Below are positions 1 through 53,165 of a stretch of DNA of 53,165 bases, piece by piece. Each line of letters starts with the position of its first letter. The first letter of the stretch is position 1. The notes under the pieces were generated by a model, which worked only from the letters and a program-made list of their open reading frames with translations, ran no database searches and was not told the origin of the DNA. The position numbers and the translations under genes are program-made. This DNA comes from a virus (taxonomy: Duplodnaviria > Caudoviricetes): the IMG/VR virus record IMGVR_UViG_3300030118_000876, positions 1-53,165 of that record, one strand, 5' to 3'.

Positions 1-99
1 TCAAGTAAACTATCTAAACTATCTAAAATATATAGATAAATTCAATATACCCTTTCATGAAAGGATTTCTTGAGGAATATATGTAAAACGCGGTAGTCA
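1..99. repeat. Terminal direct repeat identical to 53067-53165; circular contig overlap
   Basis: The first 99 nt match the last 99 nt exactly; 99 is a common assembler k-mer size. Confidence 0.9.
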
Positions 100-229
100 A
101 AGATTACCAATATATTTCTAGATATTTTAGATACCTGTACACAAACCATTGAAATTGAATAGTATTTCCTATCTATTTCCAATATCTATCTACAGAAACA
201 TTACAGATAGGACTGCCCACAAATAGATA
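11..229. repeat. TATCTA/TAGATA hexamer cluster (continues from 52955-53004); candidate replication origin or protein-binding array
   Basis: Exact copies at 52955, 52964, 52999, 11, 20, 33, 119, 128, 170, 183, 187 and 224 in non-coding AT-rich DNA. Confidence 0.6.
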
Positions 230-289
230 GAACAACATGTTTCCACATGTCATGTGAAGGCGTCGCTTTCTCTGTGTACGCGAGCCAAC

Positions 290-318
290 TTGCAAAATCG
301 GGTCGCCTCGCCCAAACT
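290..318 (+). promoter_or_regulatory. Sigma70-like promoter for the early operon
   Basis: TTGCAA(290-295)-17 nt-CAAACT(313-318). Confidence 0.55.
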
Positions 319-323
319 GGGTT

Positions 324-401
324 TGTCTTTCGGGGCTGTCCTTTTACGGACTTCCTAAGAGACATTCAATCAACGCCATTGAACTAATTAACTAAGGAGG
401 T
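324..401 (+). promoter_or_regulatory. Structured 5' leader and strong SD
   Basis: TGTC...GACA-closed hairpin 324-364 with inner GTCC/GGAC; TTCAAT/ATTGAA hairpin 365-383; TAAGGAGGT 393-401. Confidence 0.55.
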
Positions 402-406
402 GTAAA

Positions 407-700
407 GTGGCAAAAATATACGAAGGTAATGTATCTATCTTTAAGAACTCTAAAGATAAGATTGTTGTAAAAGCTGATCCTACTGGTCAGTACAATGCTG
501 AGAATGTTGAAGCACTTGCTTCAAAGATGACTGAACTTGGTCGTTCTTTGAAAGCTGAAGTAAACTTCTTCATTCCAGAGACTAACTCAGACAAGCCTAT
601 CAAGGCTGTCTTGCTAGCTAATCGTTGGGGTTCCCCTTACGTAGCTTACTTACCTGAGGGTAAGACATCTACTCGTAAGCCTATTGAAAAGCTTGCTTAA
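407..700 (+). CDS. Early hypothetical protein, 97 aa, paralog of 52243-52536
   Basis: GTG start with near-perfect SD; shares IxEGNVSI, DPxG, LxAxRxGxP and terminal KLA with the 52243 protein. Confidence 0.9.
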   Translation: MAKIYEGNVSIFKNSKDKIVVKADPTGQYNAENVEALASKMTELGRSLKAEVNFFIPETNSDKPIKAVLLANRWGSPYVAYLPEGKTSTRKPIEKLA

Positions 701-708
701 TCTTAATC

Positions 709-737
709 AGGGACAGTGGTGTAATGCTACTGTCCCT
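709..737 (+). promoter_or_regulatory. Intergenic 12-bp hairpin without U-tract
   Basis: AGGGACAGTGGT-GTAAT-GCTACTGTCCCT. Confidence 0.6.
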
Positions 738-756
738 ATTCGTGTTGGAGGTGAAT

Positions 757-957
757 ATGTATTCATGTGTTGTATGTTCTGCTGAAGTCAATGACAAACG
801 TGTCAAGTTAGGTTATGATACTTGCATGCTCTGTGGTGACAAGCAGGCTAGGGAGGTTGTGCATACAGTACTACCTTTACACAAATCCAACTACATGTTG
901 GTGACCAATCGGGAGGAACTGATTGGTTTCAATACGAAGGGAGGGATAGTCAAATGA
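757..957 (+). CDS. C4 zinc-finger protein (DksA/TraR-type finger)
   Basis: CVVC-x-R-x-CMLC pattern; SD GGAGGTG before ATG 757 (start revised from 724). Confidence 0.75.
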   Translation: MYSCVVCSAEVNDKRVKLGYDTCMLCGDKQAREVVHTVLPLHKSNYMLVTNREELIGFNTKGGIVK

Positions 958-1052
958 AACTATCTGATAAACTTCTATGGATACTGTACTGTGCTATTGC
1001 GGCAGGTACAGTTTCATACTTAGACACAGTCTTTGAGTGGGGGTTATTCTAA
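954..1052 (+). CDS. Small membrane protein, 32 aa (MKLSDKLLWILYCAIAAGTVSYLDTVFEWGLF); not in ORF track
   Basis: ATGA overlap with upstream gene, TAATG overlap with downstream gene, SD GGAGG, one hydrophobic segment. Confidence 0.65.
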   Translation: MKLSDKLLWILYCAIAAGTVSYLDTVFEWGLF

Positions 1053-1240
1053 TGTCTGCTCGTAAGGTTTTGTCTGCACTGGGGGCTACAGCTTTAGTTG
1101 TAGCTTTCGGTTTTCTACTAGCGTTTGTACTTATCAACTTCATGCTTGGTTGTGAGACTTGGGATGAAAGTCTTTGGACTGAGTACAACAGCTGTATAAC
1201 CCTTGGTCACATCATCGAAGGAATAGGAGGTAAACAATGA
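1052..1240 (+). CDS. Hypothetical membrane protein
   Basis: N-terminal TM segment followed by CETW...C; coupled start at 1052. Confidence 0.75.
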   Translation: MSARKVLSALGATALVVAFGFLLAFVLINFMLGCETWDESLWTEYNSCITLGHIIEGIGGKQ

Positions 1241-1449
1241 CCAATAAGAAATCTATGAAGCTTTTCGTACTTCGGTATGGAAAAGGTGGAGATGTAGTAA
1301 AGGGGGAAGATGGCACACCCCTGTACTTCAACGACAAACAAGTTGCCAAGAACCATCGGGGAGACAACATGGTTGTCTCATATGGCCCTGACCATCGTAA
1401 ACACAAAGGAGGAATAGATGCGAGCCACTCTACTAAAACAAACAATTAA
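1237..1449 (+). CDS. Hypothetical protein
   Basis: SD GGAGGT, ATGA overlap. Confidence 0.7.
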   Translation: MTNKKSMKLFVLRYGKGGDVVKGEDGTPLYFNDKQVAKNHRGDNMVVSYGPDHRKHKGGIDASHSTKTNN

Positions 1450-2410
1450 ATCATTGTTCCCTACACAACGGACAATGGCAATCGAAGGTGCACCGGGTGG
1501 TGGTAAGACTACCATCTGTGAAGAAGTTGCCAATGAATTGAAGGTTGGTTTCATTGAGAAACACATGCCGACAATGTTGGTCGAAGACTTCGGTATCATG
1601 TATCCAAATGGTGATGATATGTTGCACTACAAACTACCAGACTGGTATCCGTCACAAGACAGAACGGATATACCTGACACTGGTATCCTATGCTTTGATG
1701 ACAGGAACCAAGCCAATGCTGACTTGCAGAAAGTCTTGGCTAACATCTGTCAAGCTAGGAATCTACATGGTAAACCACTCAAGGAAGGTTGGATGGTTGT
1801 CTCGACAGGTAACCGACAGTCTGACAGAGCAGGTGCTAATCGTGTACTGTCTCACTTGCGTAATCGTGAGACTGTGTATGAACTTGAAACACACCTTGAT
1901 GACTGGTGTTCATGGGCTATTGACCATGGAGTGAAGCCCGAAGTTGTTTCGTTCATACGTTTCAGACCTAATCTCTTGCATGACTTTGATGCTCAACGTG
2001 ACCAAAACCCTACACCACGTTCATGGGTTGAGGGTGTGTCTGACGCCATTGGTGTTGTACCAACTAACGCTGAGTATGAAACATTCAAGGGTGCTGTTGG
2101 TGAAGGTGCGGCGGCAGAATTTGTAGGTTTCGTTAAGATCTACAGGAAGCTACCGAATCCTGACAACATCATCATGAATCCTACTACAGCCGAGGTTCCT
2201 GATGACCCTGCTACGTTGTATGCCCTGTCTGGTGCTATCGCTGAACGTGCAACTGTCAACAACTTTGAGCGTGTTGTGACTTATGCCGAGCGTATGCCAC
2301 CTGAGTTCAGTGTACTGTCTGTGTCCTATGCAAGTCGTAAGAACGCAGAACTGGCTTCAACGCAAGCGTTTACGAAGTGGGCTGTTAACCATCAAGATGT
2401 CCTATTTTAA
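1418..2410 (+). CDS. AAA+ ATPase (MoxR/AAA_5-like)
   Basis: Walker A GAPGGGKT, Walker B-like ILCFDD, sensor STGNR, arginine finger LRNR, TPRSW motif. Confidence 0.85.
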   Translation: MRATLLKQTIKSLFPTQRTMAIEGAPGGGKTTICEEVANELKVGFIEKHMPTMLVEDFGIMYPNGDDMLHYKLPDWYPSQDRTDIPDTGILCFDDRNQANADLQKVLANICQARNLHGKPLKEGWMVVSTGNRQSDRAGANRVLSHLRNRETVYELETHLDDWCSWAIDHGVKPEVVSFIRFRPNLLHDFDAQRDQNPTPRSWVEGVSDAIGVVPTNAEYETFKGAVGEGAAAEFVGFVKIYRKLPNPDNIIMNPTTAEVPDDPATLYALSGAIAERATVNNFERVVTYAERMPPEFSVLSVSYASRKNAELASTQAFTKWAVNHQDVLF

Positions 2411-2421
2411 CGGAGGTAGAT

Positions 2422-3273
2422 ATGAAGTTATCGGACAAAGCACTATTGGTTCAACTGAATGTATCACAGTGGACTGCTAGGAAGTATGACAAGAGGGCTA
2501 CTGAACAGGTAGCCCAACAGAATGGTTCTGCTGTACAAGCAGGACGATACAACAAATCGTTGTTACCTATGAATGATTACCTTGATAATGTTCATAAGAA
2601 AACAACCACTATCAGAGCGAAGTACTACGCCAATACCCTACCTTGGGGTATTGAGGGTACAATGTTGTTACCATCTGCAAACTACTTGAACTTCATGACA
2701 GAGTTTAGGAAGGAGAAAGCAGATTGGCAAACACTTGTGGACAGCTTTTGGAATGAGTATTCAAGGCTGAAGCAAGATGCACAACGCTTCTTGGGTAACC
2801 TGTACAACGATGCAGACTACCCACCACTGCACGACATCCAACGTAAATTCAAGATGGACTTGGCTGTGTTCCCTGTACCATCTAACGATTTTCGTGTGCA
2901 AATATCGGATGATGAACTGTCTCGTATACAGAATGATGTTGAAGCTAGAGTACAAGATGCGGCTCAACAAGCTATGCAGGAAGCATGGCAACGTTTGTAT
3001 GACCGAGTCAAACACATGGCTGAGAAACTTGCAGACCCTAAGGCTATCTTCCGAGATACTCTGATCGAGAATACCAAGGAAGTATGTTCTGTACTTAGCC
3101 GACTTAACTTTGCTGATGACCCTAACTTGGAAGCCTTACGACAACAAGTTGAGGGAAGTCTAGCTAACAACCACCCTGAAAGTCTACGTAATGACCCTGA
3201 CTTGAGACGTGATAAAGCGGCTGAAGCCAAGGCAATCATGGACAAGATGGGTGCATTTATGGGAGGTAACTAA
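2422..3273 (+). CDS. Helical coiled-coil protein, DUF3150-like
   Basis: SD GGAGGT; largely helical; lies between the AAA+ and vWA genes; family from recall. Confidence 0.6.
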   Translation: MKLSDKALLVQLNVSQWTARKYDKRATEQVAQQNGSAVQAGRYNKSLLPMNDYLDNVHKKTTTIRAKYYANTLPWGIEGTMLLPSANYLNFMTEFRKEKADWQTLVDSFWNEYSRLKQDAQRFLGNLYNDADYPPLHDIQRKFKMDLAVFPVPSNDFRVQISDDELSRIQNDVEARVQDAAQQAMQEAWQRLYDRVKHMAEKLADPKAIFRDTLIENTKEVCSVLSRLNFADDPNLEALRQQVEGSLANNHPESLRNDPDLRRDKAAEAKAIMDKMGAFMGGN

Positions 3274-4394
3274 TGGCAGATGTTGAGAAACGAATCAGTA
3301 AAGCTAAGACTTCATTGATTCTTGAGCATCCCTTTGTTGGTAGTATTGCTTTGAATATGCCGATGAAGGTTGACAACTCTGTACCTACTGCCGCCACTAA
3401 TGGTAAGCGTGTACTGTTCAATGGAGATTTCTGCAATGGGTTGGATGATGAGGAACTTAAGTTCCTCGTCGCCCACGAATGTTTACACCCAATGTTGGAA
3501 CACAACTTCCGTAGACAAGAACGTAATCCATACAAGTGGAACAAAGCGGCTGACTATGTAATCAACAAGCTGTTGACTGATGAAGGTATTGGTAAGATGC
3601 CCGAACAAGGTCTGCTTGATGAGAATATATACCAGTCTGGTAATGGTACATCCGAGGGTATCTACGGAATACTACCCGAGGAAGATGAAGGTAATGAAGG
3701 CTATGGTGGTCAAGGTCAACCACTAGACAGCTGTGAAGATGGTGAAGGTTCACCTGCTGAAGTATCACAGCAACAAGCCGAATGGAAAGTCAAGGTAGCA
3801 CAAGCGGCTCAAGCGGCTAAGATGATGGGCAAGTTGAGTGCAGGTCTTGAACGTATCGTTGATGAAGTCTTGAAACCCAAAGTGGACTGGAGGGAAGTCT
3901 TACAGAGATTTGTTGTCAAGTGTAAGTCTGACCAACGCTCGTGGGCTAGACCCAATAGACGATTCCTTTCTCAAGGATTGTATTTACCAAGTGTATCGGG
4001 TGAATCATTGGGAGACATTGCGTTCGCTGTAGACTGTTCGGGTTCTATCGGACAAGACGAAATCAATCAGTATGCTAGTGAAATACGTACAGTTTGGGAA
4101 GATCACAGACCAACAAATATACACGTCATCTACTTTGATTCTGAAGTCTGTCACTACGATAAGTTTGACAGAGACAACGAACCAACAATCAAACCACATG
4201 GGGGTGGAGGTACTGCTTTCAGTCCTGTGTTCAAATACATGCAAGACAATTCTATTGACCCAGTTGCTTGTGTGTTTCTAACAGACCTTTGCTGTGATGA
4301 CTTTGGTGATGCACCTGATTACCCAGTTCTATGGGTGTCAACGCATGATGACAAAGCACCATTTGGTGAGGTCGTAATGATGAAGGAGGTATAA
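3273..4394 (+). CDS. Metallopeptidase plus vWA domain protein (DUF2201-like)
   Basis: TAATNG, HExxH (AHECLH), MIDAS DCSGS, GGGGT, FLTD. Confidence 0.85.
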   Translation: MADVEKRISKAKTSLILEHPFVGSIALNMPMKVDNSVPTAATNGKRVLFNGDFCNGLDDEELKFLVAHECLHPMLEHNFRRQERNPYKWNKAADYVINKLLTDEGIGKMPEQGLLDENIYQSGNGTSEGIYGILPEEDEGNEGYGGQGQPLDSCEDGEGSPAEVSQQQAEWKVKVAQAAQAAKMMGKLSAGLERIVDEVLKPKVDWREVLQRFVVKCKSDQRSWARPNRRFLSQGLYLPSVSGESLGDIAFAVDCSGSIGQDEINQYASEIRTVWEDHRPTNIHVIYFDSEVCHYDKFDRDNEPTIKPHGGGGTAFSPVFKYMQDNSIDPVACVFLTDLCCDDFGDAPDYPVLWVSTHDDKAPFGEVVMMKEV

Positions 4395-4588
4395 TGGGAC
4401 AAGTTAAGCAACTGCTTATAGAAGCAGAATCATTATTGGTTACATGCCTAGATGATTGGGGCATGACCAATGACCAAGCGTTTGCAAAGATACGCAAACA
4501 GTTAGGTAGCATGGCTGAAGACCATGTACGTCAACTAGTAAACAAATGGAATAAGGAGGATAAAAATGGCAACAGTACGATTCAGTGA
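4394..4588 (+). CDS. Hypothetical protein
   Basis: Coupled TAATG start, SD AAGGAGGT. Confidence 0.75.
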   Translation: MGQVKQLLIEAESLLVTCLDDWGMTNDQAFAKIRKQLGSMAEDHVRQLVNKWNKEDKNGNSTIQ

Positions 4589-5246
4589 TGCGTTGAAAGA
4601 TACCATCCGTACCAATGCAAAAAACATGTTCGAAGCGAACATCAAGAAAACAGAAGCAGACTATCCATCAACATGGGCAGATAAGTTTTACAATTCATTC
4701 TTTCCTGCTGATGTGATTGTTAAGTTCAATGTACTACCAGACTACGCATTGGACAAGAAAGAACGAGTCGACTTTCGTGGGTTTCATAATGCACCCGAAG
4801 ATGTATGGCAGACAGGTGAATACAAACATGAGACATGGAAGTTGGTAAGTGAGATACCACTAAACTTCAGTACACCTAAGCCTTGGCCTCATAAATTTAA
4901 CAAGGAGGATACAGGGTTTGATGATCAGTGGCGTAGTGGTTCTTGTGACTACAACGATAGTAGATGGGACTGGTTGAAAGCCGAGTTCAAGGAATACAAT
5001 CGTAAAGTCTTTGAGATACGAAGCAAACAAGAGAAGTTCTTGGAAGGTGTTAACAGGATTATGGATACATATTCTACGTTAGCCCCTGCACTCAAAGCAT
5101 GGCAACCATTGTGGGATTTGTTGGATGACAATACCAAGGAACGACACAAGAAGGTAGTCGAACGTAAGAAGTCGAGTGATACAGACTTAGGTGTAAACCT
5201 AAACGACATGACTGCGGCTGTAACATTTAATAAACTAACGAGGTAA
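4566..5246 (+). CDS. Hypothetical protein, possibly Nmad5-like
   Basis: SD AAGGAGG; N-terminal VRFSDALKDTI and C-terminal STLAPALKAW resemble the Nmad5 pattern (recall). Confidence 0.55.
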   Translation: MATVRFSDALKDTIRTNAKNMFEANIKKTEADYPSTWADKFYNSFFPADVIVKFNVLPDYALDKKERVDFRGFHNAPEDVWQTGEYKHETWKLVSEIPLNFSTPKPWPHKFNKEDTGFDDQWRSGSCDYNDSRWDWLKAEFKEYNRKVFEIRSKQEKFLEGVNRIMDTYSTLAPALKAWQPLWDLLDDNTKERHKKVVERKKSSDTDLGVNLNDMTAAVTFNKLTR

Positions 5247-5248
5247 TA

Positions 5249-6307
5249 ATGACAGAGATAATATATCCAAATGGGCTGACTGAAGGCGAAATACCACCTA
5301 TCAAGTACACCAACTGGTGGGAAAGCGACAGGTCACTCAACAGCTACGAACAAATGGTAGCTTTTTTCAATCGGGCAAGAGATAAAACTAAGGGTAAGCC
5401 TGTAACCCAATGGTCTAAGCTGACTATGGAAGGTGATGTAGTGTACATTAATCTTCTCAACTATGGCACAGACAAGCTAGCCAAGATAACACCTGACAAC
5501 ATCATTGAGTTTATTGCTGAGCCAATGACTATTTGGCAACAGAGTCAATCAATGGTTGGTGCTTTCCATAGGTGGTATCCGTTTACATTCATGAGACATC
5601 GTAAGGGTTTGTATCGTGCCCAACATACTAAGGTCATGAGTAAGATAGCAGATATAAAAGTAAAAGAAAAACGTGAATCAATGTTGGCTATGACTAAGCA
5701 AGAAGTCGATGATGCTAAAGCCGCAGAAAAGTACTATGGCTATTGGAATTATGGCTATCAAGTACACACTGAAATCATGAAGGAGTCCCCATCATACTTC
5801 AAGGGTCTGCGTTTTCACATGCTTACCGGCGAGTGTCTCAATCAAAGACCTGACGACAAGTTTGTAGAAGATCCCGAGAAGCGTAAAGAGTGGCGTAAAA
5901 TGCTGACTAAATTCAAGCGAGGTATGAAAGCTAGAATCAAAGTCCATGCTCTTGATGGTATTGTCAACGAGGTATGGGACAACAAACAGCTAGGTGGTCA
6001 GCACCAATGGAAACAACCCGATTGGTCTGCTGAAGAATGGACTACCCTACTACAGAAGTGTATTCGTGACTGTGACTATCCTAGAGAATTACTGATCGGT
6101 TTGGTTCAGACATCACATAGTGGATACTATATGTCTAGTAGACCAACTGCTGATGACCTTAGAAAAACACTTGATAGGGTACTCAACGATATGAGTATCG
6201 AACTTCGTAGACGATTCGGTGTCTTTGAGAAAGAAGGACATGATGAGAAAAAGCAGGACAAGTACAGAGGATACAATTCTTCTATAACTATCGAAGGTGT
6301 CCTATGA
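5249..6307 (+). CDS. Hypothetical protein, 352 aa
   Basis: Long ORF within the operon with SD GAGGT. Confidence 0.8.
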   Translation: MTEIIYPNGLTEGEIPPIKYTNWWESDRSLNSYEQMVAFFNRARDKTKGKPVTQWSKLTMEGDVVYINLLNYGTDKLAKITPDNIIEFIAEPMTIWQQSQSMVGAFHRWYPFTFMRHRKGLYRAQHTKVMSKIADIKVKEKRESMLAMTKQEVDDAKAAEKYYGYWNYGYQVHTEIMKESPSYFKGLRFHMLTGECLNQRPDDKFVEDPEKRKEWRKMLTKFKRGMKARIKVHALDGIVNEVWDNKQLGGQHQWKQPDWSAEEWTTLLQKCIRDCDYPRELLIGLVQTSHSGYYMSSRPTADDLRKTLDRVLNDMSIELRRRFGVFEKEGHDEKKQDKYRGYNSSITIEGVL

Positions 6308-6768
6308 CAGTCGTAGTTTGGGATGGAATGAATCTAGCTACTGATAGACAAGCTAATGATGGCTCTCTTAAATGGGAGTCATCAAAGGCTTGGTACGTAT
6401 CTAGTAATGGTGAAGTCAGCATTGTTTCGGGTGTTGGGTTATTGTCACATATTGTAACACTACGTGAGTGGTATAAGAGTGGGGCTTTACCCGACAGGTA
6501 TCCGGCAGAGATACAACATAACACAGCTCAACTTATTGTCATAAGACAGGATGGGTTGTGGGTCTATGATGGTACTGCTTACCCCGAACATAAGGGCTTC
6601 AATGTGTGTGCCTTTGGACATGGTAGAGATTTCGCTTTCGGTGCATTAGCTATGGGTGCTGATGCTCGTAAGGCTGTGGAAATAGCTTGTGAATATTCTT
6701 TACAATGTGGTAAAGGTGTGGAAATATATAGTTTACAAAGAGGTAAAGATAATGTCGAAGAAGTATGA
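6304..6768 (+). CDS. Ntn-hydrolase (proteasome beta/HslV-like) fold protein
   Basis: Thr at residue 2, LATDRQ, SSK, AFGHG..AFGALAMGA..AVEIA pattern. Confidence 0.65.
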   Translation: MTVVVWDGMNLATDRQANDGSLKWESSKAWYVSSNGEVSIVSGVGLLSHIVTLREWYKSGALPDRYPAEIQHNTAQLIVIRQDGLWVYDGTAYPEHKGFNVCAFGHGRDFAFGALAMGADARKAVEIACEYSLQCGKGVEIYSLQRGKDNVEEV

Positions 6769-7207
6769 AAAGGTAATGAAATACCTTATAGATAACCCTA
6801 CTGCTAAAGCTAGTGTTGTAGCCAAGGCTTGTAAGTGTAGTGTCAAGTATGTCTACAATCTTAAATCAAATGTTGGAACACCAAAGGAAGTCTTTGAGAA
6901 AGAAGCTAGAGATAAACAGAGGAAGGCACTGGTCAATAGAACTAGTGTACTAATGACAGCTGATGACATGGTTAGTAAAGCTAGGCAACAAGACCACGGA
7001 AGTTTTCTTAACAATGCTACCATGACAGCACAGTATTGGAATACTCATTTAGGTTTGATTGATTTTATAAAACCTAGAGATGTTCCTATCATGCTAGCTT
7101 TGCTGAAGATTGCAAGGATTCATGAGAACCCATCACACATAGACAACTATGTTGACACATGTGGGTACTCTGCACTTGCAGCGGAAATGTCGGAAGACAG
7201 GGAGTAG
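6752..7207 (+). CDS. N-terminal HTH-like domain plus DUF6378-like domain
   Basis: RQQDHGS...WN...DVPIMLALLKIAR...DNYVDTCGYSAL; start revised to ATG 6752 (SD GAGGT). Confidence 0.7.
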   Translation: MSKKYEKVMKYLIDNPTAKASVVAKACKCSVKYVYNLKSNVGTPKEVFEKEARDKQRKALVNRTSVLMTADDMVSKARQQDHGSFLNNATMTAQYWNTHLGLIDFIKPRDVPIMLALLKIARIHENPSHIDNYVDTCGYSALAAEMSEDRE

Positions 7208-7209
7208 TT

Positions 7210-9087
7210 ATGGATATAGTCACCATTGATTTCGAAACATATTACGACAGAGAGTATTCATTGTCTAAGATGACAACTGAAGCTTATGTTCGTGACGGCA
7301 GGTTTGAGGTTATTGGTGTAGGTATCAAAGTTAATGACCACCCTACTGATTGGTATAGTGGTAACAATGTGGGCAAGTTTCTTAACTCGTTGGATTATTC
7401 CGACAAGGCGATACTTGCTCATAACTGCGTGTTTGATGGGGCTATTTTGTCATGGCTATATAATATTAAGCCGAGGTTTTGGCTTGACACATTATCTATG
7501 GCAAGACCCTTTCACAACTCAACAGTAGGTGGCTCATTAAAAGCATTAGTACACCACTACAAACTAGGTGCAAAAGGTGATGAAGTAATTAATGCGTTAG
7601 GTAAAAGACGTAAGGACTTCACACCCGAAGAACTAGATAAGTACGCTAGCTACTGTGTTAATGATGTAGACCTCACCTATAAACTATTCCAAAAACTAAA
7701 GGCAGAAAACTTTCCTGCGTCCGAGTTAATGATCATTGACCAAACACTACGGATGTATACAGAGCCTACTATTATATTAGATACCGATGTGTTGACTCAG
7801 CATCTCGAGAAAGTAAAGGCAGACAAACAGAAACTTATTGATGATTTATCACTCAAAGGATTGAGTCAGGAAAAAGTCAAAAAGGCTTTGATGTCTAATC
7901 AGATATTCGCAAAGCTATTGCAGACAGTCGGTGTCGAACCCCCAATGAAAACTAGCTTACGTACAGGCAAGGAAACGTATGCGTTTGCTAAGACAGACAA
8001 AGCATTCACCAACTTGTTGGAGCATCCTAGTCCTAAAGTCCAGAATCTGGTGGCGGCAAGACTCGGCACGAAATCCACGATTGAGGAGACTCGGACAGAA
8101 AACCTAATAAAAGTAGCTGAGCGAGGTCGCTTACCCATCATGCTTAATTATTATGGAGCGCACACAGGCAGGTTTAGTGGTGGCGATAAGCTGAACTTAC
8201 AGAACCTACCTAGGAATGGTGCTATCCGTAGGTCACTATCCGTACCCGAAGACCATGTGTTGATTGCTTGTGATTCGTCACAGATAGAAGCAAGAATGGT
8301 TGCCTACATTGCAGGTCAAGATGATTTGGTTGAATCATTTAGGCAAGGTCGTGATGTATATAGTGAGTTTGCTAGTGAAGTTTATGGCAAGAAAGTGACG
8401 AAGGATGACAAGGTTGAACGATTTGTAGGTAAGACTTGTATTCTTGGTTTAGGTTATGGCATGGGTGCAAAGAAGTTTAGGGCAACACTTGCTCTAGGAC
8501 AAGGTGGTATATCTGTTGATGTCGATGAGTATGAGGCTCAGAGGATTGTCAATTTATATAGGCAGAAGAACCACAAGATCGCATCGCTTTGGAATAGATG
8601 TGGTCATGCTCTATCAGAGATAGTGGCAGGTAGGTCGGGTCAAATATCAGACTTAGTACACTATGATAGTAAGGGGATTATCTTACCCAATAAACTACGC
8701 ATTATATATCCTGCATTGCGTAATGGCTCAGATGGATATGAGTATATCAATGACGCTAGAACTTTCCGTAAGTTAGCACACAAGCGAGTGATGACTGGCG
8801 AACAAGTTACGATTGATTGGACTCGTATCTATGGGGGCAAGGTAACAGAGAACGTTGTTCAAGCGTTGGCTCGTATAGTTGTATCAGAACAGATGGCATC
8901 TATTGGTCAGTCTTATCATGTAGTCTTTCAAGTACATGACGAGGTGATCATATGTGCCCCGGCAGCAGATGAGACACACGCACGACAACTTGTTGAGAGA
9001 AGAATGTCTACACCCCCCAGCTGGGCAAAGAATCTGCCAGTCGCTTGTGAGTCGGGCGTAGGCTATAATTATGGAGATGCAAAATGA
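7210..9087 (+). CDS. polA: Family A DNA polymerase with 3'-5' exonuclease
   Basis: Exo motifs IDFET, HNCVFD, YCVND; HTGRFS; motif A DSSQIEAR; motif B RFVGKTCILGLGYG; motif C QVHDE; start revised to 7210. Confidence 0.95.
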   Translation: MDIVTIDFETYYDREYSLSKMTTEAYVRDGRFEVIGVGIKVNDHPTDWYSGNNVGKFLNSLDYSDKAILAHNCVFDGAILSWLYNIKPRFWLDTLSMARPFHNSTVGGSLKALVHHYKLGAKGDEVINALGKRRKDFTPEELDKYASYCVNDVDLTYKLFQKLKAENFPASELMIIDQTLRMYTEPTIILDTDVLTQHLEKVKADKQKLIDDLSLKGLSQEKVKKALMSNQIFAKLLQTVGVEPPMKTSLRTGKETYAFAKTDKAFTNLLEHPSPKVQNLVAARLGTKSTIEETRTENLIKVAERGRLPIMLNYYGAHTGRFSGGDKLNLQNLPRNGAIRRSLSVPEDHVLIACDSSQIEARMVAYIAGQDDLVESFRQGRDVYSEFASEVYGKKVTKDDKVERFVGKTCILGLGYGMGAKKFRATLALGQGGISVDVDEYEAQRIVNLYRQKNHKIASLWNRCGHALSEIVAGRSGQISDLVHYDSKGIILPNKLRIIYPALRNGSDGYEYINDARTFRKLAHKRVMTGEQVTIDWTRIYGGKVTENVVQALARIVVSEQMASIGQSYHVVFQVHDEVIICAPAADETHARQLVERRMSTPPSWAKNLPVACESGVGYNYGDAK

Positions 9088-9293
9088 GTAAAAAAGAAAG
9101 TGCCTTGAAAGTTATCAAGGAACTAACAGAAGAAATTACAGAAGCTAACGATGAAGATGTAGGGGATGTAGTTGTTCTGTTAAAAATAAAAGGTCAATAC
9201 GTTAGGTACTCGACTAAGATTGATGACACACTAAAACTTGTAGGGTTTGTAGAAACTCTAAAACATGATGTGTTGAAAAGGATGTCAAGTTAA
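9084..9293 (+). CDS. Hypothetical protein
   Basis: ATGA-coupled ORF with SD GGAG. Confidence 0.75.
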   Translation: MSKKESALKVIKELTEEITEANDEDVGDVVVLLKIKGQYVRYSTKIDDTLKLVGFVETLKHDVLKRMSS

Positions 9294-9354
9294 TGTATTG
9301 TTTATATATGCGTGGGTGTACACCGCCTACGCATCATACTGCTATGGAGGTTCG

Positions 9355-10014
9355 ATGACATTGTCACATTCATTCTCATCTATTAAGATGTATGAGAACT
9401 GCCCAAAGCGATACTACCACCAACGTATAACTAAAGAAGTTAAAGATACAGGTAGTGATGCTACAAGATATGGTGAGCGAGTGCATGAAGACCTTGAACA
9501 TAGACTAGTCAAAGCTAAACCACTATCCAAAGAAACAGAATCATACGAAGCCTTATGTAAATCAATAGAAAATATGGTTGGAGAGGGAGAGTTGTATGCA
9601 GAGAAACAGCTGTGCCTAAATGAAAACCTTACACCAACAGGTTGGTGGGCGGCTGACGCTTGGTTACGATCCATTTTAGACGTATTGATTATCATTGGTG
9701 ATAAGGCAATCGTTATGGATTGGAAGACAGGTAAGCGAAGACCCGACTTTACACAGTTACAGATGTTCGCTCTACAAGTATTCAAACATTTCCCACAAGT
9801 TACAAAAGTACAATCAACATTCGTATGGCTCAAAGATATGTCTCTAGATTCTGAGACATTCAAACAAAATCAAACTAATTTATTATGGGCTGATTTACTT
9901 GCAAGAATTGGAAGAATACAAGAATCACAAGAGCATAACAACTGGCCCGCTAGACCTAGTGGGTTATGCAACTGGTGTCCTGCAAAAAATATTTGTGAAT
10001 TTGCAAGAATATAA
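9355..10014 (+). CDS. PD-(D/E)xK exonuclease, Cas4/RecB-like with Fe-S cysteines
   Basis: SFSS..YENCP, G..VH, LDVL, MDWKTG, QLQMF, CNWC...C; SD GGAGG before ATG 9355. Confidence 0.85.
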   Translation: MTLSHSFSSIKMYENCPKRYYHQRITKEVKDTGSDATRYGERVHEDLEHRLVKAKPLSKETESYEALCKSIENMVGEGELYAEKQLCLNENLTPTGWWAADAWLRSILDVLIIIGDKAIVMDWKTGKRRPDFTQLQMFALQVFKHFPQVTKVQSTFVWLKDMSLDSETFKQNQTNLLWADLLARIGRIQESQEHNNWPARPSGLCNWCPAKNICEFARI

Positions 10015-10043
10015 CTTGACAATACTGTAAAGATAATTATATT

Positions 10044-10343
10044 ATGTCTAGTACACCGGAAGGTAAAATAAAACGTAAACTTGACAAGATGTTAAAGTCT
10101 GAAAACATATGGTATTACAGCCCACAAGCAGGGCCATTTGGTAGAGCAGGGATTCCCGACAGAGTTGCCATCGTTGATGGTAGGTTTGTAGGAATAGAGT
10201 GTAAGGCAGATAGGACAAAGAAACCCACTGCCTTACAGCTAAGCTGTATGAAACAGATCGAAGACGCAGGTGGTAAATGTTTTGTTGTATTTGATGATGA
10301 GACAATAGAAGAAGTGAGGACATATATAAATGCTAGTCGTTGA
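10044..10343 (+). CDS. VRR-NUC domain nuclease
   Basis: PEGK, GIPD, GIECKA, PTALQ motifs. Confidence 0.9.
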   Translation: MSSTPEGKIKRKLDKMLKSENIWYYSPQAGPFGRAGIPDRVAIVDGRFVGIECKADRTKKPTALQLSCMKQIEDAGGKCFVVFDDETIEEVRTYINASR

Positions 10344-11880
10344 ACAAGCAAAGGCATTAGCCTTAAACTTGACACACCCAAACAAGGTGTTGGAAACGAT
10401 TCCTACCGCCCGCATGCTGAAGTATGACGGAGCAGAACTTGTTGTCACACCTCACCGTAATGATGAAGTCAAGGTACTACGCAACCTAGGTATCAAAGCA
10501 CCTGCACCTATACTGCACTATTATGAATGGGCAGGTAGGTTTGAACCATATGAACACCAAAAGATGACATCTGCTTTTCTTACTATGAATAAAAAGGCAC
10601 TGGTACTTAACGAGATTGGTACTGGTAAAACACAATCTGCTTTATGGGCGGCTGACTACCTAATGAATATAGGCGAGGTAAAGCGAGTCCTTATTATATC
10701 CCCACTGTCTACCCTTGAACGAGTATGGGGTGACAGTATCTTTATGAATTTTCCCCACAGACAATCAGTTACTTTACATGGTACAAGCGCACGAAGAAAG
10801 AAGCTACTTCAAACCGAGTGTGACTTTTACATAATCAATCACGATGGTTTCAATATTATATCCGAAGAAGCACAAGAAAGGTTTGACTTAGTTATTGTTG
10901 ATGAAGCCGCTGTGTTTCGTAACCCATCTACAAACAGATACAAAGTGATCAGGAAGTTCTTAGCCAAGAATACAGAAACACGTTTATGGTTGATGACAGG
11001 TACACCTACCCCTAACGCACCAACGGACGCATGGGCATTAGCAAAGCTAGTAGAAAGTATACATCTTAAACAAACATATACTGCTTTCCGTGAGTCCGTG
11101 ATGATGAAGGTTGGGCAATGGAAGTGGATACCAAGACCCGAATCAATAGAAGTTGTAAAGCATATGCTTCACCCTGCTGTAAGATATACAAGGGATGAAT
11201 GCTTTGACCTACCCGATACAGTTTTCCAAACAAGAAAGGTGGAACTAACCACCGAACAAAAACAACATTACCAAAAGATGCTACGCCACTTTGTTACAGA
11301 AATGGCTGAGGAAGGCACAATCACTGCTGTGAACGAAGCTGTAAAGATGCAGAAACTTGTTCAGATAGCGTGTGGTGTAGTCTATGGCGATGATGGTCGT
11401 CATATAGAACTCGACTGTAAATCAAGAGTTAATCTTGTAAAGGAGGTGATAGAGGAAGTAGGTAATAAGGTAATAGTTTTCGTACCACTGACAGGTACGC
11501 TACGGATGTTAGAGAAAGAACTTTCTCAACATTGGAGTGTTGGCGTTGTTAACGGAGAAGTATCAGCTACAAAACGTAACGAGATATTTCACAACTTTCA
11601 GCACACTAAAGAACCTCATGTTCTAATCGCTCACCCTGCGACTATGGCTCATGGGCTAACTTTGACAGCCGCATCTACGGTTGTCTGGTATGGGCCAGTA
11701 ACAAGCAACGAACAATATGTTCAGGCGAATGGTAGAATAGAGAGGATAGGTAAAAAACATGTGTCGAACATAGTCCATATAGAGGCTACTGACCTTGAAT
11801 ATAGAATGTATGAACGACTCAAAAACAAACAAAAACTACAAGGTCTTCTGTTAGATCTTATACAAAACGAATCGAGGTGA
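10330..11880 (+). CDS. SNF2-like superfamily 2 helicase
   Basis: EIGTGKT, VDEA, MTGTP, HGLTL, QANGRIERIG. Confidence 0.9.
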   Translation: MLVVEQAKALALNLTHPNKVLETIPTARMLKYDGAELVVTPHRNDEVKVLRNLGIKAPAPILHYYEWAGRFEPYEHQKMTSAFLTMNKKALVLNEIGTGKTQSALWAADYLMNIGEVKRVLIISPLSTLERVWGDSIFMNFPHRQSVTLHGTSARRKKLLQTECDFYIINHDGFNIISEEAQERFDLVIVDEAAVFRNPSTNRYKVIRKFLAKNTETRLWLMTGTPTPNAPTDAWALAKLVESIHLKQTYTAFRESVMMKVGQWKWIPRPESIEVVKHMLHPAVRYTRDECFDLPDTVFQTRKVELTTEQKQHYQKMLRHFVTEMAEEGTITAVNEAVKMQKLVQIACGVVYGDDGRHIELDCKSRVNLVKEVIEEVGNKVIVFVPLTGTLRMLEKELSQHWSVGVVNGEVSATKRNEIFHNFQHTKEPHVLIAHPATMAHGLTLTAASTVVWYGPVTSNEQYVQANGRIERIGKKHVSNIVHIEATDLEYRMYERLKNKQKLQGLLLDLIQNESR

Positions 11881-11884
11881 TGAT

Positions 11885-12289
11885 ATGACAGTAAGTGTTG
11901 ACAAAGTTATATCCAAGTATCTTGAACTTAGGAATACCAAAGAGTCTATTGAGTCCGAAGCCAAAGAAAAGGTGAAGGGTATCAAGGAAGCTATGGCTAA
12001 GTTAGAGGGTTGGATAAAAGAGAAAGCTGATACTGACGGTGTTAAGTCTTTTAAGACAGCCAATGGTACAGCCTTTCTAACAACTACTGACTTTGCACAA
12101 GTAGCAGATTGGGATGCAGTCCTTAAATTTATCAAGGATAAAGACGCATTCGATATGCTAGAGAAGCGAGTTAGTAAAAAAGCTGTTCGTGACTATATTG
12201 ACGAACACAAAACAGTACCATCAGGCGTGAACTACGGTACACGTATTGATGTGAATGTCCGTAAACCAGTGAATAAAGCAGACGAGTAA
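11885..12289 (+). CDS. Conserved phage replication-region protein (coiled coil plus beta domain)
   Basis: SFKTANGT, VADWD, LEKRVS, PSGV pattern typical of this module. Confidence 0.65.
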   Translation: MTVSVDKVISKYLELRNTKESIESEAKEKVKGIKEAMAKLEGWIKEKADTDGVKSFKTANGTAFLTTTDFAQVADWDAVLKFIKDKDAFDMLEKRVSKKAVRDYIDEHKTVPSGVNYGTRIDVNVRKPVNKADE

Positions 12290-12981
12290 TGATAGGTTCT
12301 AAGCTATCTATTAAAGACTCTCGTTTTCATATTGTCACTGAGGCGGGCGATGCTCAACTAACCACAACAAATCTCAACGTGGTTGTAGTTGGTGCAAATC
12401 CGAAGCTATCAAAGGTGTGGTATGAGTCCGATTGGTCACCCGATAGGGAATCATCTACACCCGATTGCTTCTCTCTTGATGGTATTAAACCACATGAGAA
12501 CAGTGGTCTACCACAGAATAATATGTGCGTTACCTGTCCGCAGAACGCATGGGGTTCTAGGGTAACACCACAAGGGCGTAAGGTGAAAGCATGTGCTGAT
12601 CAGAAACGTTTGGCACTAGTAATAGCAGATAAGACTGACGGTGAAATCTTTCTGCTTCAAGTAACACCTGCATCTCTAAGCAGTCTCAACGCATATCAAA
12701 AGACTTTGATGACTAGGGGTATAGCACCTGACATAGCTATTACCACTATATCTTTTGATGAGACTGTATCATTCCCAAAACTGAAGTTTTCCTTTGGTGG
12801 CTTCAATGACAGTAGGGCACAAGCCAATGTCGATAAGTTATTGGGGTCTGACGAGGTGAGGGTAATCACCGGAGAACTTGCTGTAGCAAGCATTAAAACA
12901 CCTGTTGCTTCTGATTATGGTTTTACAGAAGAAGCAGGATTCACAACTAACGATGAACTAGGAGGTTCAAACAATGAATAA
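12289..12981 (+). CDS. Cys-containing putative ssDNA-binding/annealing protein
   Basis: PDCFSLDGIKP, CVTCPQNAWGS, KAC; located next to the SSB gene. Confidence 0.55.
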   Translation: MIGSKLSIKDSRFHIVTEAGDAQLTTTNLNVVVVGANPKLSKVWYESDWSPDRESSTPDCFSLDGIKPHENSGLPQNNMCVTCPQNAWGSRVTPQGRKVKACADQKRLALVIADKTDGEIFLLQVTPASLSSLNAYQKTLMTRGIAPDIAITTISFDETVSFPKLKFSFGGFNDSRAQANVDKLLGSDEVRVITGELAVASIKTPVASDYGFTEEAGFTTNDELGGSNNE

Positions 12982-13699
12982 AACTTTTACAACTGAGAAA
13001 GGCGTTGCCTACTATCCTTATATTAGTGCGCCTGATACTAAATTTGATGAGCAAGGACACTACAAAGTTAATCTTTGCTTACCAAAAGAAGATGCTAAAC
13101 CTGTTATCGAACTGATTAACAGTGAGATACTTAATGGTATCAAAGCATTGAAGGAGCAGAAGCCTAATAAAAATATTAAGCAAGCACCTGTTCCATACCA
13201 CGATGAACTAGACGATGAAACCGGTGAGCCAACTGGTAACGTGGTTATTAAGTTTAAGTCTAAGGCCGCATATAAACCTGCTGTGTTTGACAGTAAAGGT
13301 AATATGATGACCAACTCAAACATCTATGGTGGATCTGTATTGAAGGTAAACGGTTCGTGTGCATTCTATGATTCACCTGCTGTTGGTGTAGGTGTATCTC
13401 TTAGACTGAGAGCAGTGCAAGTAATCCAATATGTTGAAGGCGCACAAGGCGCAGGTAAGTTTGGATTTGGTGAAGAAGCAGGGTTTACTGTGTCAGAAGA
13501 AGTTGAGACAAGTGAGCCTGTTACTACGGCCCCCGTCGTTGAGGAGGTAGTCAAAGAGGAGCCAATAGTAGAAGCACCTGCACCTGCCCCGAAACCAAAA
13601 GTAGTCGAAGAACCCAAGCCTGCACCTGCTGTATCAAGCCAAGCAGATGACCTTGCGGCTGAGATTGCTAAATTGGTAGGGGATGTAAAGGATGACTAA
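12974..13699 (+). CDS. ssDNA-binding protein, T7 gp2.5-like, with long Pro/Ala tail
   Basis: PDTKF..G.YKV, FKSKA, IYGGS, GVSLRLRAVQVI. Confidence 0.85.
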   Translation: MNKTFTTEKGVAYYPYISAPDTKFDEQGHYKVNLCLPKEDAKPVIELINSEILNGIKALKEQKPNKNIKQAPVPYHDELDDETGEPTGNVVIKFKSKAAYKPAVFDSKGNMMTNSNIYGGSVLKVNGSCAFYDSPAVGVGVSLRLRAVQVIQYVEGAQGAGKFGFGEEAGFTVSEEVETSEPVTTAPVVEEVVKEEPIVEAPAPAPKPKVVEEPKPAPAVSSQADDLAAEIAKLVGDVKDD

Positions 13700-13976
13700 T
13701 ACACCCCCTCTTGACTTCAAGAAGGTGGAAGCCCTGAGGAAACATATGCTGTTAACCACTGGCAATATGGCAGAATTACTCGGTGTGTCTCGTATGACTT
13801 ATTACGGATGGGTAAAAGGTAAGCCTGTCCGTAAGAAGAACGAAGATAAAGTCAGGGATATTCTACGCAAATTGCTATCAATTCTAAACGATGGATGGCC
13901 TCAACCTGAGGTTATTGCATTGGAACAGAAGATGCGATTTGAAAGGCTTCTTGAGATTTATAACAAAAACGAGTAA
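13692..13976 (+). CDS. XRE-family HTH regulator
   Basis: LRKHMLLTTGNMAELLGVSRMTYYGWVKG. Confidence 0.85.
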   Translation: MTNTPPLDFKKVEALRKHMLLTTGNMAELLGVSRMTYYGWVKGKPVRKKNEDKVRDILRKLLSILNDGWPQPEVIALEQKMRFERLLEIYNKNE

Positions 13977-14015
13977 ACTGGAGAAGGGGATAGGGAGACT
14001 TATCCCCACCAGTTT
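13975..14015 (+). promoter_or_regulatory. Extended hairpin upstream of primase; possible weak terminator or attenuator
   Basis: AAACTGG...GGGGATAGG-GAGA-CTTATCCCC...CCAGTTT. Confidence 0.55.
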
Positions 14016-14031
14016 AAGAAGGTAGGGCAAG

Positions 14032-16887
14032 ATGAATACGTTGGAGTTTCTTCAGCGAGTCCTGCCGAGTGAAGGATACTATGTAACTACAGTGATTAAC
14101 ACTGATGGTAGAAGACAAGGCTTCTTCAAGACGGTAGATGAACTCGCAACTGTATGTGAGAGATTAGATAAGACAGATAATAATACTTACTTTGCTATCT
14201 CTGCGTACAAACAAAAAGGCAATAGACGACAAGATAACGTCAGAGCCACAAAAGTAGTAGCCATAGATGTAGACTGTGGTGAAGGTAAACCCTTTCCATC
14301 ATGGAAAGAAGGATTAGTAGAGTTAGGTAAATTCGTAAGCGACATGGGTTTACCAAAACCTATGGTAATTCATTCGGGTAATGGATTACATGTATACTGG
14401 GTTCTCAAAGAAGAACTAGCACCCGAAGATTGGAAACCTTTAGCTGAAGCTATGAAGCAAGCGGCTATCGCAAAAGAGTTTCATATTGATGCAGGGCTAA
14501 CAGCTAACAGTGCATTAGTATTAAGACCAGTCGGCACACGCAATCCAAAGAATGGTAACACAGTAAAGTTGTTGGTGGATGCTGAGCCTGTAAAAAGTTC
14601 AGCTCTCACGCAAAGTTTATCTTATTACTTCCGAGCAGCGCCTGCAGCTGCTGAAGGTCACACTCGTGAAAACTCGTTGTTACAAAACTTAGCAGTCAAA
14701 CAAGACTTCCCACCTGCTGTAGGTTCAGTAGTAGCAAGTAAGTGTAAACAGATTGAATGGGCTATCAACCACCAAGACGAAGTTGATGAGCCACTATGGT
14801 ATGACCTTATAGGTGTAGCCGCTTTCTGTACTGACCCTGACAAGACAGCATTAGAGTGGAGCAAAGGTCATCCTAAGTTTGATGAACATGCTACCTTACA
14901 GAAACTTACTCACTGGAAAGAGTCTGCGAGTGGCCCGGCAACATGTGCGAAGTTTGAAATAGACAGACCGAACGGATGCCGAGGTTGTAAATATAAAGGT
15001 AAGATCGGATCACCTGCAAGACTTGGTGTACAATACCAAGAGATAGACGTACCCACTGAAGCACCTGATAAGGTTGCAAACACAGTACCAATACCTAAAC
15101 CATTTAAGAGAACTAAAGATGGCATAAAGGTGACGATAGATGATACTGACGTTGATGTGTGTAAGTTTGATATTTATCCTGTGGGTTATGGAATGGATGA
15201 ATCGCTAGGGTATGAAACAGTTAGATACCATTGGAATAGACCCCATATGGGTTGGCAAGAACTGGTTCTAAGGCAAGCATACCTTACTGATGGCAATCGT
15301 GAATTTGCAACAGCTATAGCAGATCAAGGGATTGTATTATATAACAAAAGACAAACGGAGTATTTTCAACTTATGTTAAGAACATACATGGATGAGTTGA
15401 GGCAAATCCGTAAGATGACTAACCTCTACTCGACTATGGGTTGGAAAGAAAAGAATACGGCATTTGTCTTAGGTAACACTCTTATCAGAAAAGATGATAA
15501 AGGTGTAGCAACAGAAGAACAGATTAACCTTGCATCTGTAGTAAACAGACAAGGTTCAGAACTATATAATCCTAAGGGTGATATAGAACAGTGGACAGCA
15601 CTAACTAATGTGCTTGAGAAAGGTGGGCTGTATGCTCACATGTTCGTACTTGGTGTAGGATTTTCAGCACCACTGTATAATTTTACAGGTCTCAAAGGAC
15701 TTACTGTATCTCTATATGGGCCAACAGGTGGTGGTAAAACACTAGCACAGTACTGGGCGCAATCTATATATGGTAATCCTGACAAGCTACATTTTGCGGC
15801 TAAGTATACGCAGAACAGTTTGTTTACTAGATTAGGTACATACGCAAACCTACCACTTACAATAGACGAAGTAACTATGATGAACGATAAGGAAGTCGGT
15901 GACTTCTGTTATTGGGTATCACAGGGCAGAGATAAAGCTAGGCTGAATCGTAATGCTGAAGAACGTGATGCAAAGACATGGTCAACACCTGTCATAGTAT
16001 CTACCAACAAGTCTCTACAAAGTAAGCTGATAGCGTCCGGCCTAGATACAGACGCACAGATGGCTAGGTTACTAGAACTGACAGTGCCACCTGCCGCTAT
16101 GTTTACTAGAAACTCTGAGATTGGTAGAAAGATCTACGAAGCAATACATACCAACTATGGATATGTTGGCAGGTCTTATATCAAACGACTGCTCGAAATG
16201 GGCGAAGAAGGGATACAAGCTAGTATTGCTGAGGCGTCGAACTCATTCCGTAAAAGATACAAAGCTAAGTTCTCAGGTGAAGAAAGATACTGGGAGCAAT
16301 CTATAATCTTAGCAGATCTAGCTATGCAGTTTGCTAACGACTGGGGTATGATTAAGTTTGACCACTGCAAAGCTACCGAGTGGGTATTATCTCAGATTGG
16401 TGCTATCCGTAGAACAGTACAAGAGAACCAAGTAGATTCATTTGATCTACTTGCAGAGTATATGGCTGACTGCGCTGACGCACAGGTAACTGTAATGCAC
16501 ACAGTAGGGCAGAAACCACAGCCTGATTTTGGTCGTATGCCTAGAAGCGATATAAGAGTTCGTCTTGATGTATTCCGTAAATCTGCGGCTGATCCGTTTG
16601 ACAAGGGTACAATGATGGTTGACCGTACTCACTTCCGTAAATGGTTGTCTGTACGCGGAGCTGACTACAAGACATTCAAACAAGAACTTACTGAGGAGAG
16701 TGCACTGGCTACACCTAAGTCAGAAAAAGCATCTCTTGGTAAGGATACACCAACCAAACTGGCACAAACGTATGTGATTGGGTTTAACCTAACTCACCCT
16801 AGATTCCAAAGCCTGCTAGAAAATGCAGATGTAGCGGCTGATGATCTTGCGTATGGACAGTTACAAGTCGTAAAGAATGATACTTGA
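14032..16887 (+). CDS. Primase/helicase: AEP-like primase, Cys cluster, DUF927 and P-loop domain
   Basis: AIDVD, SGNGLHVYW, VLRPVGT, C..F...C.GC, GWKE, GPTGGGKT, IDE. Confidence 0.85.
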   Translation: MNTLEFLQRVLPSEGYYVTTVINTDGRRQGFFKTVDELATVCERLDKTDNNTYFAISAYKQKGNRRQDNVRATKVVAIDVDCGEGKPFPSWKEGLVELGKFVSDMGLPKPMVIHSGNGLHVYWVLKEELAPEDWKPLAEAMKQAAIAKEFHIDAGLTANSALVLRPVGTRNPKNGNTVKLLVDAEPVKSSALTQSLSYYFRAAPAAAEGHTRENSLLQNLAVKQDFPPAVGSVVASKCKQIEWAINHQDEVDEPLWYDLIGVAAFCTDPDKTALEWSKGHPKFDEHATLQKLTHWKESASGPATCAKFEIDRPNGCRGCKYKGKIGSPARLGVQYQEIDVPTEAPDKVANTVPIPKPFKRTKDGIKVTIDDTDVDVCKFDIYPVGYGMDESLGYETVRYHWNRPHMGWQELVLRQAYLTDGNREFATAIADQGIVLYNKRQTEYFQLMLRTYMDELRQIRKMTNLYSTMGWKEKNTAFVLGNTLIRKDDKGVATEEQINLASVVNRQGSELYNPKGDIEQWTALTNVLEKGGLYAHMFVLGVGFSAPLYNFTGLKGLTVSLYGPTGGGKTLAQYWAQSIYGNPDKLHFAAKYTQNSLFTRLGTYANLPLTIDEVTMMNDKEVGDFCYWVSQGRDKARLNRNAEERDAKTWSTPVIVSTNKSLQSKLIASGLDTDAQMARLLELTVPPAAMFTRNSEIGRKIYEAIHTNYGYVGRSYIKRLLEMGEEGIQASIAEASNSFRKRYKAKFSGEERYWEQSIILADLAMQFANDWGMIKFDHCKATEWVLSQIGAIRRTVQENQVDSFDLLAEYMADCADAQVTVMHTVGQKPQPDFGRMPRSDIRVRLDVFRKSAADPFDKGTMMVDRTHFRKWLSVRGADYKTFKQELTEESALATPKSEKASLGKDTPTKLAQTYVIGFNLTHPRFQSLLENADVAADDLAYGQLQVVKNDT

Positions 16888-17314
16888 GACAGCCACTGCT
16901 CTGATCTGTATGGCTCACGCTATATATTTCGAAGCTAGGTCTGAGTCTACAGCGGCTCAGATCGCAGTGGGTCATGTAATCCTTAACAGAGTAGAAGATC
17001 CTAGATTCCCTGACAACGTGTGTGAAGTTGTTACAGAAGGTGTAAGGTATAACACTGGCCAGATGAAAAGGGATAAGTGTCAGTTTAGTTTTTACTGCGA
17101 TGGTAAACCTGAAAGAGTCTATGAACACTTAGCATATATGAGAGCAGAAGCCTTATCATTTATAATTTTAGATAGCCATATGACATATGATATAACTGAT
17201 GGAGCTACGCACTATCATGCTACATACGTCAATCCTGTATGGGCAAATAGATTTACTAGGACTACCTGTATAGATAGCCACTGTTTCTATAGAGCAGATA
17301 CTAAAGATCGCTAG
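16877..17314 (+). CDS. Cell wall hydrolase (SleB/Hydrolase_2 family)
   Basis: CMAHAIYFEARSE, VILNRV, CQFSFYCDG, GATHYHATYV.P.W, HCFY. Confidence 0.9.
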   Translation: MILETATALICMAHAIYFEARSESTAAQIAVGHVILNRVEDPRFPDNVCEVVTEGVRYNTGQMKRDKCQFSFYCDGKPERVYEHLAYMRAEALSFIILDSHMTYDITDGATHYHATYVNPVWANRFTRTTCIDSHCFYRADTKDR

Positions 17315-20300
17315 GGTCTAAACCTAGAATCTCCATCATCTCATCAATCTCACTTCTTACATTCTTAGGTGCAATCTTTCTGTACCTAAGCACAGTTGGT
17401 TGTCTAGCCATCTTGAGAGATTTATTAGCAGACCTTACAAAGTTTCTAAACTCAAACTCTGTTCCTCTATGCTCTCGGTTATGTTCAGCAACCATTTGAA
17501 GAATTCTATTAGCTTCATCTATGTCATTATTCAGACTAGCTTTTACATATGCTTGTGTGTAGTTCAGCTTCATTGATTTGACGTAAGCATCTGAAAACTT
17601 GTTTATACGAACTATGTCATTGGACACCGTCGCGATAGAAGGATAAAAACCCATCATTCTTACAAGAGCAACGTGCAGTGGGACATCATTAGATATTACA
17701 TTACCTTTTGCATTTGTGATTCTACCATCGCTTAGATAAGTAAACCCATCTGCTACACCTCTAACAGCAGATACTGGTGAATCACGAAGAATATCTACAA
17801 ACCTAGTAGTATCATCCTTCAACCCTATGACCTCTGCACCATACTTTGCAAGCGCACCTGTAGTCATAATAGCACCTTGGATACCATTATATACTGGCCC
17901 TACAAAGTTTTCTGCTTCACGCCAAGGATCAGCACCTGCTTTGAATACACCAGTTAAAGGTATAAGGTCACCGAATCCAAGCCTTGTGGATATTGTACCA
18001 CCAAAAGCTCTATCCAAAATACCACGCATTACAAATGGGGAAGCACCGGGAACTAGAGCATCACTAAATTTCATGATCTCTTTTTCTACACTACCCATTT
18101 TGATGCCAAACTTTTGAGCAAGTGTATCAACTAGATCCATAAGATCATCAGCAAATGGGATACCTTTTACACCGGACAGCAGTAAGAGTAGACCTAAGAA
18201 GTATAGTCTTCCCTTGTAGTTCATACCTCTCATCAGTTCCACACTGATGATAACAAACTGTTTATACATAAAGATATATTGAAGGAAGTTACCCCTAGCC
18301 ATTTCAGGTCTGTTATACATAGCGTATTCACCCTGAGATGTGTTCACAGCTTTACGTCCAAACTCTGCTGCACGTTCTTGTGCGTCAGCAAGGCTAGCAC
18401 CTGCTGCTAGTTGTCTATCTCTTTCCAATCTGTACGCAGCTAGATATGTAGTTCTACGGTTCATTTGCTCCGTAAATGAGAACATATACATCCAGCCTTT
18501 AATCGCTGCTGCTGTCTTATTACTGTTTACACCACCTCTTGCTGTACCAACTAGAGCATTAAACTGAGCAGCTTGAAGCACACCCTCGGCTGTAGCATCT
18601 CGTAAGGCTACGGCTTCATCTTCACTTAAACCATGTTTGTCTTGTAGTTCTTGGCTAGTTGCTACTTCATTTACGTAAGCAAACTCAGCAAGCTTACCAT
18701 TCTTCATATTCCTTGCAGCACGAACCATAGCTGCACCAGATGCACTGAAACCAAATCCTCCACCATAACCACGCTTTGGATTGTATGTGGCTAAATAAGG
18801 AACAGAGTGAGTTACCATAGACACTGCGTTAACCGCAGATGTAGCTACAGATCCACCGAGTTGGAATAAAACAGCTATAAGTTTTAACCTAGATCCTACT
18901 TCACCAGACAGTATATCCTCAGTAGAAGAATCAATATTAGCTGCATCACTAAACCATGTAAGGGTTCGTTTAGCTTCTTCTTTAAATTCTTCACCCCTAC
19001 CTAGTGTTGCTTCTTTTACAGCTTTTCTTTCTGCGCCTTCACCTCTGTATATATTTACAGTTCTACCGTCTCGTACATCGGCACTGTATTTATACTTGAA
19101 CGCATAGTCATCATACTCTTGTCTTGCAGTTTGAATCTGTTCTTGATTACCTACTCGTTCAGCACGAAGCATAGCTTCTTCAAGTCTTTTTAGCTTGGCA
19201 GGATTACCTCTCCACATATTATTATCAAGCATGATTTTATTTAGTCGATGCCTGTAATATGTCTTACCAGCCATATGACCTTGTGTTTCTAGATGCTCAG
19301 ATACACTACGAATTACATCTGTATCCCAGCCTGCTACACCTGATCTCTGAAGGTTACGCCTTGCTCGCTCTCCTTGTGCAGTCAAAGCTACAGTAAGTCG
19401 TTCACGTTCAGATGGGTTGATACCAATATCAAGCCTTGTTAGTACATTGATAAACTCAGATAGATTTACTGTATCAGTAAGTGGTTGTGACTGTGCTGCT
19501 TTACCAAAGTCCGAAACAAATTTTACATCTACTTCGTTACCATCTTTATCAAGTACTTTGAATGTCTGCTCACCAAATGATTCATTTAGCTTTTGTTGTA
19601 TAACTCTAGCTTCTTCCCTTGTTTCTGTTTGGAAATAGGGCATAGAGCCTTTGTATGATTCTTCTAGAAGCACATCTTGGCCTGCTGAATTAACAGCTTT
19701 GACCATAACTTGGAACTTACCTCGTCTGGTAAATGGTACATACGCACCCATAATGGTACGCTTAGCCAAGAACTCAGCGTTGGCGTTCTTAACATCAAGC
19801 AAGTAAATATTCTGAATTGTATTAGTAATCTGATTAGCTTGGTTAGAACTAAATCCGATTGCGTTAAGCCTTTGCAGCCCGTCAATAATATCTCTAAAGT
19901 TCTCATCTTGGAACTTAGATGCTTTTTCATTAGGGTTAGCTGTTACCCAATCATTTACTTTTGATTGCTCAAACAAAGCACGATTAATTTCTCGTATAAA
20001 ATCACGAGCGTTCTCTACAGATTCATCGTTATAACGAAGACCAGATCCTTCTGCGACAGCATTTTCTTTATATAGTCTTGTGTACTCTTGGATAACTCTA
20101 TCCAGAATATTGATTTCTACACTGGTAGGTGCATTACCAGATGTACCTGTCATATTTTTAAATGTCTCTAAAGCATCATTCTTCTGTTGGAGTGCCGCCC
20201 CAAGATTAGCTTCAAGTACATCAAGTGCAGACTGGTTTACTGCAGCTCTTTGTTCTTGGTATATACGCCATACATTTTCTCTATCTACTCGTTGGCCAGA

Positions 20301-23300
20301 CTGTTGAGCTGCTTGTTCATAGTTAGGTCTATATGTACCGGACGGATCCTGACCTTCTGGTACAACATCTAGTGTATATGAGATTCCAGCATCAAATTCT
20401 TCTTGAGTTATTTCACCTGCTTGTTTGACTTGCTCAAAAGCATTAGGGTCAATAATAACATTACCATCTGGATCTGCTACAGCTAGTTTAGGAGCAGCCC
20501 TAATCATAGCTTCTGTTACAGCTTTACCTTTATTCAAAGCTGCATATGCAAGCATCTCACCAGCAAGGTTTAGTTCTGCTTCTGTTGGGCCTTGACCGAA
20601 TCCCATCCAATTAGGAGCATGAGAGAAGGCTGTAAGTCTAGCATACTCAGCATGTAGCCTTCTGACCCTAGCTGATTGAGATTGGAATATCTTAAATACC
20701 TCTGACAGACCCTCTGATTTATGAGCTAGGTTGTCTAGAGTTTGTACTTTCTGTAGTGCTGCGCCCACATAGTTAGCAACGTCTGAGATAGTATCTTTAC
20801 CCCCACGTCTCTTAACCATCTCAGAAAAGCCTGTAAAACTACCGAATGGGCCGGTGTTTTTATTCATTCCAAACTGAGTAAATAGCGTGGATGCTAGGTC
20901 TGCTCTATCATTCTCTACAGAATAACGTCCAAACATACTGTCACGTTGTAGACGTTTGAGGTTTTTGCTCAACTGTTGCGCAGATACAACACCGCGGCCA
21001 CCTGTACGTAAGTTTCTACGTGATTGACTAATGAAGTACCGGGCAAGATCATCAGGGAATGTCATGCCTAGTCTATTCATAAAGTTTCTGACAGCAGTCC
21101 AGAATCTTGCAACCAGTGATATATCTAGGTTAGCAGCTGCATCAGCTAATGCTTCTTCTACAGCTTCCATCTTATCCATACCACGATCTATATTACGATC
21201 AGCTACAGCACGAATATGTCCGTCAGTTCTATATATCTCTCTGAAGATTGCATTCATTCTATCACGAGGCATAAAGGCTCTGAATCCAAAGTGGCCTAGT
21301 GCTTCGTGAGCTACTACAAATCTTACTTGTTGTTCAGTCTTAGCAAAGTCACTGAAGATAATAATCTGATCACCAACAGAAAAACCTACAGCATTTATCT
21401 GACCAAAATCACCATTAGGTCTACTTGCTGCAGCTCTTTCATATAGCTTAGGATTAGTAGCTCGTAGGTCTTCAGCATTTTTAACTACAGTTACAGTTGG
21501 CTTAGCTCGTAATTTTTTAAGAACCTGCTTAACAATAAGCTCAATCTTACCTTTTGGTACTGGATTAGTAATCGGCGCACCATCTGCTCTAAAGAAGTTA
21601 CCATCTTCTTTGGTATCATACTGACCGAACAGATCATCATCTCTGATACTACGTGTATCTGCAGCTGCAGCTTCTGCACTTCTTATACCCTCAAGGAACT
21701 CACGCTCACGCTCTGCTGCTTTTAGTCTAGCTGCAGCAATAGTCTTCTGTCTTTCCTGAAGTTGTTGTGGTGTAAATGTCTTTGTGGTTGGTACGAATCG
21801 ACCATCGCCACTTCTTACCAGTTTAATCTCACCGTTTTCGTTAAAGTATTCTTTTAGTTTTGTGCCTCTACCCATTCTAAATTCTGGGTCTGCATCAGCG
21901 TACAACCTGTTAAGACGTTTAATTTCTTTTGAATTTTCTCGTTTGATTTGAACTATAGCTTCATCTCTGATCTGTAAATCAATCTGCTTCTCAAGCTCAA
22001 GACTAGCTATTTCTTTTACTCGTTCGTTAGCAGTACGAGTATCTTCTGAAGCTGCCACTTCTCTAGTAGCTTCTTGTGTTTCTTGTGCAACTGGTTCTGC
22101 TACAACTTCTGGCTGCTTAGCTTTATACCAAGCTGGCATTGCTAGCAGTCTAGATTCTAGTCTATCAAATAGGTTTCGTTCAGCTGCGTAAGCAACCCAA
22201 GGTCTGTCTTTACCAGCTGCAGTACCATTTAGTTTATCATTAAGATTAGCTTCTGCTACAAATGCTTCATCCATAGCCTGTTGTTGAGCAGCACTAAACT
22301 GAGTTGTATTAATATAAGCCTGTGCTCTTGCTCGTACACTAGGCTGACCACCTGCAGTTTTCTTTGTTAGGTTTGTATCACCATTAAAGTACGCAAGATC
22401 CATAATGGTTTGTGCTGCATACTCTAAAGTTGTGCCATTCTGTATGGTACTTTCATCAAACAGAGCAATAGCTTCCTGTAGTTCTTCTAGATTAGTTAGT
22501 GTTATATTTTCTCTAGCTTCATCATACAGAGCTTTTGTTTTTTCATATGTGACTGTACCATCGGCAACCATAGCTTCGAACTTACGACGCTGACCTTCTG
22601 GTAAACGATCTAGTTCAACAGCACCTTCAATACCCATGTCTTCCCATGCTTCATACGGAGAAGCATATAGGGATGCTACACGAGTGTCTTCGGCGCTATC
22701 CGGTTGCCTATCTTGTTGTGTTTGATCTGCTGGTTGCGCAGCTTGTTGCTGGCTACCTTTCCGAAGGGCTTCTGCCGAGACTGCTTCTTGGCGTTGGATC
22801 TCGCTAGTCGGCGTCGCTCTGAGTCGCTCGGCTGGCCTATCCGCTGTGGTAGTTTCTTGTTCTTGGGTGTCTCTGCTTCGAACTGTTTCGCTATCTCTGG
22901 CTTGTTCGCTTGGAGCCACTTCTTCTGTGCTTCGCTCTTGAACGGCATCTTGTCCTCTCCTTAAGTTAGTAGCTGCAGGAGCTACAGGCTCATCGAAAGG
23001 TAACGGCAGTTGACCTGCCTGCTCTAGCTCAGCAGTGGTTGGTAGTGTTTCTACAGGTGTTGCAGCTTGTGGGCCTCTACGCAAAGCTCTTTGAGCAAAT
23101 GGTACACCCATCCCCGGAAGGGATAACTGCCTAGGAGGTAGCGGTGTACGCTCCACCGTTGGCATTTTAAGCTGTGTATTTTCTGCAGTTAGTCTATCAT
23201 TCTCAGCAAGAATTTGTTCGACTCTTGCATTTTGAAGCTCTTGAATCTGTTCTTGTTGACGTTGTTGTAGAGCCATATCGAACTCACGCTGCCTCTGCGC

Positions 23301-25505
23301 ACGTTCTCTTTCAAGCTGTGCTTCTTGTCTGGCAGTCTGTGCTTCAATCTTTGCGTCTTGTTCTGCAACTTGGGCAGCTCTTAAAAGCTCTTGACCCATA
23401 GCAGTTTGCTGTACTTCAGGCTGCTGCGCTGCAATCTTCGCTGCTGCAATGGTTGGGTTTTCTAGTGGTAGTTGTTGCTGACCAGTAACTTGGTCTTCTA
23501 GTGCTTGATTTGACGTAGACACAGCCTGTCCTGCAGGATCAACTACAACTGTCTGGTTATTTAGAGCCTGCTCTACTGTGTTATTGGTATCACCTTGTGT
23601 CCCATCTGCGGCAACTGGAGCTTGTGTTGTGGCACCTTGATTCCGCAATCGTTGGATATCAAAGTATACATCTTCATTAGGAATACCTAAATCTCTATAG
23701 TTACGAGCTGGGCCAATACGTTGTATATCAGCTTTTTGTTGGTCAGTAAGAGGATAGTTTGGGTCTATTAAATCAGGCGCATAACCCGGGTTATAAGAAA
23801 CAAACTCATCATCTGACATTGTAAGAAGTCTAGGATTCTGCCGAATAAGTTCTTCTGCTGTTTGACTAGGTAGAGGACGTTGACCTTGTCCCATTTCTTC
23901 AGCAGAGAATAATTCACCTTGAGTTCCACTAGGAGCAGGAAGGGCCGCTACAGAGGGAGGAGCTGGAAGGGCACCTGCAACCCTGCTCTCTAGTGGATTA
24001 GGGCTAGGGTTTTCTGGATCAACTGGATCTGAAGTACTTTCTGGTTCAGGATTGTTGTCACTATTGAGTAAGTCAGTTGGTTGTCCTTTTCTTAGATTTG
24101 CTACGCCACCGATAGGCCCACCTACACCAAAACCTGCAGCGAAAGCATTTAAAAGTCGTTTACCTGTTTCTGCATCACCAAGTTGGTTAGTGCTAGAAAG
24201 AAGTATAGCTTCTTGGCCTAGTTCTGTAAGACCTTCAAGAGCACCACCAACTGCAAAACCTTTACCTGCTCTACTAGCAATACCACCTTTTGCCATACCT
24301 GATGGAGATAAAGCAGAGTTAGGTACACCAAGGATTCTACCAGCTAAGAAAAATTCAGGAATTACTTCTAATGCAGCATAAGGTATAGCACCTAGTAGAG
24401 CTGTGCCTCTATCACCTACACCTGTGTCTCTTACTTCACCATAAATGTCAGCGACACCCATACCGTAAGCACCTGTCGTAGTACCAAGGAAAGCACCTCC
24501 AGCAATAGCTTGGTTTCTACCAGCCTGAGATGCTTTTGTAGCACCAGCTAAAAGTGCATCATCAAAGAAATCTTTACCTTTTGTAGCTACTCCAGATCTA
24601 CCAACATAAAATGCAGCTGGATTCTTAATCTGAGCAGCACCTGTAATACCTGCAACTTCACGAAGAAGTTTTTTCTCACCGTTGGTAAGAACTTGTCCTT
24701 TCATATATTTTTTAGCTGCAGCAAGTACGCTTTGTTTAAATGATTCTTTACCCATAAGAGCAAGAACACCACCACCTACAGCTGTAAATGGGTTAGCACC
24801 ACCGCCTGCAACTGCACCTGCACCCGCTCCGACCAAAGCCGTAGCAATAGATTCAAAGAGCATTGGCCCTTGTTGGGCTAGGTTAGCTACAAACCAGTCA
24901 ATAGCACCATGAGATTCATCACCAAGCTCAATACCAGTAAACTCACGTTGGTATGGTTGGTTATAATAAAGTTCTTTTACTGCTTCGTTTACCCAGTCTT
25001 GACCTGTTTCTTCAGCACCAAGGAACTGCATACCTCGACCAGCAAGTAGTTTTAGATTACTACCACCGATCTCAAAGTTACGTGCAGCCAAGTTACCAAG
25101 GCTAGGATTTTCAATATTTTTAATATATCCAGCGTAAGTATCAGGAGATACTTGCTGCCAATCATAGCCAGCTGGAGCTAGCTTTGGTGGTTGAGTTAAA
25201 AACTCTTTAGACTGTACAGCAGAACTGGCATCATCTGCATCAAACAGAGCACCATTTACAAACATCTTGTTGGTTGATGGACTATATAATACCTGAGGCC
25301 CACTGACTTGTGGCTTATTTAAACTAGGCATTTCAAACTGAGAGCTGTTAACTAGGCTATCACCTAATGCAGCCATGTCTGCAAGACCGCCTCCCAGTGC
25401 TCCTATACCTACATCAGTTTGTGGTCGGAAAGGGTTACCAAGAGGGTCTAAGTCCATTGCTGTGAGGGTCGTACTCCCAAACGGTTTTAGACCTGCTTTT
25501 GCCAT
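17301..25505 (-). CDS. Giant internal virion/ejection protein (2734 aa) with zincin-like HExxGH motif
   Basis: Last gene of the structural arm; Gly/Ala-rich hydrophobic N-terminal region, Q/P-rich linker, VAHEALGHFG, helical C-terminus. Confidence 0.75.
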   Translation of the reverse strand: MAKAGLKPFGSTTLTAMDLDPLGNPFRPQTDVGIGALGGGLADMAALGDSLVNSSQFEMPSLNKPQVSGPQVLYSPSTNKMFVNGALFDADDASSAVQSKEFLTQPPKLAPAGYDWQQVSPDTYAGYIKNIENPSLGNLAARNFEIGGSNLKLLAGRGMQFLGAEETGQDWVNEAVKELYYNQPYQREFTGIELGDESHGAIDWFVANLAQQGPMLFESIATALVGAGAGAVAGGGANPFTAVGGGVLALMGKESFKQSVLAAAKKYMKGQVLTNGEKKLLREVAGITGAAQIKNPAAFYVGRSGVATKGKDFFDDALLAGATKASQAGRNQAIAGGAFLGTTTGAYGMGVADIYGEVRDTGVGDRGTALLGAIPYAALEVIPEFFLAGRILGVPNSALSPSGMAKGGIASRAGKGFAVGGALEGLTELGQEAILLSSTNQLGDAETGKRLLNAFAAGFGVGGPIGGVANLRKGQPTDLLNSDNNPEPESTSDPVDPENPSPNPLESRVAGALPAPPSVAALPAPSGTQGELFSAEEMGQGQRPLPSQTAEELIRQNPRLLTMSDDEFVSYNPGYAPDLIDPNYPLTDQQKADIQRIGPARNYRDLGIPNEDVYFDIQRLRNQGATTQAPVAADGTQGDTNNTVEQALNNQTVVVDPAGQAVSTSNQALEDQVTGQQQLPLENPTIAAAKIAAQQPEVQQTAMGQELLRAAQVAEQDAKIEAQTARQEAQLERERAQRQREFDMALQQRQQEQIQELQNARVEQILAENDRLTAENTQLKMPTVERTPLPPRQLSLPGMGVPFAQRALRRGPQAATPVETLPTTAELEQAGQLPLPFDEPVAPAATNLRRGQDAVQERSTEEVAPSEQARDSETVRSRDTQEQETTTADRPAERLRATPTSEIQRQEAVSAEALRKGSQQQAAQPADQTQQDRQPDSAEDTRVASLYASPYEAWEDMGIEGAVELDRLPEGQRRKFEAMVADGTVTYEKTKALYDEARENITLTNLEELQEAIALFDESTIQNGTTLEYAAQTIMDLAYFNGDTNLTKKTAGGQPSVRARAQAYINTTQFSAAQQQAMDEAFVAEANLNDKLNGTAAGKDRPWVAYAAERNLFDRLESRLLAMPAWYKAKQPEVVAEPVAQETQEATREVAASEDTRTANERVKEIASLELEKQIDLQIRDEAIVQIKRENSKEIKRLNRLYADADPEFRMGRGTKLKEYFNENGEIKLVRSGDGRFVPTTKTFTPQQLQERQKTIAAARLKAAEREREFLEGIRSAEAAAADTRSIRDDDLFGQYDTKEDGNFFRADGAPITNPVPKGKIELIVKQVLKKLRAKPTVTVVKNAEDLRATNPKLYERAAASRPNGDFGQINAVGFSVGDQIIIFSDFAKTEQQVRFVVAHEALGHFGFRAFMPRDRMNAIFREIYRTDGHIRAVADRNIDRGMDKMEAVEEALADAAANLDISLVARFWTAVRNFMNRLGMTFPDDLARYFISQSRRNLRTGGRGVVSAQQLSKNLKRLQRDSMFGRYSVENDRADLASTLFTQFGMNKNTGPFGSFTGFSEMVKRRGGKDTISDVANYVGAALQKVQTLDNLAHKSEGLSEVFKIFQSQSARVRRLHAEYARLTAFSHAPNWMGFGQGPTEAELNLAGEMLAYAALNKGKAVTEAMIRAAPKLAVADPDGNVIIDPNAFEQVKQAGEITQEEFDAGISYTLDVVPEGQDPSGTYRPNYEQAAQQSGQRVDRENVWRIYQEQRAAVNQSALDVLEANLGAALQQKNDALETFKNMTGTSGNAPTSVEINILDRVIQEYTRLYKENAVAEGSGLRYNDESVENARDFIREINRALFEQSKVNDWVTANPNEKASKFQDENFRDIIDGLQRLNAIGFSSNQANQITNTIQNIYLLDVKNANAEFLAKRTIMGAYVPFTRRGKFQVMVKAVNSAGQDVLLEESYKGSMPYFQTETREEARVIQQKLNESFGEQTFKVLDKDGNEVDVKFVSDFGKAAQSQPLTDTVNLSEFINVLTRLDIGINPSERERLTVALTAQGERARRNLQRSGVAGWDTDVIRSVSEHLETQGHMAGKTYYRHRLNKIMLDNNMWRGNPAKLKRLEEAMLRAERVGNQEQIQTARQEYDDYAFKYKYSADVRDGRTVNIYRGEGAERKAVKEATLGRGEEFKEEAKRTLTWFSDAANIDSSTEDILSGEVGSRLKLIAVLFQLGGSVATSAVNAVSMVTHSVPYLATYNPKRGYGGGFGFSASGAAMVRAARNMKNGKLAEFAYVNEVATSQELQDKHGLSEDEAVALRDATAEGVLQAAQFNALVGTARGGVNSNKTAAAIKGWMYMFSFTEQMNRRTTYLAAYRLERDRQLAAGASLADAQERAAEFGRKAVNTSQGEYAMYNRPEMARGNFLQYIFMYKQFVIISVELMRGMNYKGRLYFLGLLLLLSGVKGIPFADDLMDLVDTLAQKFGIKMGSVEKEIMKFSDALVPGASPFVMRGILDRAFGGTISTRLGFGDLIPLTGVFKAGADPWREAENFVGPVYNGIQGAIMTTGALAKYGAEVIGLKDDTTRFVDILRDSPVSAVRGVADGFTYLSDGRITNAKGNVISNDVPLHVALVRMMGFYPSIATVSNDIVRINKFSDAYVKSMKLNYTQAYVKASLNNDIDEANRILQMVAEHNREHRGTEFEFRNFVRSANKSLKMARQPTVLRYRKIAPKNVRSEIDEMMEILGLDPSDL
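22676..22948 (-). CDS. Nested +1-frame basic protein (MPFKSEAQKKWL...), 90 aa
   Basis: Own SD TAAGGAG 8 nt upstream of ATG; N-terminus resembles stand-alone small phage proteins starting MPFKS..Q (recall). Confidence 0.65.
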   Translation of the reverse strand: MPFKSEAQKKWLQANKPEIAKQFEAETPKNKKLPQRIGQPSDSERRRLARSNAKKQSRQKPFGKVASNKLRNQQIKHNKIGNRIAPKTLV

Positions 25506-27310
25506 TACTCACCCTTGTTAATTCTATTTAGTGCATCTACGAATGCGTTACCAGAACCAGTTGCTACAGCTGGAGGAATCATAGGTTGTAGTTGTGGCCC
25601 AAAAGTTTCTTTATCATCTGGCCCCATTATTTTTGCTTGAGGGTTAAAGAAATATAGTACGCCGTTGATAACTACTGTACCTGTGCCATCGCCTCTACCT
25701 GTTGCTTTAAATTCACCATTAGCTTGCTTAATCATTTCAAGAAACAGTGCAGCTTTATCTTTAAGCTCTTGTACTTTGATCTCTTTGATCATAATAGCTT
25801 GCTGTTTTTGTAATTCTTTTTGTATATCAATACCAGCTTCAAACAACTTCATACTCTTTTGGCCAGCAAGTTTATTCATTGAATCACGGAAGTTGGAATC
25901 AAAAGTAAGTCTTAGTTCCTGCACCAACGCCGGTTCTGATACGTCAGTTTTATAATACTCACCATCTACAGTAATATTAAATTTACCGTCTGTACGTGGT
26001 ATAATTCGAACATCCCTACCAGAATACATAGACCATACCATAGCGGCTTTAGCTGTGTTACCAAACTTAAGATCATTTAGACCTTGCATAGCTTGAAGGT
26101 ATAAAAGTTTTTGATCTACTTGAGCGATAGATGCTCTGGCTGTTAGTGCTTTAGATTCAGCGTCATTAGCAAGATCAATATACTTTTCATAACTATCAAA
26201 GTTACCATTAAGTCTAGCAATTTCAGCAAACCTAGCAAACTCAGCAGCTCTTTGATTGAATCTTTCAACTATTCGTGCAGCTTGCTTCCTTGTTTCAAGA
26301 ACGTATTTTGTATCTTGACCAGCTCTACTTGGGTTAGCTAGATACATTGCATCGTTAAATATACTATTTGATCCAGCTGATGAACCATCGTTGTTAACAG
26401 TCTCAGTGCCAAACAAAGCTGTATTAGTATCTGCTACAATCTGATTAACTTCACCATCAGTTTTTTGTAAAGAGCTTACGTTCTCAGTAGATTTAGCTGT
26501 ATTACCTGTATTTGCAGACTGAGCTTCAGTTACAACTTCAGCATCAGTAGTTTTCTTTGTATCTTTTTTGTCTGTACTTGTATCTGTAATTTGAGATACT
26601 GTAGTTCCTTTAGCTGTTTTATATTCTTGATACCAACCTGTAGGATCAATCGCAGCTGCAGTAAGTTGGTTTGGATATTTTTGAAAGTGTTGCCTAGCTT
26701 CGTCAGTACGGAACCAATCAGCTGCCTCTACAGATTTACTTCTTTCCAATGCTTGTTGAGGGTTATCAGTAAAGTAACCTTTTATACGACCAAGAGGAGA
26801 ACCTGCAAGCCTATCGCCGTAACCAATTGCTGCTCTAACAGCAATTTTTTCCATCAGTGCTTGGAACTGACTGTTTGCAAACAACTTTGTAACATCTTGT
26901 ACAAAAGCTGAAGACTCAGGATCAACTTGATCAATACCAACTGTACCAGAAAAACCTATCTTAGCCATAGGATCATCAGGTTCTTCTACTTTTGTAGTAA
27001 CAACCTCATCTTTTTTAGTCTCTGTTTTTTCTGGAGCTACATAGGTAGTAGTGTCGGCTATAGGAGGTAGTTTTTCAACTTTAACTTCAGGAGTTGTTAC
27101 AACACCAACCTGAGGAGAGCCAAAACCCGAAGCATCAAACGTAGGCGCACTGCCTATACCAACAGTCCTGTCAACCATAGGACTATCTAACTTCATCCTA
27201 TCAAGACGTTCTTGTTCTATACGCTGCAGTTGCTGCAGTTTAATTTGATTCTCAGCGCCTCTGTTAAAGGCTTGTGGATCTATGCCTAAAGCTTCTCCTA
27301 GGATACTCAT
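25505..27310 (-). CDS. Putative internal virion/ejection protein
   Basis: Position immediately before the giant gene; helical, T/K-rich linkers. Confidence 0.6.
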   Translation of the reverse strand: MSILGEALGIDPQAFNRGAENQIKLQQLQRIEQERLDRMKLDSPMVDRTVGIGSAPTFDASGFGSPQVGVVTTPEVKVEKLPPIADTTTYVAPEKTETKKDEVVTTKVEEPDDPMAKIGFSGTVGIDQVDPESSAFVQDVTKLFANSQFQALMEKIAVRAAIGYGDRLAGSPLGRIKGYFTDNPQQALERSKSVEAADWFRTDEARQHFQKYPNQLTAAAIDPTGWYQEYKTAKGTTVSQITDTSTDKKDTKKTTDAEVVTEAQSANTGNTAKSTENVSSLQKTDGEVNQIVADTNTALFGTETVNNDGSSAGSNSIFNDAMYLANPSRAGQDTKYVLETRKQAARIVERFNQRAAEFARFAEIARLNGNFDSYEKYIDLANDAESKALTARASIAQVDQKLLYLQAMQGLNDLKFGNTAKAAMVWSMYSGRDVRIIPRTDGKFNITVDGEYYKTDVSEPALVQELRLTFDSNFRDSMNKLAGQKSMKLFEAGIDIQKELQKQQAIMIKEIKVQELKDKAALFLEMIKQANGEFKATGRGDGTGTVVINGVLYFFNPQAKIMGPDDKETFGPQLQPMIPPAVATGSGNAFVDALNRINKGE

Positions 27311-27320
27311 AAGCTATCCC

Positions 27321-28637
27321 CTAACTAAGACTGGAACTAAGGTTATTGGTATTATTCTTACCCTCCAAACCAGCTACACGTTTGTTAAGCTCTTCAATCT
27401 GTTTATCTTTTTCCGTATCACTACCAGAAGCAACGTTAAGACCACCAAAGAACTCAGCAATGTTTTCTCGTTTCTTATCTTGATCTCGTCTTAGACCAGC
27501 TTGGTAATTCATTTGGTTAGCAAGAGCATTTGCGTACATCGGGCTACCACTTGGAATCAAACCATAACCAGTTTTAAGAGCTTCGTTCTGAGCTGTCATA
27601 CCTTTTTGGAAACCTGCATCATAAGAAGATTGTACATTTCTACCCGCTTGTAGAGCCAATCGTCTTTCTTCTGCTGCACTCATACCTCTACGACCTGTTT
27701 GCAAGCCAGCTGTACGTCTGAAGTCACGTAGTTTCTTTTCTTGCTCAATAGCAGTTTTATTAGCTGCTTGAAGTCCAAAATATTCTGGAGAGAAGTAACC
27801 AGCTTGTACAACATATTGTTTAGCTGCATCCATCTTAGCATTAAATGCTGCTTCATCTTTTGCTTTAAGATCTGCAAGTTCAGCTGTATACGCTTCCAAT
27901 GTTGCTGCTTCTTGTGGAGACAACTCAGGCATCGAACCCGGTGCAATAAGTTGCGTTGCTAGAAGTTGACCACCAGCTTGAAGTGTTAGGTTAGCAAGTG
28001 TATCTGGATTTGTAATCTTATCTACAACTTTCGAAGGTACTGCTGCAAGTTTTTCAGTGAAAGACAAAGCCTCTTTACTACCACCTGCACCACTGCCAAG
28101 TTTTGTAGTATCACCAACAACCTTATTAGGATCAGCTACTACTTCATTACCAGCGCCGGGATTTCCTCCGACGTTTGAAGGCGTTTGTTGATTACCGCCA
28201 AACATATTTGAAACAGATGTTTTAGCTCTATTAAATGTAGCTTGGACACCAGTCTGGTTTACGTTACCAAGACCTGCTCCGGTTCTCACCGCTGTGCCGT
28301 AACCACCGATACCACCGCCGATCAAACCAGCGATTGCACCTGCCTTAACACTTTGTCCTGTAACTTTAGCTGTAATAGCACCGAGCGCTGCACCTGTAAC
28401 TGCTGACGTTATTACCGATCCTGCTGTAGTAGCAGCAAAAGCCGAAAGAGCAGAAACACCTGCTGAAGCCACAAGTGAACTTGCAATAGCTGGAGCTGCA
28501 ATAGGGATTACAACAGCCGCCGCTACCGCGATAACTTTCTTTACACCCCCGCCATGTTCGGTTGGAGCGATTGGATAAATTGGAGTAGCATCAGCTGAGG
28601 GGCCAACTGAAACTACCAATGGATTGATTGTATTCAT
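27321..28637 (-). CDS. Putative ejection (pilot) protein with hydrophobic Gly/Ala N-terminus
   Basis: VIAVAAAVVIPIAAP and GAIAGLIGGGIGG segments followed by coiled coil. Confidence 0.6.
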   Translation of the reverse strand: MNTINPLVVSVGPSADATPIYPIAPTEHGGGVKKVIAVAAAVVIPIAAPAIASSLVASAGVSALSAFAATTAGSVITSAVTGAALGAITAKVTGQSVKAGAIAGLIGGGIGGYGTAVRTGAGLGNVNQTGVQATFNRAKTSVSNMFGGNQQTPSNVGGNPGAGNEVVADPNKVVGDTTKLGSGAGGSKEALSFTEKLAAVPSKVVDKITNPDTLANLTLQAGGQLLATQLIAPGSMPELSPQEAATLEAYTAELADLKAKDEAAFNAKMDAAKQYVVQAGYFSPEYFGLQAANKTAIEQEKKLRDFRRTAGLQTGRRGMSAAEERRLALQAGRNVQSSYDAGFQKGMTAQNEALKTGYGLIPSGSPMYANALANQMNYQAGLRRDQDKKRENIAEFFGGLNVASGSDTEKDKQIEELNKRVAGLEGKNNTNNLSSSLS

Positions 28638-28638
28638 A

Positions 28639-29115
28639 TTAGACCTCCGTTAAATCCTGTCTTAATAAGACATAATGACGTTCGAAACCAGCTGACGTTA
28701 AAATTTTTTCCATTGCTGGATGTACAGAACATTCTACTTTCTTTACACCACAAATCTTAGCCCAACCACAAACATCTTTCCAGAACATTTGTATCATATT
28801 TTTCAAGTCTTTTCCACCTAAAGCTACAACATTCATAGCTGTAAACCTAGGATAGTATACAAGCTCCATAACTATAACTAACTTGACAGTTGGGACTTCA
28901 GTGTCATCATTTTTAGCAACAATGATAAACACCTCACCTTTTAAGGCTCTAGTGTAAAGATCTTCTACAAGCATTTCGCCGTGCATAGCTTTTTCTATAC
29001 ACCGCTGTAGTAAAGGAGTACATTGACCCCAGTATTTATCTATAAGCTCTTTTGTAGATAACAACTGAGCTTCGTACTTAAGATCTGTGTTTTCCTTTTC
29101 TACCACTTGTAACAT
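28639..29115 (-). CDS. GNAT-like fold virion assembly protein
   Basis: VVALGG, WAKICGVKKVEC, GF..HYV pattern; position typical of podophage tail-assembly genes. Confidence 0.5.
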   Translation of the reverse strand: MLQVVEKENTDLKYEAQLLSTKELIDKYWGQCTPLLQRCIEKAMHGEMLVEDLYTRALKGEVFIIVAKNDDTEVPTVKLVIVMELVYYPRFTAMNVVALGGKDLKNMIQMFWKDVCGWAKICGVKKVECSVHPAMEKILTSAGFERHYVLLRQDLTEV

Positions 29116-29981
29116 TATTTCTCCTTATATGAGGCCAGCATTTTATCAAAAAACTCTGTGCCTTTTGCTTTGACAATATCTTTTGGAATAACGTACTCAC
29201 CGCCTTCTACTTCGATTTCGCCGCCGCCTTTCATCTGTACACGTACACCACCTTGATCATGTGAAGGGCCATAAACCATACCGCCAAATTCCATTTCTTG
29301 AACTGGAGCTTGTTGTGGCATTGGTTGTGCACCACCTTCAAACTGTACATCAGCTTCCATAGATTTAGCAGCTGCAATAATAGCAATAAGCATTCCTTCA
29401 TCATACTCTTGAGGAAGATCTGCTTCAGTAGCAATACCTCGTTGTATAGCCATCTGCCTGATCTGAGGATACATTTCAGGATTTTGCATGACAGTTTTTG
29501 CTAACTGTATAATCATGTTCAATTCTTGTGGATTTACTTCACCCGATTGAATACCTGCCTCAATACCTGCTCGTATTCTAGCTACAACTTCAGGATTTTG
29601 TGCTAGCATTTCATTTACTTGCATATCCATCATTTGTGCATTCATCATAGGTGCGCCTTGCGGCTGTATACCTGCAGGACGTACAGGCATTCCGCCCGGC
29701 CCTACCATACCACCTTCTTGATATGTTGGTTGCATCCTAAAATCCAGTACTGGAAAGTTAGGATCAGAGCCTACCGTACCTGTTGGTATAGTTCCGATAG
29801 CTCCTGAAGCCACACCTGCTGGTGGGGTTTCGATTAATGTTTGTATACTTGGAGGTAAATCCAAAGATACAGAACTTGGTACTGCTCCTGCTACACCGGC
29901 TATTCCACCGCCCAAAACAGACGGCGTCATAGGTTCTTGCATAGGAGCCATTCCGTTTCCGTTTTGGTCGTTGTATGCCAT
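29115..29981 (-). CDS. Virion-associated protein with repeated xxGG motifs and C-terminal GPSH..GG..EGGEYVI domain
   Basis: YQEGGMV, MEFGGMV, MKGGGEI, EGGEYVIP. Confidence 0.65.
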   Translation of the reverse strand: MAYNDQNGNGMAPMQEPMTPSVLGGGIAGVAGAVPSSVSLDLPPSIQTLIETPPAGVASGAIGTIPTGTVGSDPNFPVLDFRMQPTYQEGGMVGPGGMPVRPAGIQPQGAPMMNAQMMDMQVNEMLAQNPEVVARIRAGIEAGIQSGEVNPQELNMIIQLAKTVMQNPEMYPQIRQMAIQRGIATEADLPQEYDEGMLIAIIAAAKSMEADVQFEGGAQPMPQQAPVQEMEFGGMVYGPSHDQGGVRVQMKGGGEIEVEGGEYVIPKDIVKAKGTEFFDKMLASYKEK

Positions 29982-30334
29982 TAGCCTACTCCTTTTAGTT
30001 GACGAAGAAGTGCATTTAACACTGCCCTAGTAAAAGCTAGGTCATTTGCTAAAGTTTGCACATCAGTTATAAGTTTACCAACGTCGTCAAGACCTGCTAC
30101 TTCTTGACCACTAATAGTAAATCCTGCACCTTTTGCAGTTACCTGTCTCATATCTTGGTCAGGCATCAAGTTTACGGTTATCTGACCTTGAGTAATTGCT
30201 TTACTAATAAGATCTGATTCACCCCGTAATCCGGTTAATAGCTCTACGTTCTCTTTAACAGAGCTAATCAAAACACTTTGCCAGTCAGTTATACCTCCTT
30301 GTGGTACTGCTGGTATTGCTGTAAATCTAGCCAT
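29981..30334 (-). CDS. Hypothetical tail-associated protein
   Basis: SVKENVELLTG.RG; directly follows the nozzle-like gene. Confidence 0.65.
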   Translation of the reverse strand: MARFTAIPAVPQGGITDWQSVLISSVKENVELLTGLRGESDLISKAITQGQITVNLMPDQDMRQVTAKGAGFTISGQEVAGLDDVGKLITDVQTLANDLAFTRAVLNALLRQLKGVG

Positions 30335-30335
30335 A

Positions 30336-32708
30336 CTATGCTGTCCTCAATCCGTAAGGTGTTTCGCCAAAATGAATGGCTCTTATTCTGGACGAACCAG
30401 ATACACCTACTTCGAATGTATCCGATCTGTAACCTGTAGGCAATCTAAATATCTCATCACTAGAGACATTTGCTTGAAATATAAGGGTTTTATCAGCAAA
30501 CAACTTAAATGTAACAGGAAGAACACCTGTTAAATCTTTAAGATCTGTTGTTTGTGCATCACCATTTATAGGAAACGCATTTAATGTACCTATATTTACA
30601 TCTCTAACACCGGCATCTAAATAATCCGTTGGCCCATTCATTGGCCCTAATTGGATTGATTTAGCCCACACAGCATTATTTAAAGCAGGAACAGTTGCAT
30701 TAAACGCTTGTATATTAGCAGCTTCTGCATCAGGTGTTTGATAATCTGCAATGACCCTAGCAGCACCAAGATTTAAATAATCTTTAGTAACAATAGTTTT
30801 TGATTTCCATTCTAGAGGTGAAAGAATTTGATCTTCATTATCCCATTCAAGAATATCACCACTAGTACCTTGGGTATAAAACATAGTGCCTGTTTCAGGA
30901 TCAGACCAAGCTGCGTCAAATAAATACTGAATATTTACAAAATACCCGCCAATTTTATCATCACGTTCAAATATAAATGATCTTTGACTGTGAGATCCAA
31001 AATACTTACCATTATAATAATGACCAATAAGAGTGGTAGGGTCTAAAGTATCTCCCCAAGTATCCCAGTCATGTACAAACTTGGTAATAAGATCAATACC
31101 AGTGGAAGGCGAAAATACAGCAAGGCCACCCCAAGTAGCCCATACAACACCATAACCCATATTTACTACAGATCGTTTAGATACACATGGATATAACGTA
31201 TCAATACGTGCACTAACCATAGTCGCTGGATCGTTACCAGAAACTGAATATGGATACTCTTTAGTAAGAACAATAATATATCCAGCTACTGGCTGTATTG
31301 ATACAATATCTGATTCAAATGTTAATCTATATTTTTCAGGCCAAGCGTGTGGTTTATCAGGGAATGAAAAACACAACTGATTGTCAAAAAACCCTACAAG
31401 AATATTATTATGAGCCGCTTTAAGACCTTTCATATTAGTAGGTGGGGGATCATATTCTTCTGAAGGAACTATAGTACTAAGACCACTTACAAGAAAATCG
31501 TCAGTAAAATTATAATTACCGCCATCGCCCCAATACCTAGCAGTGCTAGTACTAAGCTCAGATACATCATGAAATAATGTTCCTGTAGTTTCTGCTGTCT
31601 CACCTACATCAATAGCTGTTTGGGCAAAAGTAAACGCATACTCGTCTACAACGGACGCAACTTCACCAGTGGTGTTAAAAGTTGTTTGTCCTGTAATACC
31701 ACTAATCTTAAACCTATCACCTTTAATTAAATTATGTGGGTGCGCTAGTGTAACAGTGGATACGTTAGAAGCACGTTTAACTTTTGCTGTAGCTGTAGGA
31801 TACCAAAGTGTAGCTAGTTTAAAATAATCAGTGACAGAAGCTGAAACTACACTACGATAAAGATTAATACCCCTAATAAAATTTTGTCCTGTAGGGGGTG
31901 TGGTAGGTAGATTAGATACTGTAAGTGTTTGTCCTTCTTTTACATATGACTCATTTGAAGGAAGACTAGGAATAGATTCTTCACCCCAAGGGGTAAACCA
32001 TGTAAAAATATATGTACGAATTTGTGTATTACCTGCAAGATCTGCACGACCTGAAGTATTAGCAGTTTTAGCTACTTGATCACCGGGGCTAAAATATTGA
32101 AAGTTATTATCACTAATAACTGTAATTTCTACATTAGTACCATTAAATGATTTAGCCTCATCAGACGAAGCAAAATCTCTAATCGTTACAATATTCCCTG
32201 TACGAAGATTATGCGCACTTGATCCATAAAATGTTGCCGTATTACCCGAATCACGCTCATAATGCGTAGCACTGACAACAGTAAAAGAAGTAGCCGCACC
32301 TGTGGGTTCTGTATCAGGCAGGGGAAGACCTAATTCGTAATACCCATTATTGACTGGGTACGGCTCACTTCCATTTGTTGCTAACTCGTAGTTAGATACT
32401 TTAGGAACGCCATCACCTGTAAAATAAAACCTTTGTTCCTCATCTTCTGAAGAAGTAGCAGTGGCAATATCTACATCGTTAGTAAAAGACAACCAAGCTA
32501 GGCTGTTATCTGGATTACGTAAAGCATGTAAAGTTTTTACAGCAACAGTTCTTTCTGTGCTATCTACAACTACTGGAGTTCGATATGGAAGTAAATCACC
32601 TGAATATAACTTGACGTTAAATGCTGTTTGGCCTGCACCATCTGGCAACAACTCTGAGGATATTTTCGGAGCTTCTCCTAAAAACTTTATGAGCTTTACT
32701 GATGCCAT
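30336..32708 (-). CDS. Tail nozzle/stabilisation protein (tail tubular B or P22 gp10-like) with inserted beta domains
   Basis: Beta-rich 790 aa; PHAWP, CVSKRS, WKSK, FRLP.G motifs; two H.L..G..V.I inserts. Confidence 0.65.
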   Translation of the reverse strand: MASVKLIKFLGEAPKISSELLPDGAGQTAFNVKLYSGDLLPYRTPVVVDSTERTVAVKTLHALRNPDNSLAWLSFTNDVDIATATSSEDEEQRFYFTGDGVPKVSNYELATNGSEPYPVNNGYYELGLPLPDTEPTGAATSFTVVSATHYERDSGNTATFYGSSAHNLRTGNIVTIRDFASSDEAKSFNGTNVEITVISDNNFQYFSPGDQVAKTANTSGRADLAGNTQIRTYIFTWFTPWGEESIPSLPSNESYVKEGQTLTVSNLPTTPPTGQNFIRGINLYRSVVSASVTDYFKLATLWYPTATAKVKRASNVSTVTLAHPHNLIKGDRFKISGITGQTTFNTTGEVASVVDEYAFTFAQTAIDVGETAETTGTLFHDVSELSTSTARYWGDGGNYNFTDDFLVSGLSTIVPSEEYDPPPTNMKGLKAAHNNILVGFFDNQLCFSFPDKPHAWPEKYRLTFESDIVSIQPVAGYIIVLTKEYPYSVSGNDPATMVSARIDTLYPCVSKRSVVNMGYGVVWATWGGLAVFSPSTGIDLITKFVHDWDTWGDTLDPTTLIGHYYNGKYFGSHSQRSFIFERDDKIGGYFVNIQYLFDAAWSDPETGTMFYTQGTSGDILEWDNEDQILSPLEWKSKTIVTKDYLNLGAARVIADYQTPDAEAANIQAFNATVPALNNAVWAKSIQLGPMNGPTDYLDAGVRDVNIGTLNAFPINGDAQTTDLKDLTGVLPVTFKLFADKTLIFQANVSSDEIFRLPTGYRSDTFEVGVSGSSRIRAIHFGETPYGLRTA

Positions 32709-33223
32709 TATTCCTCAACCATTTTTAGTGCAACCTCTGTTGCCTCATCGTTTCGCCTAGTCCAACCCCTACCAAAAGTATCAAAGTGGTTTAGACCCTC
32801 ATAAAAATTTTGCCTTACTTCTTTGAATTTTTCTATCATATATTTTGTATCTTGCCCTGCAACAAGTTCTAGTGTCTTTGGCCCTATCACGCCGTCCGGA
32901 TTAGCGCCACAACATTTTTGTACGCCTTTGGAACTTCTACTTACTCCAGAATTAACAGCCCAATCAAAAACAACGTAGTCTAAACCGGAAGGTAGTTCAT
33001 CGCAGCCTGCTTTTATCCAGTAGTTATTAAGATATATTGGAGCAACACTTTCTGGTGTAAGCTTCATCATATCTTGCTTGGTAACTTCGTACCCTAGCCA
33101 GTCTTCGTATACTTTTTTAGTAACTCCGAGGTTTGTCATACCTCCCGGATCGCGTTCGTGATTTACGAAACCTCCTTCGTGTTTCAACATTAGTTGTAGT
33201 GCTTTATCAAAGTTTTCTCTCAT
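32708..33223 (-). CDS. Endolysin, glycoside hydrolase family 108 with PG-binding domain
   Basis: HEGGFVNHERDPGGMTNLGVT, FDWAVNSG, DGVIGPKT, FGRGWTRR. Confidence 0.92.
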   Translation of the reverse strand: MRENFDKALQLMLKHEGGFVNHERDPGGMTNLGVTKKVYEDWLGYEVTKQDMMKLTPESVAPIYLNNYWIKAGCDELPSGLDYVVFDWAVNSGVSRSSKGVQKCCGANPDGVIGPKTLELVAGQDTKYMIEKFKEVRQNFYEGLNHFDTFGRGWTRRNDEATEVALKMVEE

Positions 33224-33615
33224 TTAGTGATTCCCTTTTGCTTTTCATATGTCCTGAGTCCTCCGATTCCGAGCATGCCACCCAAAACAGTTAGGAGTGT
33301 ACCCATGTCAAATTCAGGTAACTCAGGTAGTTCTGCACCAGCAAAAGATGCACCAAATATAATTAGGTCTTTGATTATAAAGTGGTATGCAAATGCGATT
33401 GCACAAACCCAGCCAACCGCTGGACGCCAACCGCCTTTGAATAATGAACCAGATGCTGCTTCAGCTTTATTAACTTCGATTTGAGCGAGCGCTATCTGCT
33501 GGGCATGTTTATCTGCCATCGTAGCCAAGTCGTGTGCCAACTTAGCTTTCTGATCTTTGTCCTCTATGAACTTGTCAAGTAAGCCAGTTACTGGCCCTAT
33601 TAGTGTTTGTAACAT
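33220..33615 (-). CDS. Holin (3-TM, GTA-release holin-like)
   Basis: LDKFIED, QIEVNKAEA, GWRPAVGW, LGIGGLRTYEK; adjacent to the endolysin. Confidence 0.85.
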   Translation of the reverse strand: MLQTLIGPVTGLLDKFIEDKDQKAKLAHDLATMADKHAQQIALAQIEVNKAEAASGSLFKGGWRPAVGWVCAIAFAYHFIIKDLIIFGASFAGAELPELPEFDMGTLLTVLGGMLGIGGLRTYEKQKGITK

Positions 33616-33618
33616 ACG

Positions 33619-33843
33619 TTACTCCTCCATAAGTTCTACTATATCATAACTCCCATCTGAATTTTTTTCCAGCTTTACTTTTAATTCTTTACATTTCCAC
33701 TGGTTATCAAAGTTTACACCGCCATTAACGTTACGTTTAATTGTTCTTTTTGTGGACAAACACTCTGATAATTTATCATAGGGCGTATATTCTATAGCTT
33801 CTCCATTGCTGTATAGAAGTAACACAAAAACTAGTTCTATCAT
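33619..33843 (-). CDS. Hypothetical small protein with two Cys
   Basis: Hydrophobic N-terminus, LSECL...WKC; coupled start. Confidence 0.7.
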   Translation of the reverse strand: MIELVFVLLLYSNGEAIEYTPYDKLSECLSTKRTIKRNVNGGVNFDNQWKCKELKVKLEKNSDGSYDIVELMEE

Positions 33844-34238
33844 GGTGATCCGTTCCTTAACTTTTCTATGTTTTCTTCTATGGACGTTATACGTTTTTCA
33901 TAAAACTCCAAGGTTAATTTTTGTTGCTGGTCATACGGTGCTTGACCATCTTCTATTTGGGTTTGTAACTTTTCAAACTCTTTAGCTAAATGTTCAATTA
34001 ACATAAACTGCTCAGAGTCTGCAGGTAGACTCCCCATTTCACCTCTAGGCCATTTAATACGAAACTCTGTGTTTTTCTCCAGATCAGCTTCCATTAGAGT
34101 AATTCTAGTTTCGATATTATTTAACCTTTCTACAATACCAAAATACGCCCACGTTGCTAATGAAGCACCTGCAATCAGGCTTATCATATTACGAAGTGGT
34201 AAAGATACCTCGGTATTTTCACTTAATTTTGTAGCCAT
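33840..34238 (-). CDS. Membrane-anchored coiled-coil protein (lysis region)
   Basis: One N-terminal TM segment followed by heptad repeats. Confidence 0.7.
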   Translation of the reverse strand: MATKLSENTEVSLPLRNMISLIAGASLATWAYFGIVERLNNIETRITLMEADLEKNTEFRIKWPRGEMGSLPADSEQFMLIEHLAKEFEKLQTQIEDGQAPYDQQQKLTLEFYEKRITSIEENIEKLRNGSP

Positions 34239-34258
34239 ATCATCTGTTTATACACCAT

Positions 34259-34468
34259 CTAGTGGTAAATTTCAGTACCATTTTTTACCTTTTGTAGTTT
34301 ACATATTGCTGTAATTTTTTCCCGTGGTGTGCTTGTTTCTGCTGGCATTGGAGGTTGATTCATAATACGCCTAGCAAAATATCTACACCGATTAATATCA
34401 TACCAATAAGTTACAGGCGGCTGTAAAGCAGTTCCAAGATATATATGTAAAGCAAACACTGTTATCAT
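34259..34468 (-). CDS. Hypothetical protein
   Basis: ATGA-coupled start at 34468 (revised from 34495). Confidence 0.6.
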   Translation of the reverse strand: MITVFALHIYLGTALQPPVTYWYDINRCRYFARRIMNQPPMPAETSTPREKITAICKLQKVKNGTEIYH

Positions 34469-34788
34469 TTCCCGTTCGTACTGCGTTGTGTCCAAGCAGT
34501 CGTCCCCATATAGGTAGCAACCACACCACCACCTGTAAGGTAAAATAAATTACTAATATCAGCCAGTGCGTTAACTCTTTCTATTGGTATAAAAAACATA
34601 GCTACAGTAAACACACCCATTGCAATTAAAGAAAACCTAGCCATCCTAAGTTGAGCTAGGTTTTTTCGTGAAGCATCTTCTGTTTGTTTAATTTCTTTAA
34701 CATGACCAAGTTCTTCATCAGTAACTATACCATCACCATCTTGGTCATACTCAGCATATTTGGATTTAGTTTGTAGTTTTTTCGTCAT
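34465..34788 (-). CDS. Two-TM membrane protein with EF-hand-like DxDxDG loop
   Basis: YDQDGDGIVTDEE followed by two hydrophobic helices; start revised to 34788. Confidence 0.7.
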   Translation of the reverse strand: MTKKLQTKSKYAEYDQDGDGIVTDEELGHVKEIKQTEDASRKNLAQLRMARFSLIAMGVFTVAMFFIPIERVNALADISNLFYLTGGGVVATYMGTTAWTQRSTNGK

Positions 34789-35255
34789 ACTATCCCCCGT
34801 TTCCTTAACACATACGCAGTTCCGAAAGTAACTGCACATAATACAAGAATACCTAGAAACCAAAGGATACCTAACAATATGTTTTCTTTAAGCTCTTCCC
34901 ACTTTTTAGCTCGCTCTTTGGCATCTTCTTGCCTTCGTTTTCTAGCTTCAACACAAAACCTTACATAATCGCTATGTAAACCGGGCCTGCCTAGATATAT
35001 CATCATTTCTTTGAGTTCATTCTCTTTTTGTTTTAGCTGTTCTAAAGCCATGAACTCTTCTAGATCACTTTCATCTTTACCTGTGAAATTTGACCATATA
35101 CTGTTTTTTCTTCTTTGTGCGTGTTTAGCTAGATCATCTGTAGCATGTGTAAAAGCTGCAATCTGCTTACCGACGGAAGTTAGCTCCCGCCCATTTTGGA
35201 CGGCAGATTTAATGACCGAATAGGCCGCGTTCGCTGCTGCTACATACTCCAACAT
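34785..35255 (-). CDS. Coiled-coil protein with C-terminal TM segment
   Basis: ORF in operon; ILLGILWFLGILVLCAV. Confidence 0.75.
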   Translation of the reverse strand: MLEYVAAANAAYSVIKSAVQNGRELTSVGKQIAAFTHATDDLAKHAQRRKNSIWSNFTGKDESDLEEFMALEQLKQKENELKEMMIYLGRPGLHSDYVRFCVEARKRRQEDAKERAKKWEELKENILLGILWFLGILVLCAVTFGTAYVLRKRGIV

Positions 35256-35271
35256 AAATAAGTTCCATAGT

Positions 35272-35397
35272 TTATTTCTTCTTAACTACTCCGCCTTTTT
35301 TATAGGACATCGGTTTTTTTGTTTTTTTAATTTTACCGCCTGTTCCATAAGACATAACTTTTTTCTTCTTATCTTTTTTCATTCCATATCCCGGCAT
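35272..35397 (-). CDS. Lys-rich 41-aa peptide MPGYGMKKDKKKKVMSYGTGGKIKKTKKPMSYKKGGVVKKK; not in ORF track
   Basis: SD GGAGGA upstream; fills the intergenic gap; internal MSYxxGG repeat. Confidence 0.75.
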   Translation of the reverse strand: MPGYGMKKDKKKKVMSYGTGGKIKKTKKPMSYKKGGVVKKK

Positions 35398-35398
35398 A

Positions 35399-35584
35399 TT
35401 ATCCTCCTATTAGTATTGCTGTTAAAATAGATGCTAGTCCGACGATTAAACATCCAGCGGCTGCTAGCATTATCCGCTCGAGTCTTGTGATTCGGAAGAT
35501 GATCATATCATAACGCTCAGCACAAACAGCTTCATGCTTAAGTAGTTCTTGTTGAAGTTCTACTGTCGTCATCTTTTTAGTCAT
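35399..35584 (-). CDS. Small coiled-coil plus TM protein (XhlA/holin-like)
   Basis: HEAVCAERY..I..RI.RLE followed by a TM segment. Confidence 0.7.
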   Translation of the reverse strand: MTKKMTTVELQQELLKHEAVCAERYDMIIFRITRLERIMLAAAGCLIVGLASILTAILIGG

Positions 35585-35741
35585 CCTCTAAACCCAATAC
35601 TGCCTTAGTTTGATCTTCCACTCCCACTTCTGGCTCATCAGGAAGTTCTGGTTCTTCTACAATAATTGCGCCTTCTGGTGGATCTTCTGTTCTAACGAAT
35701 GCACCATTTGGCAACATGTATAGAAGCGTCCGTTTATTCAC
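35577..35741 (-). CDS. Small acidic hypothetical protein
   Basis: GTG at 35741 with GGAG SD; E/P-rich. Confidence 0.55.
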   Translation of the reverse strand: MNKRTLLYMLPNGAFVRTEDPPEGAIIVEEPELPDEPEVGVEDQTKAVLGLEDD

Positions 35742-36063
35742 TAGGTTTCTCCGGCCATGCAAAACCTGTAGGATTACCATCCTTATCCAACTCTTCTGTG
35801 CTTTTATATGTTTTTGTTATATCTCTTAGCTTTTGCCTATATGTAGCCCAAGCTGCTGGCACTGCTGTATCATCTTCTTGTGCTTTAACAACTACCCAAT
35901 CGCAATCTGCTAGTTTAGCATTACGCTCTGCTCTAAGTTGTTCAAGTTCCACTGCAGGAATACCATCGGCAACAGCCTTCCATTCTGCTTGTTTAGCAGT
36001 AAGCTCGTCACCTGTAATCTCTACTCGCTCGCCATTTATTGTTTGGTAATATTTCTCAGCCAT
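35734..36063 (-). CDS. Tail fibre assembly chaperone
   Basis: LRAERNAKLADCDW, WATYRQKLRDIT, WPEKP. Confidence 0.85.
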   Translation of the reverse strand: MAEKYYQTINGERVEITGDELTAKQAEWKAVADGIPAVELEQLRAERNAKLADCDWVVVKAQEDDTAVPAAWATYRQKLRDITKTYKSTEELDKDGNPTGFAWPEKPSE

Positions 36064-36065
36064 AA

Positions 36066-37244
36066 TTACCCCCTCTCAACCCCAAATATTTCAAATGATC
36101 CATACTGGCTATTGCCTCCAGAGCCGTATATATGACAGCCTGTTACAGTTGTATGGCTAGGGTTAACCGTAAGTGCGCCGCTAAACTGCTCCAAATAATG
36201 AGTAGTGCTAGTTCTATGAATAAGTTGAGAATCTCCTCGTATCTGTGCTCTAGCCCAAGACCCATCGTGAGGAATACTAATTATAGCCATCCCTTGAGAA
36301 GCATAACTTGTACCATTACCAGCCATCCATATAAAATCTCGCTGCCCACCGTAGTTTCCGTTTGTATTGTAAGTGGGATGACTATCGGTTTGTTGTGAAC
36401 CATACCAAGCAGCTACACCATGATAATCATTAGCGGTAATATCACCACTACTATTTCTAAATCTAAAATAAGTGTGGTTCCAGTTAGGAGCATGAGATAC
36501 AGTCCAAGTTAGTATATAATTTGAGTATTTTGTATAATCAAAAACATCGAAGATAGCGCCAGTAGTATTAGAAGTCCAACTAGACTGACCTAGTAAAACT
36601 AGCCCACCACCATAAAGTTTACCATTTATAGAAACATTACCATTAGTAGCTACTTCTAGTTTTTTAGCAATATTACCACCCGGAATAAGAGACACTTTAC
36701 CGGGGTTTGACCAAACGTAAGTCTCGCCGGACGCAAGATTGTTACCTAAGCCCGTGCCGTTGTGTATGAGATAGCCAGAACCGTTGTCTGTTTTTGCCTC
36801 ATAATAAGCATAATCAACTCCGGAAGTCGTGTTTTCGATTTTCATACGAACTTGATTAGCGTTTGTACCTGTAGCATGAAGAATTTCTTGAGCTGAAGAT
36901 TCTATATCTATAGCACCAGAAATCGTACCTCCAGAACCTCTAATATCAATATCTCCGAACAACGCAGCAGTAGGTCTAAGCTCAAACCTATCACCAATAG
37001 CAAAAGCACGAGCTGTAGTATTATCTTGAGCACGAACTACAGTTAAAGAATCTGTAGAACGAGCAGTTGCTTTTACAATCTCGAGATTATTGCTAGTATC
37101 AATGATAGTCCCGTAAAAGTAATCGCCAGAGCCGAGAGTAGGAAAACGTGCACCCTGTCCCGTATCAAGAGTAACAGTAGTGTCAGAAGTATTAATACTA
37201 GCTGACAGAGTACCAAAAGCATTATTTGTAACTTTAACTCCCAT
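36066..37244 (-). CDS. Tail fibre 2
   Basis: N-terminal ~93 aa shared with the 37622-39187 protein; beta-rich C-terminal domain; followed by a chaperone. Confidence 0.75.
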   Translation of the reverse strand: MGVKVTNNAFGTLSASINTSDTTVTLDTGQGARFPTLGSGDYFYGTIIDTSNNLEIVKATARSTDSLTVVRAQDNTTARAFAIGDRFELRPTAALFGDIDIRGSGGTISGAIDIESSAQEILHATGTNANQVRMKIENTTSGVDYAYYEAKTDNGSGYLIHNGTGLGNNLASGETYVWSNPGKVSLIPGGNIAKKLEVATNGNVSINGKLYGGGLVLLGQSSWTSNTTGAIFDVFDYTKYSNYILTWTVSHAPNWNHTYFRFRNSSGDITANDYHGVAAWYGSQQTDSHPTYNTNGNYGGQRDFIWMAGNGTSYASQGMAIISIPHDGSWARAQIRGDSQLIHRTSTTHYLEQFSGALTVNPSHTTVTGCHIYGSGGNSQYGSFEIFGVERG

Positions 37245-37612
37245 TAGTGATCTCCCTCATGAAGTACCCACCCTTTGGAGTTATCGTTCTGATATGCCTC
37301 CTCATCCCAATAATAATCTTTGCCATCATCTGGCTTGGGAATAGGTTCTTTCCATACATACTTTGTATCATCAAACACCCAACTAGCCATAGGTTTTGGT
37401 GAATAGAAACCTGTTCCATCATAATGATCACCAACCTGTGCAAAGTTTTTTCTCAGCGCAGTACCTCCATCTGCATGAACACCTTCTGCAGTATTGTATG
37501 AAGTTTGAACCCATTCTCCGGGAGAATTATCTACAAATGTATTGATATAGTCTGAGTCAGCAACAATGACTTCAGTTACAATACCATCAACTACTTTTGC
37601 ATAATGTGCCAT
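37244..37612 (-). CDS. Tail fibre-associated protein
   Basis: MAHYAKV..G.V..VIVA, WVQTSYN, LRKNFA, W..P.P.P, YYWDE; usual partner of Gly-rich fibres. Confidence 0.75.
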   Translation of the reverse strand: MAHYAKVVDGIVTEVIVADSDYINTFVDNSPGEWVQTSYNTAEGVHADGGTALRKNFAQVGDHYDGTGFYSPKPMASWVFDDTKYVWKEPIPKPDDGKDYYWDEEAYQNDNSKGWVLHEGDH

Positions 37613-37621
37613 GTTGCCTCC

Positions 37622-39187
37622 CTATAATTGAAACCTTATTACGACAATGCCTGAACCACCATTGCCACCTTTATTATTTCCACTTCCGGGGCCACTGCCG
37701 CCTGCACCAACTGTAACAGTATTAGAACCTGAAACTGAAATACCAGTTAAAGCTCTCATACCGCCAGCTCCGCCGCCGCCACCTGATCCGTCACCAGCTC
37801 CTCCGCCGCCTCCAGAACCTCTATTAGTGTCGCCGTTTTGAGCATTAGAACTACCGGAAATAGCGCCGTTACCGCCGCCTCCAGTACCTCCTTGACCTTG
37901 TCCACTGTTTGTGCCGCCTCCGCCGCCACCTGCGTAAGCAAAATTTGAACCTGTTCTAAAATCGTTATTTGTACCGTTTCCGCCGTTACCTGCTTTATTA
38001 CTTGGAATTTGTGTTTGTCCAGCAGCTCCAGCTCCTCCGCCGCCACCGCCGAGGTCTCCACTCGTGTGTCCTGAACCACCTCCGCCATTGTTTCCTTGTC
38101 CTGATGTTCCTGAGCCACCGGGTGCGTCACCACCTGAGTCATCACCTCCGCCGCCTCCGCCTGAGCCGCCGTTATTTCCTGACTGAGCTGTATTTGAGTC
38201 ATCAGACCCGCCACCTCCGCCGCCTCCGATTGAGGTGTACGACCCAAAAACACTGTTATTTCCGTTTCCTCCTCTAGATGCACTACCAGCTCTACCGCCG
38301 CCACCGCCGCCAGCGACAATTAAAATATCAGCAGTAAGTGCTGGACTATTGGAATCTACGGTAAATGTACCAGAAGAAGTAAAACTATGTACTCGGTAAG
38401 AACCATACGTTGTTACAGTACCGCCTGAAGGTAAAGCTATAGCAGTTTTAGATACGCCTGCAGATTGAATACCGTCTGAATTAGTAACACTAACTGTTAC
38501 AACATTACCAGCTGTGAGATTACTAAATACCGAGGAAGGCACAGTTACTGTTGCAGCTGTATCAGATGAAGGTGTCACAGTTACATTTACATCAACAGAA
38601 TCGGAAGACTGAAGAAAATTAACAACTAAGTTAGCTGTTTGGAATCCTTTTCCTGTTAAAGTAAGTGTGGAAGCACCCCCCACGTATATCTGGCCTGTAA
38701 CACTACTTAGCGTAGAAACCACAGAAGAAATTTTTAGCCAGTTTGAGCCATTCGAAAAATATACAACGTCATCATCAGTGTTATATCTAATGTGTCCCTC
38801 AGTACCACTCGCTGCAGGTTCTTGTGCATCAGTGCCTTTAGGAAGTGCAAAAGACCCCGTAGATGAAGTACTCTTATCATATGGATCAGCAGCTTCAGTA
38901 AGACCTTGTGCTGTTACACGAAGCTCAATTCGATCACCAATAGCATAAGCTCTTGCTGTTGTGTTCTCTTGAGCACGAGTTACTGTAAGTACGTCACTTG
39001 AACGTGCTGTACATTTAACAATCTCAAGATTGTTAGAAGAATCAATTAGTGTAGCGTAAAAATACTCACCGCTCGAAAGAGATGGAAAACGAGCGCCATG
39101 ACCACTTGCAACAGTAATACTAGTTGCGCTGTTAGATAAACTAGCAGCTAACGTGGAGTGACCATTGTTAGAGAATTTTACACTCAC
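37622..39187 (-). CDS. Tail fibre 1 with glycine-rich C-terminal domain
   Basis: GTG start with AAGGAG SD; GHIRYNT; HSFTSSGTF; IVAGGGGG...GGSGIVVIR. Confidence 0.85.
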   Translation of the reverse strand: MSVKFSNNGHSTLAASLSNSATSITVASGHGARFPSLSSGEYFYATLIDSSNNLEIVKCTARSSDVLTVTRAQENTTARAYAIGDRIELRVTAQGLTEAADPYDKSTSSTGSFALPKGTDAQEPAASGTEGHIRYNTDDDVVYFSNGSNWLKISSVVSTLSSVTGQIYVGGASTLTLTGKGFQTANLVVNFLQSSDSVDVNVTVTPSSDTAATVTVPSSVFSNLTAGNVVTVSVTNSDGIQSAGVSKTAIALPSGGTVTTYGSYRVHSFTSSGTFTVDSNSPALTADILIVAGGGGGGRAGSASRGGNGNNSVFGSYTSIGGGGGGGSDDSNTAQSGNNGGSGGGGGGDDSGGDAPGGSGTSGQGNNGGGGSGHTSGDLGGGGGGAGAAGQTQIPSNKAGNGGNGTNNDFRTGSNFAYAGGGGGGTNSGQGQGGTGGGGNGAISGSSNAQNGDTNRGSGGGGGAGDGSGGGGGAGGMRALTGISVSGSNTVTVGAGGSGPGSGNNKGGNGGSGIVVIRFQL

Positions 39188-39198
39188 AACTTAACTCC

Positions 39199-39642
39199 TT
39201 AGTTTACAGTAACAGTCCAAGTAATACCTAGTGTATCAGCAGCTCCTTTGTTAATTACACTGAAGACAGTTCTACATAGAAGTGTACCACTTGAAGATGC
39301 GTTAAATATTCCAGCCTCTGTAATTGCTCCTGTACCCGTACCAGCAGCAAATGTTGCAACATAAGCAACTGCGTTACTAGTTACAGTAGTTGACGTAAGC
39401 GCTACCCGGCCAGCCTCAGTTCCAAGAGCTGCATCACCAGCGGCTGCAGCAGTGCTGCCAGTGCCGATAGCCATATGACTCATAGCTGTAGCTGATGCGT
39501 CTTTCATTCGTGACGCAATATATTCTTTACCGTCAGTAACAACGATGTTAGGTACAATCGTTTCATGTACGTTACCGTCAGGTTTTGTAACAGTAATTTT
39601 TAGTTCACCTGTTACTTTGATAGTATCATTAATCATGCCCAT
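39199..39642 (-). CDS. Tail/collar fibre structural protein
   Basis: NIVVTDG, MAIGTG, ITEAGIFNA, LLCRTVF.VINK...L.ITWT. Confidence 0.7.
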   Translation of the reverse strand: MGMINDTIKVTGELKITVTKPDGNVHETIVPNIVVTDGKEYIASRMKDASATAMSHMAIGTGSTAAAAGDAALGTEAGRVALTSTTVTSNAVAYVATFAAGTGTGAITEAGIFNASSSGTLLCRTVFSVINKGAADTLGITWTVTVN

Positions 39643-39648
39643 CTCCTT

Positions 39649-41085
39649 TTATGTATGCCGACCTGCAGATAATGGAGTCTCATTTAAGAAATGTCCATTA
39701 AGTTCAGTATCGTCTGTATCAGTATATATGAAATTAACCAATAGTCCAGCGTTTGTTGAATCGCCGTACGTTATTGTATCGTTATTTATCTGTGGGTTAT
39801 TTATTAAGCCCGCACCGCCAATAATACCAACAAATTCTTCTCTACCATCAGTCCCAAACCTAAATACATCTTGTACAAAAGCTCTGCCTGATTCTCCTAA
39901 ACCTCTGTGATAACCCCTAATACTTGACGGATTATTATCAGCATCAATCGCGTAAACTCTACTAGGATAAACATAATCTGACTCGCCTAGTATTAAGCTA
40001 GTAACTAAATTTTCTGTAACAGATGCTGTATTAGAAAAAGCCTGTTGTATGTTAAACACAGCAGATTCTGTAGCAGAAACAGTGTCTGACACAGGAATGT
40101 TAGGTTCTAACTTTATACCTTCTACTGCTGTAAAGCTATCTGCAAATCCCGGTATAGTTACATTAAAAGCTGTAGACTCTACGGGTGATGCGGTATCATT
40201 AAAACCACCATGAGTAAAGTTTTTGGCTGTAGACTCTGTAGCACTAACAGTATCAGTTAAACCTTTAGTTGAGGCAAAAATATTTATTTGGTCTGAAGCT
40301 GTAACAGGATCAGGATCTACATCAGCATCTGATAAATCAAAATCTATATTTGAAGTAAATGCTTTTATGTTTGATTGAACTGCAGTTACATCGTCAGTAC
40401 TAATCTGTGTAAGGTTTTTAGCTATTGCTTCTGTAGCTGTAACTGTGTCATCTAATACGGTTGTTACATCAAAACGATCAATTGCCTCAGAAGTTGTTGC
40501 TGTGTCTGTGACATTTTTATGAGGCCGCAATTGATTGATTGCTTCTGATGTAGACACCGAAGCTGTGATACCCGGTTTAGCAGGATTCTTAGCAGTAGAC
40601 TCAGAAACTGTAACATCATCATTATCTGCTAAATCTGCTATAGTTACATCTATTGCTGCTGATTCAGATACAGTAACTGGTGTTGCATCTACGTCAGCAT
40701 CACTAGGATCAAAATCTATAAAATCTGTAAATACTTTTACACGAGACTCAACCATAGTAACTGAGTCTGTTTTTGCCAGCTGAATATTACGAATGCCCCC
40801 ATCATCTGTTACTGCTGGGCCTTCAGTTTTAAAAGTTTCAAAATCTTTTTGTAAGTCAGTTTCTACACCAACTCCGTCTCCAACATCGGTAGCTTCAACT
40901 TGCTGCTCAGGAAGAATACTAGTTGGCACTATAAAATAACTAGCATTTATACTTTGGTTAGATATTGAAACCCCAACTGTAATATCAGGATAAGAAGGAC
41001 TAGCTGATACAGTAGATACAGCAACAGATGCACTTATTACTGAATTTATAACAATAGAAGATATAGATATACTGCTATTGGCCAT
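39649..41085 (-). CDS. Repeat-rich acidic structural protein
   Basis: About 20-aa D.V..TE repeats and a duplicated IDFDxSDADVD block. Confidence 0.7.
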   Translation of the reverse strand: MANSSISISSIVINSVISASVAVSTVSASPSYPDITVGVSISNQSINASYFIVPTSILPEQQVEATDVGDGVGVETDLQKDFETFKTEGPAVTDDGGIRNIQLAKTDSVTMVESRVKVFTDFIDFDPSDADVDATPVTVSESAAIDVTIADLADNDDVTVSESTAKNPAKPGITASVSTSEAINQLRPHKNVTDTATTSEAIDRFDVTTVLDDTVTATEAIAKNLTQISTDDVTAVQSNIKAFTSNIDFDLSDADVDPDPVTASDQINIFASTKGLTDTVSATESTAKNFTHGGFNDTASPVESTAFNVTIPGFADSFTAVEGIKLEPNIPVSDTVSATESAVFNIQQAFSNTASVTENLVTSLILGESDYVYPSRVYAIDADNNPSSIRGYHRGLGESGRAFVQDVFRFGTDGREEFVGIIGGAGLINNPQINNDTITYGDSTNAGLLVNFIYTDTDDTELNGHFLNETPLSAGRHT

Positions 41086-41426
41086 TACGAGTTAGCTCTA
41101 ACTCTGAACTTTAATACTTCGTAAACAGTCTGCACATTAGTGCCATTTCCACTGTAATCAATTACAATTTCACCTTCATATTCTCCGGGGTCAACATCAA
41201 GTACACCGCCTGCAAAGTTAAATATTACTTTACCATTAGTACCCGCACCATCTTTAACGGTATTAATAGTAGACAAAGTTGTAGTTGTGCCTCTTTTTCT
41301 AAATTTTATAGAAACACTAGTTGAAGCTAGTGATAAATCTAAAGGTGAGTTAGCTGTATCGTCTGTAAGCGTTAAAACGATTTGTGGTAATTCATCTCCT
41401 TTTACTAGTTTTATTGTTTCAGCCAT
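41085..41426 (-). CDS. Ig-like (BppU N-terminal-like) structural protein
   Basis: LVKGD.LP, PLDLS, G.YEGEI, QTVY..LKF.VR. Confidence 0.6.
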   Translation of the reverse strand: MAETIKLVKGDELPQIVLTLTDDTANSPLDLSLASTSVSIKFRKRGTTTTLSTINTVKDGAGTNGKVIFNFAGGVLDVDPGEYEGEIVIDYSGNGTNVQTVYEVLKFRVRANS

Positions 41427-41434
41427 AATCTACC

Positions 41435-42097
41435 TCACGCAAATTTTTGTGCCTGTACTCGGACAGACGATTTAGATGCACCGATATTAGTTCTAGCTCT
41501 ACGCTCCGACAATTTAAAAGCAAACTGTTTAGCATGATAAGAAGCTAATTCTCTGTCACTCCATGTTCTATCAGGTAAAACTAATAGATGTTGTAGTGCA
41601 CCGTGCATAATTACATTTTCAAGTTCATCAAGAAACTTTTTATCCATTTTTGTAGCTGTACGCAAAGGTTTAAGACATACAATCATTCTAACATCATAAT
41701 TTTGAGTACTATCAGGTAGTGGTGCTACAGAGAAATTATCAGGGTCTAATTGAGTTATGTATCTAGGCTCTGCATATTCATTAGCACTTTGGTTAGGCCA
41801 CGTAGGATAAAGATCATACAACTGTTCTATAGTAACAGGAGTAAGCTGTTTTCCATTTATAGTGGCAGTTATAAACGCATGAACCTCTGCATCGTCAGGA
41901 GTATCATACGCATAATCATATGCACCCGGAACAAGTCTAATCGAAGGTTGTTCATAACGCCAAGCTAATGTACGCTCACATGCTTCGATAGCAGCATCAC
42001 GAACATATTGCTCTACGACTGGCGTTGGGCAACCGGGGACACTAGGAGATAACCTATTAACGATGTCGAGGAATGTTCTGTTTGTATATATTGGCAT
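41435..42097 (-). CDS. Head-tail adaptor/tail tubular A-like protein
   Basis: VPGCP...VRDAAIEACERT, HGAL..LL..P...W. Confidence 0.6.
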   Translation of the reverse strand: MPIYTNRTFLDIVNRLSPSVPGCPTPVVEQYVRDAAIEACERTLAWRYEQPSIRLVPGAYDYAYDTPDDAEVHAFITATINGKQLTPVTIEQLYDLYPTWPNQSANEYAEPRYITQLDPDNFSVAPLPDSTQNYDVRMIVCLKPLRTATKMDKKFLDELENVIMHGALQHLLVLPDRTWSDRELASYHAKQFAFKLSERRARTNIGASKSSVRVQAQKFA

Positions 42098-42741
42098 TAG
42101 GTAACATCCTCCTCATCAAGTCCACCTCGCTCAGGATCAGTAATAGCCCTGCTCTGTGCAGCAACACCAAGAGCTTGAGTGAACGATTGTTGAAACAACT
42201 GTGCCCGTTGTGAGTTTACATGCTCATTATCAACTGACTCAGCAATAAATACAGTGGCATCTACAACAACTGGGAAGTAAGCATCTGGTAACAATGCAAC
42301 TGCTGTAGTACCATCGTAATCTGGTGGTGTTTGAGAATACTCGCCTATCAATATTTGATTAGCAGGAGCTTTTGGGTAAATAAAAAATTTGTTTGCGTTT
42401 CTAACATGACGCATAAAATTAACAGCAGCACCTTCAGGATCATTCATCCATGTAGGGTATGCTTGGTCTAGTGCTTCACGATTAGTTTCGATAATGCCAT
42501 TACCATTTTTTACAGAATATATTTCAATAAGACGGATAGAATCTGCAGGTGTAGACTGTACTACTGAACCTTGAGTAGTGGGAATCTCAGCAATAATTGC
42601 AAACAGATCAGGTCTAAGCACTGCTATTCTTTTAAGTGCTTGGTTAGCAAATCCTACCAAGATAGTATCCGAATAACGCTGGGGGCTATTCGTATCTTGT
42701 AAGATCCGTCTTACTTCAGTAATGACATCATTTAATATCAC
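42097..42741 (-). CDS. Head-tail adaptor protein
   Basis: VRRILQD...RYSD..L....N.A...IA..RPD, LD...P.W, FFIYP. Confidence 0.6.
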   Translation of the reverse strand: MILNDVITEVRRILQDTNSPQRYSDTILVGFANQALKRIAVLRPDLFAIIAEIPTTQGSVVQSTPADSIRLIEIYSVKNGNGIIETNREALDQAYPTWMNDPEGAAVNFMRHVRNANKFFIYPKAPANQILIGEYSQTPPDYDGTTAVALLPDAYFPVVVDATVFIAESVDNEHVNSQRAQLFQQSFTQALGVAAQSRAITDPERGGLDEEDVT

Positions 42742-43055
42742 TTCTTCTCAACCCATGCTTCGTTTTCTGGTGTAGTAGGATCATCTTTTACATAATGACC
42801 TTTACTATTCCTTGCTCTCTCTAAACCTCTTGTTGCTTCTTCTGCAAGATCTTCTGGTGTAGAGTCACCTTCTTCAGGAATTTCTTTTGTTTCAAGATCA
42901 ACTTTAGGTTTTCTATTTTTTTGTTTTTTAGGGATATGTTTTTCTGGAAATGCTTGTTCTTCAGTCACTTCTTCAGTCAATGGATTATCAGCAAGAATTG
43001 CATCCCACTCATAAATTTCACCATCTTTAATATTTCTTAACCATCTTTGAGTCAT
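42738..43055 (-). CDS. Hypothetical protein
   Basis: SD GGAGGT; C-terminal RARNSKGHYVKDDPTTPENEAW. Confidence 0.75.
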   Translation of the reverse strand: MTQRWLRNIKDGEIYEWDAILADNPLTEEVTEEQAFPEKHIPKKQKNRKPKVDLETKEIPEEGDSTPEDLAEEATRGLERARNSKGHYVKDDPTTPENEAWVEKK

Positions 43056-43066
43056 TGTTGTACCTC

Positions 43067-43315
43067 CTACGTAACTCGTTTAACTCTCTTAGAGCTTTTC
43101 TTTTGTGCAAGACGGCTGCGCTTTTCAGCTGCAGTAAGCTCTGACGCTGTCTTTGGGGTATCTTTTGAAACCCGTTTAGACGGGCGACAATAAGGGTAAC
43201 CACTTCTTTTTTCTCCTTTTTGTCTACCACAGGGTTTACCTGTACGTACATCTACCCACTTCTCTTTAAACCAGCGTTTAAGTTTAGCTCCTTCCTCTGT
43301 CTTGCGAACTGCCAT
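43067..43315 (-). CDS. Small basic Cys-containing protein
   Basis: LKRWFKEKWVDV..GKPCGR, YPYCRPSKRVS. Confidence 0.8.
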   Translation of the reverse strand: MAVRKTEEGAKLKRWFKEKWVDVRTGKPCGRQKGEKRSGYPYCRPSKRVSKDTPKTASELTAAEKRSRLAQKKSSKRVKRVT

Positions 43316-43345
43316 AATTATACACCTCTTACTTCTATCACGTTT

Positions 43346-43510
43346 TTACTTCTTTGTATTCTTCTTTTTAGATTTTCCCCAATTAGCAGCTCCAACCTTT
43401 CGGCATTTAGCTAAAGCTCCTGAAGCATACGCTGAAGGCCAAACTTTATAGCGAGCTTTTACTTTATAGTAACAAGCGTCTTTTTTAGATTTTGCTTTTG
43501 GTGCTGCCAT
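43346..43510 (-). CDS. Small basic protein, 54 aa (KDACYYKVKARYKVWPSAYASGALAKCRK); not in ORF track
   Basis: Translated by hand; fills the gap between neighbouring genes. Confidence 0.8.
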   Translation of the reverse strand: MAAPKAKSKKDACYYKVKARYKVWPSAYASGALAKCRKVGAANWGKSKKKNTKK

Positions 43511-43516
43511 AATTAC

Positions 43517-43762
43517 CTACCATTTCTTACATGACCAATAGCGAGCTGTCATCTTAGATGGTGGCCTGCTATCACAACCATGTCTTGCCCTAAAGTTTTT
43601 TCGTCTTCCGGGTTGATTCTTTTTAATTTTCATATTGGCATCTCCAAACCTAATAATTTTTTCTTTACCATTTTGACAAGCCTTAACAACAAACTTTTTA
43701 CCGCCAGAAACTTGACGTTTTGGTTTGTTACATGCCATCTTAGATTTGTCGATTTTAGCCAT
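43517..43762 (-). CDS. Small basic Cys-containing protein
   Basis: KKFVVKAC, IIRFGD, RRKNFRARHGC, ARYWSCKKW. Confidence 0.8.
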   Translation of the reverse strand: MAKIDKSKMACNKPKRQVSGGKKFVVKACQNGKEKIIRFGDANMKIKKNQPGRRKNFRARHGCDSRPPSKMTARYWSCKKW

Positions 43763-43932
43763 TACGCTTTAGCCTTTTTTTGAGCTGTTTTACTTAACTC
43801 TTTAAAATGAAATAAACGCTTACTGGTTTTACCGTGTGTCTTTCCAGAATGTAACTGACCATTAGGCATCTTATGTGTACCACCTTTATGTTCAGTTCCG
43901 TCACGGAAATAATGTTTCATACCTTTACCCAT
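43762..43932 (-). CDS. Small His/Lys-rich protein, 56 aa (MGKGMKHYFRDGTEHKGGTHKMPNGQLHSGKTH...); not in ORF track
   Basis: SD GGAGGTG; TAATG overlap with the next gene. Confidence 0.8.
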   Translation of the reverse strand: MGKGMKHYFRDGTEHKGGTHKMPNGQLHSGKTHGKTSKRLFHFKELSKTAQKKAKA

Positions 43933-43951
43933 AACACCTCCTATGTAGGGA

Positions 43952-43969
43952 GGGGGGCCGAAGCCCCCC
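43952..43969 (-). promoter_or_regulatory. C(UUCG)G hairpin after the capsid operon, no U-tract
   Basis: GGGGGGC-TTCG-GCCCCCC on the - strand. Confidence 0.65.
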
Positions 43970-43977
43970 AGCCAAGT

Positions 43978-44433
43978 TTATGAACAGTCAACCATTACAG
44001 CTGTAAGTTTCATAACTGCTGCATCAGCGGCATTGTTAAGCACAATGTCAATTGTATCAGCAGCTGTGTAATACTTACCAGCTTCATAAGCGTCAGTTCC
44101 AGCTACAGTAAGATATGCTGCTGTAGCATTAGCGTTAACACCATCAAGGTATCCATCTGTGTTATCGCCGTCACCAACGTCAACTGTTAGTGTTCCGCCC
44201 TCAGCAGTAGTAACTTCTAGAGCCACATGTGTGACCAAAGTTTGTGCTGGGACTTTAATAACTTCAAGAATATCAGCACTTGTAAGTGCAGTCAGACCAG
44301 CTGCTGCCCTTTCAGTAGTGATAGTAGCGAAGTTTAGGTCTACAGTTACAGATGATACTTTGTTGATACCTGCAGCAACGTGCGCAGTACCAGTACCAAG
44401 GTTGTAACCTTTTCCATCATTATATGTAGCCAT
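43978..44433 (-). CDS. Capsid decoration/minor capsid protein
   Basis: Directly follows MCP; VDVGD...DGYLDG, YYTAADTID. Confidence 0.7.
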   Translation of the reverse strand: MATYNDGKGYNLGTGTAHVAAGINKVSSVTVDLNFATITTERAAAGLTALTSADILEVIKVPAQTLVTHVALEVTTAEGGTLTVDVGDGDNTDGYLDGVNANATAAYLTVAGTDAYEAGKYYTAADTIDIVLNNAADAAVMKLTAVMVDCS

Positions 44434-44448
44434 GATCTAAGCCCTCCT

Positions 44449-45357
44449 TTATACAGTTACAATCATTGTGGCAAGAGCTTCAGGCTTAACGACTTTATAG
44501 CCGTAAACTTGAAGACCACGAATGATGTTACCAAAAGTTGTTTCAGATCTAATGGTTTCCATGTTTGTCATCTGAGATGCAAACGTGAAGCCCATCTTGT
44601 GACCACCGATTACGCTGAACTCACCACCCGCAGTTTTCTTTAGGTTATGAGAAACGAAAACAGTGAACCTGTCGATCATGCCCAAACGTCCGTTACGTAG
44701 CGGCGACTCGTTGTCACCAGTAATAGACGCATCTTTAAGGTCAGATTGCTTGATAAGACCAGCCATCTTTGCAGGAATCACAAGAAAACGATCCCCTTCT
44801 GGACAGTTAGCTTCGTCAAGAACTGTTCCCATGTCTACGATTTTGTCGATGACATTGCTCTTTGTAAGAGCTTCGGGAGTACCTGCTACACCAAGATCAA
44901 TGTTTCCAGAAATAGCGCCAGCTGTTTGGCCTTTGTTATTCGCGGATACATCTGGTAGTAGATCAGTCAGAACACGCTGATCAATTTTGATCTTCATACG
45001 CTCTGAAGCGTCTTTAGACCACATATCCATCAATGCGATGTCAGACTGAACTTGATCAACATCGTCTTCAACACAAGCAAAATATTCGCCCTTGTCAATG
45101 ATGAGTTGTAGTTTAGCCTTGTCAGGATTTTCAACTGCAAGAGTTTGACCCTTAACATAGGTTTGAATAGTGATTTCAGGAGTAGTACGGATGTTAACCG
45201 TATCACCCATTTGTCTGATCTCACCCTCATAGTCAGTGTTTGAGATTGCTGCGAGCACAGTTGCGTCGTAGAAATTCTCAATCAGCTTCCCAGACCAAAT
45301 CTCTGGGATGAAGTTGCCGGTATAATCTGGTCGGCCACCAGTTACTGCAAAAGCCAT
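44449..45357 (-). CDS. Major capsid protein (HK97 fold)
   Basis: FIPEIWSGKL, NTDYEGEI...GDTV.I, LDEANCP..DRF, RGLQVYG.KV..PEAL. Confidence 0.9.
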   Translation of the reverse strand: MAFAVTGGRPDYTGNFIPEIWSGKLIENFYDATVLAAISNTDYEGEIRQMGDTVNIRTTPEITIQTYVKGQTLAVENPDKAKLQLIIDKGEYFACVEDDVDQVQSDIALMDMWSKDASERMKIKIDQRVLTDLLPDVSANNKGQTAGAISGNIDLGVAGTPEALTKSNVIDKIVDMGTVLDEANCPEGDRFLVIPAKMAGLIKQSDLKDASITGDNESPLRNGRLGMIDRFTVFVSHNLKKTAGGEFSVIGGHKMGFTFASQMTNMETIRSETTFGNIIRGLQVYGYKVVKPEALATMIVTV

Positions 45358-45368
45358 ATTAGCCTCCT

Positions 45369-46397
45369 TTAATTAGCAGTTACGATACGACCTTCTCGTT
45401 GTGCAGCGAAAATGTCGCGTTCAATTCGACCCCGCTCCGACTCTCTGCCTTTGTACCTACCTTTTCTAACATCACTAAAAAATTGTTCGATGTCAGCAGG
45501 TGAGTATGTCTGGTTTGCACCCTGAGTTACAGGTTGACCACCGCGCCCTCGGCCCGGTGCAACTTGTTTCTCGAGTTGAGACTTTGCTTGATCATTAACA
45601 TGAGCAGTCTCGACCTTACCGTTTGCCTGCGCCCAAGTCTGAAAGAACTGCGCCACACGATTAGTATCTAGATTATTTTGTGCATCCTCTAGATATGTTT
45701 GACGGCTAATACCAGTTAGCGGGTCAATCTCTAACAACCAAGTCTGAAAGTCTGGGTTATCATTAATCTCTTGCCAATTAGGTACAGCATTGGAAATTCC
45801 AGTCCAAAACGCTTGTTCACTAGATTGCTTTTGTTGTGCTTGCACTTGATGCACTTGTGGCACAACTCCTTGCAACTGCTGAATTGTTTTCTCCAACTGT
45901 GCAATACGCCCATTTGCTGCATTGACTTCTTCGCGAGCTGCTCGTCTCATAACATCAATAGAATCACCATACTCTTTAACATCAGCATCTGTAATCAATG
46001 GATCAGATTGCGGTGGTGAAGTAGGTTCTGCTGGTTGATTGTTAACAGTGCTAAGCAACTGTTCCAGTTGGGATACTCGGCTTTGCATCTCACGGTTTTG
46101 TGCGTTCAAACGTGGAACGTCCGCGTTATACATGCCTTGTAACGTTTTGTACTTTTGTTCCCAAGTTTCTTTAGGTTGGGTATCTGATGTGCCTTGCTCA
46201 CTGGCTTCAGATTGAGGTGCTTGTTCTTCAACACTGTCGGAAGCTTGTTCTACAGGTTGCTCAGCAGGTACTTCAGTAGCCTCGGCAGTTTCTGTCTGTA
46301 CTGTTTCTGCCTGTACTGTTTCTGTTTCGCCGTTGAGTTCCTTGTACAACTCCTGTACTTCCTCAGATTGTTTTTGAACTTGCTTTGGTATTGCCAT
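45369..46397 (-). CDS. Capsid scaffolding protein
   Basis: Acidic disordered N-terminus, KYKTLQG.YN, PNWQEIN..P.F..WL, A.REGRI; immediately upstream of MCP. Confidence 0.75.
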   Translation of the reverse strand: MAIPKQVQKQSEEVQELYKELNGETETVQAETVQTETAEATEVPAEQPVEQASDSVEEQAPQSEASEQGTSDTQPKETWEQKYKTLQGMYNADVPRLNAQNREMQSRVSQLEQLLSTVNNQPAEPTSPPQSDPLITDADVKEYGDSIDVMRRAAREEVNAANGRIAQLEKTIQQLQGVVPQVHQVQAQQKQSSEQAFWTGISNAVPNWQEINDNPDFQTWLLEIDPLTGISRQTYLEDAQNNLDTNRVAQFFQTWAQANGKVETAHVNDQAKSQLEKQVAPGRGRGGQPVTQGANQTYSPADIEQFFSDVRKGRYKGRESERGRIERDIFAAQREGRIVTAN

Positions 46398-46431
46398 AAT
46401 CGCTCCTATCGGTATGCGTAATTAACAGCTG

Positions 46432-46650
46432 TCATTTTGACTTTGCTGCAGTTTCCGGGGACTCTTTCATGAACTTTAAAAGTTCTGTCAGAACTTGACA
46501 CCGCCCCTGTGCAAGTGTCGTATTCTGTGTGACGTGTGGTAGCTGCTCTAACTCGTGCATACGCCATTCCTCAACGAACTTAACAACGTCAGGATATTGG
46601 CGTACTACCGTAGCTAAAGCCTTAATAACTTCTGGTGATGGTCGGATCAT
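46432..46650 (-). CDS. Small head-module protein
   Basis: AQGRCQVL; lies between portal and scaffold. Confidence 0.7.
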   Translation of the reverse strand: MIRPSPEVIKALATVVRQYPDVVKFVEEWRMHELEQLPHVTQNTTLAQGRCQVLTELLKFMKESPETAAKSK

Positions 46651-48692
46651 CCTGCACCCCCAGTGTCACGGTTACTAACTGTGTTTGCATCTTGTCCACC
46701 TTTGGGAGAGCCATCAGGTTGAGTAGGTGTACCACCGCCTGCTGCTTCTGCTTTCGCAGCCTCAGCCTGCATTTGGGCAGCTACCCTATTGATGTACTTT
46801 TCTTTTTCCCGAGATGGAATGATGTCATCCACAGGCATTTGCAACCCTTTAGCCACTTCGCGAAGAATCGCTGCACGGCCTTCCTTGCCAACAATTTCCA
46901 TGTCGATCTGGTTGGCGGTTGCGTTAAGAAACTCAATACGACGAATATTAACAGTCTCTTTGACTGCGAGATTAACTGCACCTTTTGGCATAATCTCTAC
47001 ATCGCCTTTAATAGATTCATCTTCATCATAACGCATGTTGTACACAAATTGTCTATGTACGATTGGTTTGATGATTTCATTGTCAATGTGCATAACCACT
47101 TGCCTGATACCTTTACCGGCAGAACCCATCAACATTGAAAGTCCAGACGCTGTACGACCAGCGCCTTGCACATTCAAATCACCATACACATAGGATGGGA
47201 TACCTGAATGGTCATCGGCTAGCTTACTAAACTTATCATATACAGCCATCAACGTATTAGCGTTGTCATCAGGCTGTGTAAACCTAACAGCAGGTGCACT
47301 CGAACCTAGCGGGTCGTTCGTGACTTGCCAGATTTTCCACGGGTGGAGTTGCGTGATGTCCTCGTTCGGAGGTATTCTTTCAAGGTTGACCTCGACTTGA
47401 GGGCCGCTAGAAATTCCCATGTTATTGATAAGCGCACGAGCAGAAGCGTTACAAACGTTCTGTATGTCTTCAATAATTTCTGGTATACCTTTTCCCCAAA
47501 ACGCACCGGGGCACTTGATAAAAGACGTTTTAGCATATGGCTTTTCTCCTAACGGATCATAGTTAAGAACAGCCTTAATGACGTAATTACCTACAATCCA
47601 AACATTAGCATCATATTCTCTCGCTTCATCAGGTACTTCTTCCTCAGTAAGACCCCACTCAATAAGCATCTTACCGCTGACCTTTCCCCAAAATTCCAAA
47701 GCATCAAACACTTCAGTAGGTCGATCAAACGAGTGAAACTTTCTTTCCTCCTCATCTTTAGCTAGCTCAACGTCTTCGTTAATCCATGATTGGCCATTAC
47801 CAATTTCTAAAACTTTTCTGATAGCATCCTCATCATAACCGGGAACTCCAATCATATCTGATAACTCAGTACGAGAAAGAGGGTGATGTTCAAAAATATA
47901 CCCATCACTAATATCTGTAATGGAAGGCTCAGGATAAATTCTAAACGGATCTACACGCTCAAACTCAGGAGCAATACGCTCATCAGCTTCAACAGTAGTT
48001 CTACCATTCTCACCTATTGTATATGCTAACTTACGCTGCCTACGAACAACCGGGCCTTTAATAAATGCGCATGGGTATGTAACAAGGTCAGTAACAAAAT
48101 CATTAAATGATTCACCCCAACCACCTTGTGCAAACTGATCTTTAATTTTAATTGTCATTCTTTTTGCACGATTGTCTGCTTCTTGAAGCATTTTAAATCT
48201 GTAATCCTGAGCAATCATCTCCTTCATCTCAGCGATTTCATCTGGCTTAGGAGCTTGCCCACCGGCTTCGATTGTACGAATAACTTGTGCTGTGAATAAC
48301 TGCTGAATTTCTGCAGTATGTTGTGGGGATAAATCAGGAATAGGTGTGGGTTGTAAATCCCACGGAGGTGTACCTTGATCAAGAAGAATATCACGCAGCC
48401 AGCTTTCTGCTGCACGACATTTAACTTCTGTAATCATCATATAAATATCAGACCCACCCTGTTGATGAATCTGTTGAAGTTTATCTGCTTCATACTCACC
48501 ATTACGTTGTCGCAACGCTCGAAGCATAATATTCTCAATAGGTTTCTTTGCTCGTCTAGCTGCGTCCCAACAATGCCTAAGATGTGAAGTAAGACCAAGA
48601 ATAACACCATCATTCTGGCGCTCAGCTAAAGCTTTATCCCTCATCTCTTTCTCTCGTTTAACAAGAGTAGCGTTGTCAACAACTTGAAGCAT
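46647..48692 (-). CDS. Portal protein
   Basis: 681 aa downstream of terminase; VDPFRIYP, FWGKGIP, SGPQ, RTASGLSML. Confidence 0.9.
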   Translation of the reverse strand: MLQVVDNATLVKREKEMRDKALAERQNDGVILGLTSHLRHCWDAARRAKKPIENIMLRALRQRNGEYEADKLQQIHQQGGSDIYMMITEVKCRAAESWLRDILLDQGTPPWDLQPTPIPDLSPQHTAEIQQLFTAQVIRTIEAGGQAPKPDEIAEMKEMIAQDYRFKMLQEADNRAKRMTIKIKDQFAQGGWGESFNDFVTDLVTYPCAFIKGPVVRRQRKLAYTIGENGRTTVEADERIAPEFERVDPFRIYPEPSITDISDGYIFEHHPLSRTELSDMIGVPGYDEDAIRKVLEIGNGQSWINEDVELAKDEEERKFHSFDRPTEVFDALEFWGKVSGKMLIEWGLTEEEVPDEAREYDANVWIVGNYVIKAVLNYDPLGEKPYAKTSFIKCPGAFWGKGIPEIIEDIQNVCNASARALINNMGISSGPQVEVNLERIPPNEDITQLHPWKIWQVTNDPLGSSAPAVRFTQPDDNANTLMAVYDKFSKLADDHSGIPSYVYGDLNVQGAGRTASGLSMLMGSAGKGIRQVVMHIDNEIIKPIVHRQFVYNMRYDEDESIKGDVEIMPKGAVNLAVKETVNIRRIEFLNATANQIDMEIVGKEGRAAILREVAKGLQMPVDDIIPSREKEKYINRVAAQMQAEAAKAEAAGGGTPTQPDGSPKGGQDANTVSNRDTGGAG

Positions 48693-49321
48693 TATGATAT
48701 AAATCCTCTTCCTTTTTTATTTTTCAGAGCATCTTTAAGTGTGTTAACTGGTTTAGAAGCCTGCACAAAATTAGCAGCTTGAGATCTAACCGCAGTTTTT
48801 AATTTATCTGCTTTTTGTGCTAACACAGCTGCTGCACCACCTGAAGGTGTATCAGCTACAGGAGCTTTAAACTCTCCTGATTGCATAATCTTACCTGCAC
48901 GTTTAAACTCAGTTCTTGCCTGTTGAATAGGTTCAATATCAAATTTTGCTTTTGATACTTTATCGTCGGGGGCTTTTGCTCCGGCTTTAATGTATTCGTT
49001 CACCTGCCTACGAGTGTAAGCGTCCATTTGTTTTTGTCGTAGTTTAGTAGCTTCGTCCTTAAACTCTGTACCATAGTATTCAAACTTACCCGGCTTCTTT
49101 ATCTGTTTGACATCTTTAATTTTAAACGGATCATCAATACTTGTCTTTGGTGCTTTAGCAAAGTCAGGAAGGGTTGTATCATAATAGCTGTACACAAGTC
49201 CTTTTCCATCAACTCGAGTATCAATAACCTTACCACCGGTTTGATATTTCTGAACTTGTGGTTTTATTCCAGATGTATCCATCTTAGGATTATCTGAGAA
49301 GATAGTGTATTTTTTGGTCAT
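48692..49321 (-). CDS. Basic hypothetical protein with N-terminus shared with 49318-49614
   Basis: YTIFSDNPKMDTSG, YQTGGKV. Confidence 0.75.
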   Translation of the reverse strand: MTKKYTIFSDNPKMDTSGIKPQVQKYQTGGKVIDTRVDGKGLVYSYYDTTLPDFAKAPKTSIDDPFKIKDVKQIKKPGKFEYYGTEFKDEATKLRQKQMDAYTRRQVNEYIKAGAKAPDDKVSKAKFDIEPIQQARTEFKRAGKIMQSGEFKAPVADTPSGGAAAVLAQKADKLKTAVRSQAANFVQASKPVNTLKDALKNKKGRGFIS

Positions 49322-49614
49322 GATGTAAACTCTTCCTCATCCATTTCTAGCATAGTGTCGGGATCGTTTTTATCCGAATAAACGTACCCACCTCGTTTAT
49401 ATTTCTTTGCCAAATCTTTATTAATTTTCTTTTGCACGTCTTCGGGTAGAGACGCGAAACCTTTGTATTTCTTTGGCACATCAATCTCACCACCAGTTTC
49501 ATATGACTTAACTTCTACAACCATAACCTTTGATGAGTTCATACCAGACGTATCCATCTTCGGATTATCTGAGAAGATAGTGTAAGGTTTATGACCGCAT
49601 TTACCTTTGTACAT
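49318..49614 (-). CDS. Hypothetical protein
   Basis: SD GGAGG; YTIFSDNPKMDTSG, YETGGEI, YKRGGYV. Confidence 0.75.
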   Translation of the reverse strand: MYKGKCGHKPYTIFSDNPKMDTSGMNSSKVMVVEVKSYETGGEIDVPKKYKGFASLPEDVQKKINKDLAKKYKRGGYVYSDKNDPDTMLEMDEEEFTS

Positions 49615-49652
49615 AAAAATCAGCCTCCTACAAACAAGTATATATTAGTAGA

Positions 49653-49681
49653 AGTATACACACAAGTTTATATTTGTCCAA
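49653..49681 (-). promoter_or_regulatory. Sigma70-like promoter for head genes
   Basis: TTGGAC-17 nt-TATACT. Confidence 0.55.
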
Positions 49682-49682
49682 T

Positions 49683-49716
49683 AAAAATACCCCCCACCGG
49701 GGCAAGCGGCAGGGGG
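49683..49716 (-). terminator. Intrinsic terminator after terL
   Basis: CCCCCTGCCG-loop-CGGTGGGGGG followed by TATTTTT. Confidence 0.7.
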
Positions 49717-49761
49717 AACTAAGAAGGTAAAAACTTTGTCGAGATGACAATAGGGATTCTA

Positions 49762-51141
49762 TCAAGTCCAGCCGCCTGCTGCAACCCTTTTTACCTCACG
49801 CTTTTGTAAAGCATAACCCGCTTCACCAATAGCGTTAATATGCAACATAAGATATTGCAGAGCTTCAGCTACGTGGGAGTGTTTATTCTTTTCAATGCTA
49901 CCATTCTTTTTATGGAATCTGTATCCGCCCATCATGGCTGCTTTGAGTTTCGAACAACGAGGATCTAATAAAAACGCACTGTCGCCGTCTACCTGTCTCA
50001 TGAGATAGTCATCAACTGCAGACAAACGTGCTGACACGTTATTTGTTTTGGCAGGCATAACTTTCAAACCTTCAGCTTTGATAATATCTACAGCCGAACG
50101 CTCATCAGTTTGTGCTCTCTGTACACCCGCAGGGTCGGTAACTACCAACACAGGTGCACCGATGTACTGTTCATATATCATGGGTTTGAGGATGGTGCGG
50201 ACGAAACGCTGAACCCCCATGTCACTGCTCACAGCCTCATTTAGGATCAACACTCGCCCGCGAGGGTCTTGTTGCCCTATAACTGCTGCCGGTGTCAACC
50301 CCAAATCCATACCAATTACAATAGGACGTACACCGTTTATAATTGGCCGCAAAGTCTGTTCACCCATATGATAGTCAGGTCTAAAATATTTATACACAGG
50401 TTGTCCTGCAGAACTCAGACCATACTCGCCGTCTATGTACACACGTATGTATTCTTCTGACCGACCCTGTGTATCATAATAGCCCTCGGGTAGATTTTCT
50501 ATATTTTCAGCCAAGGAGCTTCTACCCGAAGGTTGTTTGAACACATCCCACCCGTTATCATTGAAACTAACACCATCAGACGGATCTAATTGTTCCATCT
50601 GATAATACCACCATGTGTCCATAGTCGGAGGGTTAGTGTCCCCCCACATCCCAAACCATGTTGGCCCGCCATCCTTCGCAGAAGGAAAACGACCAATACG
50701 TTTTGACATAGCATCAACGATGTCAGGATTAATATCTCTACACTCGTTAAACCATGCAAACGTTAATTCTAATGAGTTCAAGTTTGCAACATCGTCAGAG
50801 TCATCGAGAGCACGAAACATAATCTCACACTCTACATCTCCGACTTGAAAGAAGTATGTCTTGGTAGTACGCATATAGTTTCCACATACACCGGGCGGAA
50901 ACCAATCGTGAAAAGTTTTAATAGTTGTATCTTGTAACTGCCTTGCAGTTTCTCGGACAATTGCTACTCGCGATTTACGAATACCTTGTTTGTTAGGCTC
51001 CTGCATAGAAGCCCTACGTATAACTTCAAATGTACTTGCTACTGATTTACCAGACCCAACCGGCCCCATAAGCACACGCATCTTTGAATCTGACATCATA
51101 AAGTTCTTACAAACTTTGGATGGTGTATAATCAATTTCCAT
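49762..51141 (-). CDS. terL: Terminase large subunit
   Basis: MGPVGSGKS, SLELTFAWFNE, DTNPP, ENIENLP, GMDLG, DPAG, SHVAEALQY; start revised to 51141. Confidence 0.92.
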   Translation of the reverse strand: MEIDYTPSKVCKNFMMSDSKMRVLMGPVGSGKSVASTFEVIRRASMQEPNKQGIRKSRVAIVRETARQLQDTTIKTFHDWFPPGVCGNYMRTTKTYFFQVGDVECEIMFRALDDSDDVANLNSLELTFAWFNECRDINPDIVDAMSKRIGRFPSAKDGGPTWFGMWGDTNPPTMDTWWYYQMEQLDPSDGVSFNDNGWDVFKQPSGRSSLAENIENLPEGYYDTQGRSEEYIRVYIDGEYGLSSAGQPVYKYFRPDYHMGEQTLRPIINGVRPIVIGMDLGLTPAAVIGQQDPRGRVLILNEAVSSDMGVQRFVRTILKPMIYEQYIGAPVLVVTDPAGVQRAQTDERSAVDIIKAEGLKVMPAKTNNVSARLSAVDDYLMRQVDGDSAFLLDPRCSKLKAAMMGGYRFHKKNGSIEKNKHSHVAEALQYLMLHINAIGEAGYALQKREVKRVAAGGWT

Positions 51142-51251
51142 TAGAAAATAACTGCCCCAAGAATGAAACTTACGACACAAGCAATGATAGGTTTTTTATG
51201 ATACCTTGCTCGTCTCAACCACTCTCGAGGTGTATGACCAAATACAATCAT
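51141..51251 (-). CDS. 36-aa single-TM peptide (MIVFGHTPREWLRRARYHKKPIIACVVSFILGAVIF); not in ORF track
   Basis: SD GGAGGA; TAATG coupling to terL. Confidence 0.65.
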   Translation of the reverse strand: MIVFGHTPREWLRRARYHKKPIIACVVSFILGAVIF

Positions 51252-51259
51252 TTGTCCTC

Positions 51260-51472
51260 CTAACCCCAAGCCCCCGCTTTATTCATTAAGTCATCATACT
51301 CATCAATAAGTAAGACATAATACTTAGTAGGTTCTTGTTTATTTTTAATTATTTTAGTCTTGAACGATATACCAATATCATTCAATCCTCTAGTAAATTG
51401 TTCATACTCGGCTAGTGACTCAAAACTTACAGCACGAGTTCCCTGATAGAGTTCTACAAATCGGCTAAGCAT
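51260..51472 (-). CDS. Hypothetical protein, 70 aa
   Basis: Start revised to ATG 51472 with GAGGAG SD. Confidence 0.65.
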   Translation of the reverse strand: MLSRFVELYQGTRAVSFESLAEYEQFTRGLNDIGISFKTKIIKNKQEPTKYYVLLIDEYDDLMNKAGAWG

Positions 51473-51941
51473 TACCGATTGCTTTTGGCTCCTCAACGTC
51501 TTCAGCGTCGATGACAGTTGCTGTGTGCTCTTGACCCCCGAGGTTAATTGTAATTTTAACTCCGCCACCAGATCCCTCCGTCTGTGTATCATTCTTTGGT
51601 TCTAGTCCGCCCCACTTAACAGTTGATTTAATAAGGTCAGCCTTAACCGCAGCAGATGTGTCTGGGTTATGAATCAAAGTCCAAGATGTTGTTAATAGTT
51701 CTTCCGCTTGGGCACGGGCCTTTAACTTGAAGGTCATACCTTTTTCACGGATCTCATTTCTGTAGGATTCTACCTTCTTTAGAAAGACGGGATCTTTCTG
51801 AAATACAAGAATGTCCTCGGCAGAAATACTGTGCCGATCTTTTACTTCATCTAACGTCTCACCGCTGCCTTCTAGCATGAGTGCCATATCAAAGGCCAAA
51901 CGATCAGACCACTTCGTGTGTTTTAAAGGTAGTGTGTCCAT
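51465..51941 (-). CDS. terS: Putative terminase small subunit
   Basis: First late gene upstream of terL; helical core and C-terminal GGGVKITINLG strand. Confidence 0.6.
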   Translation of the reverse strand: MDTLPLKHTKWSDRLAFDMALMLEGSGETLDEVKDRHSISAEDILVFQKDPVFLKKVESYRNEIREKGMTFKLKARAQAEELLTTSWTLIHNPDTSAAVKADLIKSTVKWGGLEPKNDTQTEGSGGGVKITINLGGQEHTATVIDAEDVEEPKAIGNA

Positions 51942-51947
51942 ACCCCA

Positions 51948-51975
51948 ATTATGCAGTAAATTACGGGCATGTCAA
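51948..51975 (-). promoter_or_regulatory. Sigma70-like promoter, probably giving a leaderless terS mRNA
   Basis: TTGACA-16 nt-CATAAT-6 nt-ATG. Confidence 0.6.
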
Positions 51976-52143
51976 ATAATTTCAAAACTTTACACTTCGA
52001 TTTTTTGGGTCTTGCTATGAGAGGTTTACTTATATGGGGGTGGGGGTCGCGGCGCAAGTCCATGTGCCCCCCTGCCTAACGTACACAAAAGAACAAATCG
52101 TGAACGGCTAACAGCCTTTAAAACTAGGCATTATGGGGCATAC

Positions 52144-52172
52144 TTGACAATCATGTAAACTTAACCCATAGT
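52144..52172 (+). promoter_or_regulatory. Sigma70-like early promoter
   Basis: TTGACA-17 nt-CATAGT. Confidence 0.7.
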
Positions 52173-52177
52173 GAAAT

Positions 52178-52238
52178 TGTCGCTGAGGGCAGTGACACCC
52201 GAACAGCTAGCGGGATTACTAGCTACATTACTGGAGGT
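52178..52238 (+). promoter_or_regulatory. Structured leader (hairpin plus possible H-type pseudoknot) and SD
   Basis: TGTCGCTG-AGGG-CAGTGACA; CCCG-aac-AGCTAG-CGGG-atta-CTAGCT; GGAGGT. Confidence 0.55.
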
Positions 52239-52242
52239 CTAC

Positions 52243-52536
52243 ATGAGTAGAATCTTTGAAGGGAATGTTAGCATTGTGGCTAACACTAAGGGCGAGGTAG
52301 CCTTAAAGCGTGACCCTAACGGCGCTTGGAACTCCTCAAATGCTAAGGAACTCTATGGCAAATGCCTAGAGATTAGCGAGGCGAAGAAAATGCCATTACA
52401 TAAATGGTCTTTCTTCAAGGCTGACGGTGGTACTGATGTACTACTAATGGCGGACAGATACGGTAATCCTAGGATTACAATCCTACCGCCTAAAGCCGAG
52501 GGTCAAGCTAAGTCACGAGTGACTAAGTTAGCCTAA
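52243..52536 (+). CDS. Early hypothetical protein, 97 aa, paralog of 407-700
   Basis: Start revised to ATG 52243 (SD GGAGGT); same length and motifs as 407-700. Confidence 0.88.
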   Translation: MSRIFEGNVSIVANTKGEVALKRDPNGAWNSSNAKELYGKCLEISEAKKMPLHKWSFFKADGGTDVLLMADRYGNPRITILPPKAEGQAKSRVTKLA

Positions 52537-52545
52537 CGTAACCCA

Positions 52546-52567
52546 GAGGGGAGAGCAATCTCCCCTC
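52546..52567 (+). promoter_or_regulatory. GNRA hairpin without U-tract
   Basis: GAGGGGAGA-GCAA-TCTCCCCTC. Confidence 0.65.
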
Positions 52568-52587
52568 GCAACCAAACGGAGACTGAT

Positions 52588-52785
52588 ATGTCTATGAAAG
52601 ATGGTGTAAGAGAGTACCGAGTAGATTATGTAAAATGGGGTAACATATACTCAGAGTGGTACTACAGAAAGTCAGACGCAGAAAACTTATGCTTCAGACT
52701 GAAAGACGACCCCGACGTGGAACGCAAATATGAAATTGCAATAGTCCACACAACAACAAACAAGCAACTAGCTTGGAACTTCTAA
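52588..52785 (+). CDS. Hypothetical early protein
   Basis: GGAG SD; followed by a terminator. Confidence 0.7.
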   Translation: MSMKDGVREYRVDYVKWGNIYSEWYYRKSDAENLCFRLKDDPDVERKYEIAIVHTTTNKQLAWNF

Positions 52786-52793
52786 CAAGGAAC

Positions 52794-52830
52794 GAGGTGG
52801 CTCAGAGAAATCTGGGTCATCTCTTTTTTT
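52794..52830 (+). terminator. Intrinsic terminator
   Basis: 13-bp stem GAGGTGGCTCAGA-GAAA-TCTGGGTCATCTC followed by T7. Confidence 0.85.
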
Positions 52831-53066
52831 ATTTCTTTTAATAATATATATCCCATACGTCGGGGGGTTTCGGCTCGCTTGTAATCGCGATGTAAAGCCT
52901 GATGTTACACGATAAGTTTACAGGAAATGGTACATCAGGTGTAAAGTTAGGTACTATCTAGTGTATCTAGTCCATACTTGACACAATATGTAGACTTTTA
53001 GATAGCATAACCTTACAACTTGACACCAAAAAAGCGTTATAACGCAAGGGTTTACACCATATGTGC

Positions 53067-53165
53067 TCAAGTAAACTATCTAAACTATCTAAAATATATA
53101 GATAAATTCAATATACCCTTTCATGAAAGGATTTCTTGAGGAATATATGTAAAACGCGGTAGTCA
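53067..53165. repeat. Copy of 1-99 (circular overlap)
   Basis: Exact match. Confidence 0.9.

Follow-up and report, generated by a model that had tools for sequence, protein, structure and literature searches.

Organization of the phage genome

The window, that is, the whole stretch of DNA analysed (53,165 nucleotides), holds the entire genome of a podovirus-like marine phage that is uncultured, and this genome consists of two divergent arms; it is called G000 below, and its relatives G001-G011. The early (replication) arm extends over 51942..53066 + 1..17314 on the + strand (18.4 kb). All genes in its main part (1..17314), the zone of GCWGC depletion, lie on the + strand, and family matches identify an AAA ATPase (1418-2410), a DUF2201/VWA protein (3273-4394), DNA polymerase A (7159-9087), an exonuclease (9298-10014), a helicase (10330-11880), a gp2.5-like SSB (12974-13699), a primase-helicase (14032-16887) and a cell-wall hydrolase (16877-17314). 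An additional ORF call (6689-7207, +) overlaps the start of the polymerase gene. The arm starts on the far side of the assembly junction (51942..53165, +), a part with no GCWGC, where the first early ORF (52171..52536, +) encodes a basic protein of 121 aa, a paralogue of the ORF at 407..700 (+). The latter, the second copy, encodes a small basic early protein of 97 aa with an 'EGNVSI' motif and is kept in relatives. A further small early ORF was called at 52588-52785 (+), and downstream of these small ORFs lies an intrinsic-terminator-like hairpin (52794-52823) followed by non-coding DNA. The early small ORFs gave no family match, and a low-confidence predicted fold gave no structural match.

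The structural (late) arm (17315..51941) has all genes on the - strand and includes a PLxRFG giant protein of 2734 aa identified by a profile match (17301-25505), an internal virion protein (30336-32708) and a portal (46647-48692), both with family matches, and a candidate large terminase (49762-51180), for which a weak Terminase_3 match was the sole indication and homology searches returned no informative relative. The arms are separated by a divergent intergenic region (51942..52170) with sigma-70-like promoter matches at 51975-51948 (-, 11/12) and 52144-52172 (+, 10/12), although promoter matches in this region are no more numerous than in shuffles. A non-coding block at ~51984-52075 is kept in five of six aligned relatives. 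Among cultured phages, those closest to G000 (25-38% identity) are Rhizobium RHph_TM3_14A-like, KPP25-like and HMO-2011-type. Contigs sharing sequence with 48000-53165 were found in runs of 12 studies, and three related contigs had been binned in MAGs, with inconsistent taxonomy of the bins.

The first 99 bp (1..99) recur at 53067-53165 as a circular-assembly overlap. Repeats in three records labelled 'DTR' measure 99, 127 and 127 bp, and both lengths are presumably default assembler k-mer sizes. Since the 99-bp repeat matches such a size, the junction is no evidence of a physical end. The contig ends of the relatives are scattered over unrelated positions.

GCWGC depletion in the early arm

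GCWGC occurs 137 times in the window, and over the whole of it the motif appears over-represented (137 vs 89 in dinucleotide shuffles). The sites are unevenly placed, as the preliminary description of this DNA had reported. A site listing returned five sites only (7178, 8962, 14635, 14644 and 14647) from 51869 through the junction to 18366, and none within 51869-53165 and 1-7177. The late arm has 132 sites, which resume at 18367 on one side and end at 51864 on the other, leaving 78 bp to the first start codon of this arm. The five early-arm sites compare with 20.2 expected by base composition and 27.4 under a 3rd-order Markov model. Synonymous-codon shuffles within genes (n = 1000) gave 28.5 +/- 3.1 sites, with a minimum of 17, against six observed in coding sequence (z = -7.2); the count is six because one site falls in two overlapping ORFs. 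The 132 late-arm sites are near expectation (118 +/- 4.5 in codon shuffles, 123 under the Markov model).

Codon choice at Ala-Ala pairs follows the same division. The Ala-Ala string quoted earlier, caagcggctcaagcggct, is indeed found at 3801. The first codon of early-arm Ala-Ala pairs is GCA or GCT in 5/29 cases, compared with 328/407 of the remaining Ala codons (p = 4e-12), while the corresponding late-arm counts, 115/127 and 847/983, do not differ significantly. Between the arms, GCA/GCT-first pairs differ with p = 9e-15, so that the arm difference survives the codon- and dipeptide-controlled comparison that the preliminary description had named as its potential refutation. The asymmetry is confirmed as real and lies far beyond chance.

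The five retained sites are a GCAGC where ORF 6689-7207 and the polymerase gene overlap (7178..7182), a second GCAGC in an Ala-Ala pair at codon 602 of the polymerase gene (8962..8966), and GCAGC, GCAGC and GCTGC within 14635..14651, in the A-A-P-A-A-A stretch of the primase gene. At the homologous P/S-A-A-A position of the primase, GCTGCAGC is kept in G001, G008 and G009, and GCTGC in G010. The survival of five early-arm sites, including the three at this conserved primase position, was counted against the explanation that we favour below.

The depletion is independent of the reading frame. In eight pooled genomes, observed/expected early-arm counts in frames 0, 1 and 2 were 10/72, 2/9.5 and 1/28 for GCAGC, and 5/82, 0/4.5 and 2/25 for GCTGC, and the depletion of non-palindromic motifs extends to either orientation. 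Depletion in three frames and both orientations indicates that the avoidance acts on double-stranded DNA. Dinucleotide biases are too weak to account for it (CG ratio 0.83 vs 0.94; GC ratio 0.96 vs 1.02), and the neighbouring words GCAGA, GCAGT, GCAGG and GCSGC showed no depletion when tested. The avoidance is thus GCWGC-specific, strand-symmetric and reading-frame-independent.

We take GCWGC to be a TseI/ApeKI/BbvI-like target, with GCAGC of the BbvI type. Methylation of GCWGC is described in environmental Chloroflexi bins (bioRxiv 10.1101/380360), a report that has no bearing on the host of this phage.

The framing of the preliminary description, which dealt with GCWGC only, proved too narrow, as depletion confined to the early arm also affects ten or more other short motifs. 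CCAGC, CCAGA, CTGGA, AGCTC, CTGCAG, CCGG, GGCC, GCGC and CGCG, and partly GATC, show this pattern. For the G+C-only 4-bp palindromes, the early and late observed/expected ratios in G000-G002 were 0.38 and 1.22, 0.46 and 1.11, 0.38 and 0.93, and 0.14 and 0.56. Depletion extends over the whole genome for CCWGG (0 vs ~42 expected) and GGWCC (0 vs ~36 expected), not for GCWGC; GAGCTC and GGTACC are likewise missing genome-wide. When ~630 4/5-mers were tested per genome, the eight asymmetric genomes had 12, 10, 18, 1, 7, 9, 5 and 4 early-only depleted words, and G006 and G007, which have no GCWGC arm asymmetry, had 1 and 0. Late-only depleted 4/5-mers numbered zero in all 11 genomes.

Distribution among relatives and extent of the zone

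The recurrence in relatives that the preliminary description proposed to look for is found: of 11 genomes that are whole or long, eight have a GCWGC depletion confined to the early arm. It is avoided genome-wide in G005 (0/43 early, 12/106 late), and the remaining two genomes comprise one without depletion and one with mild depletion in both arms. Among polymerase-bearing related contigs, 30 of 42 testable ones are depleted (p < 0.001). The motif sets vary from clade to clade, and such conservation with turnover fits, as expected, shifting host restriction repertoires. RHph_TM3_14A, the closest cultured relative sharing the two-arm layout, avoids CCWGG throughout (2/71 early, 0/98 late) and has no GAATC or GACTC in either arm. 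It shows no clear arm asymmetry, an observation also counted against the explanation favoured below.

Median identities of G000 proteins to their orthologues in the seven relatives with the same asymmetry (G001, G002, G010, G008, G009, G003 and G004) are 76, 69, 74, 69, 69, 58 and 57% for the early arm and 79, 75, 70, 65, 67, 49 and 46% for the late arm, with a similar trend in orthologues of G005-G007, and in a comparison with ten relatives no G000 protein has its best match in the opposite arm. The asymmetry persists even between proteins so diverged that their synonymous sites are probably saturated.

The depletion is confined to a single continuous part of the genome, outside of which the motif has its normal frequency, and its zone is positional rather than purely a matter of gene class. 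In G003, G004, G008, G009 and G010 it reaches 0.6-2.6 kb into the giant late gene from its 3' end, with P <= 0.043 for the first 1-kb bin of that end, and P <= 0.013 in four of the five (within-gene shuffles). Change-point support intervals exclude zero in four of eight genomes. In the window, the 3' end of the giant gene (17315..18366, -) has no GCWGC and is uninformative because within-gene shuffles expect merely 0.1 sites there; in G002, as in G000, depletion past the gene boundary is not supported or lies beyond the reach of the test. Within the early arm, GCWGC is absent from the 6 kb nearest the divergent end (0 vs 50 expected, six genomes pooled) and rare beyond them (16 vs 117), a gradient that gives a weak signal of polarity. 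The gradient is present for GCWGC, CTGCAG and GATC and absent for CCAGC, AGCTC and CCGG.

Explanations for the arm asymmetry

On balance, the pattern is probably explained by restriction-site avoidance in a leading region coupled to staged DNA entry, of the kind described for T5/BF23 and Murciavirus. Selection would have removed the targets of several host restriction-modification-type nucleases from the replication arm only. Delivery of the genome would be polar and staged, beginning at the divergent end, with the + arm internalized first, perhaps pulled by host RNA polymerase from early promoters, and transcription would read through 0.6-2.6 kb beyond the last + gene. As the + arm would be naked before any phage protein is made, it would have to lack sites, while the structural arm could retain them because an early product would neutralize the nucleases or shield the DNA. 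Targets outside this early protection (CCWGG, GGWCC, GAGCTC and GGTACC) would be avoided across the whole genome. Several points count against this explanation. Headful packaging with full circular permutation, if used by this phage, would leave no fixed leading region, as noted in PMC12455610. The late arm is transcribed opposite to the proposed direction of entry, so its uptake would need some other motor. Family and homology searches of the genome found no known anti-restriction protein and no phage RNA polymerase. No C5 methyltransferase (PF00145) was found in G000, G005, G006, G007 and G011, and no N4/N6 methyltransferase (PF01555) in G000, G001, G005, G006 and G007, which makes self-methylation by those families unlikely.

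A possible but unlikely alternative is that the whole genome enters at once and cuts are fatal only where they hit the replication arm, other breaks then being prevented or repaired by nuclease inhibitors, the gp2.5-like annealing protein and the exonuclease. The early arm does encode a gp2.5-like SSB/annealing protein and an exonuclease, and the depleted zone corresponds for the most part to a single direction of transcription. This scheme also works without fixed genome ends. Yet the 132 late-arm GCWGC sites would imply many simultaneous cuts and repair in the correct order, and the scheme does not predict that in four to five of eight genomes depletion reaches 0.6-2.6 kb into a late structural gene from its 3' end.

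A co-injected virion protein, for example the 2734-aa PLxRFG protein, or the packaging of the DNA might instead shield the structural arm in cis and leave the replication arm bare, a reading to which we give a low probability. The C-terminal 500 residues of the giant protein match the PLxRFG domain (NF032893, E = 3e-49), and among 25 listed of 52 matches, homologous giants are labelled a DarB-like antirestriction protein in one record and a DNA methylase or methyltransferase in two. These annotations are labels only, however, searches assigned the giant protein no Pfam domain or solved relative, and a halt at the arm boundary is left without explanation. We give similarly little credence to the idea that the motifs are recognized by a phage function confined to one arm (late regulation, a packaging signal or a phage nuclease) and hence excluded elsewhere. 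The GCTGCAGC element that several relatives keep at the corresponding primase position suggests that some sites may function, but late-arm counts match the codon-shuffle expectation, with no enrichment hinting at use, and at least ten unrelated motifs are involved, in sets that shift between close relatives, with GCWGC avoided everywhere in one relative and nowhere in another.

The preliminary description had offered two readings, a defence faced by the first-entering arm and an origin of the arms from phage lineages with different hosts. The former appears best supported, and such a mechanism has been demonstrated by direct experiment in T5/BF23 and Murciavirus. The latter is highly improbable: the differing composition of the arms for these motifs is the sole point in its favour, whereas early-arm and late-arm orthologues have diverged together in ten relatives without cross-arm best matches, so that separate origins are not supported, and the asymmetry spans eight genomes over that range of divergence. 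An equally negligible probability attaches to a cause other than defence (a codon-pair or translational preference, or an arm-specific mutational bias), since, even if most potential GCWGC sites are Ala-Ala codon pairs and CpG is slightly lower in early arms, all three frames and both orientations are depleted, the observed/expected ratios of 0.04-0.2 lie far beyond dinucleotide effects, and GCAGA, GCAGT, GCAGG and GCSGC are undepleted.

Comparison with known systems and significance

Leading-region avoidance has precedents. The first-step-transfer segment of T5 makes up ~8% of its genome, whereas the zone described here covers ~35% of a 53-kb podovirus-like genome, whole replication module included, and it is from the motif pattern that we infer staged entry. 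T5 and BF23 are reported to be insensitive to restriction systems of Types I, II and III as long as the first-step-transfer DNA carries no sites (PMC10644984). Sites matter only in a leading sub-genomic segment, as would hold for our phage, and are tolerated elsewhere, presumably via early products, according to the accounts in PMC10644984 and PMC12455610. In BF23 this segment is described as lying within the ~9.7 kb terminal repeats of a siphovirus and being followed by a long repeat-enriched non-coding region (PMC10644984), whereas the zone here stops at the overlap of two genes, without a non-coding region. Murciavirus (Autographiviridae) is reported to escape the Type I system Mme2I if the motif is missing from the first-injected region alone, and its authors propose an early inhibitor (PMC12455610). 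That account provides experimental proof for one bipartite Type I motif in a T7-like phage with co-oriented genes; our case differs in its many short Type II-like motifs, its divergent arms and its statistical kind of evidence.

The layout also resembles that of N4, with opposed early and late arms and a giant virion protein gene in the late region. N4 enters stepwise and in dependence on transcription, with early and replication genes read from one end, late genes in the opposite direction, and a giant virion protein. The present genome is smaller, its nearest cultured relatives differ, and homology and profile searches detected neither a virion RNA polymerase nor a homologue of N4 RNAPII. 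Classical genome-wide restriction-site avoidance, reportedly described by Rusinov et al. in 2018, is matched here by CCWGG, GGWCC, GAGCTC and GGTACC, missing throughout, in contrast to GCWGC and the arm-specific motifs, which occur at the expected frequency over two thirds of the genome. Avoidance is thus two-tiered, with certain motifs avoided genome-wide and others in the leading arm only.

More tentatively, and as a doubtful extension of leading-region avoidance, the footprint might trace, from sequence only, the T5-like first-step-transfer segment of an uncultured marine podovirus lineage that is widespread. Host transcription would then draw in about one third of the genome, as far as a Rho-type read-through limit, and conserved early ORFans, such as the duplicated small basic 'EGNVSI' proteins, would include a broad anti-restriction function against at least 5-10 Type II specificities, not the CCWGG/GGWCC enzymes.

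Experimental demonstrations of positional avoidance exist for few phages, namely T5 relatives and, since 2025, Murciavirus. The present case is a very clean statistical instance, both conserved and turning over across an abundant marine phage group, with a depleted zone much larger than in T5 relatives and Murciavirus. Whole-genome averages would hide this signal, and we suggest sliding observed/expected scans as a readout of infection mechanics from metagenomic phage genomes. If the proposed reading is true, sub-genomic avoidance scans could expose entry polarity and new anti-defence genes in uncultured phages.

GCWGC sites in the two arms

The window, an entire IMG/VR virus record (53,165 bases, the final 99 of which are a copy of the first 99), is divided by its ORF calls into two divergent arms. 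The + strand arm, which begins at 52171, spans the junction and ends at 17314, encodes an AAA ATPase, a DUF2201/VWA protein, DNA polymerase A, an exonuclease, a helicase, a gp2.5-like SSB, a primase-helicase and a cell-wall hydrolase, and the - strand arm, from 51941 down to 17301, encodes the large terminase, the portal, an internal virion protein and a giant protein of 2734 aa that carries a PLxRFG domain at its C terminus. The + arm is by content the replication arm, and the label "early", kept here from the preliminary description, is not based on timing. Genes were called by a simple longest-ORF rule and the arm limits were taken from strand blocks; tRNA and Rfam scans of the window gave no match.

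GCWGC occurs 137 times in the window, with just five sites (7178, 8962, 14635, 14644 and 14647) between 51869 and 18366 across the junction. These coordinates, and an example near 3801, were exact on recount in the preliminary description, which had claimed that GCWGC avoidance is restricted to the early arm. Base composition predicts 20 sites in the early and 35 in the late arm, and a third-order Markov model 27.4 and 123, respectively. In 1000 within-gene synonymous-codon shuffles, 28.5 +/- 3.1 sites (minimum 17) were expected in early-arm coding sequences versus 6 observed (one site falls in two overlapping ORFs and is hence counted twice), and the same shuffles gave 118.2 +/- 4.5 for the late arm versus 132 observed. 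The high late-arm density is due to Ala-Ala-rich proteins using GCT/GCA codons, and the anomalous arm is the early, not the late one. The first codon of Ala-Ala was GCA or GCT in only 5/29 early-arm pairs versus 328/407 other early-arm Ala codons (p = 4e-12), and in 115/127 late-arm pairs versus 847/983 other Ala codons (not significant). The difference between the arms therefore holds with codon usage preserved and also with the dipeptide controlled (p = 9e-15, early versus late).

Pooled over eight genomes and read in mRNA sense, the observed/expected counts in the three frames of the early arm were 10/72, 2/9.5 and 1/28 for GCAGC, and 5/82, 0/4.5 and 2/25 for GCTGC. Since both words are depleted in every frame, what is recognized would be double-stranded DNA, not codon pairs or RNA. 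Dinucleotide effects were minor (CG 0.83 vs. 0.94; GC 0.96 vs. 1.02).

Three of the retained sites belong to a GCTGCAGC/GCAGCTGC element (14635-14651). Five of eight genomes (the window and the relatives G001, G008, G009 and G010) have this element at the matching P/S-Ala-Ala-Ala of the primase, and it also includes one rare early-arm CTGCAG. As synonymous codons would allow GCWGC to be avoided there, the element may be functional at the DNA level.

Other avoided motifs and the related genomes

When every strand-collapsed 4- to 6-mer was compared with codon shuffles in an unbiased scan, two tiers of avoidance emerged. CCWGG (~42 expected), GGWCC (~36), GAGCTC and GGTACC are missing from both arms of the window, and GAATTC occurs once. 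CCWGG is also absent or nearly absent in both arms of 7/10 marine relatives and in Rhizobium phage RHph_TM3_14A (2/71 early, 0/98 late), and in G004, G008 and G009 its depletion falls preferentially on the early arm. In the other tier, depletion is confined to the early arm of the window, with observed/expected counts by codon shuffles of 6/29 early and 132/117 late for GCWGC, 2/20 and 78/78 for CCAGC, 9/31 and 78/82 for CCAGA, 5/26 and 58/70 for CTGGA, 3/25 and 84/80 for AGCTC, 1/6 and 31/24 for CTGCAG, 2/14 and 15/19 for CGCG, and 8/15 and 54/42 for CCGG. The arm-specific avoidance proposed for GCWGC thus stands, but GCWGC is not the sole motif. When the window and the relatives G001 and G002 were pooled, the early and late ratios were 0.38 and 1.22 for CCGG, 0.46 and 1.11 for GGCC, 0.38 and 0.93 for GCGC, 0.14 and 0.56 for CGCG, and 0.44 and 0.76 for GATC, and they were ~1 in either arm for TGCA, CATG, CTAG, GTAC, ATAT and TATA. 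Depleted non-palindromic words were low in both orientations.

A symmetric count covered 619-647 4/5-mers per genome, namely those expected 10 times or more in each arm. The eight asymmetric genomes had 12, 10, 18, 1, 7, 9, 5 and 4 words depleted in the early arm only, and G006 and G007, which have no GCWGC arm asymmetry, had 1 and 0; some words share bases with others, and where only 10 are expected a few in each genome could be noise. Late-only depleted words were 0 in 11/11 genomes. AATT-containing words and A-runs were under-represented versus codon shuffles in both arms of all genomes (AATT in the window: 34/95 early, 146/252 late).

No near-identical genome was found in the phage records searched, and the nearest cultured phages, at 25-38% amino-acid identity, are Rhizobium phage RHph_TM3_14A, Pseudomonas KPP25/phiR18, and HMO-2011-type roseophages and pelagiphages. 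In 12 studies, marine metagenome runs yielded contigs with sequence in common with window 48000-53165. An IMG/VR polymerase search yielded 61 loci, and ten whole or long records, phylogenetically related to each other, were used for full comparison. Related contigs with 74-75% portal identity (L093-L095) lie in MAG bins labelled actinobacterium, Micrococcales and Gammaproteobacteria, and these inconsistent labels give no host.

Early-only GCWGC depletion recurred by Markov model, codon shuffles and Ala-Ala test in the window and seven of the ten relatives (G001-G004 and G008-G010), with Markov observed/expected ratios of 0.04-0.18 in the early and 0.74-1.07 in the late arms. The other three differ: G005 avoids GCWGC in both arms (0/43 early, 12/106 late), G006 shows no avoidance (94/67 early, 206/173 late), and G007 is mildly low in both. 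Among the 61 loci, the 42 with 8 or more Ala-Ala pairs in their + strand genes were testable, and depletion reached p < 0.001 in 30 of them and not in the other 12; these counts are not independent because many loci are closely related. Among the 12 undepleted loci are one group at 81% polymerase identity (L007, L011-L013, L015) and one of 54% GC (L043, L047, L049, L051, L053, L062). Motif sets also vary by clade: six genomes show depletion of CCAGC and three of CCAGA/CTGGA, and for CCGG and GATC it is strongest in G008/G009. RHph_TM3_14A, the closest cultured phage sharing the two-arm layout, showed strong genome-wide avoidance and no clear arm asymmetry. In G005 (L076-L078), a 624-aa late gene at oriented coordinates 41070-42944 holds 8/12 remaining GCWGC sites, which suggests a recently acquired module.

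The preliminary description had offered as an alternative that the arms come from lineages with different hosts. Across ten relatives, divergence from the window proceeds in step in orthologues of both arms and there are no cross-arm best hits among the window's proteins, so the arms have one common history and this origin of the asymmetry is disfavoured. Given 57-76% protein identity, the depletion appears to be kept by active maintenance rather than inheritance.

Limits of the depleted zone and the genome ends

On the divergent side, the nearest late-arm GCWGC lies 78 bp from the first late start codon in the window and G002 and 176-969 bp from it elsewhere, and in the early-arm direction at least 7.5 kb are free of the motif. 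On the convergent side, the first GCWGC appears 1.0-2.6 kb into the giant gene; only G001 has an earlier one, at +309. The first kilobase past this boundary, at the 3' end of the gene, holds 0 GCWGC versus 2.0-5.8 expected in G003, G004, G008, G009 and G010 (P = 0.000-0.043, within-gene shuffles) and is uninformative in the window and G002, where 0.1 is expected. A change-point fit on the arm-specific motifs of each genome placed the switch between -0.9 and +2.1 kb, with support intervals excluding zero in G003, G004, G008 and G009; because these motifs were selected for being depleted in the early arm, the ratios are biased, the position less strongly. Along the early arm, counted from the divergent end, six genomes pooled lack GCWGC altogether over the first 6 kb, where 50 are expected, and have 16 versus 117 farther on, with a similar trend for CTGCAG and GATC and none for CCAGC, AGCTC or CCGG.

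The terminal repeats of three "DTR" records measure 99, 127 and 127 bp, which we take to be assembler k-mer sizes, so that the assemblies are circular and the repeats do not mark physical ends. Contig ends of linear records in relatives fall at unrelated positions. Both 1.5-kb ends of the "linear" record of G002 (L067-L069) match window 25946-26122, and this genome probably closes to a circle via an imperfect overlap. The large terminase gave a weak Terminase_3 match and a broad PHROG, without a solved relative, and nothing was found in the literature on the termini of KPP25-like and HMO-2011-type phages.

A non-coding block at 51984-52075, conserved in the window, G002, G010, G003 and G004, contains in order AAACTTTACAC, GGTTTACT and a G-run/C-run hairpin (52036-52072) no more stable than shuffles (z = -1.3), and could be a promoter, an operator or a terminus-related element. 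Directly after the first two small early ORFs lies a strong intrinsic-terminator-like hairpin (52794-52823; 13-bp stem and T-run), followed by ~450 bp of AT-rich non-coding DNA with the assembly junction inside. The first early ORF (52171-52536) has a paralogue in ORF 407-700; both encode a small basic protein with an "EGNVSI" motif, which is conserved in relatives and present in two copies in several of them. The small early ORFs had no match in Pfam, PHROG or NCBIfam, and a low-confidence AlphaFold model of ORF 407-700 (mean pLDDT 62) had no Foldseek match at E <= 0.001. A protein-atlas lead to DUF736 for the "EGNVSI" proteins was sub-threshold (score 0.89) and unconfirmed by Pfam.

Probable restriction-type selection and a proposed order of genome entry

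The pattern comprises many short, mostly palindromic, strand-symmetric words, in sets that differ among close relatives and with a genome-wide purge in some lineages. It is the signature of selection by, we infer, restriction-type nucleases. A literature search covering GCWGC in phages and site avoidance in early genes or first-injected DNA yielded no account of this pattern for this phage group.

Pfam, PHROG, NCBIfam and PDB sequence searches of the window's proteins identified neither a known anti-restriction protein nor an RNA polymerase. The methyltransferase families PF00145 and PF01555 are both absent in G000 (the window), G005, G006 and G007, PF00145 in G011 and PF01555 in G001. The giant late protein (17301-25505) was matched through its PLxRFG domain alone; its candidacy as an RNA polymerase or DarB homologue found no Pfam or PDB sequence match. 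Its homologues are labelled DarB-like, methylase, internal virion polymerase or structural among the phage-record matches listed.

The contiguous third of the genome under most selection resembles the pattern established for DNA that is first to enter the cell. T5 and BF23 are resistant to Type I, II and III systems as long as their first-step-transfer DNA carries no sites (PMC10644984), and Murciavirus escapes a Type I system when the first-injected region alone lacks the motif, its authors proposing an early inhibitor (PMC12455610). The nuclease signature in one contiguous third, taken with these precedents, favours polar, staged entry, which would start from the divergent end, a reading that goes beyond the statistics.

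In such an entry, the + arm would be drawn in by host RNA polymerase from a putative sigma-70-like early promoter (52144-52172); the T7 early region is pulled into the cell by the E. coli polymerase. Untranslated read-through beyond 17314 would stop within one or two kilobases, and we propose that this is why the depletion overruns the gene boundary. A putative late promoter (51975-51948) would be in the final DNA to enter, and the motifs avoided genome-wide would be those outside the cover of the early protection.

Follow-up and report, generated by a model that had tools for sequence, protein, structure and literature searches.

The question raised by this locus is what two small genes of equal length, each set between structured RNA elements and placed on either side of a repeat array, do for the phage that carries them. 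The window, by which we mean the whole stretch of 53,165 nucleotides that was analysed, is a circular 53-kb podovirus map in which positions 53067-53165 repeat positions 1-99. On the circle the two genes, copies A and B, flank a TATCTA array whose 12 copies span about 440 bp between them, which bears out the original prediction that they bracket it; copy A opens a long rightward gene block. Across the whole window TATCTA occurs 61 times against 39 expected, a count reached in 0 of 100 shuffles. Of the 25 most stable 40-nt folds in the genome (both strands considered), five fall within this 1.7-kb region. The genes and the array are as follows.

52243-52536, plus strand: copy B, the upstream paralog, 97 aa, ATG start (open reading frame, BLASTP).
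407-700, plus strand: copy A, the downstream paralog, 97 aa, GTG start (open reading frame, BLASTP).
52955-53165, no strand assigned: first part of the TATCTA/TAGATA repeat array (repeat count).
1-229, no strand assigned: second part of the TATCTA/TAGATA repeat array (repeat count).

A and B are true paralogs. BLASTP aligns them with 36 identities in 103 positions (35%, E 2e-19), both are exactly 97 aa long, and the shared motifs first read from the letters, KLA ends included, are all present. The protein family had not been recognised at that stage, and the profile search proposed then finds no name for it either: A and B match no family in Pfam at E values up to 1 and none in PHROGs, NCBIfam or PADLOC at E values up to 0.1, and a Pfam scan of 82 family members produced one stray match in one member (E 0.002). 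Two giant proteins, P0080 and P0108, drew many profile matches; both are repetitive and belong to other families, and the matches were treated as spurious. In the ESM Atlas the nearest clusters are unnamed, and a search limited to named clusters returned nothing. One lead from that source, a cluster with a score of 0.89 in which 23% of the members carry DUF736, was dropped because no member of the family matched DUF736 in Pfam.

The AF2 model of B has a pLDDT of 87.3, with core residues 11-80 at up to 95, and that of A a pLDDT of 79. The core is predicted to run beta-beta-alpha-beta-beta(-beta), a fold without a match, and to be followed by a flexible tail. Fold searches reached at best E 0.15 in Foldseek and Z 2.8 in VIA for model B, and E 0.27 and Z 3.2 for model A; a profile search of the PDB went no lower than E 0.11, and BFVD yielded a single unnamed viral protein of 114 aa (E 7.5e-8). 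Even with a model of pLDDT 87, therefore, no solved structure appears to resemble A or B, and no known DNA-binding or RNA-binding fold is among the structure-search matches. Prediction of an A+B heterodimer scored 0.14 against a mark of 0.32, a value that counts neither for nor against a heteromer. The window-type proteins are basic (pI 9.4 and 9.7), with pI falling to 5.5 elsewhere in the family, and no arginine-rich stretch is visible in either sequence.

The explanation we favour, and hold to be moderately probable, is that the cassettes are two self-contained high-expression early units encoding subunits or versions of one early factor. Host RNA polymerase would read each cassette at the start of infection. 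Each unit would consist of a promoter with a strong -35 box, a stem-loop at or beside the start of the transcript, a consensus ribosome-binding site, the 97-aa gene and a very stable hairpin shortly past the stop codon. The RNA structures at either end would act generically, shielding the ends of the mRNA from 5'-end-dependent and 3'-exonucleolytic decay, and the 3' hairpin would double as a partial terminator, so that, as we propose, more product comes from the first gene than from the later ones. A and B would be the subunits of a single early factor, or else versions of it, and the B unit may also be tuned at translation by a pseudoknot-like fold beside its ribosome-binding site. The pair, its promoters and its 5' and 3' structures recur in about 60 related viral contigs, in line with the original prediction of a conserved protein-plus-RNA-structure module.

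The promoters are the first element of this reading.

52144-52172, plus strand: promoter of the B unit, TTGACA at 52144-52149, a 17-nt spacer and CATAGT at 52167-52172 (scan, 10 of 12 consensus positions).
290-318, plus strand: promoter of the A unit, TTGCAA at 290-295, a 17-nt spacer and CAAACT at 313-318 (read from the sequence).

Sigma-70-type promoters were defined by -35 and -10 hexamers lying 16-18 nt apart with at least 9 of 12 consensus matches. The B promoter, with 10 of 12, is of this type. The window's A promoter has the 17-nt spacer claimed for both copies, but by hand count it matches at only 7 of the 12 positions; it is weak by the E. coli consensus and was not reported by the scan. 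Among relatives, the layout TTGACA-N17-(C/G)AnnnT is present in 28 of 31 distinct upstream-copy leaders, and TTGACA or TTGACG followed by N17 stands at the homologous site in 33 of 35 distinct downstream-copy leaders. The host-type promoters, together with the position of the genes, suggest that these are among the first genes expressed. RNA libraries contain seven pieces of related contigs (four runs, three studies), two of which cover part of B and one the gene after B, while A is touched only by partial matches of 39-44 nt with loose ends; because such libraries may contain DNA, these contigs are no proof of transcription.

Downstream of each promoter, the leaders contain the following elements.

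324-364, plus strand: 5'-proximal tiered hairpin of the A leader, TGTCTTT...AAGAGACA (fold).
52178-52197, plus strand: 5'-proximal hairpin of the B leader, TGTCGCTG-AGGG-CAGTGACA (fold, alignment A3).
52198-52224, plus strand: pseudoknot-like element of the B leader (covariation).
52198-52201 with 52211-52214, plus strand: stem S1 of that element, CCCG with CGGG.
52205-52210 with 52219-52224, plus strand: stem S2 of that element, AGCTAG with CTAGCT.
52233-52237, plus strand: ribosome-binding site of B, GGAGG.

In both copies TGTC opens exactly 5 nt past the -10 box (324-327 in A, 52178-52181 in B) and is closed by GACA (361-364 and 52194-52197); the positions of this hairpin are those predicted, and the strong ribosome-binding site claimed for each copy is present in both units. 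The A leader folds into one tiered hairpin (-21.6 kcal/mol, z -1.9) and the B leader into two hairpins, the z of the whole B leader, -0.6, being no better than that of shuffles. A 5'-proximal helix is found in 20 of 28 B leaders and in 27 of 33 distinct A leaders, with a median z of about -2.1; in 8 of the 28 B leaders the first helix is weak or placed later. The covariation check proposed with the original prediction was carried out on the leaders and downstream hairpins of homologs and reveals compensatory changes in the B leader and in the 3' stems. In the B-leader alignment 92.7% of cells pair and 11 of 18 pairs show a double change, a level reached by 0 of 500 shuffles. The 5'-proximal hairpin has changes on both sides in 4 of its 8 pairs (alignment A3) and S2 has compensatory changes in all 6 of its pairs; in S1, one pair of four is compensated, in one sequence only (CCCG/CGGG to CUCG/CGAG). 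The second 6-bp hairpin, claimed for both leaders, is supported by relatives in B, where it is S2; its A counterpart, TTCAAT/ATTGAA, lies outside the minimum-energy fold and by eye is not kept in relatives. RNAalifold found no consensus structure in a MAFFT alignment of the A leaders, and a second, hairpin-only alignment was out of register, so that single-sequence folds were used instead. Rfam 15 gave no match at gathering score in the whole window, with only sub-threshold rows around the cassettes.

It is established that 5'-terminal stem-loops stabilise mRNA, as reportedly described by Emory, Bouvet and Belasco and by Bouvet and Belasco, both in 1992. Like the ompA and papA stabilisers, the helices seen here begin only a few nucleotides from where the transcript is predicted to start.

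The conserved loop letters of the B leader (ACCCGAAC and CGGGAWTA) hint at something more specific than a stabiliser. B, and perhaps A, could be a translational autoregulator that attaches to the leader of its own mRNA and so represses or tunes its synthesis, a reading that is compatible with the favoured one and that we consider rather unlikely. It is encouraged by the placement of the pseudoknot-like fold 9-14 nt before the B ribosome-binding site, by the compensatory changes in S1 and S2, by the conserved loops and by the basic charge of the window-type proteins. It is also encouraged by a second clade with the same topology in other letters, whose loop-to-downstream stem is 98% paired and has one pair doubly changed, from CG to UA, in 3 sequences; by eye the topology extends to the L024/L025/L037 and L032 clades. 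However, S1 rests on a single sequence, several clades (L027, L042, L043, L055 and the L044 group) show no such pairing by eye, and the A leader is a plain tiered hairpin only. Nor did the structure searches return a known RNA-binding fold or Rfam a family at threshold, and the basic charge is not general, given family members with a pI as low as 5.5. T4 gp32 and ribosomal proteins S4 and S15 bind pseudoknots near their own ribosome-binding sites. The B unit resembles those operators in having an H-type pseudoknot-like fold in the leader of a small, probably abundant protein; it differs in that A and B have neither an OB fold nor a zinc site, the pseudoknot-like fold occurs only in copy B with S1 hanging on one compensatory change, and binding is hypothetical here.

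The distribution of the genes bears on what the proteins may do. DNA of this phage group comes from marine, estuary, sponge and aquaculture metagenome runs of 13 studies, and the group is one of widespread uncultured marine podoviruses. Among cultured phages, a set of 50,697 phage records gave no match, either to A and B by tblastn or to an 8-kb query by megablast, and the portal protein shows distant relationships only, at 36.5% to Rhizobium phage RHph_TM3_14A and at about 26% to HMO-2011-type phages. The literature matches listed for HMO-2011 early genes and promoters contained nothing relevant, and those listed for HMO-2011-type phages were genome papers only. Both copies, in the order B then A, occupy 51 of 61 related loci, and the 10 single-copy loci all end before the flank in which the other copy would lie; in a very divergent lineage 11 of 14 loci have both, the other 3 being too short in flank. 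Every relative with enough flank keeps the tandem pair. In a tree of the family the upstream and downstream copies part on one branch with a support of 100, which places the duplication before the whole sampled group. The median dN/dS values are 0.115 (B) and 0.27 (A), and the pair is a core feature under purifying selection.

An anti-defence or host-shut-off pair, inhibiting a host immunity system or enzyme early in infection, is one way to read such genes, and we judge it unlikely. The two genes come first behind host-type promoters; a search of 185,579 bacterial and archaeal species, each represented by one genome, found no relative; and in one lineage both copies have diverged beyond tblastn detection while the flanking genes remain 71-85% identical, an arms-race pattern. 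Yet known anti-defence genes are usually patchy accessory genes, and a pair that is core in every relative and under purifying selection would be unusual among them. There was no PADLOC match, although PADLOC covers defence and not anti-defence proteins. A similar layout is that of the T7 early region, with strong host promoters A1-A3, gene 0.3, inter-gene hairpins and short repeats by the terminal repeat: here too a podovirus has host-type promoters beside a short-repeat array, a small first gene and stable hairpins between genes. The gene 0.3 protein is an acidic DNA mimic, unlike A and B (pI about 9.5), and the sequence and structure searches turned up no relation of A and B to T7-like podoviruses.

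The C-terminal tails bear on the partner of the two proteins. Both members end in KLA in 37 of 43 distinct pairs; in a long-form lineage both copies end in NDNIV[LT]L, and the second-last residue, T or L, switches in both copies together. The common tails of the paralogs are written with different synonymous codons, except in L068 and L069, whose two copies use the same codons at the last two positions; matching tails could stem from micro gene conversion. The tails have low pLDDT in both AF2 models. The same C-terminal tail in both paralogs suggests one common docking partner, and the shared peptide most likely docks A and B on a single partner, be it a host hub or a phage protein. The layout recalls bacterial SSB-type proteins, with a folded core, a low-confidence linker and a short conserved hydrophobic-ended tip (KLA, NDNIVLL) in both paralogs; likeness to SSB itself was not detected in the PDB profile search or the fold searches. 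The NDNIVLL tail presumably resembles C-terminal degradation tags of the ssrA type. On a more speculative version, which we rate as unlikely, a heteromer with a new fold, an early phage factor of a kind not yet described, would offer a multimeric host hub, for example a tag-reading protease or unfoldase, two copies of one C-terminal peptide (KLA or NDNIVLL), and would either take the hub over or be timed by it, with B setting its own level through the pseudoknot operator. If this were true, the promoter-operator-gene-hairpin module would be an ancient core take-over device of widespread uncultured marine podoviruses.

The array between the genes raises the possibility that A and B are DNA-binding proteins acting on the ATCTA repeats, perhaps at an origin, a packaging site or a regulatory region. 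Kindred arrays (TATCTA, AATCTA or GATCTA) always sit between the two copies in relatives, the window-clade proteins are basic, and high early expression would fit an architectural protein. The repeat motif, however, does not follow the proteins: TATCTA is also the array motif of the long-form lineage, whose proteins are only 21-35% identical, and the L024 clade, at 47-57% identity, has a different array motif. The motif tracks a neighbouring 158-aa gene instead (84% identity versus 67-69%), and the structure searches gave no DNA-binding fold. We regard this reading as improbable.

The last part of each cassette lies beyond the stop codon.

709-737, plus strand: 3' hairpin of A, followed by the tail ATTCGTGTT (fold z -5.3; terminator-like by scan).
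52546-52567, plus strand: 3' hairpin of B, 9-bp stem, GCAA loop, no T-run (fold z -4.3).
52588-52785, plus strand: 65-aa gene after B, part of the B unit (open reading frame).
52794-52833, plus strand: intrinsic terminator closing the B unit, a 13-pair stem followed by TTTTTTT (scan).

The hairpins begin 8 nt (A) and 9 nt (B) after the stop codon and are as stable as predicted. The further claim of a G-N-A-A-type loop without a U-tract is right for B, whose hairpin is also absent from the terminator scan list. It does not hold for A, which has a stem of 12-13 bp, a 5-nt loop in the fold, no clean GNRA loop and a tail that passes the terminator-like scan. On the B side of relatives a hairpin is present in 31 of 31 distinct sequences, 27 of them at -12 kcal/mol or better, and by manual reading of the rows a T-run follows it in 14 of the 31; in distant clades the B hairpin with its T-run looks like an ordinary terminator. 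On the A side 27 of 34 distinct sequences have a hairpin; the 7 without one indicate that it is dispensable there. In thirteen B tetraloop hairpins with unrelated-looking stems, 101 of 104 stem cells are paired, where shuffling gives 63.5 on average, the pairs being counted by script in a fixed register instead of from MAFFT, which misaligned 3 of the 13. The loops alternate between GCAA and TTCG among relatives with no conserved sequence, the A and B hairpins of the window are unlike each other in stem and loop, and a different 3' stem occurs even in a phage that shares 96/97 residues of the B protein with the window. Since near-identical proteins go with different stems and loops from phage to phage, these are best read as generic stabiliser or leaky-terminator hairpins, and not as boxB-like elements. 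As with terminator hairpins that serve as 3' protection, a GC-rich tetraloop hairpin stands 3' of the gene; unlike a full terminator, the window's B hairpin has no T-run. T7 inter-gene hairpins are long irregular RNase III sites, whereas the stems here are perfect, 9 bp in B and 12-13 bp in A with loops of 3-5 nt, and so are not sites of that type (about 20 bp or more, irregular).

The genes that follow A and B are small and unrelated to each other. The 65-aa gene after B is kept in relatives at 32-55% identity and has no family in Pfam, PHROGs or NCBIfam. The terminator behind it is the genome's second most stable local fold. One RNA-library contig runs from B through the B hairpin into the next gene, which is weak evidence on termination.

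These hairpins also decide against the original suggestion of an antiterminator acting on boxB-like hairpins. In lambda, N is a disordered arginine-rich peptide, and the boxB letters are common to both nut sites and co-evolve with N. The likeness to N with nutL and nutR (boxA-boxB) lies in a small basic protein encoded first in each early unit, in hairpins in its own leader and directly behind the gene that opens the other early operon, in the GNRA-type loop of the B hairpin and in a real terminator downstream, at the end of the B unit. Such a protein would bind the hairpins and let polymerase read through the terminators, a reading we disfavour as highly improbable: the 3' hairpins share no sequence within or between genomes, loops and stems vary freely even between phages with 96/97 identity in the protein, the hairpin is missing from 7 of 34 A-side sequences, the distant-clade hairpin is itself a terminator with a T-run, no boxA-like conserved element is seen, and A and B are predicted to be folded alpha/beta domains and not arginine-rich disordered peptides.

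The RNA part of the locus alone is ordinary biology. The putative first-expressed genes of a widespread phage group encode a family without a name in any library and, as it appears, without a counterpart among solved structures. A gene pair that has survived deep divergence, and whose tail motif shifts in step in the two copies, provides a concrete handle for finding the host or phage partner that is engaged first. The cassettes themselves may serve as compact, naturally "hardened" expression units for the design of promoters, leaders and terminators in marine, probably alphaproteobacterial, hosts.

Both copies of the 97-aa gene, copy A (downstream) and copy B (upstream), align over their full length with 35% identity (E 2e-19), and they are thus paralogs, as originally predicted; the rest of that prediction, too, is correct in almost all of its descriptive details. 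The window, a complete virus record, is 53,165 bases long; its last 99 bases repeat the first 99, so that the map is circular and the features discussed here can be read across its ends as follows.

17301-25505 (-): open frame of 2,734 aa
51465-51941 (-): 158-aa gene
51948-51975 (-): leftward promoter, TTGACA-16-CATAAT
52037-52076 (+): GC-rich element, GGGGTGGGGG...CCCCCC
52243-52536 (+): copy B
52546-52567: 3′ hairpin of copy B
52955-53165 and 1-229: repeat array, between the copies on the circle
262-280: CGCTTTCTCTGTGTAC, immediately 5′ of the A promoter's -35
407-700 (+): copy A, with GTG as start codon
709-737: 3′ hairpin of copy A
757-957 (+): 66-aa gene 3′ of copy A
1418-4394 (+): MoxR-type ATPase (phrog_1297), 283-aa protein without a family, and DUF2201 metallopeptidase-like plus VWA-like protein, in this order

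A pattern search of IMG/VR yielded 61 related loci. In 51 of them both copies share a strand, with the A-type copy lying 0.9-2.0 kb downstream of the B-type one; each of the 10 single-copy loci stops short of the site expected for the second copy, and one of these is a rearranged 3.2-kb contig. A quick maximum-likelihood tree built from 74 distinct proteins has one branch (SH-aLRT 100) that separates all 33 upstream copies from all 41 downstream ones. Furthermore, the median dN/dS within the window's clade is 0.115 for B (11 pairs) and 0.27 for A (21 pairs), as calculated from seven hand-chosen genomes after removal of pairs with saturated dS, which points to purifying selection on both genes in that clade. 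The pair is ancient and is retained throughout the relatives, and this strict two-copy layout around a repeat array is new. The genes 3′ of the two copies are unrelated to each other. The 66-aa product has two CxxC pairs (CVVC...CMLC) and is 58-82% identical in relatives; the CxxC pairs suggest a small zinc-ribbon-like protein, for which Pfam returned a stray match only, and which we presume may resemble TraR/DksA-type zinc fingers.

The rest of the genome carries a podovirus gene set. Terminase, T7-type portal/adaptor, major head protein, internal virion protein and tail fibres are encoded on the minus strand, while the rightward block encodes the MoxR-type ATPase, DNA polymerase, helicase, primase and a Gp2.5-like single-strand binding protein. 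The ATPase gene comes right after the small early genes; the DUF2201/VWA-like protein encoded with it is labelled 'HNH endonuclease' in PHROGs, and Pfam (E up to 0.001) yields no domain in the 2,734-aa frame. Megablast, and tblastn of both proteins, found no match among cultured phages, none of which is close. The portal is 36.5% identical to that of Rhizobium phage RHph_TM3_14A and about 26% identical to those of HMO-2011-type roseophages and pelagiphages, and near-identical DNA is present in metagenome runs from 13 studies (marine, estuary, sponge and aquaculture).

In the best-supported reading, each cassette would be a hardened early expression unit, in which a strong promoter of host type is combined with a stem-loop at the 5′ end, a ribosome-binding site of consensus sequence and a hairpin at the 3′ end. 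RNA elements of these kinds are already known; five of the genome's 25 most stable 40-nt folds fall inside the 1.7-kb cassette region. A sigma-70 promoter with a 17-nt spacer had been predicted for each unit. This holds for B (TTGACA-17-CATAGT, 10 of 12 matches to the E. coli consensus), but the A element, TTGCAA-17-CAAACT, reaches 7/12 by manual count and is absent from the promoter scan. Among relatives, TTGAC(A/G)-N17-(C/G)AnnnT precedes 28 of the 31 distinct upstream-copy leaders and 33 of the 35 downstream-copy ones. The TGTC placed exactly 5 nt past the -10 hexamer and closed by GACA is found in both units, as proposed; since G(A/G)nTTTGTC-like letters usually come after the promoter element in relatives, TGTC is a conserved feature in several clades, not in all. 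The CGCTTTCTCTGTGTAC motif, which takes forms such as CGCTTTCTCTATGAAC and CCGCTTTTCTAGGAAAAC across clades, might act as an activator or UP-like site. Pointing away from the B promoter, the leftward TTGACA-16-CATAAT is a strong host-type promoter (11/12) that reads into the packaging and structural genes, so that the 'late' block also looks readable by unmodified host polymerase. Between these divergent promoters, no 40-nt fold in the genome is more stable than that of the GC-rich element (-21.5 kcal/mol), and this element recurs nearly letter for letter in a distant lineage (L068, 3770-3815).

Stem-loops at the 5′ end stabilise mRNA, and a 5′ helix starting no more than 11 nt past the -10, at -7 kcal/mol or better, is predicted for 20 of the 28 B leaders and 27 of the 33 A leaders (median z about -2.1); seven of the eight B leaders that fail this criterion have a weaker 6-bp hairpin at the same position. 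In the window, a single tiered hairpin is the predicted fold of the A leader (-21.6 kcal/mol, z -1.9). RNAalifold on a MAFFT alignment gave no consensus for A leaders because tier lengths differ; folded singly, they show the same tiered 5′ hairpin with differing letters. The B leader folds into two hairpins, and as a whole it is no better than shuffles (z -0.6). When 16 window-clade B leaders (15 distinct, from 28 distinct leaders) were aligned, 92.7% of cells pair in a three-helix structure and 11 of 18 pairs changed on both sides; none of 500 shuffles matched this, and slid controls pair at 21-44%. All six pairs of the second hairpin covary, as do four of eight in the first, while the CCCG/CGGG stem needed for an H-type pseudoknot is backed by a single compensatory change, seen in one sequence. 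The same topology, spelled in other letters, recurs in a second clade: its hairpin loop CCCACA/CCTACA pairs with TGTGGG/GTAGG just before the ribosome-binding site, 98% paired in an alignment in which L021 is misaligned at this stem, and three of the 11 sequences carry a two-sided change at one pair. By eye, loop-downstream pairing is also present in the L024/L025/L037 clade (GACCTA with TAGGTC) and in L032 (CCTAG with CTAGG), and no pseudoknot-like pairing was seen in L027, L042, L043, L055 or the L044 group. The conserved, putative pseudoknot of the B leader is new. That it tunes the B unit is the main rival to the hardened-unit reading and could also be an addition to it; we give it a minor, though appreciable, chance.

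As for the proteins themselves, neither copy belongs to a family in Pfam, PHROG, NCBIfam or PADLOC. At 50% identity and E up to 0.001, the family comprises 107 representatives, nearly all of them close to 100 aa in length, and no member was found in bacterial and archaeal genomes sampled at one per species. The AlphaFold models of A (pLDDT 79, 32 sequences) and B (pLDDT 87.3, 127 sequences) concur: two N-terminal strands precede an 18-residue helix, after which come two or three more strands and, from about residue 83, a low-confidence tail. Against solved structures, Foldseek found no match (best E 0.27 for A and 0.15 for B), and an exhaustive aligner reached Z 3.2 (A) and 2.8 (B), where models without a clear match typically score 7-8. 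The best E of a PDB profile search was 0.11, and the sole structural match is one unnamed viral protein in BFVD. The protein family, without a name or fold match, is new. Its members are mostly basic (pI 9.4 and 9.7 in the window; family median 9.6, lowest 5.5). An anti-defence or shut-off role for them is possible, but improbable.

The copies do flank the TATCTA array on the circle, with 12 TATCTA/TAGATA copies in the roughly 440 bp between them, and the whole window has 61 against 39 expected, a number reached by none of 100 shuffles. Across L001-L077, the related viral loci, the array is kept as an array between the copies while its word changes: TATCTA in the window's clade and in a divergent long-form lineage (L064-L077), and elsewhere AATCTA or GATCTA plus ACTTTACA-like words. 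The word goes with similarity in the neighbouring 158-aa gene (84% versus 67-69%) and not with that in the paralogs, which argues against binding of the array by the paralogs, a reading that we consider quite unlikely. The array would suit a role in packaging or replication, with another protein acting on it.

Strong hairpins had been predicted 8-9 nt past the stops, and they lie at 8 nt (A, z -5.3) and 9 nt (B, z -4.3). All 31 distinct sequences 3′ of the upstream copy have a hairpin 2-21 nt past the stop, 27 of them with -12 kcal/mol or lower; the remaining four, which belong to the L044 group, lie at -5 to -8. In the 13 tetraloop hairpins admitted to a fixed-register pair count (18 longer-loop ones were left out), 101 of 104 stem cells pair, whereas shuffled partners average 63.5 and never exceed 83 (0/2000), although the 5′ arms are only 47% alike; nine loops are GCAA-type (one being GTAA) and four are TTCG. 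By manual reading, a T-run follows the hairpin in 14 of the 31, all from more distant clades, making it an ordinary terminator there. On the A side, 27 of 34 distinct sequences have a hairpin, and in the other seven the next gene starts at once. This evidence goes against the suggestion that these hairpins are boxB-like: stems and loops vary freely, and L001 has different stem letters with a B protein identical to the window's at 96 of 97 residues, which, together with the T-runs and the A-side absences, argues against a sequence-specific protein-binding site. A lambda-N-like reading is accordingly very improbable. Instead, the hairpins fit structures selected only for stability, which may provide end protection and partial termination; in the hardened unit, they would shield the message and set the ratio of the first gene to the genes behind it.

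Over 5.4 kb, L001 shares 95.6% identity with the window, yet its B hairpin stem is wholly replaced by one also present in L058, so that phages seem to exchange hairpins as small modules. Around the B unit (52754-52845 and 52527-52588), the Rfam rows below threshold name only the alphaproteobacterial BSnc120, BjrC68 and L2-Alphaproteobacteria leader; at 18-26 bits, far under gathering scores, they are probably chance matches to terminator-like hairpins and at most a faint hint of the host. Metatranscriptomes (four runs, three studies) contain seven small contig pieces on L003, a close relative 96.7% identical to the window over 5.5 kb: two lie in B, one runs from B across the hairpin into the next gene and one lies in that gene, while copy A has only partial matches of 39-44 nt. 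Given that such libraries may hold DNA and that contigs do not reveal RNA ends, this is a weak hint of expression at most.

The long-form lineage, retrieved through P0123, a distant family member, bears on what the proteins share. Both copies are present in 11 of its 14 loci, the remaining three being without flank. The lineage preserves the architecture in full: it has the TATCTA array as in the window, TGTCG still 5 nt past the -10 and hairpins of the tetraloop type. The genes flanking its pair share 71-85% identity with those of the window (terminase 82%, 158-aa gene 84%, ATPase 74-78%), on par with the L024 clade. Its paralogs, invisible to tblastn with the window's proteins, are only 21-35% identical to them and are 120-123 aa long, with an insertion of about 22 residues common to both copies. 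Among 43 distinct pairs, the tails end in KLA/KLA in 37, KLA/VLG in four and VLD/VLG in one, with one truncated; in the long-form lineage NDNIVLL or NDNIVTL replaces KLA in both copies, and the second-last residue (T or L) matches between the copies of each genome. This tail, changing in both copies together, is new. Micro-conversion between the copies would also give such concordance, and the last two codons are indeed identical in both copies of L068 and L069. However, the window's tail codons differ synonymously (TTA GCC versus CTT GCT), which makes selection on the peptide more likely than recent gene conversion; long-form tails share 13-17 of 21 bases between copies.

A folded core, a floppy linker and the same short end peptide in both paralogs is the layout of proteins docking on a common partner. 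Our comparisons with lambda N, T4 gene 32, T7 and ssrA tags draw on general knowledge, and the timing, RNA ends, binding and function of the cassettes are proposals from sequence and models. Taken together with the hardened early units that would express them, the A and B proteins may form an obligatory pair that works via a common C-terminal docking peptide.
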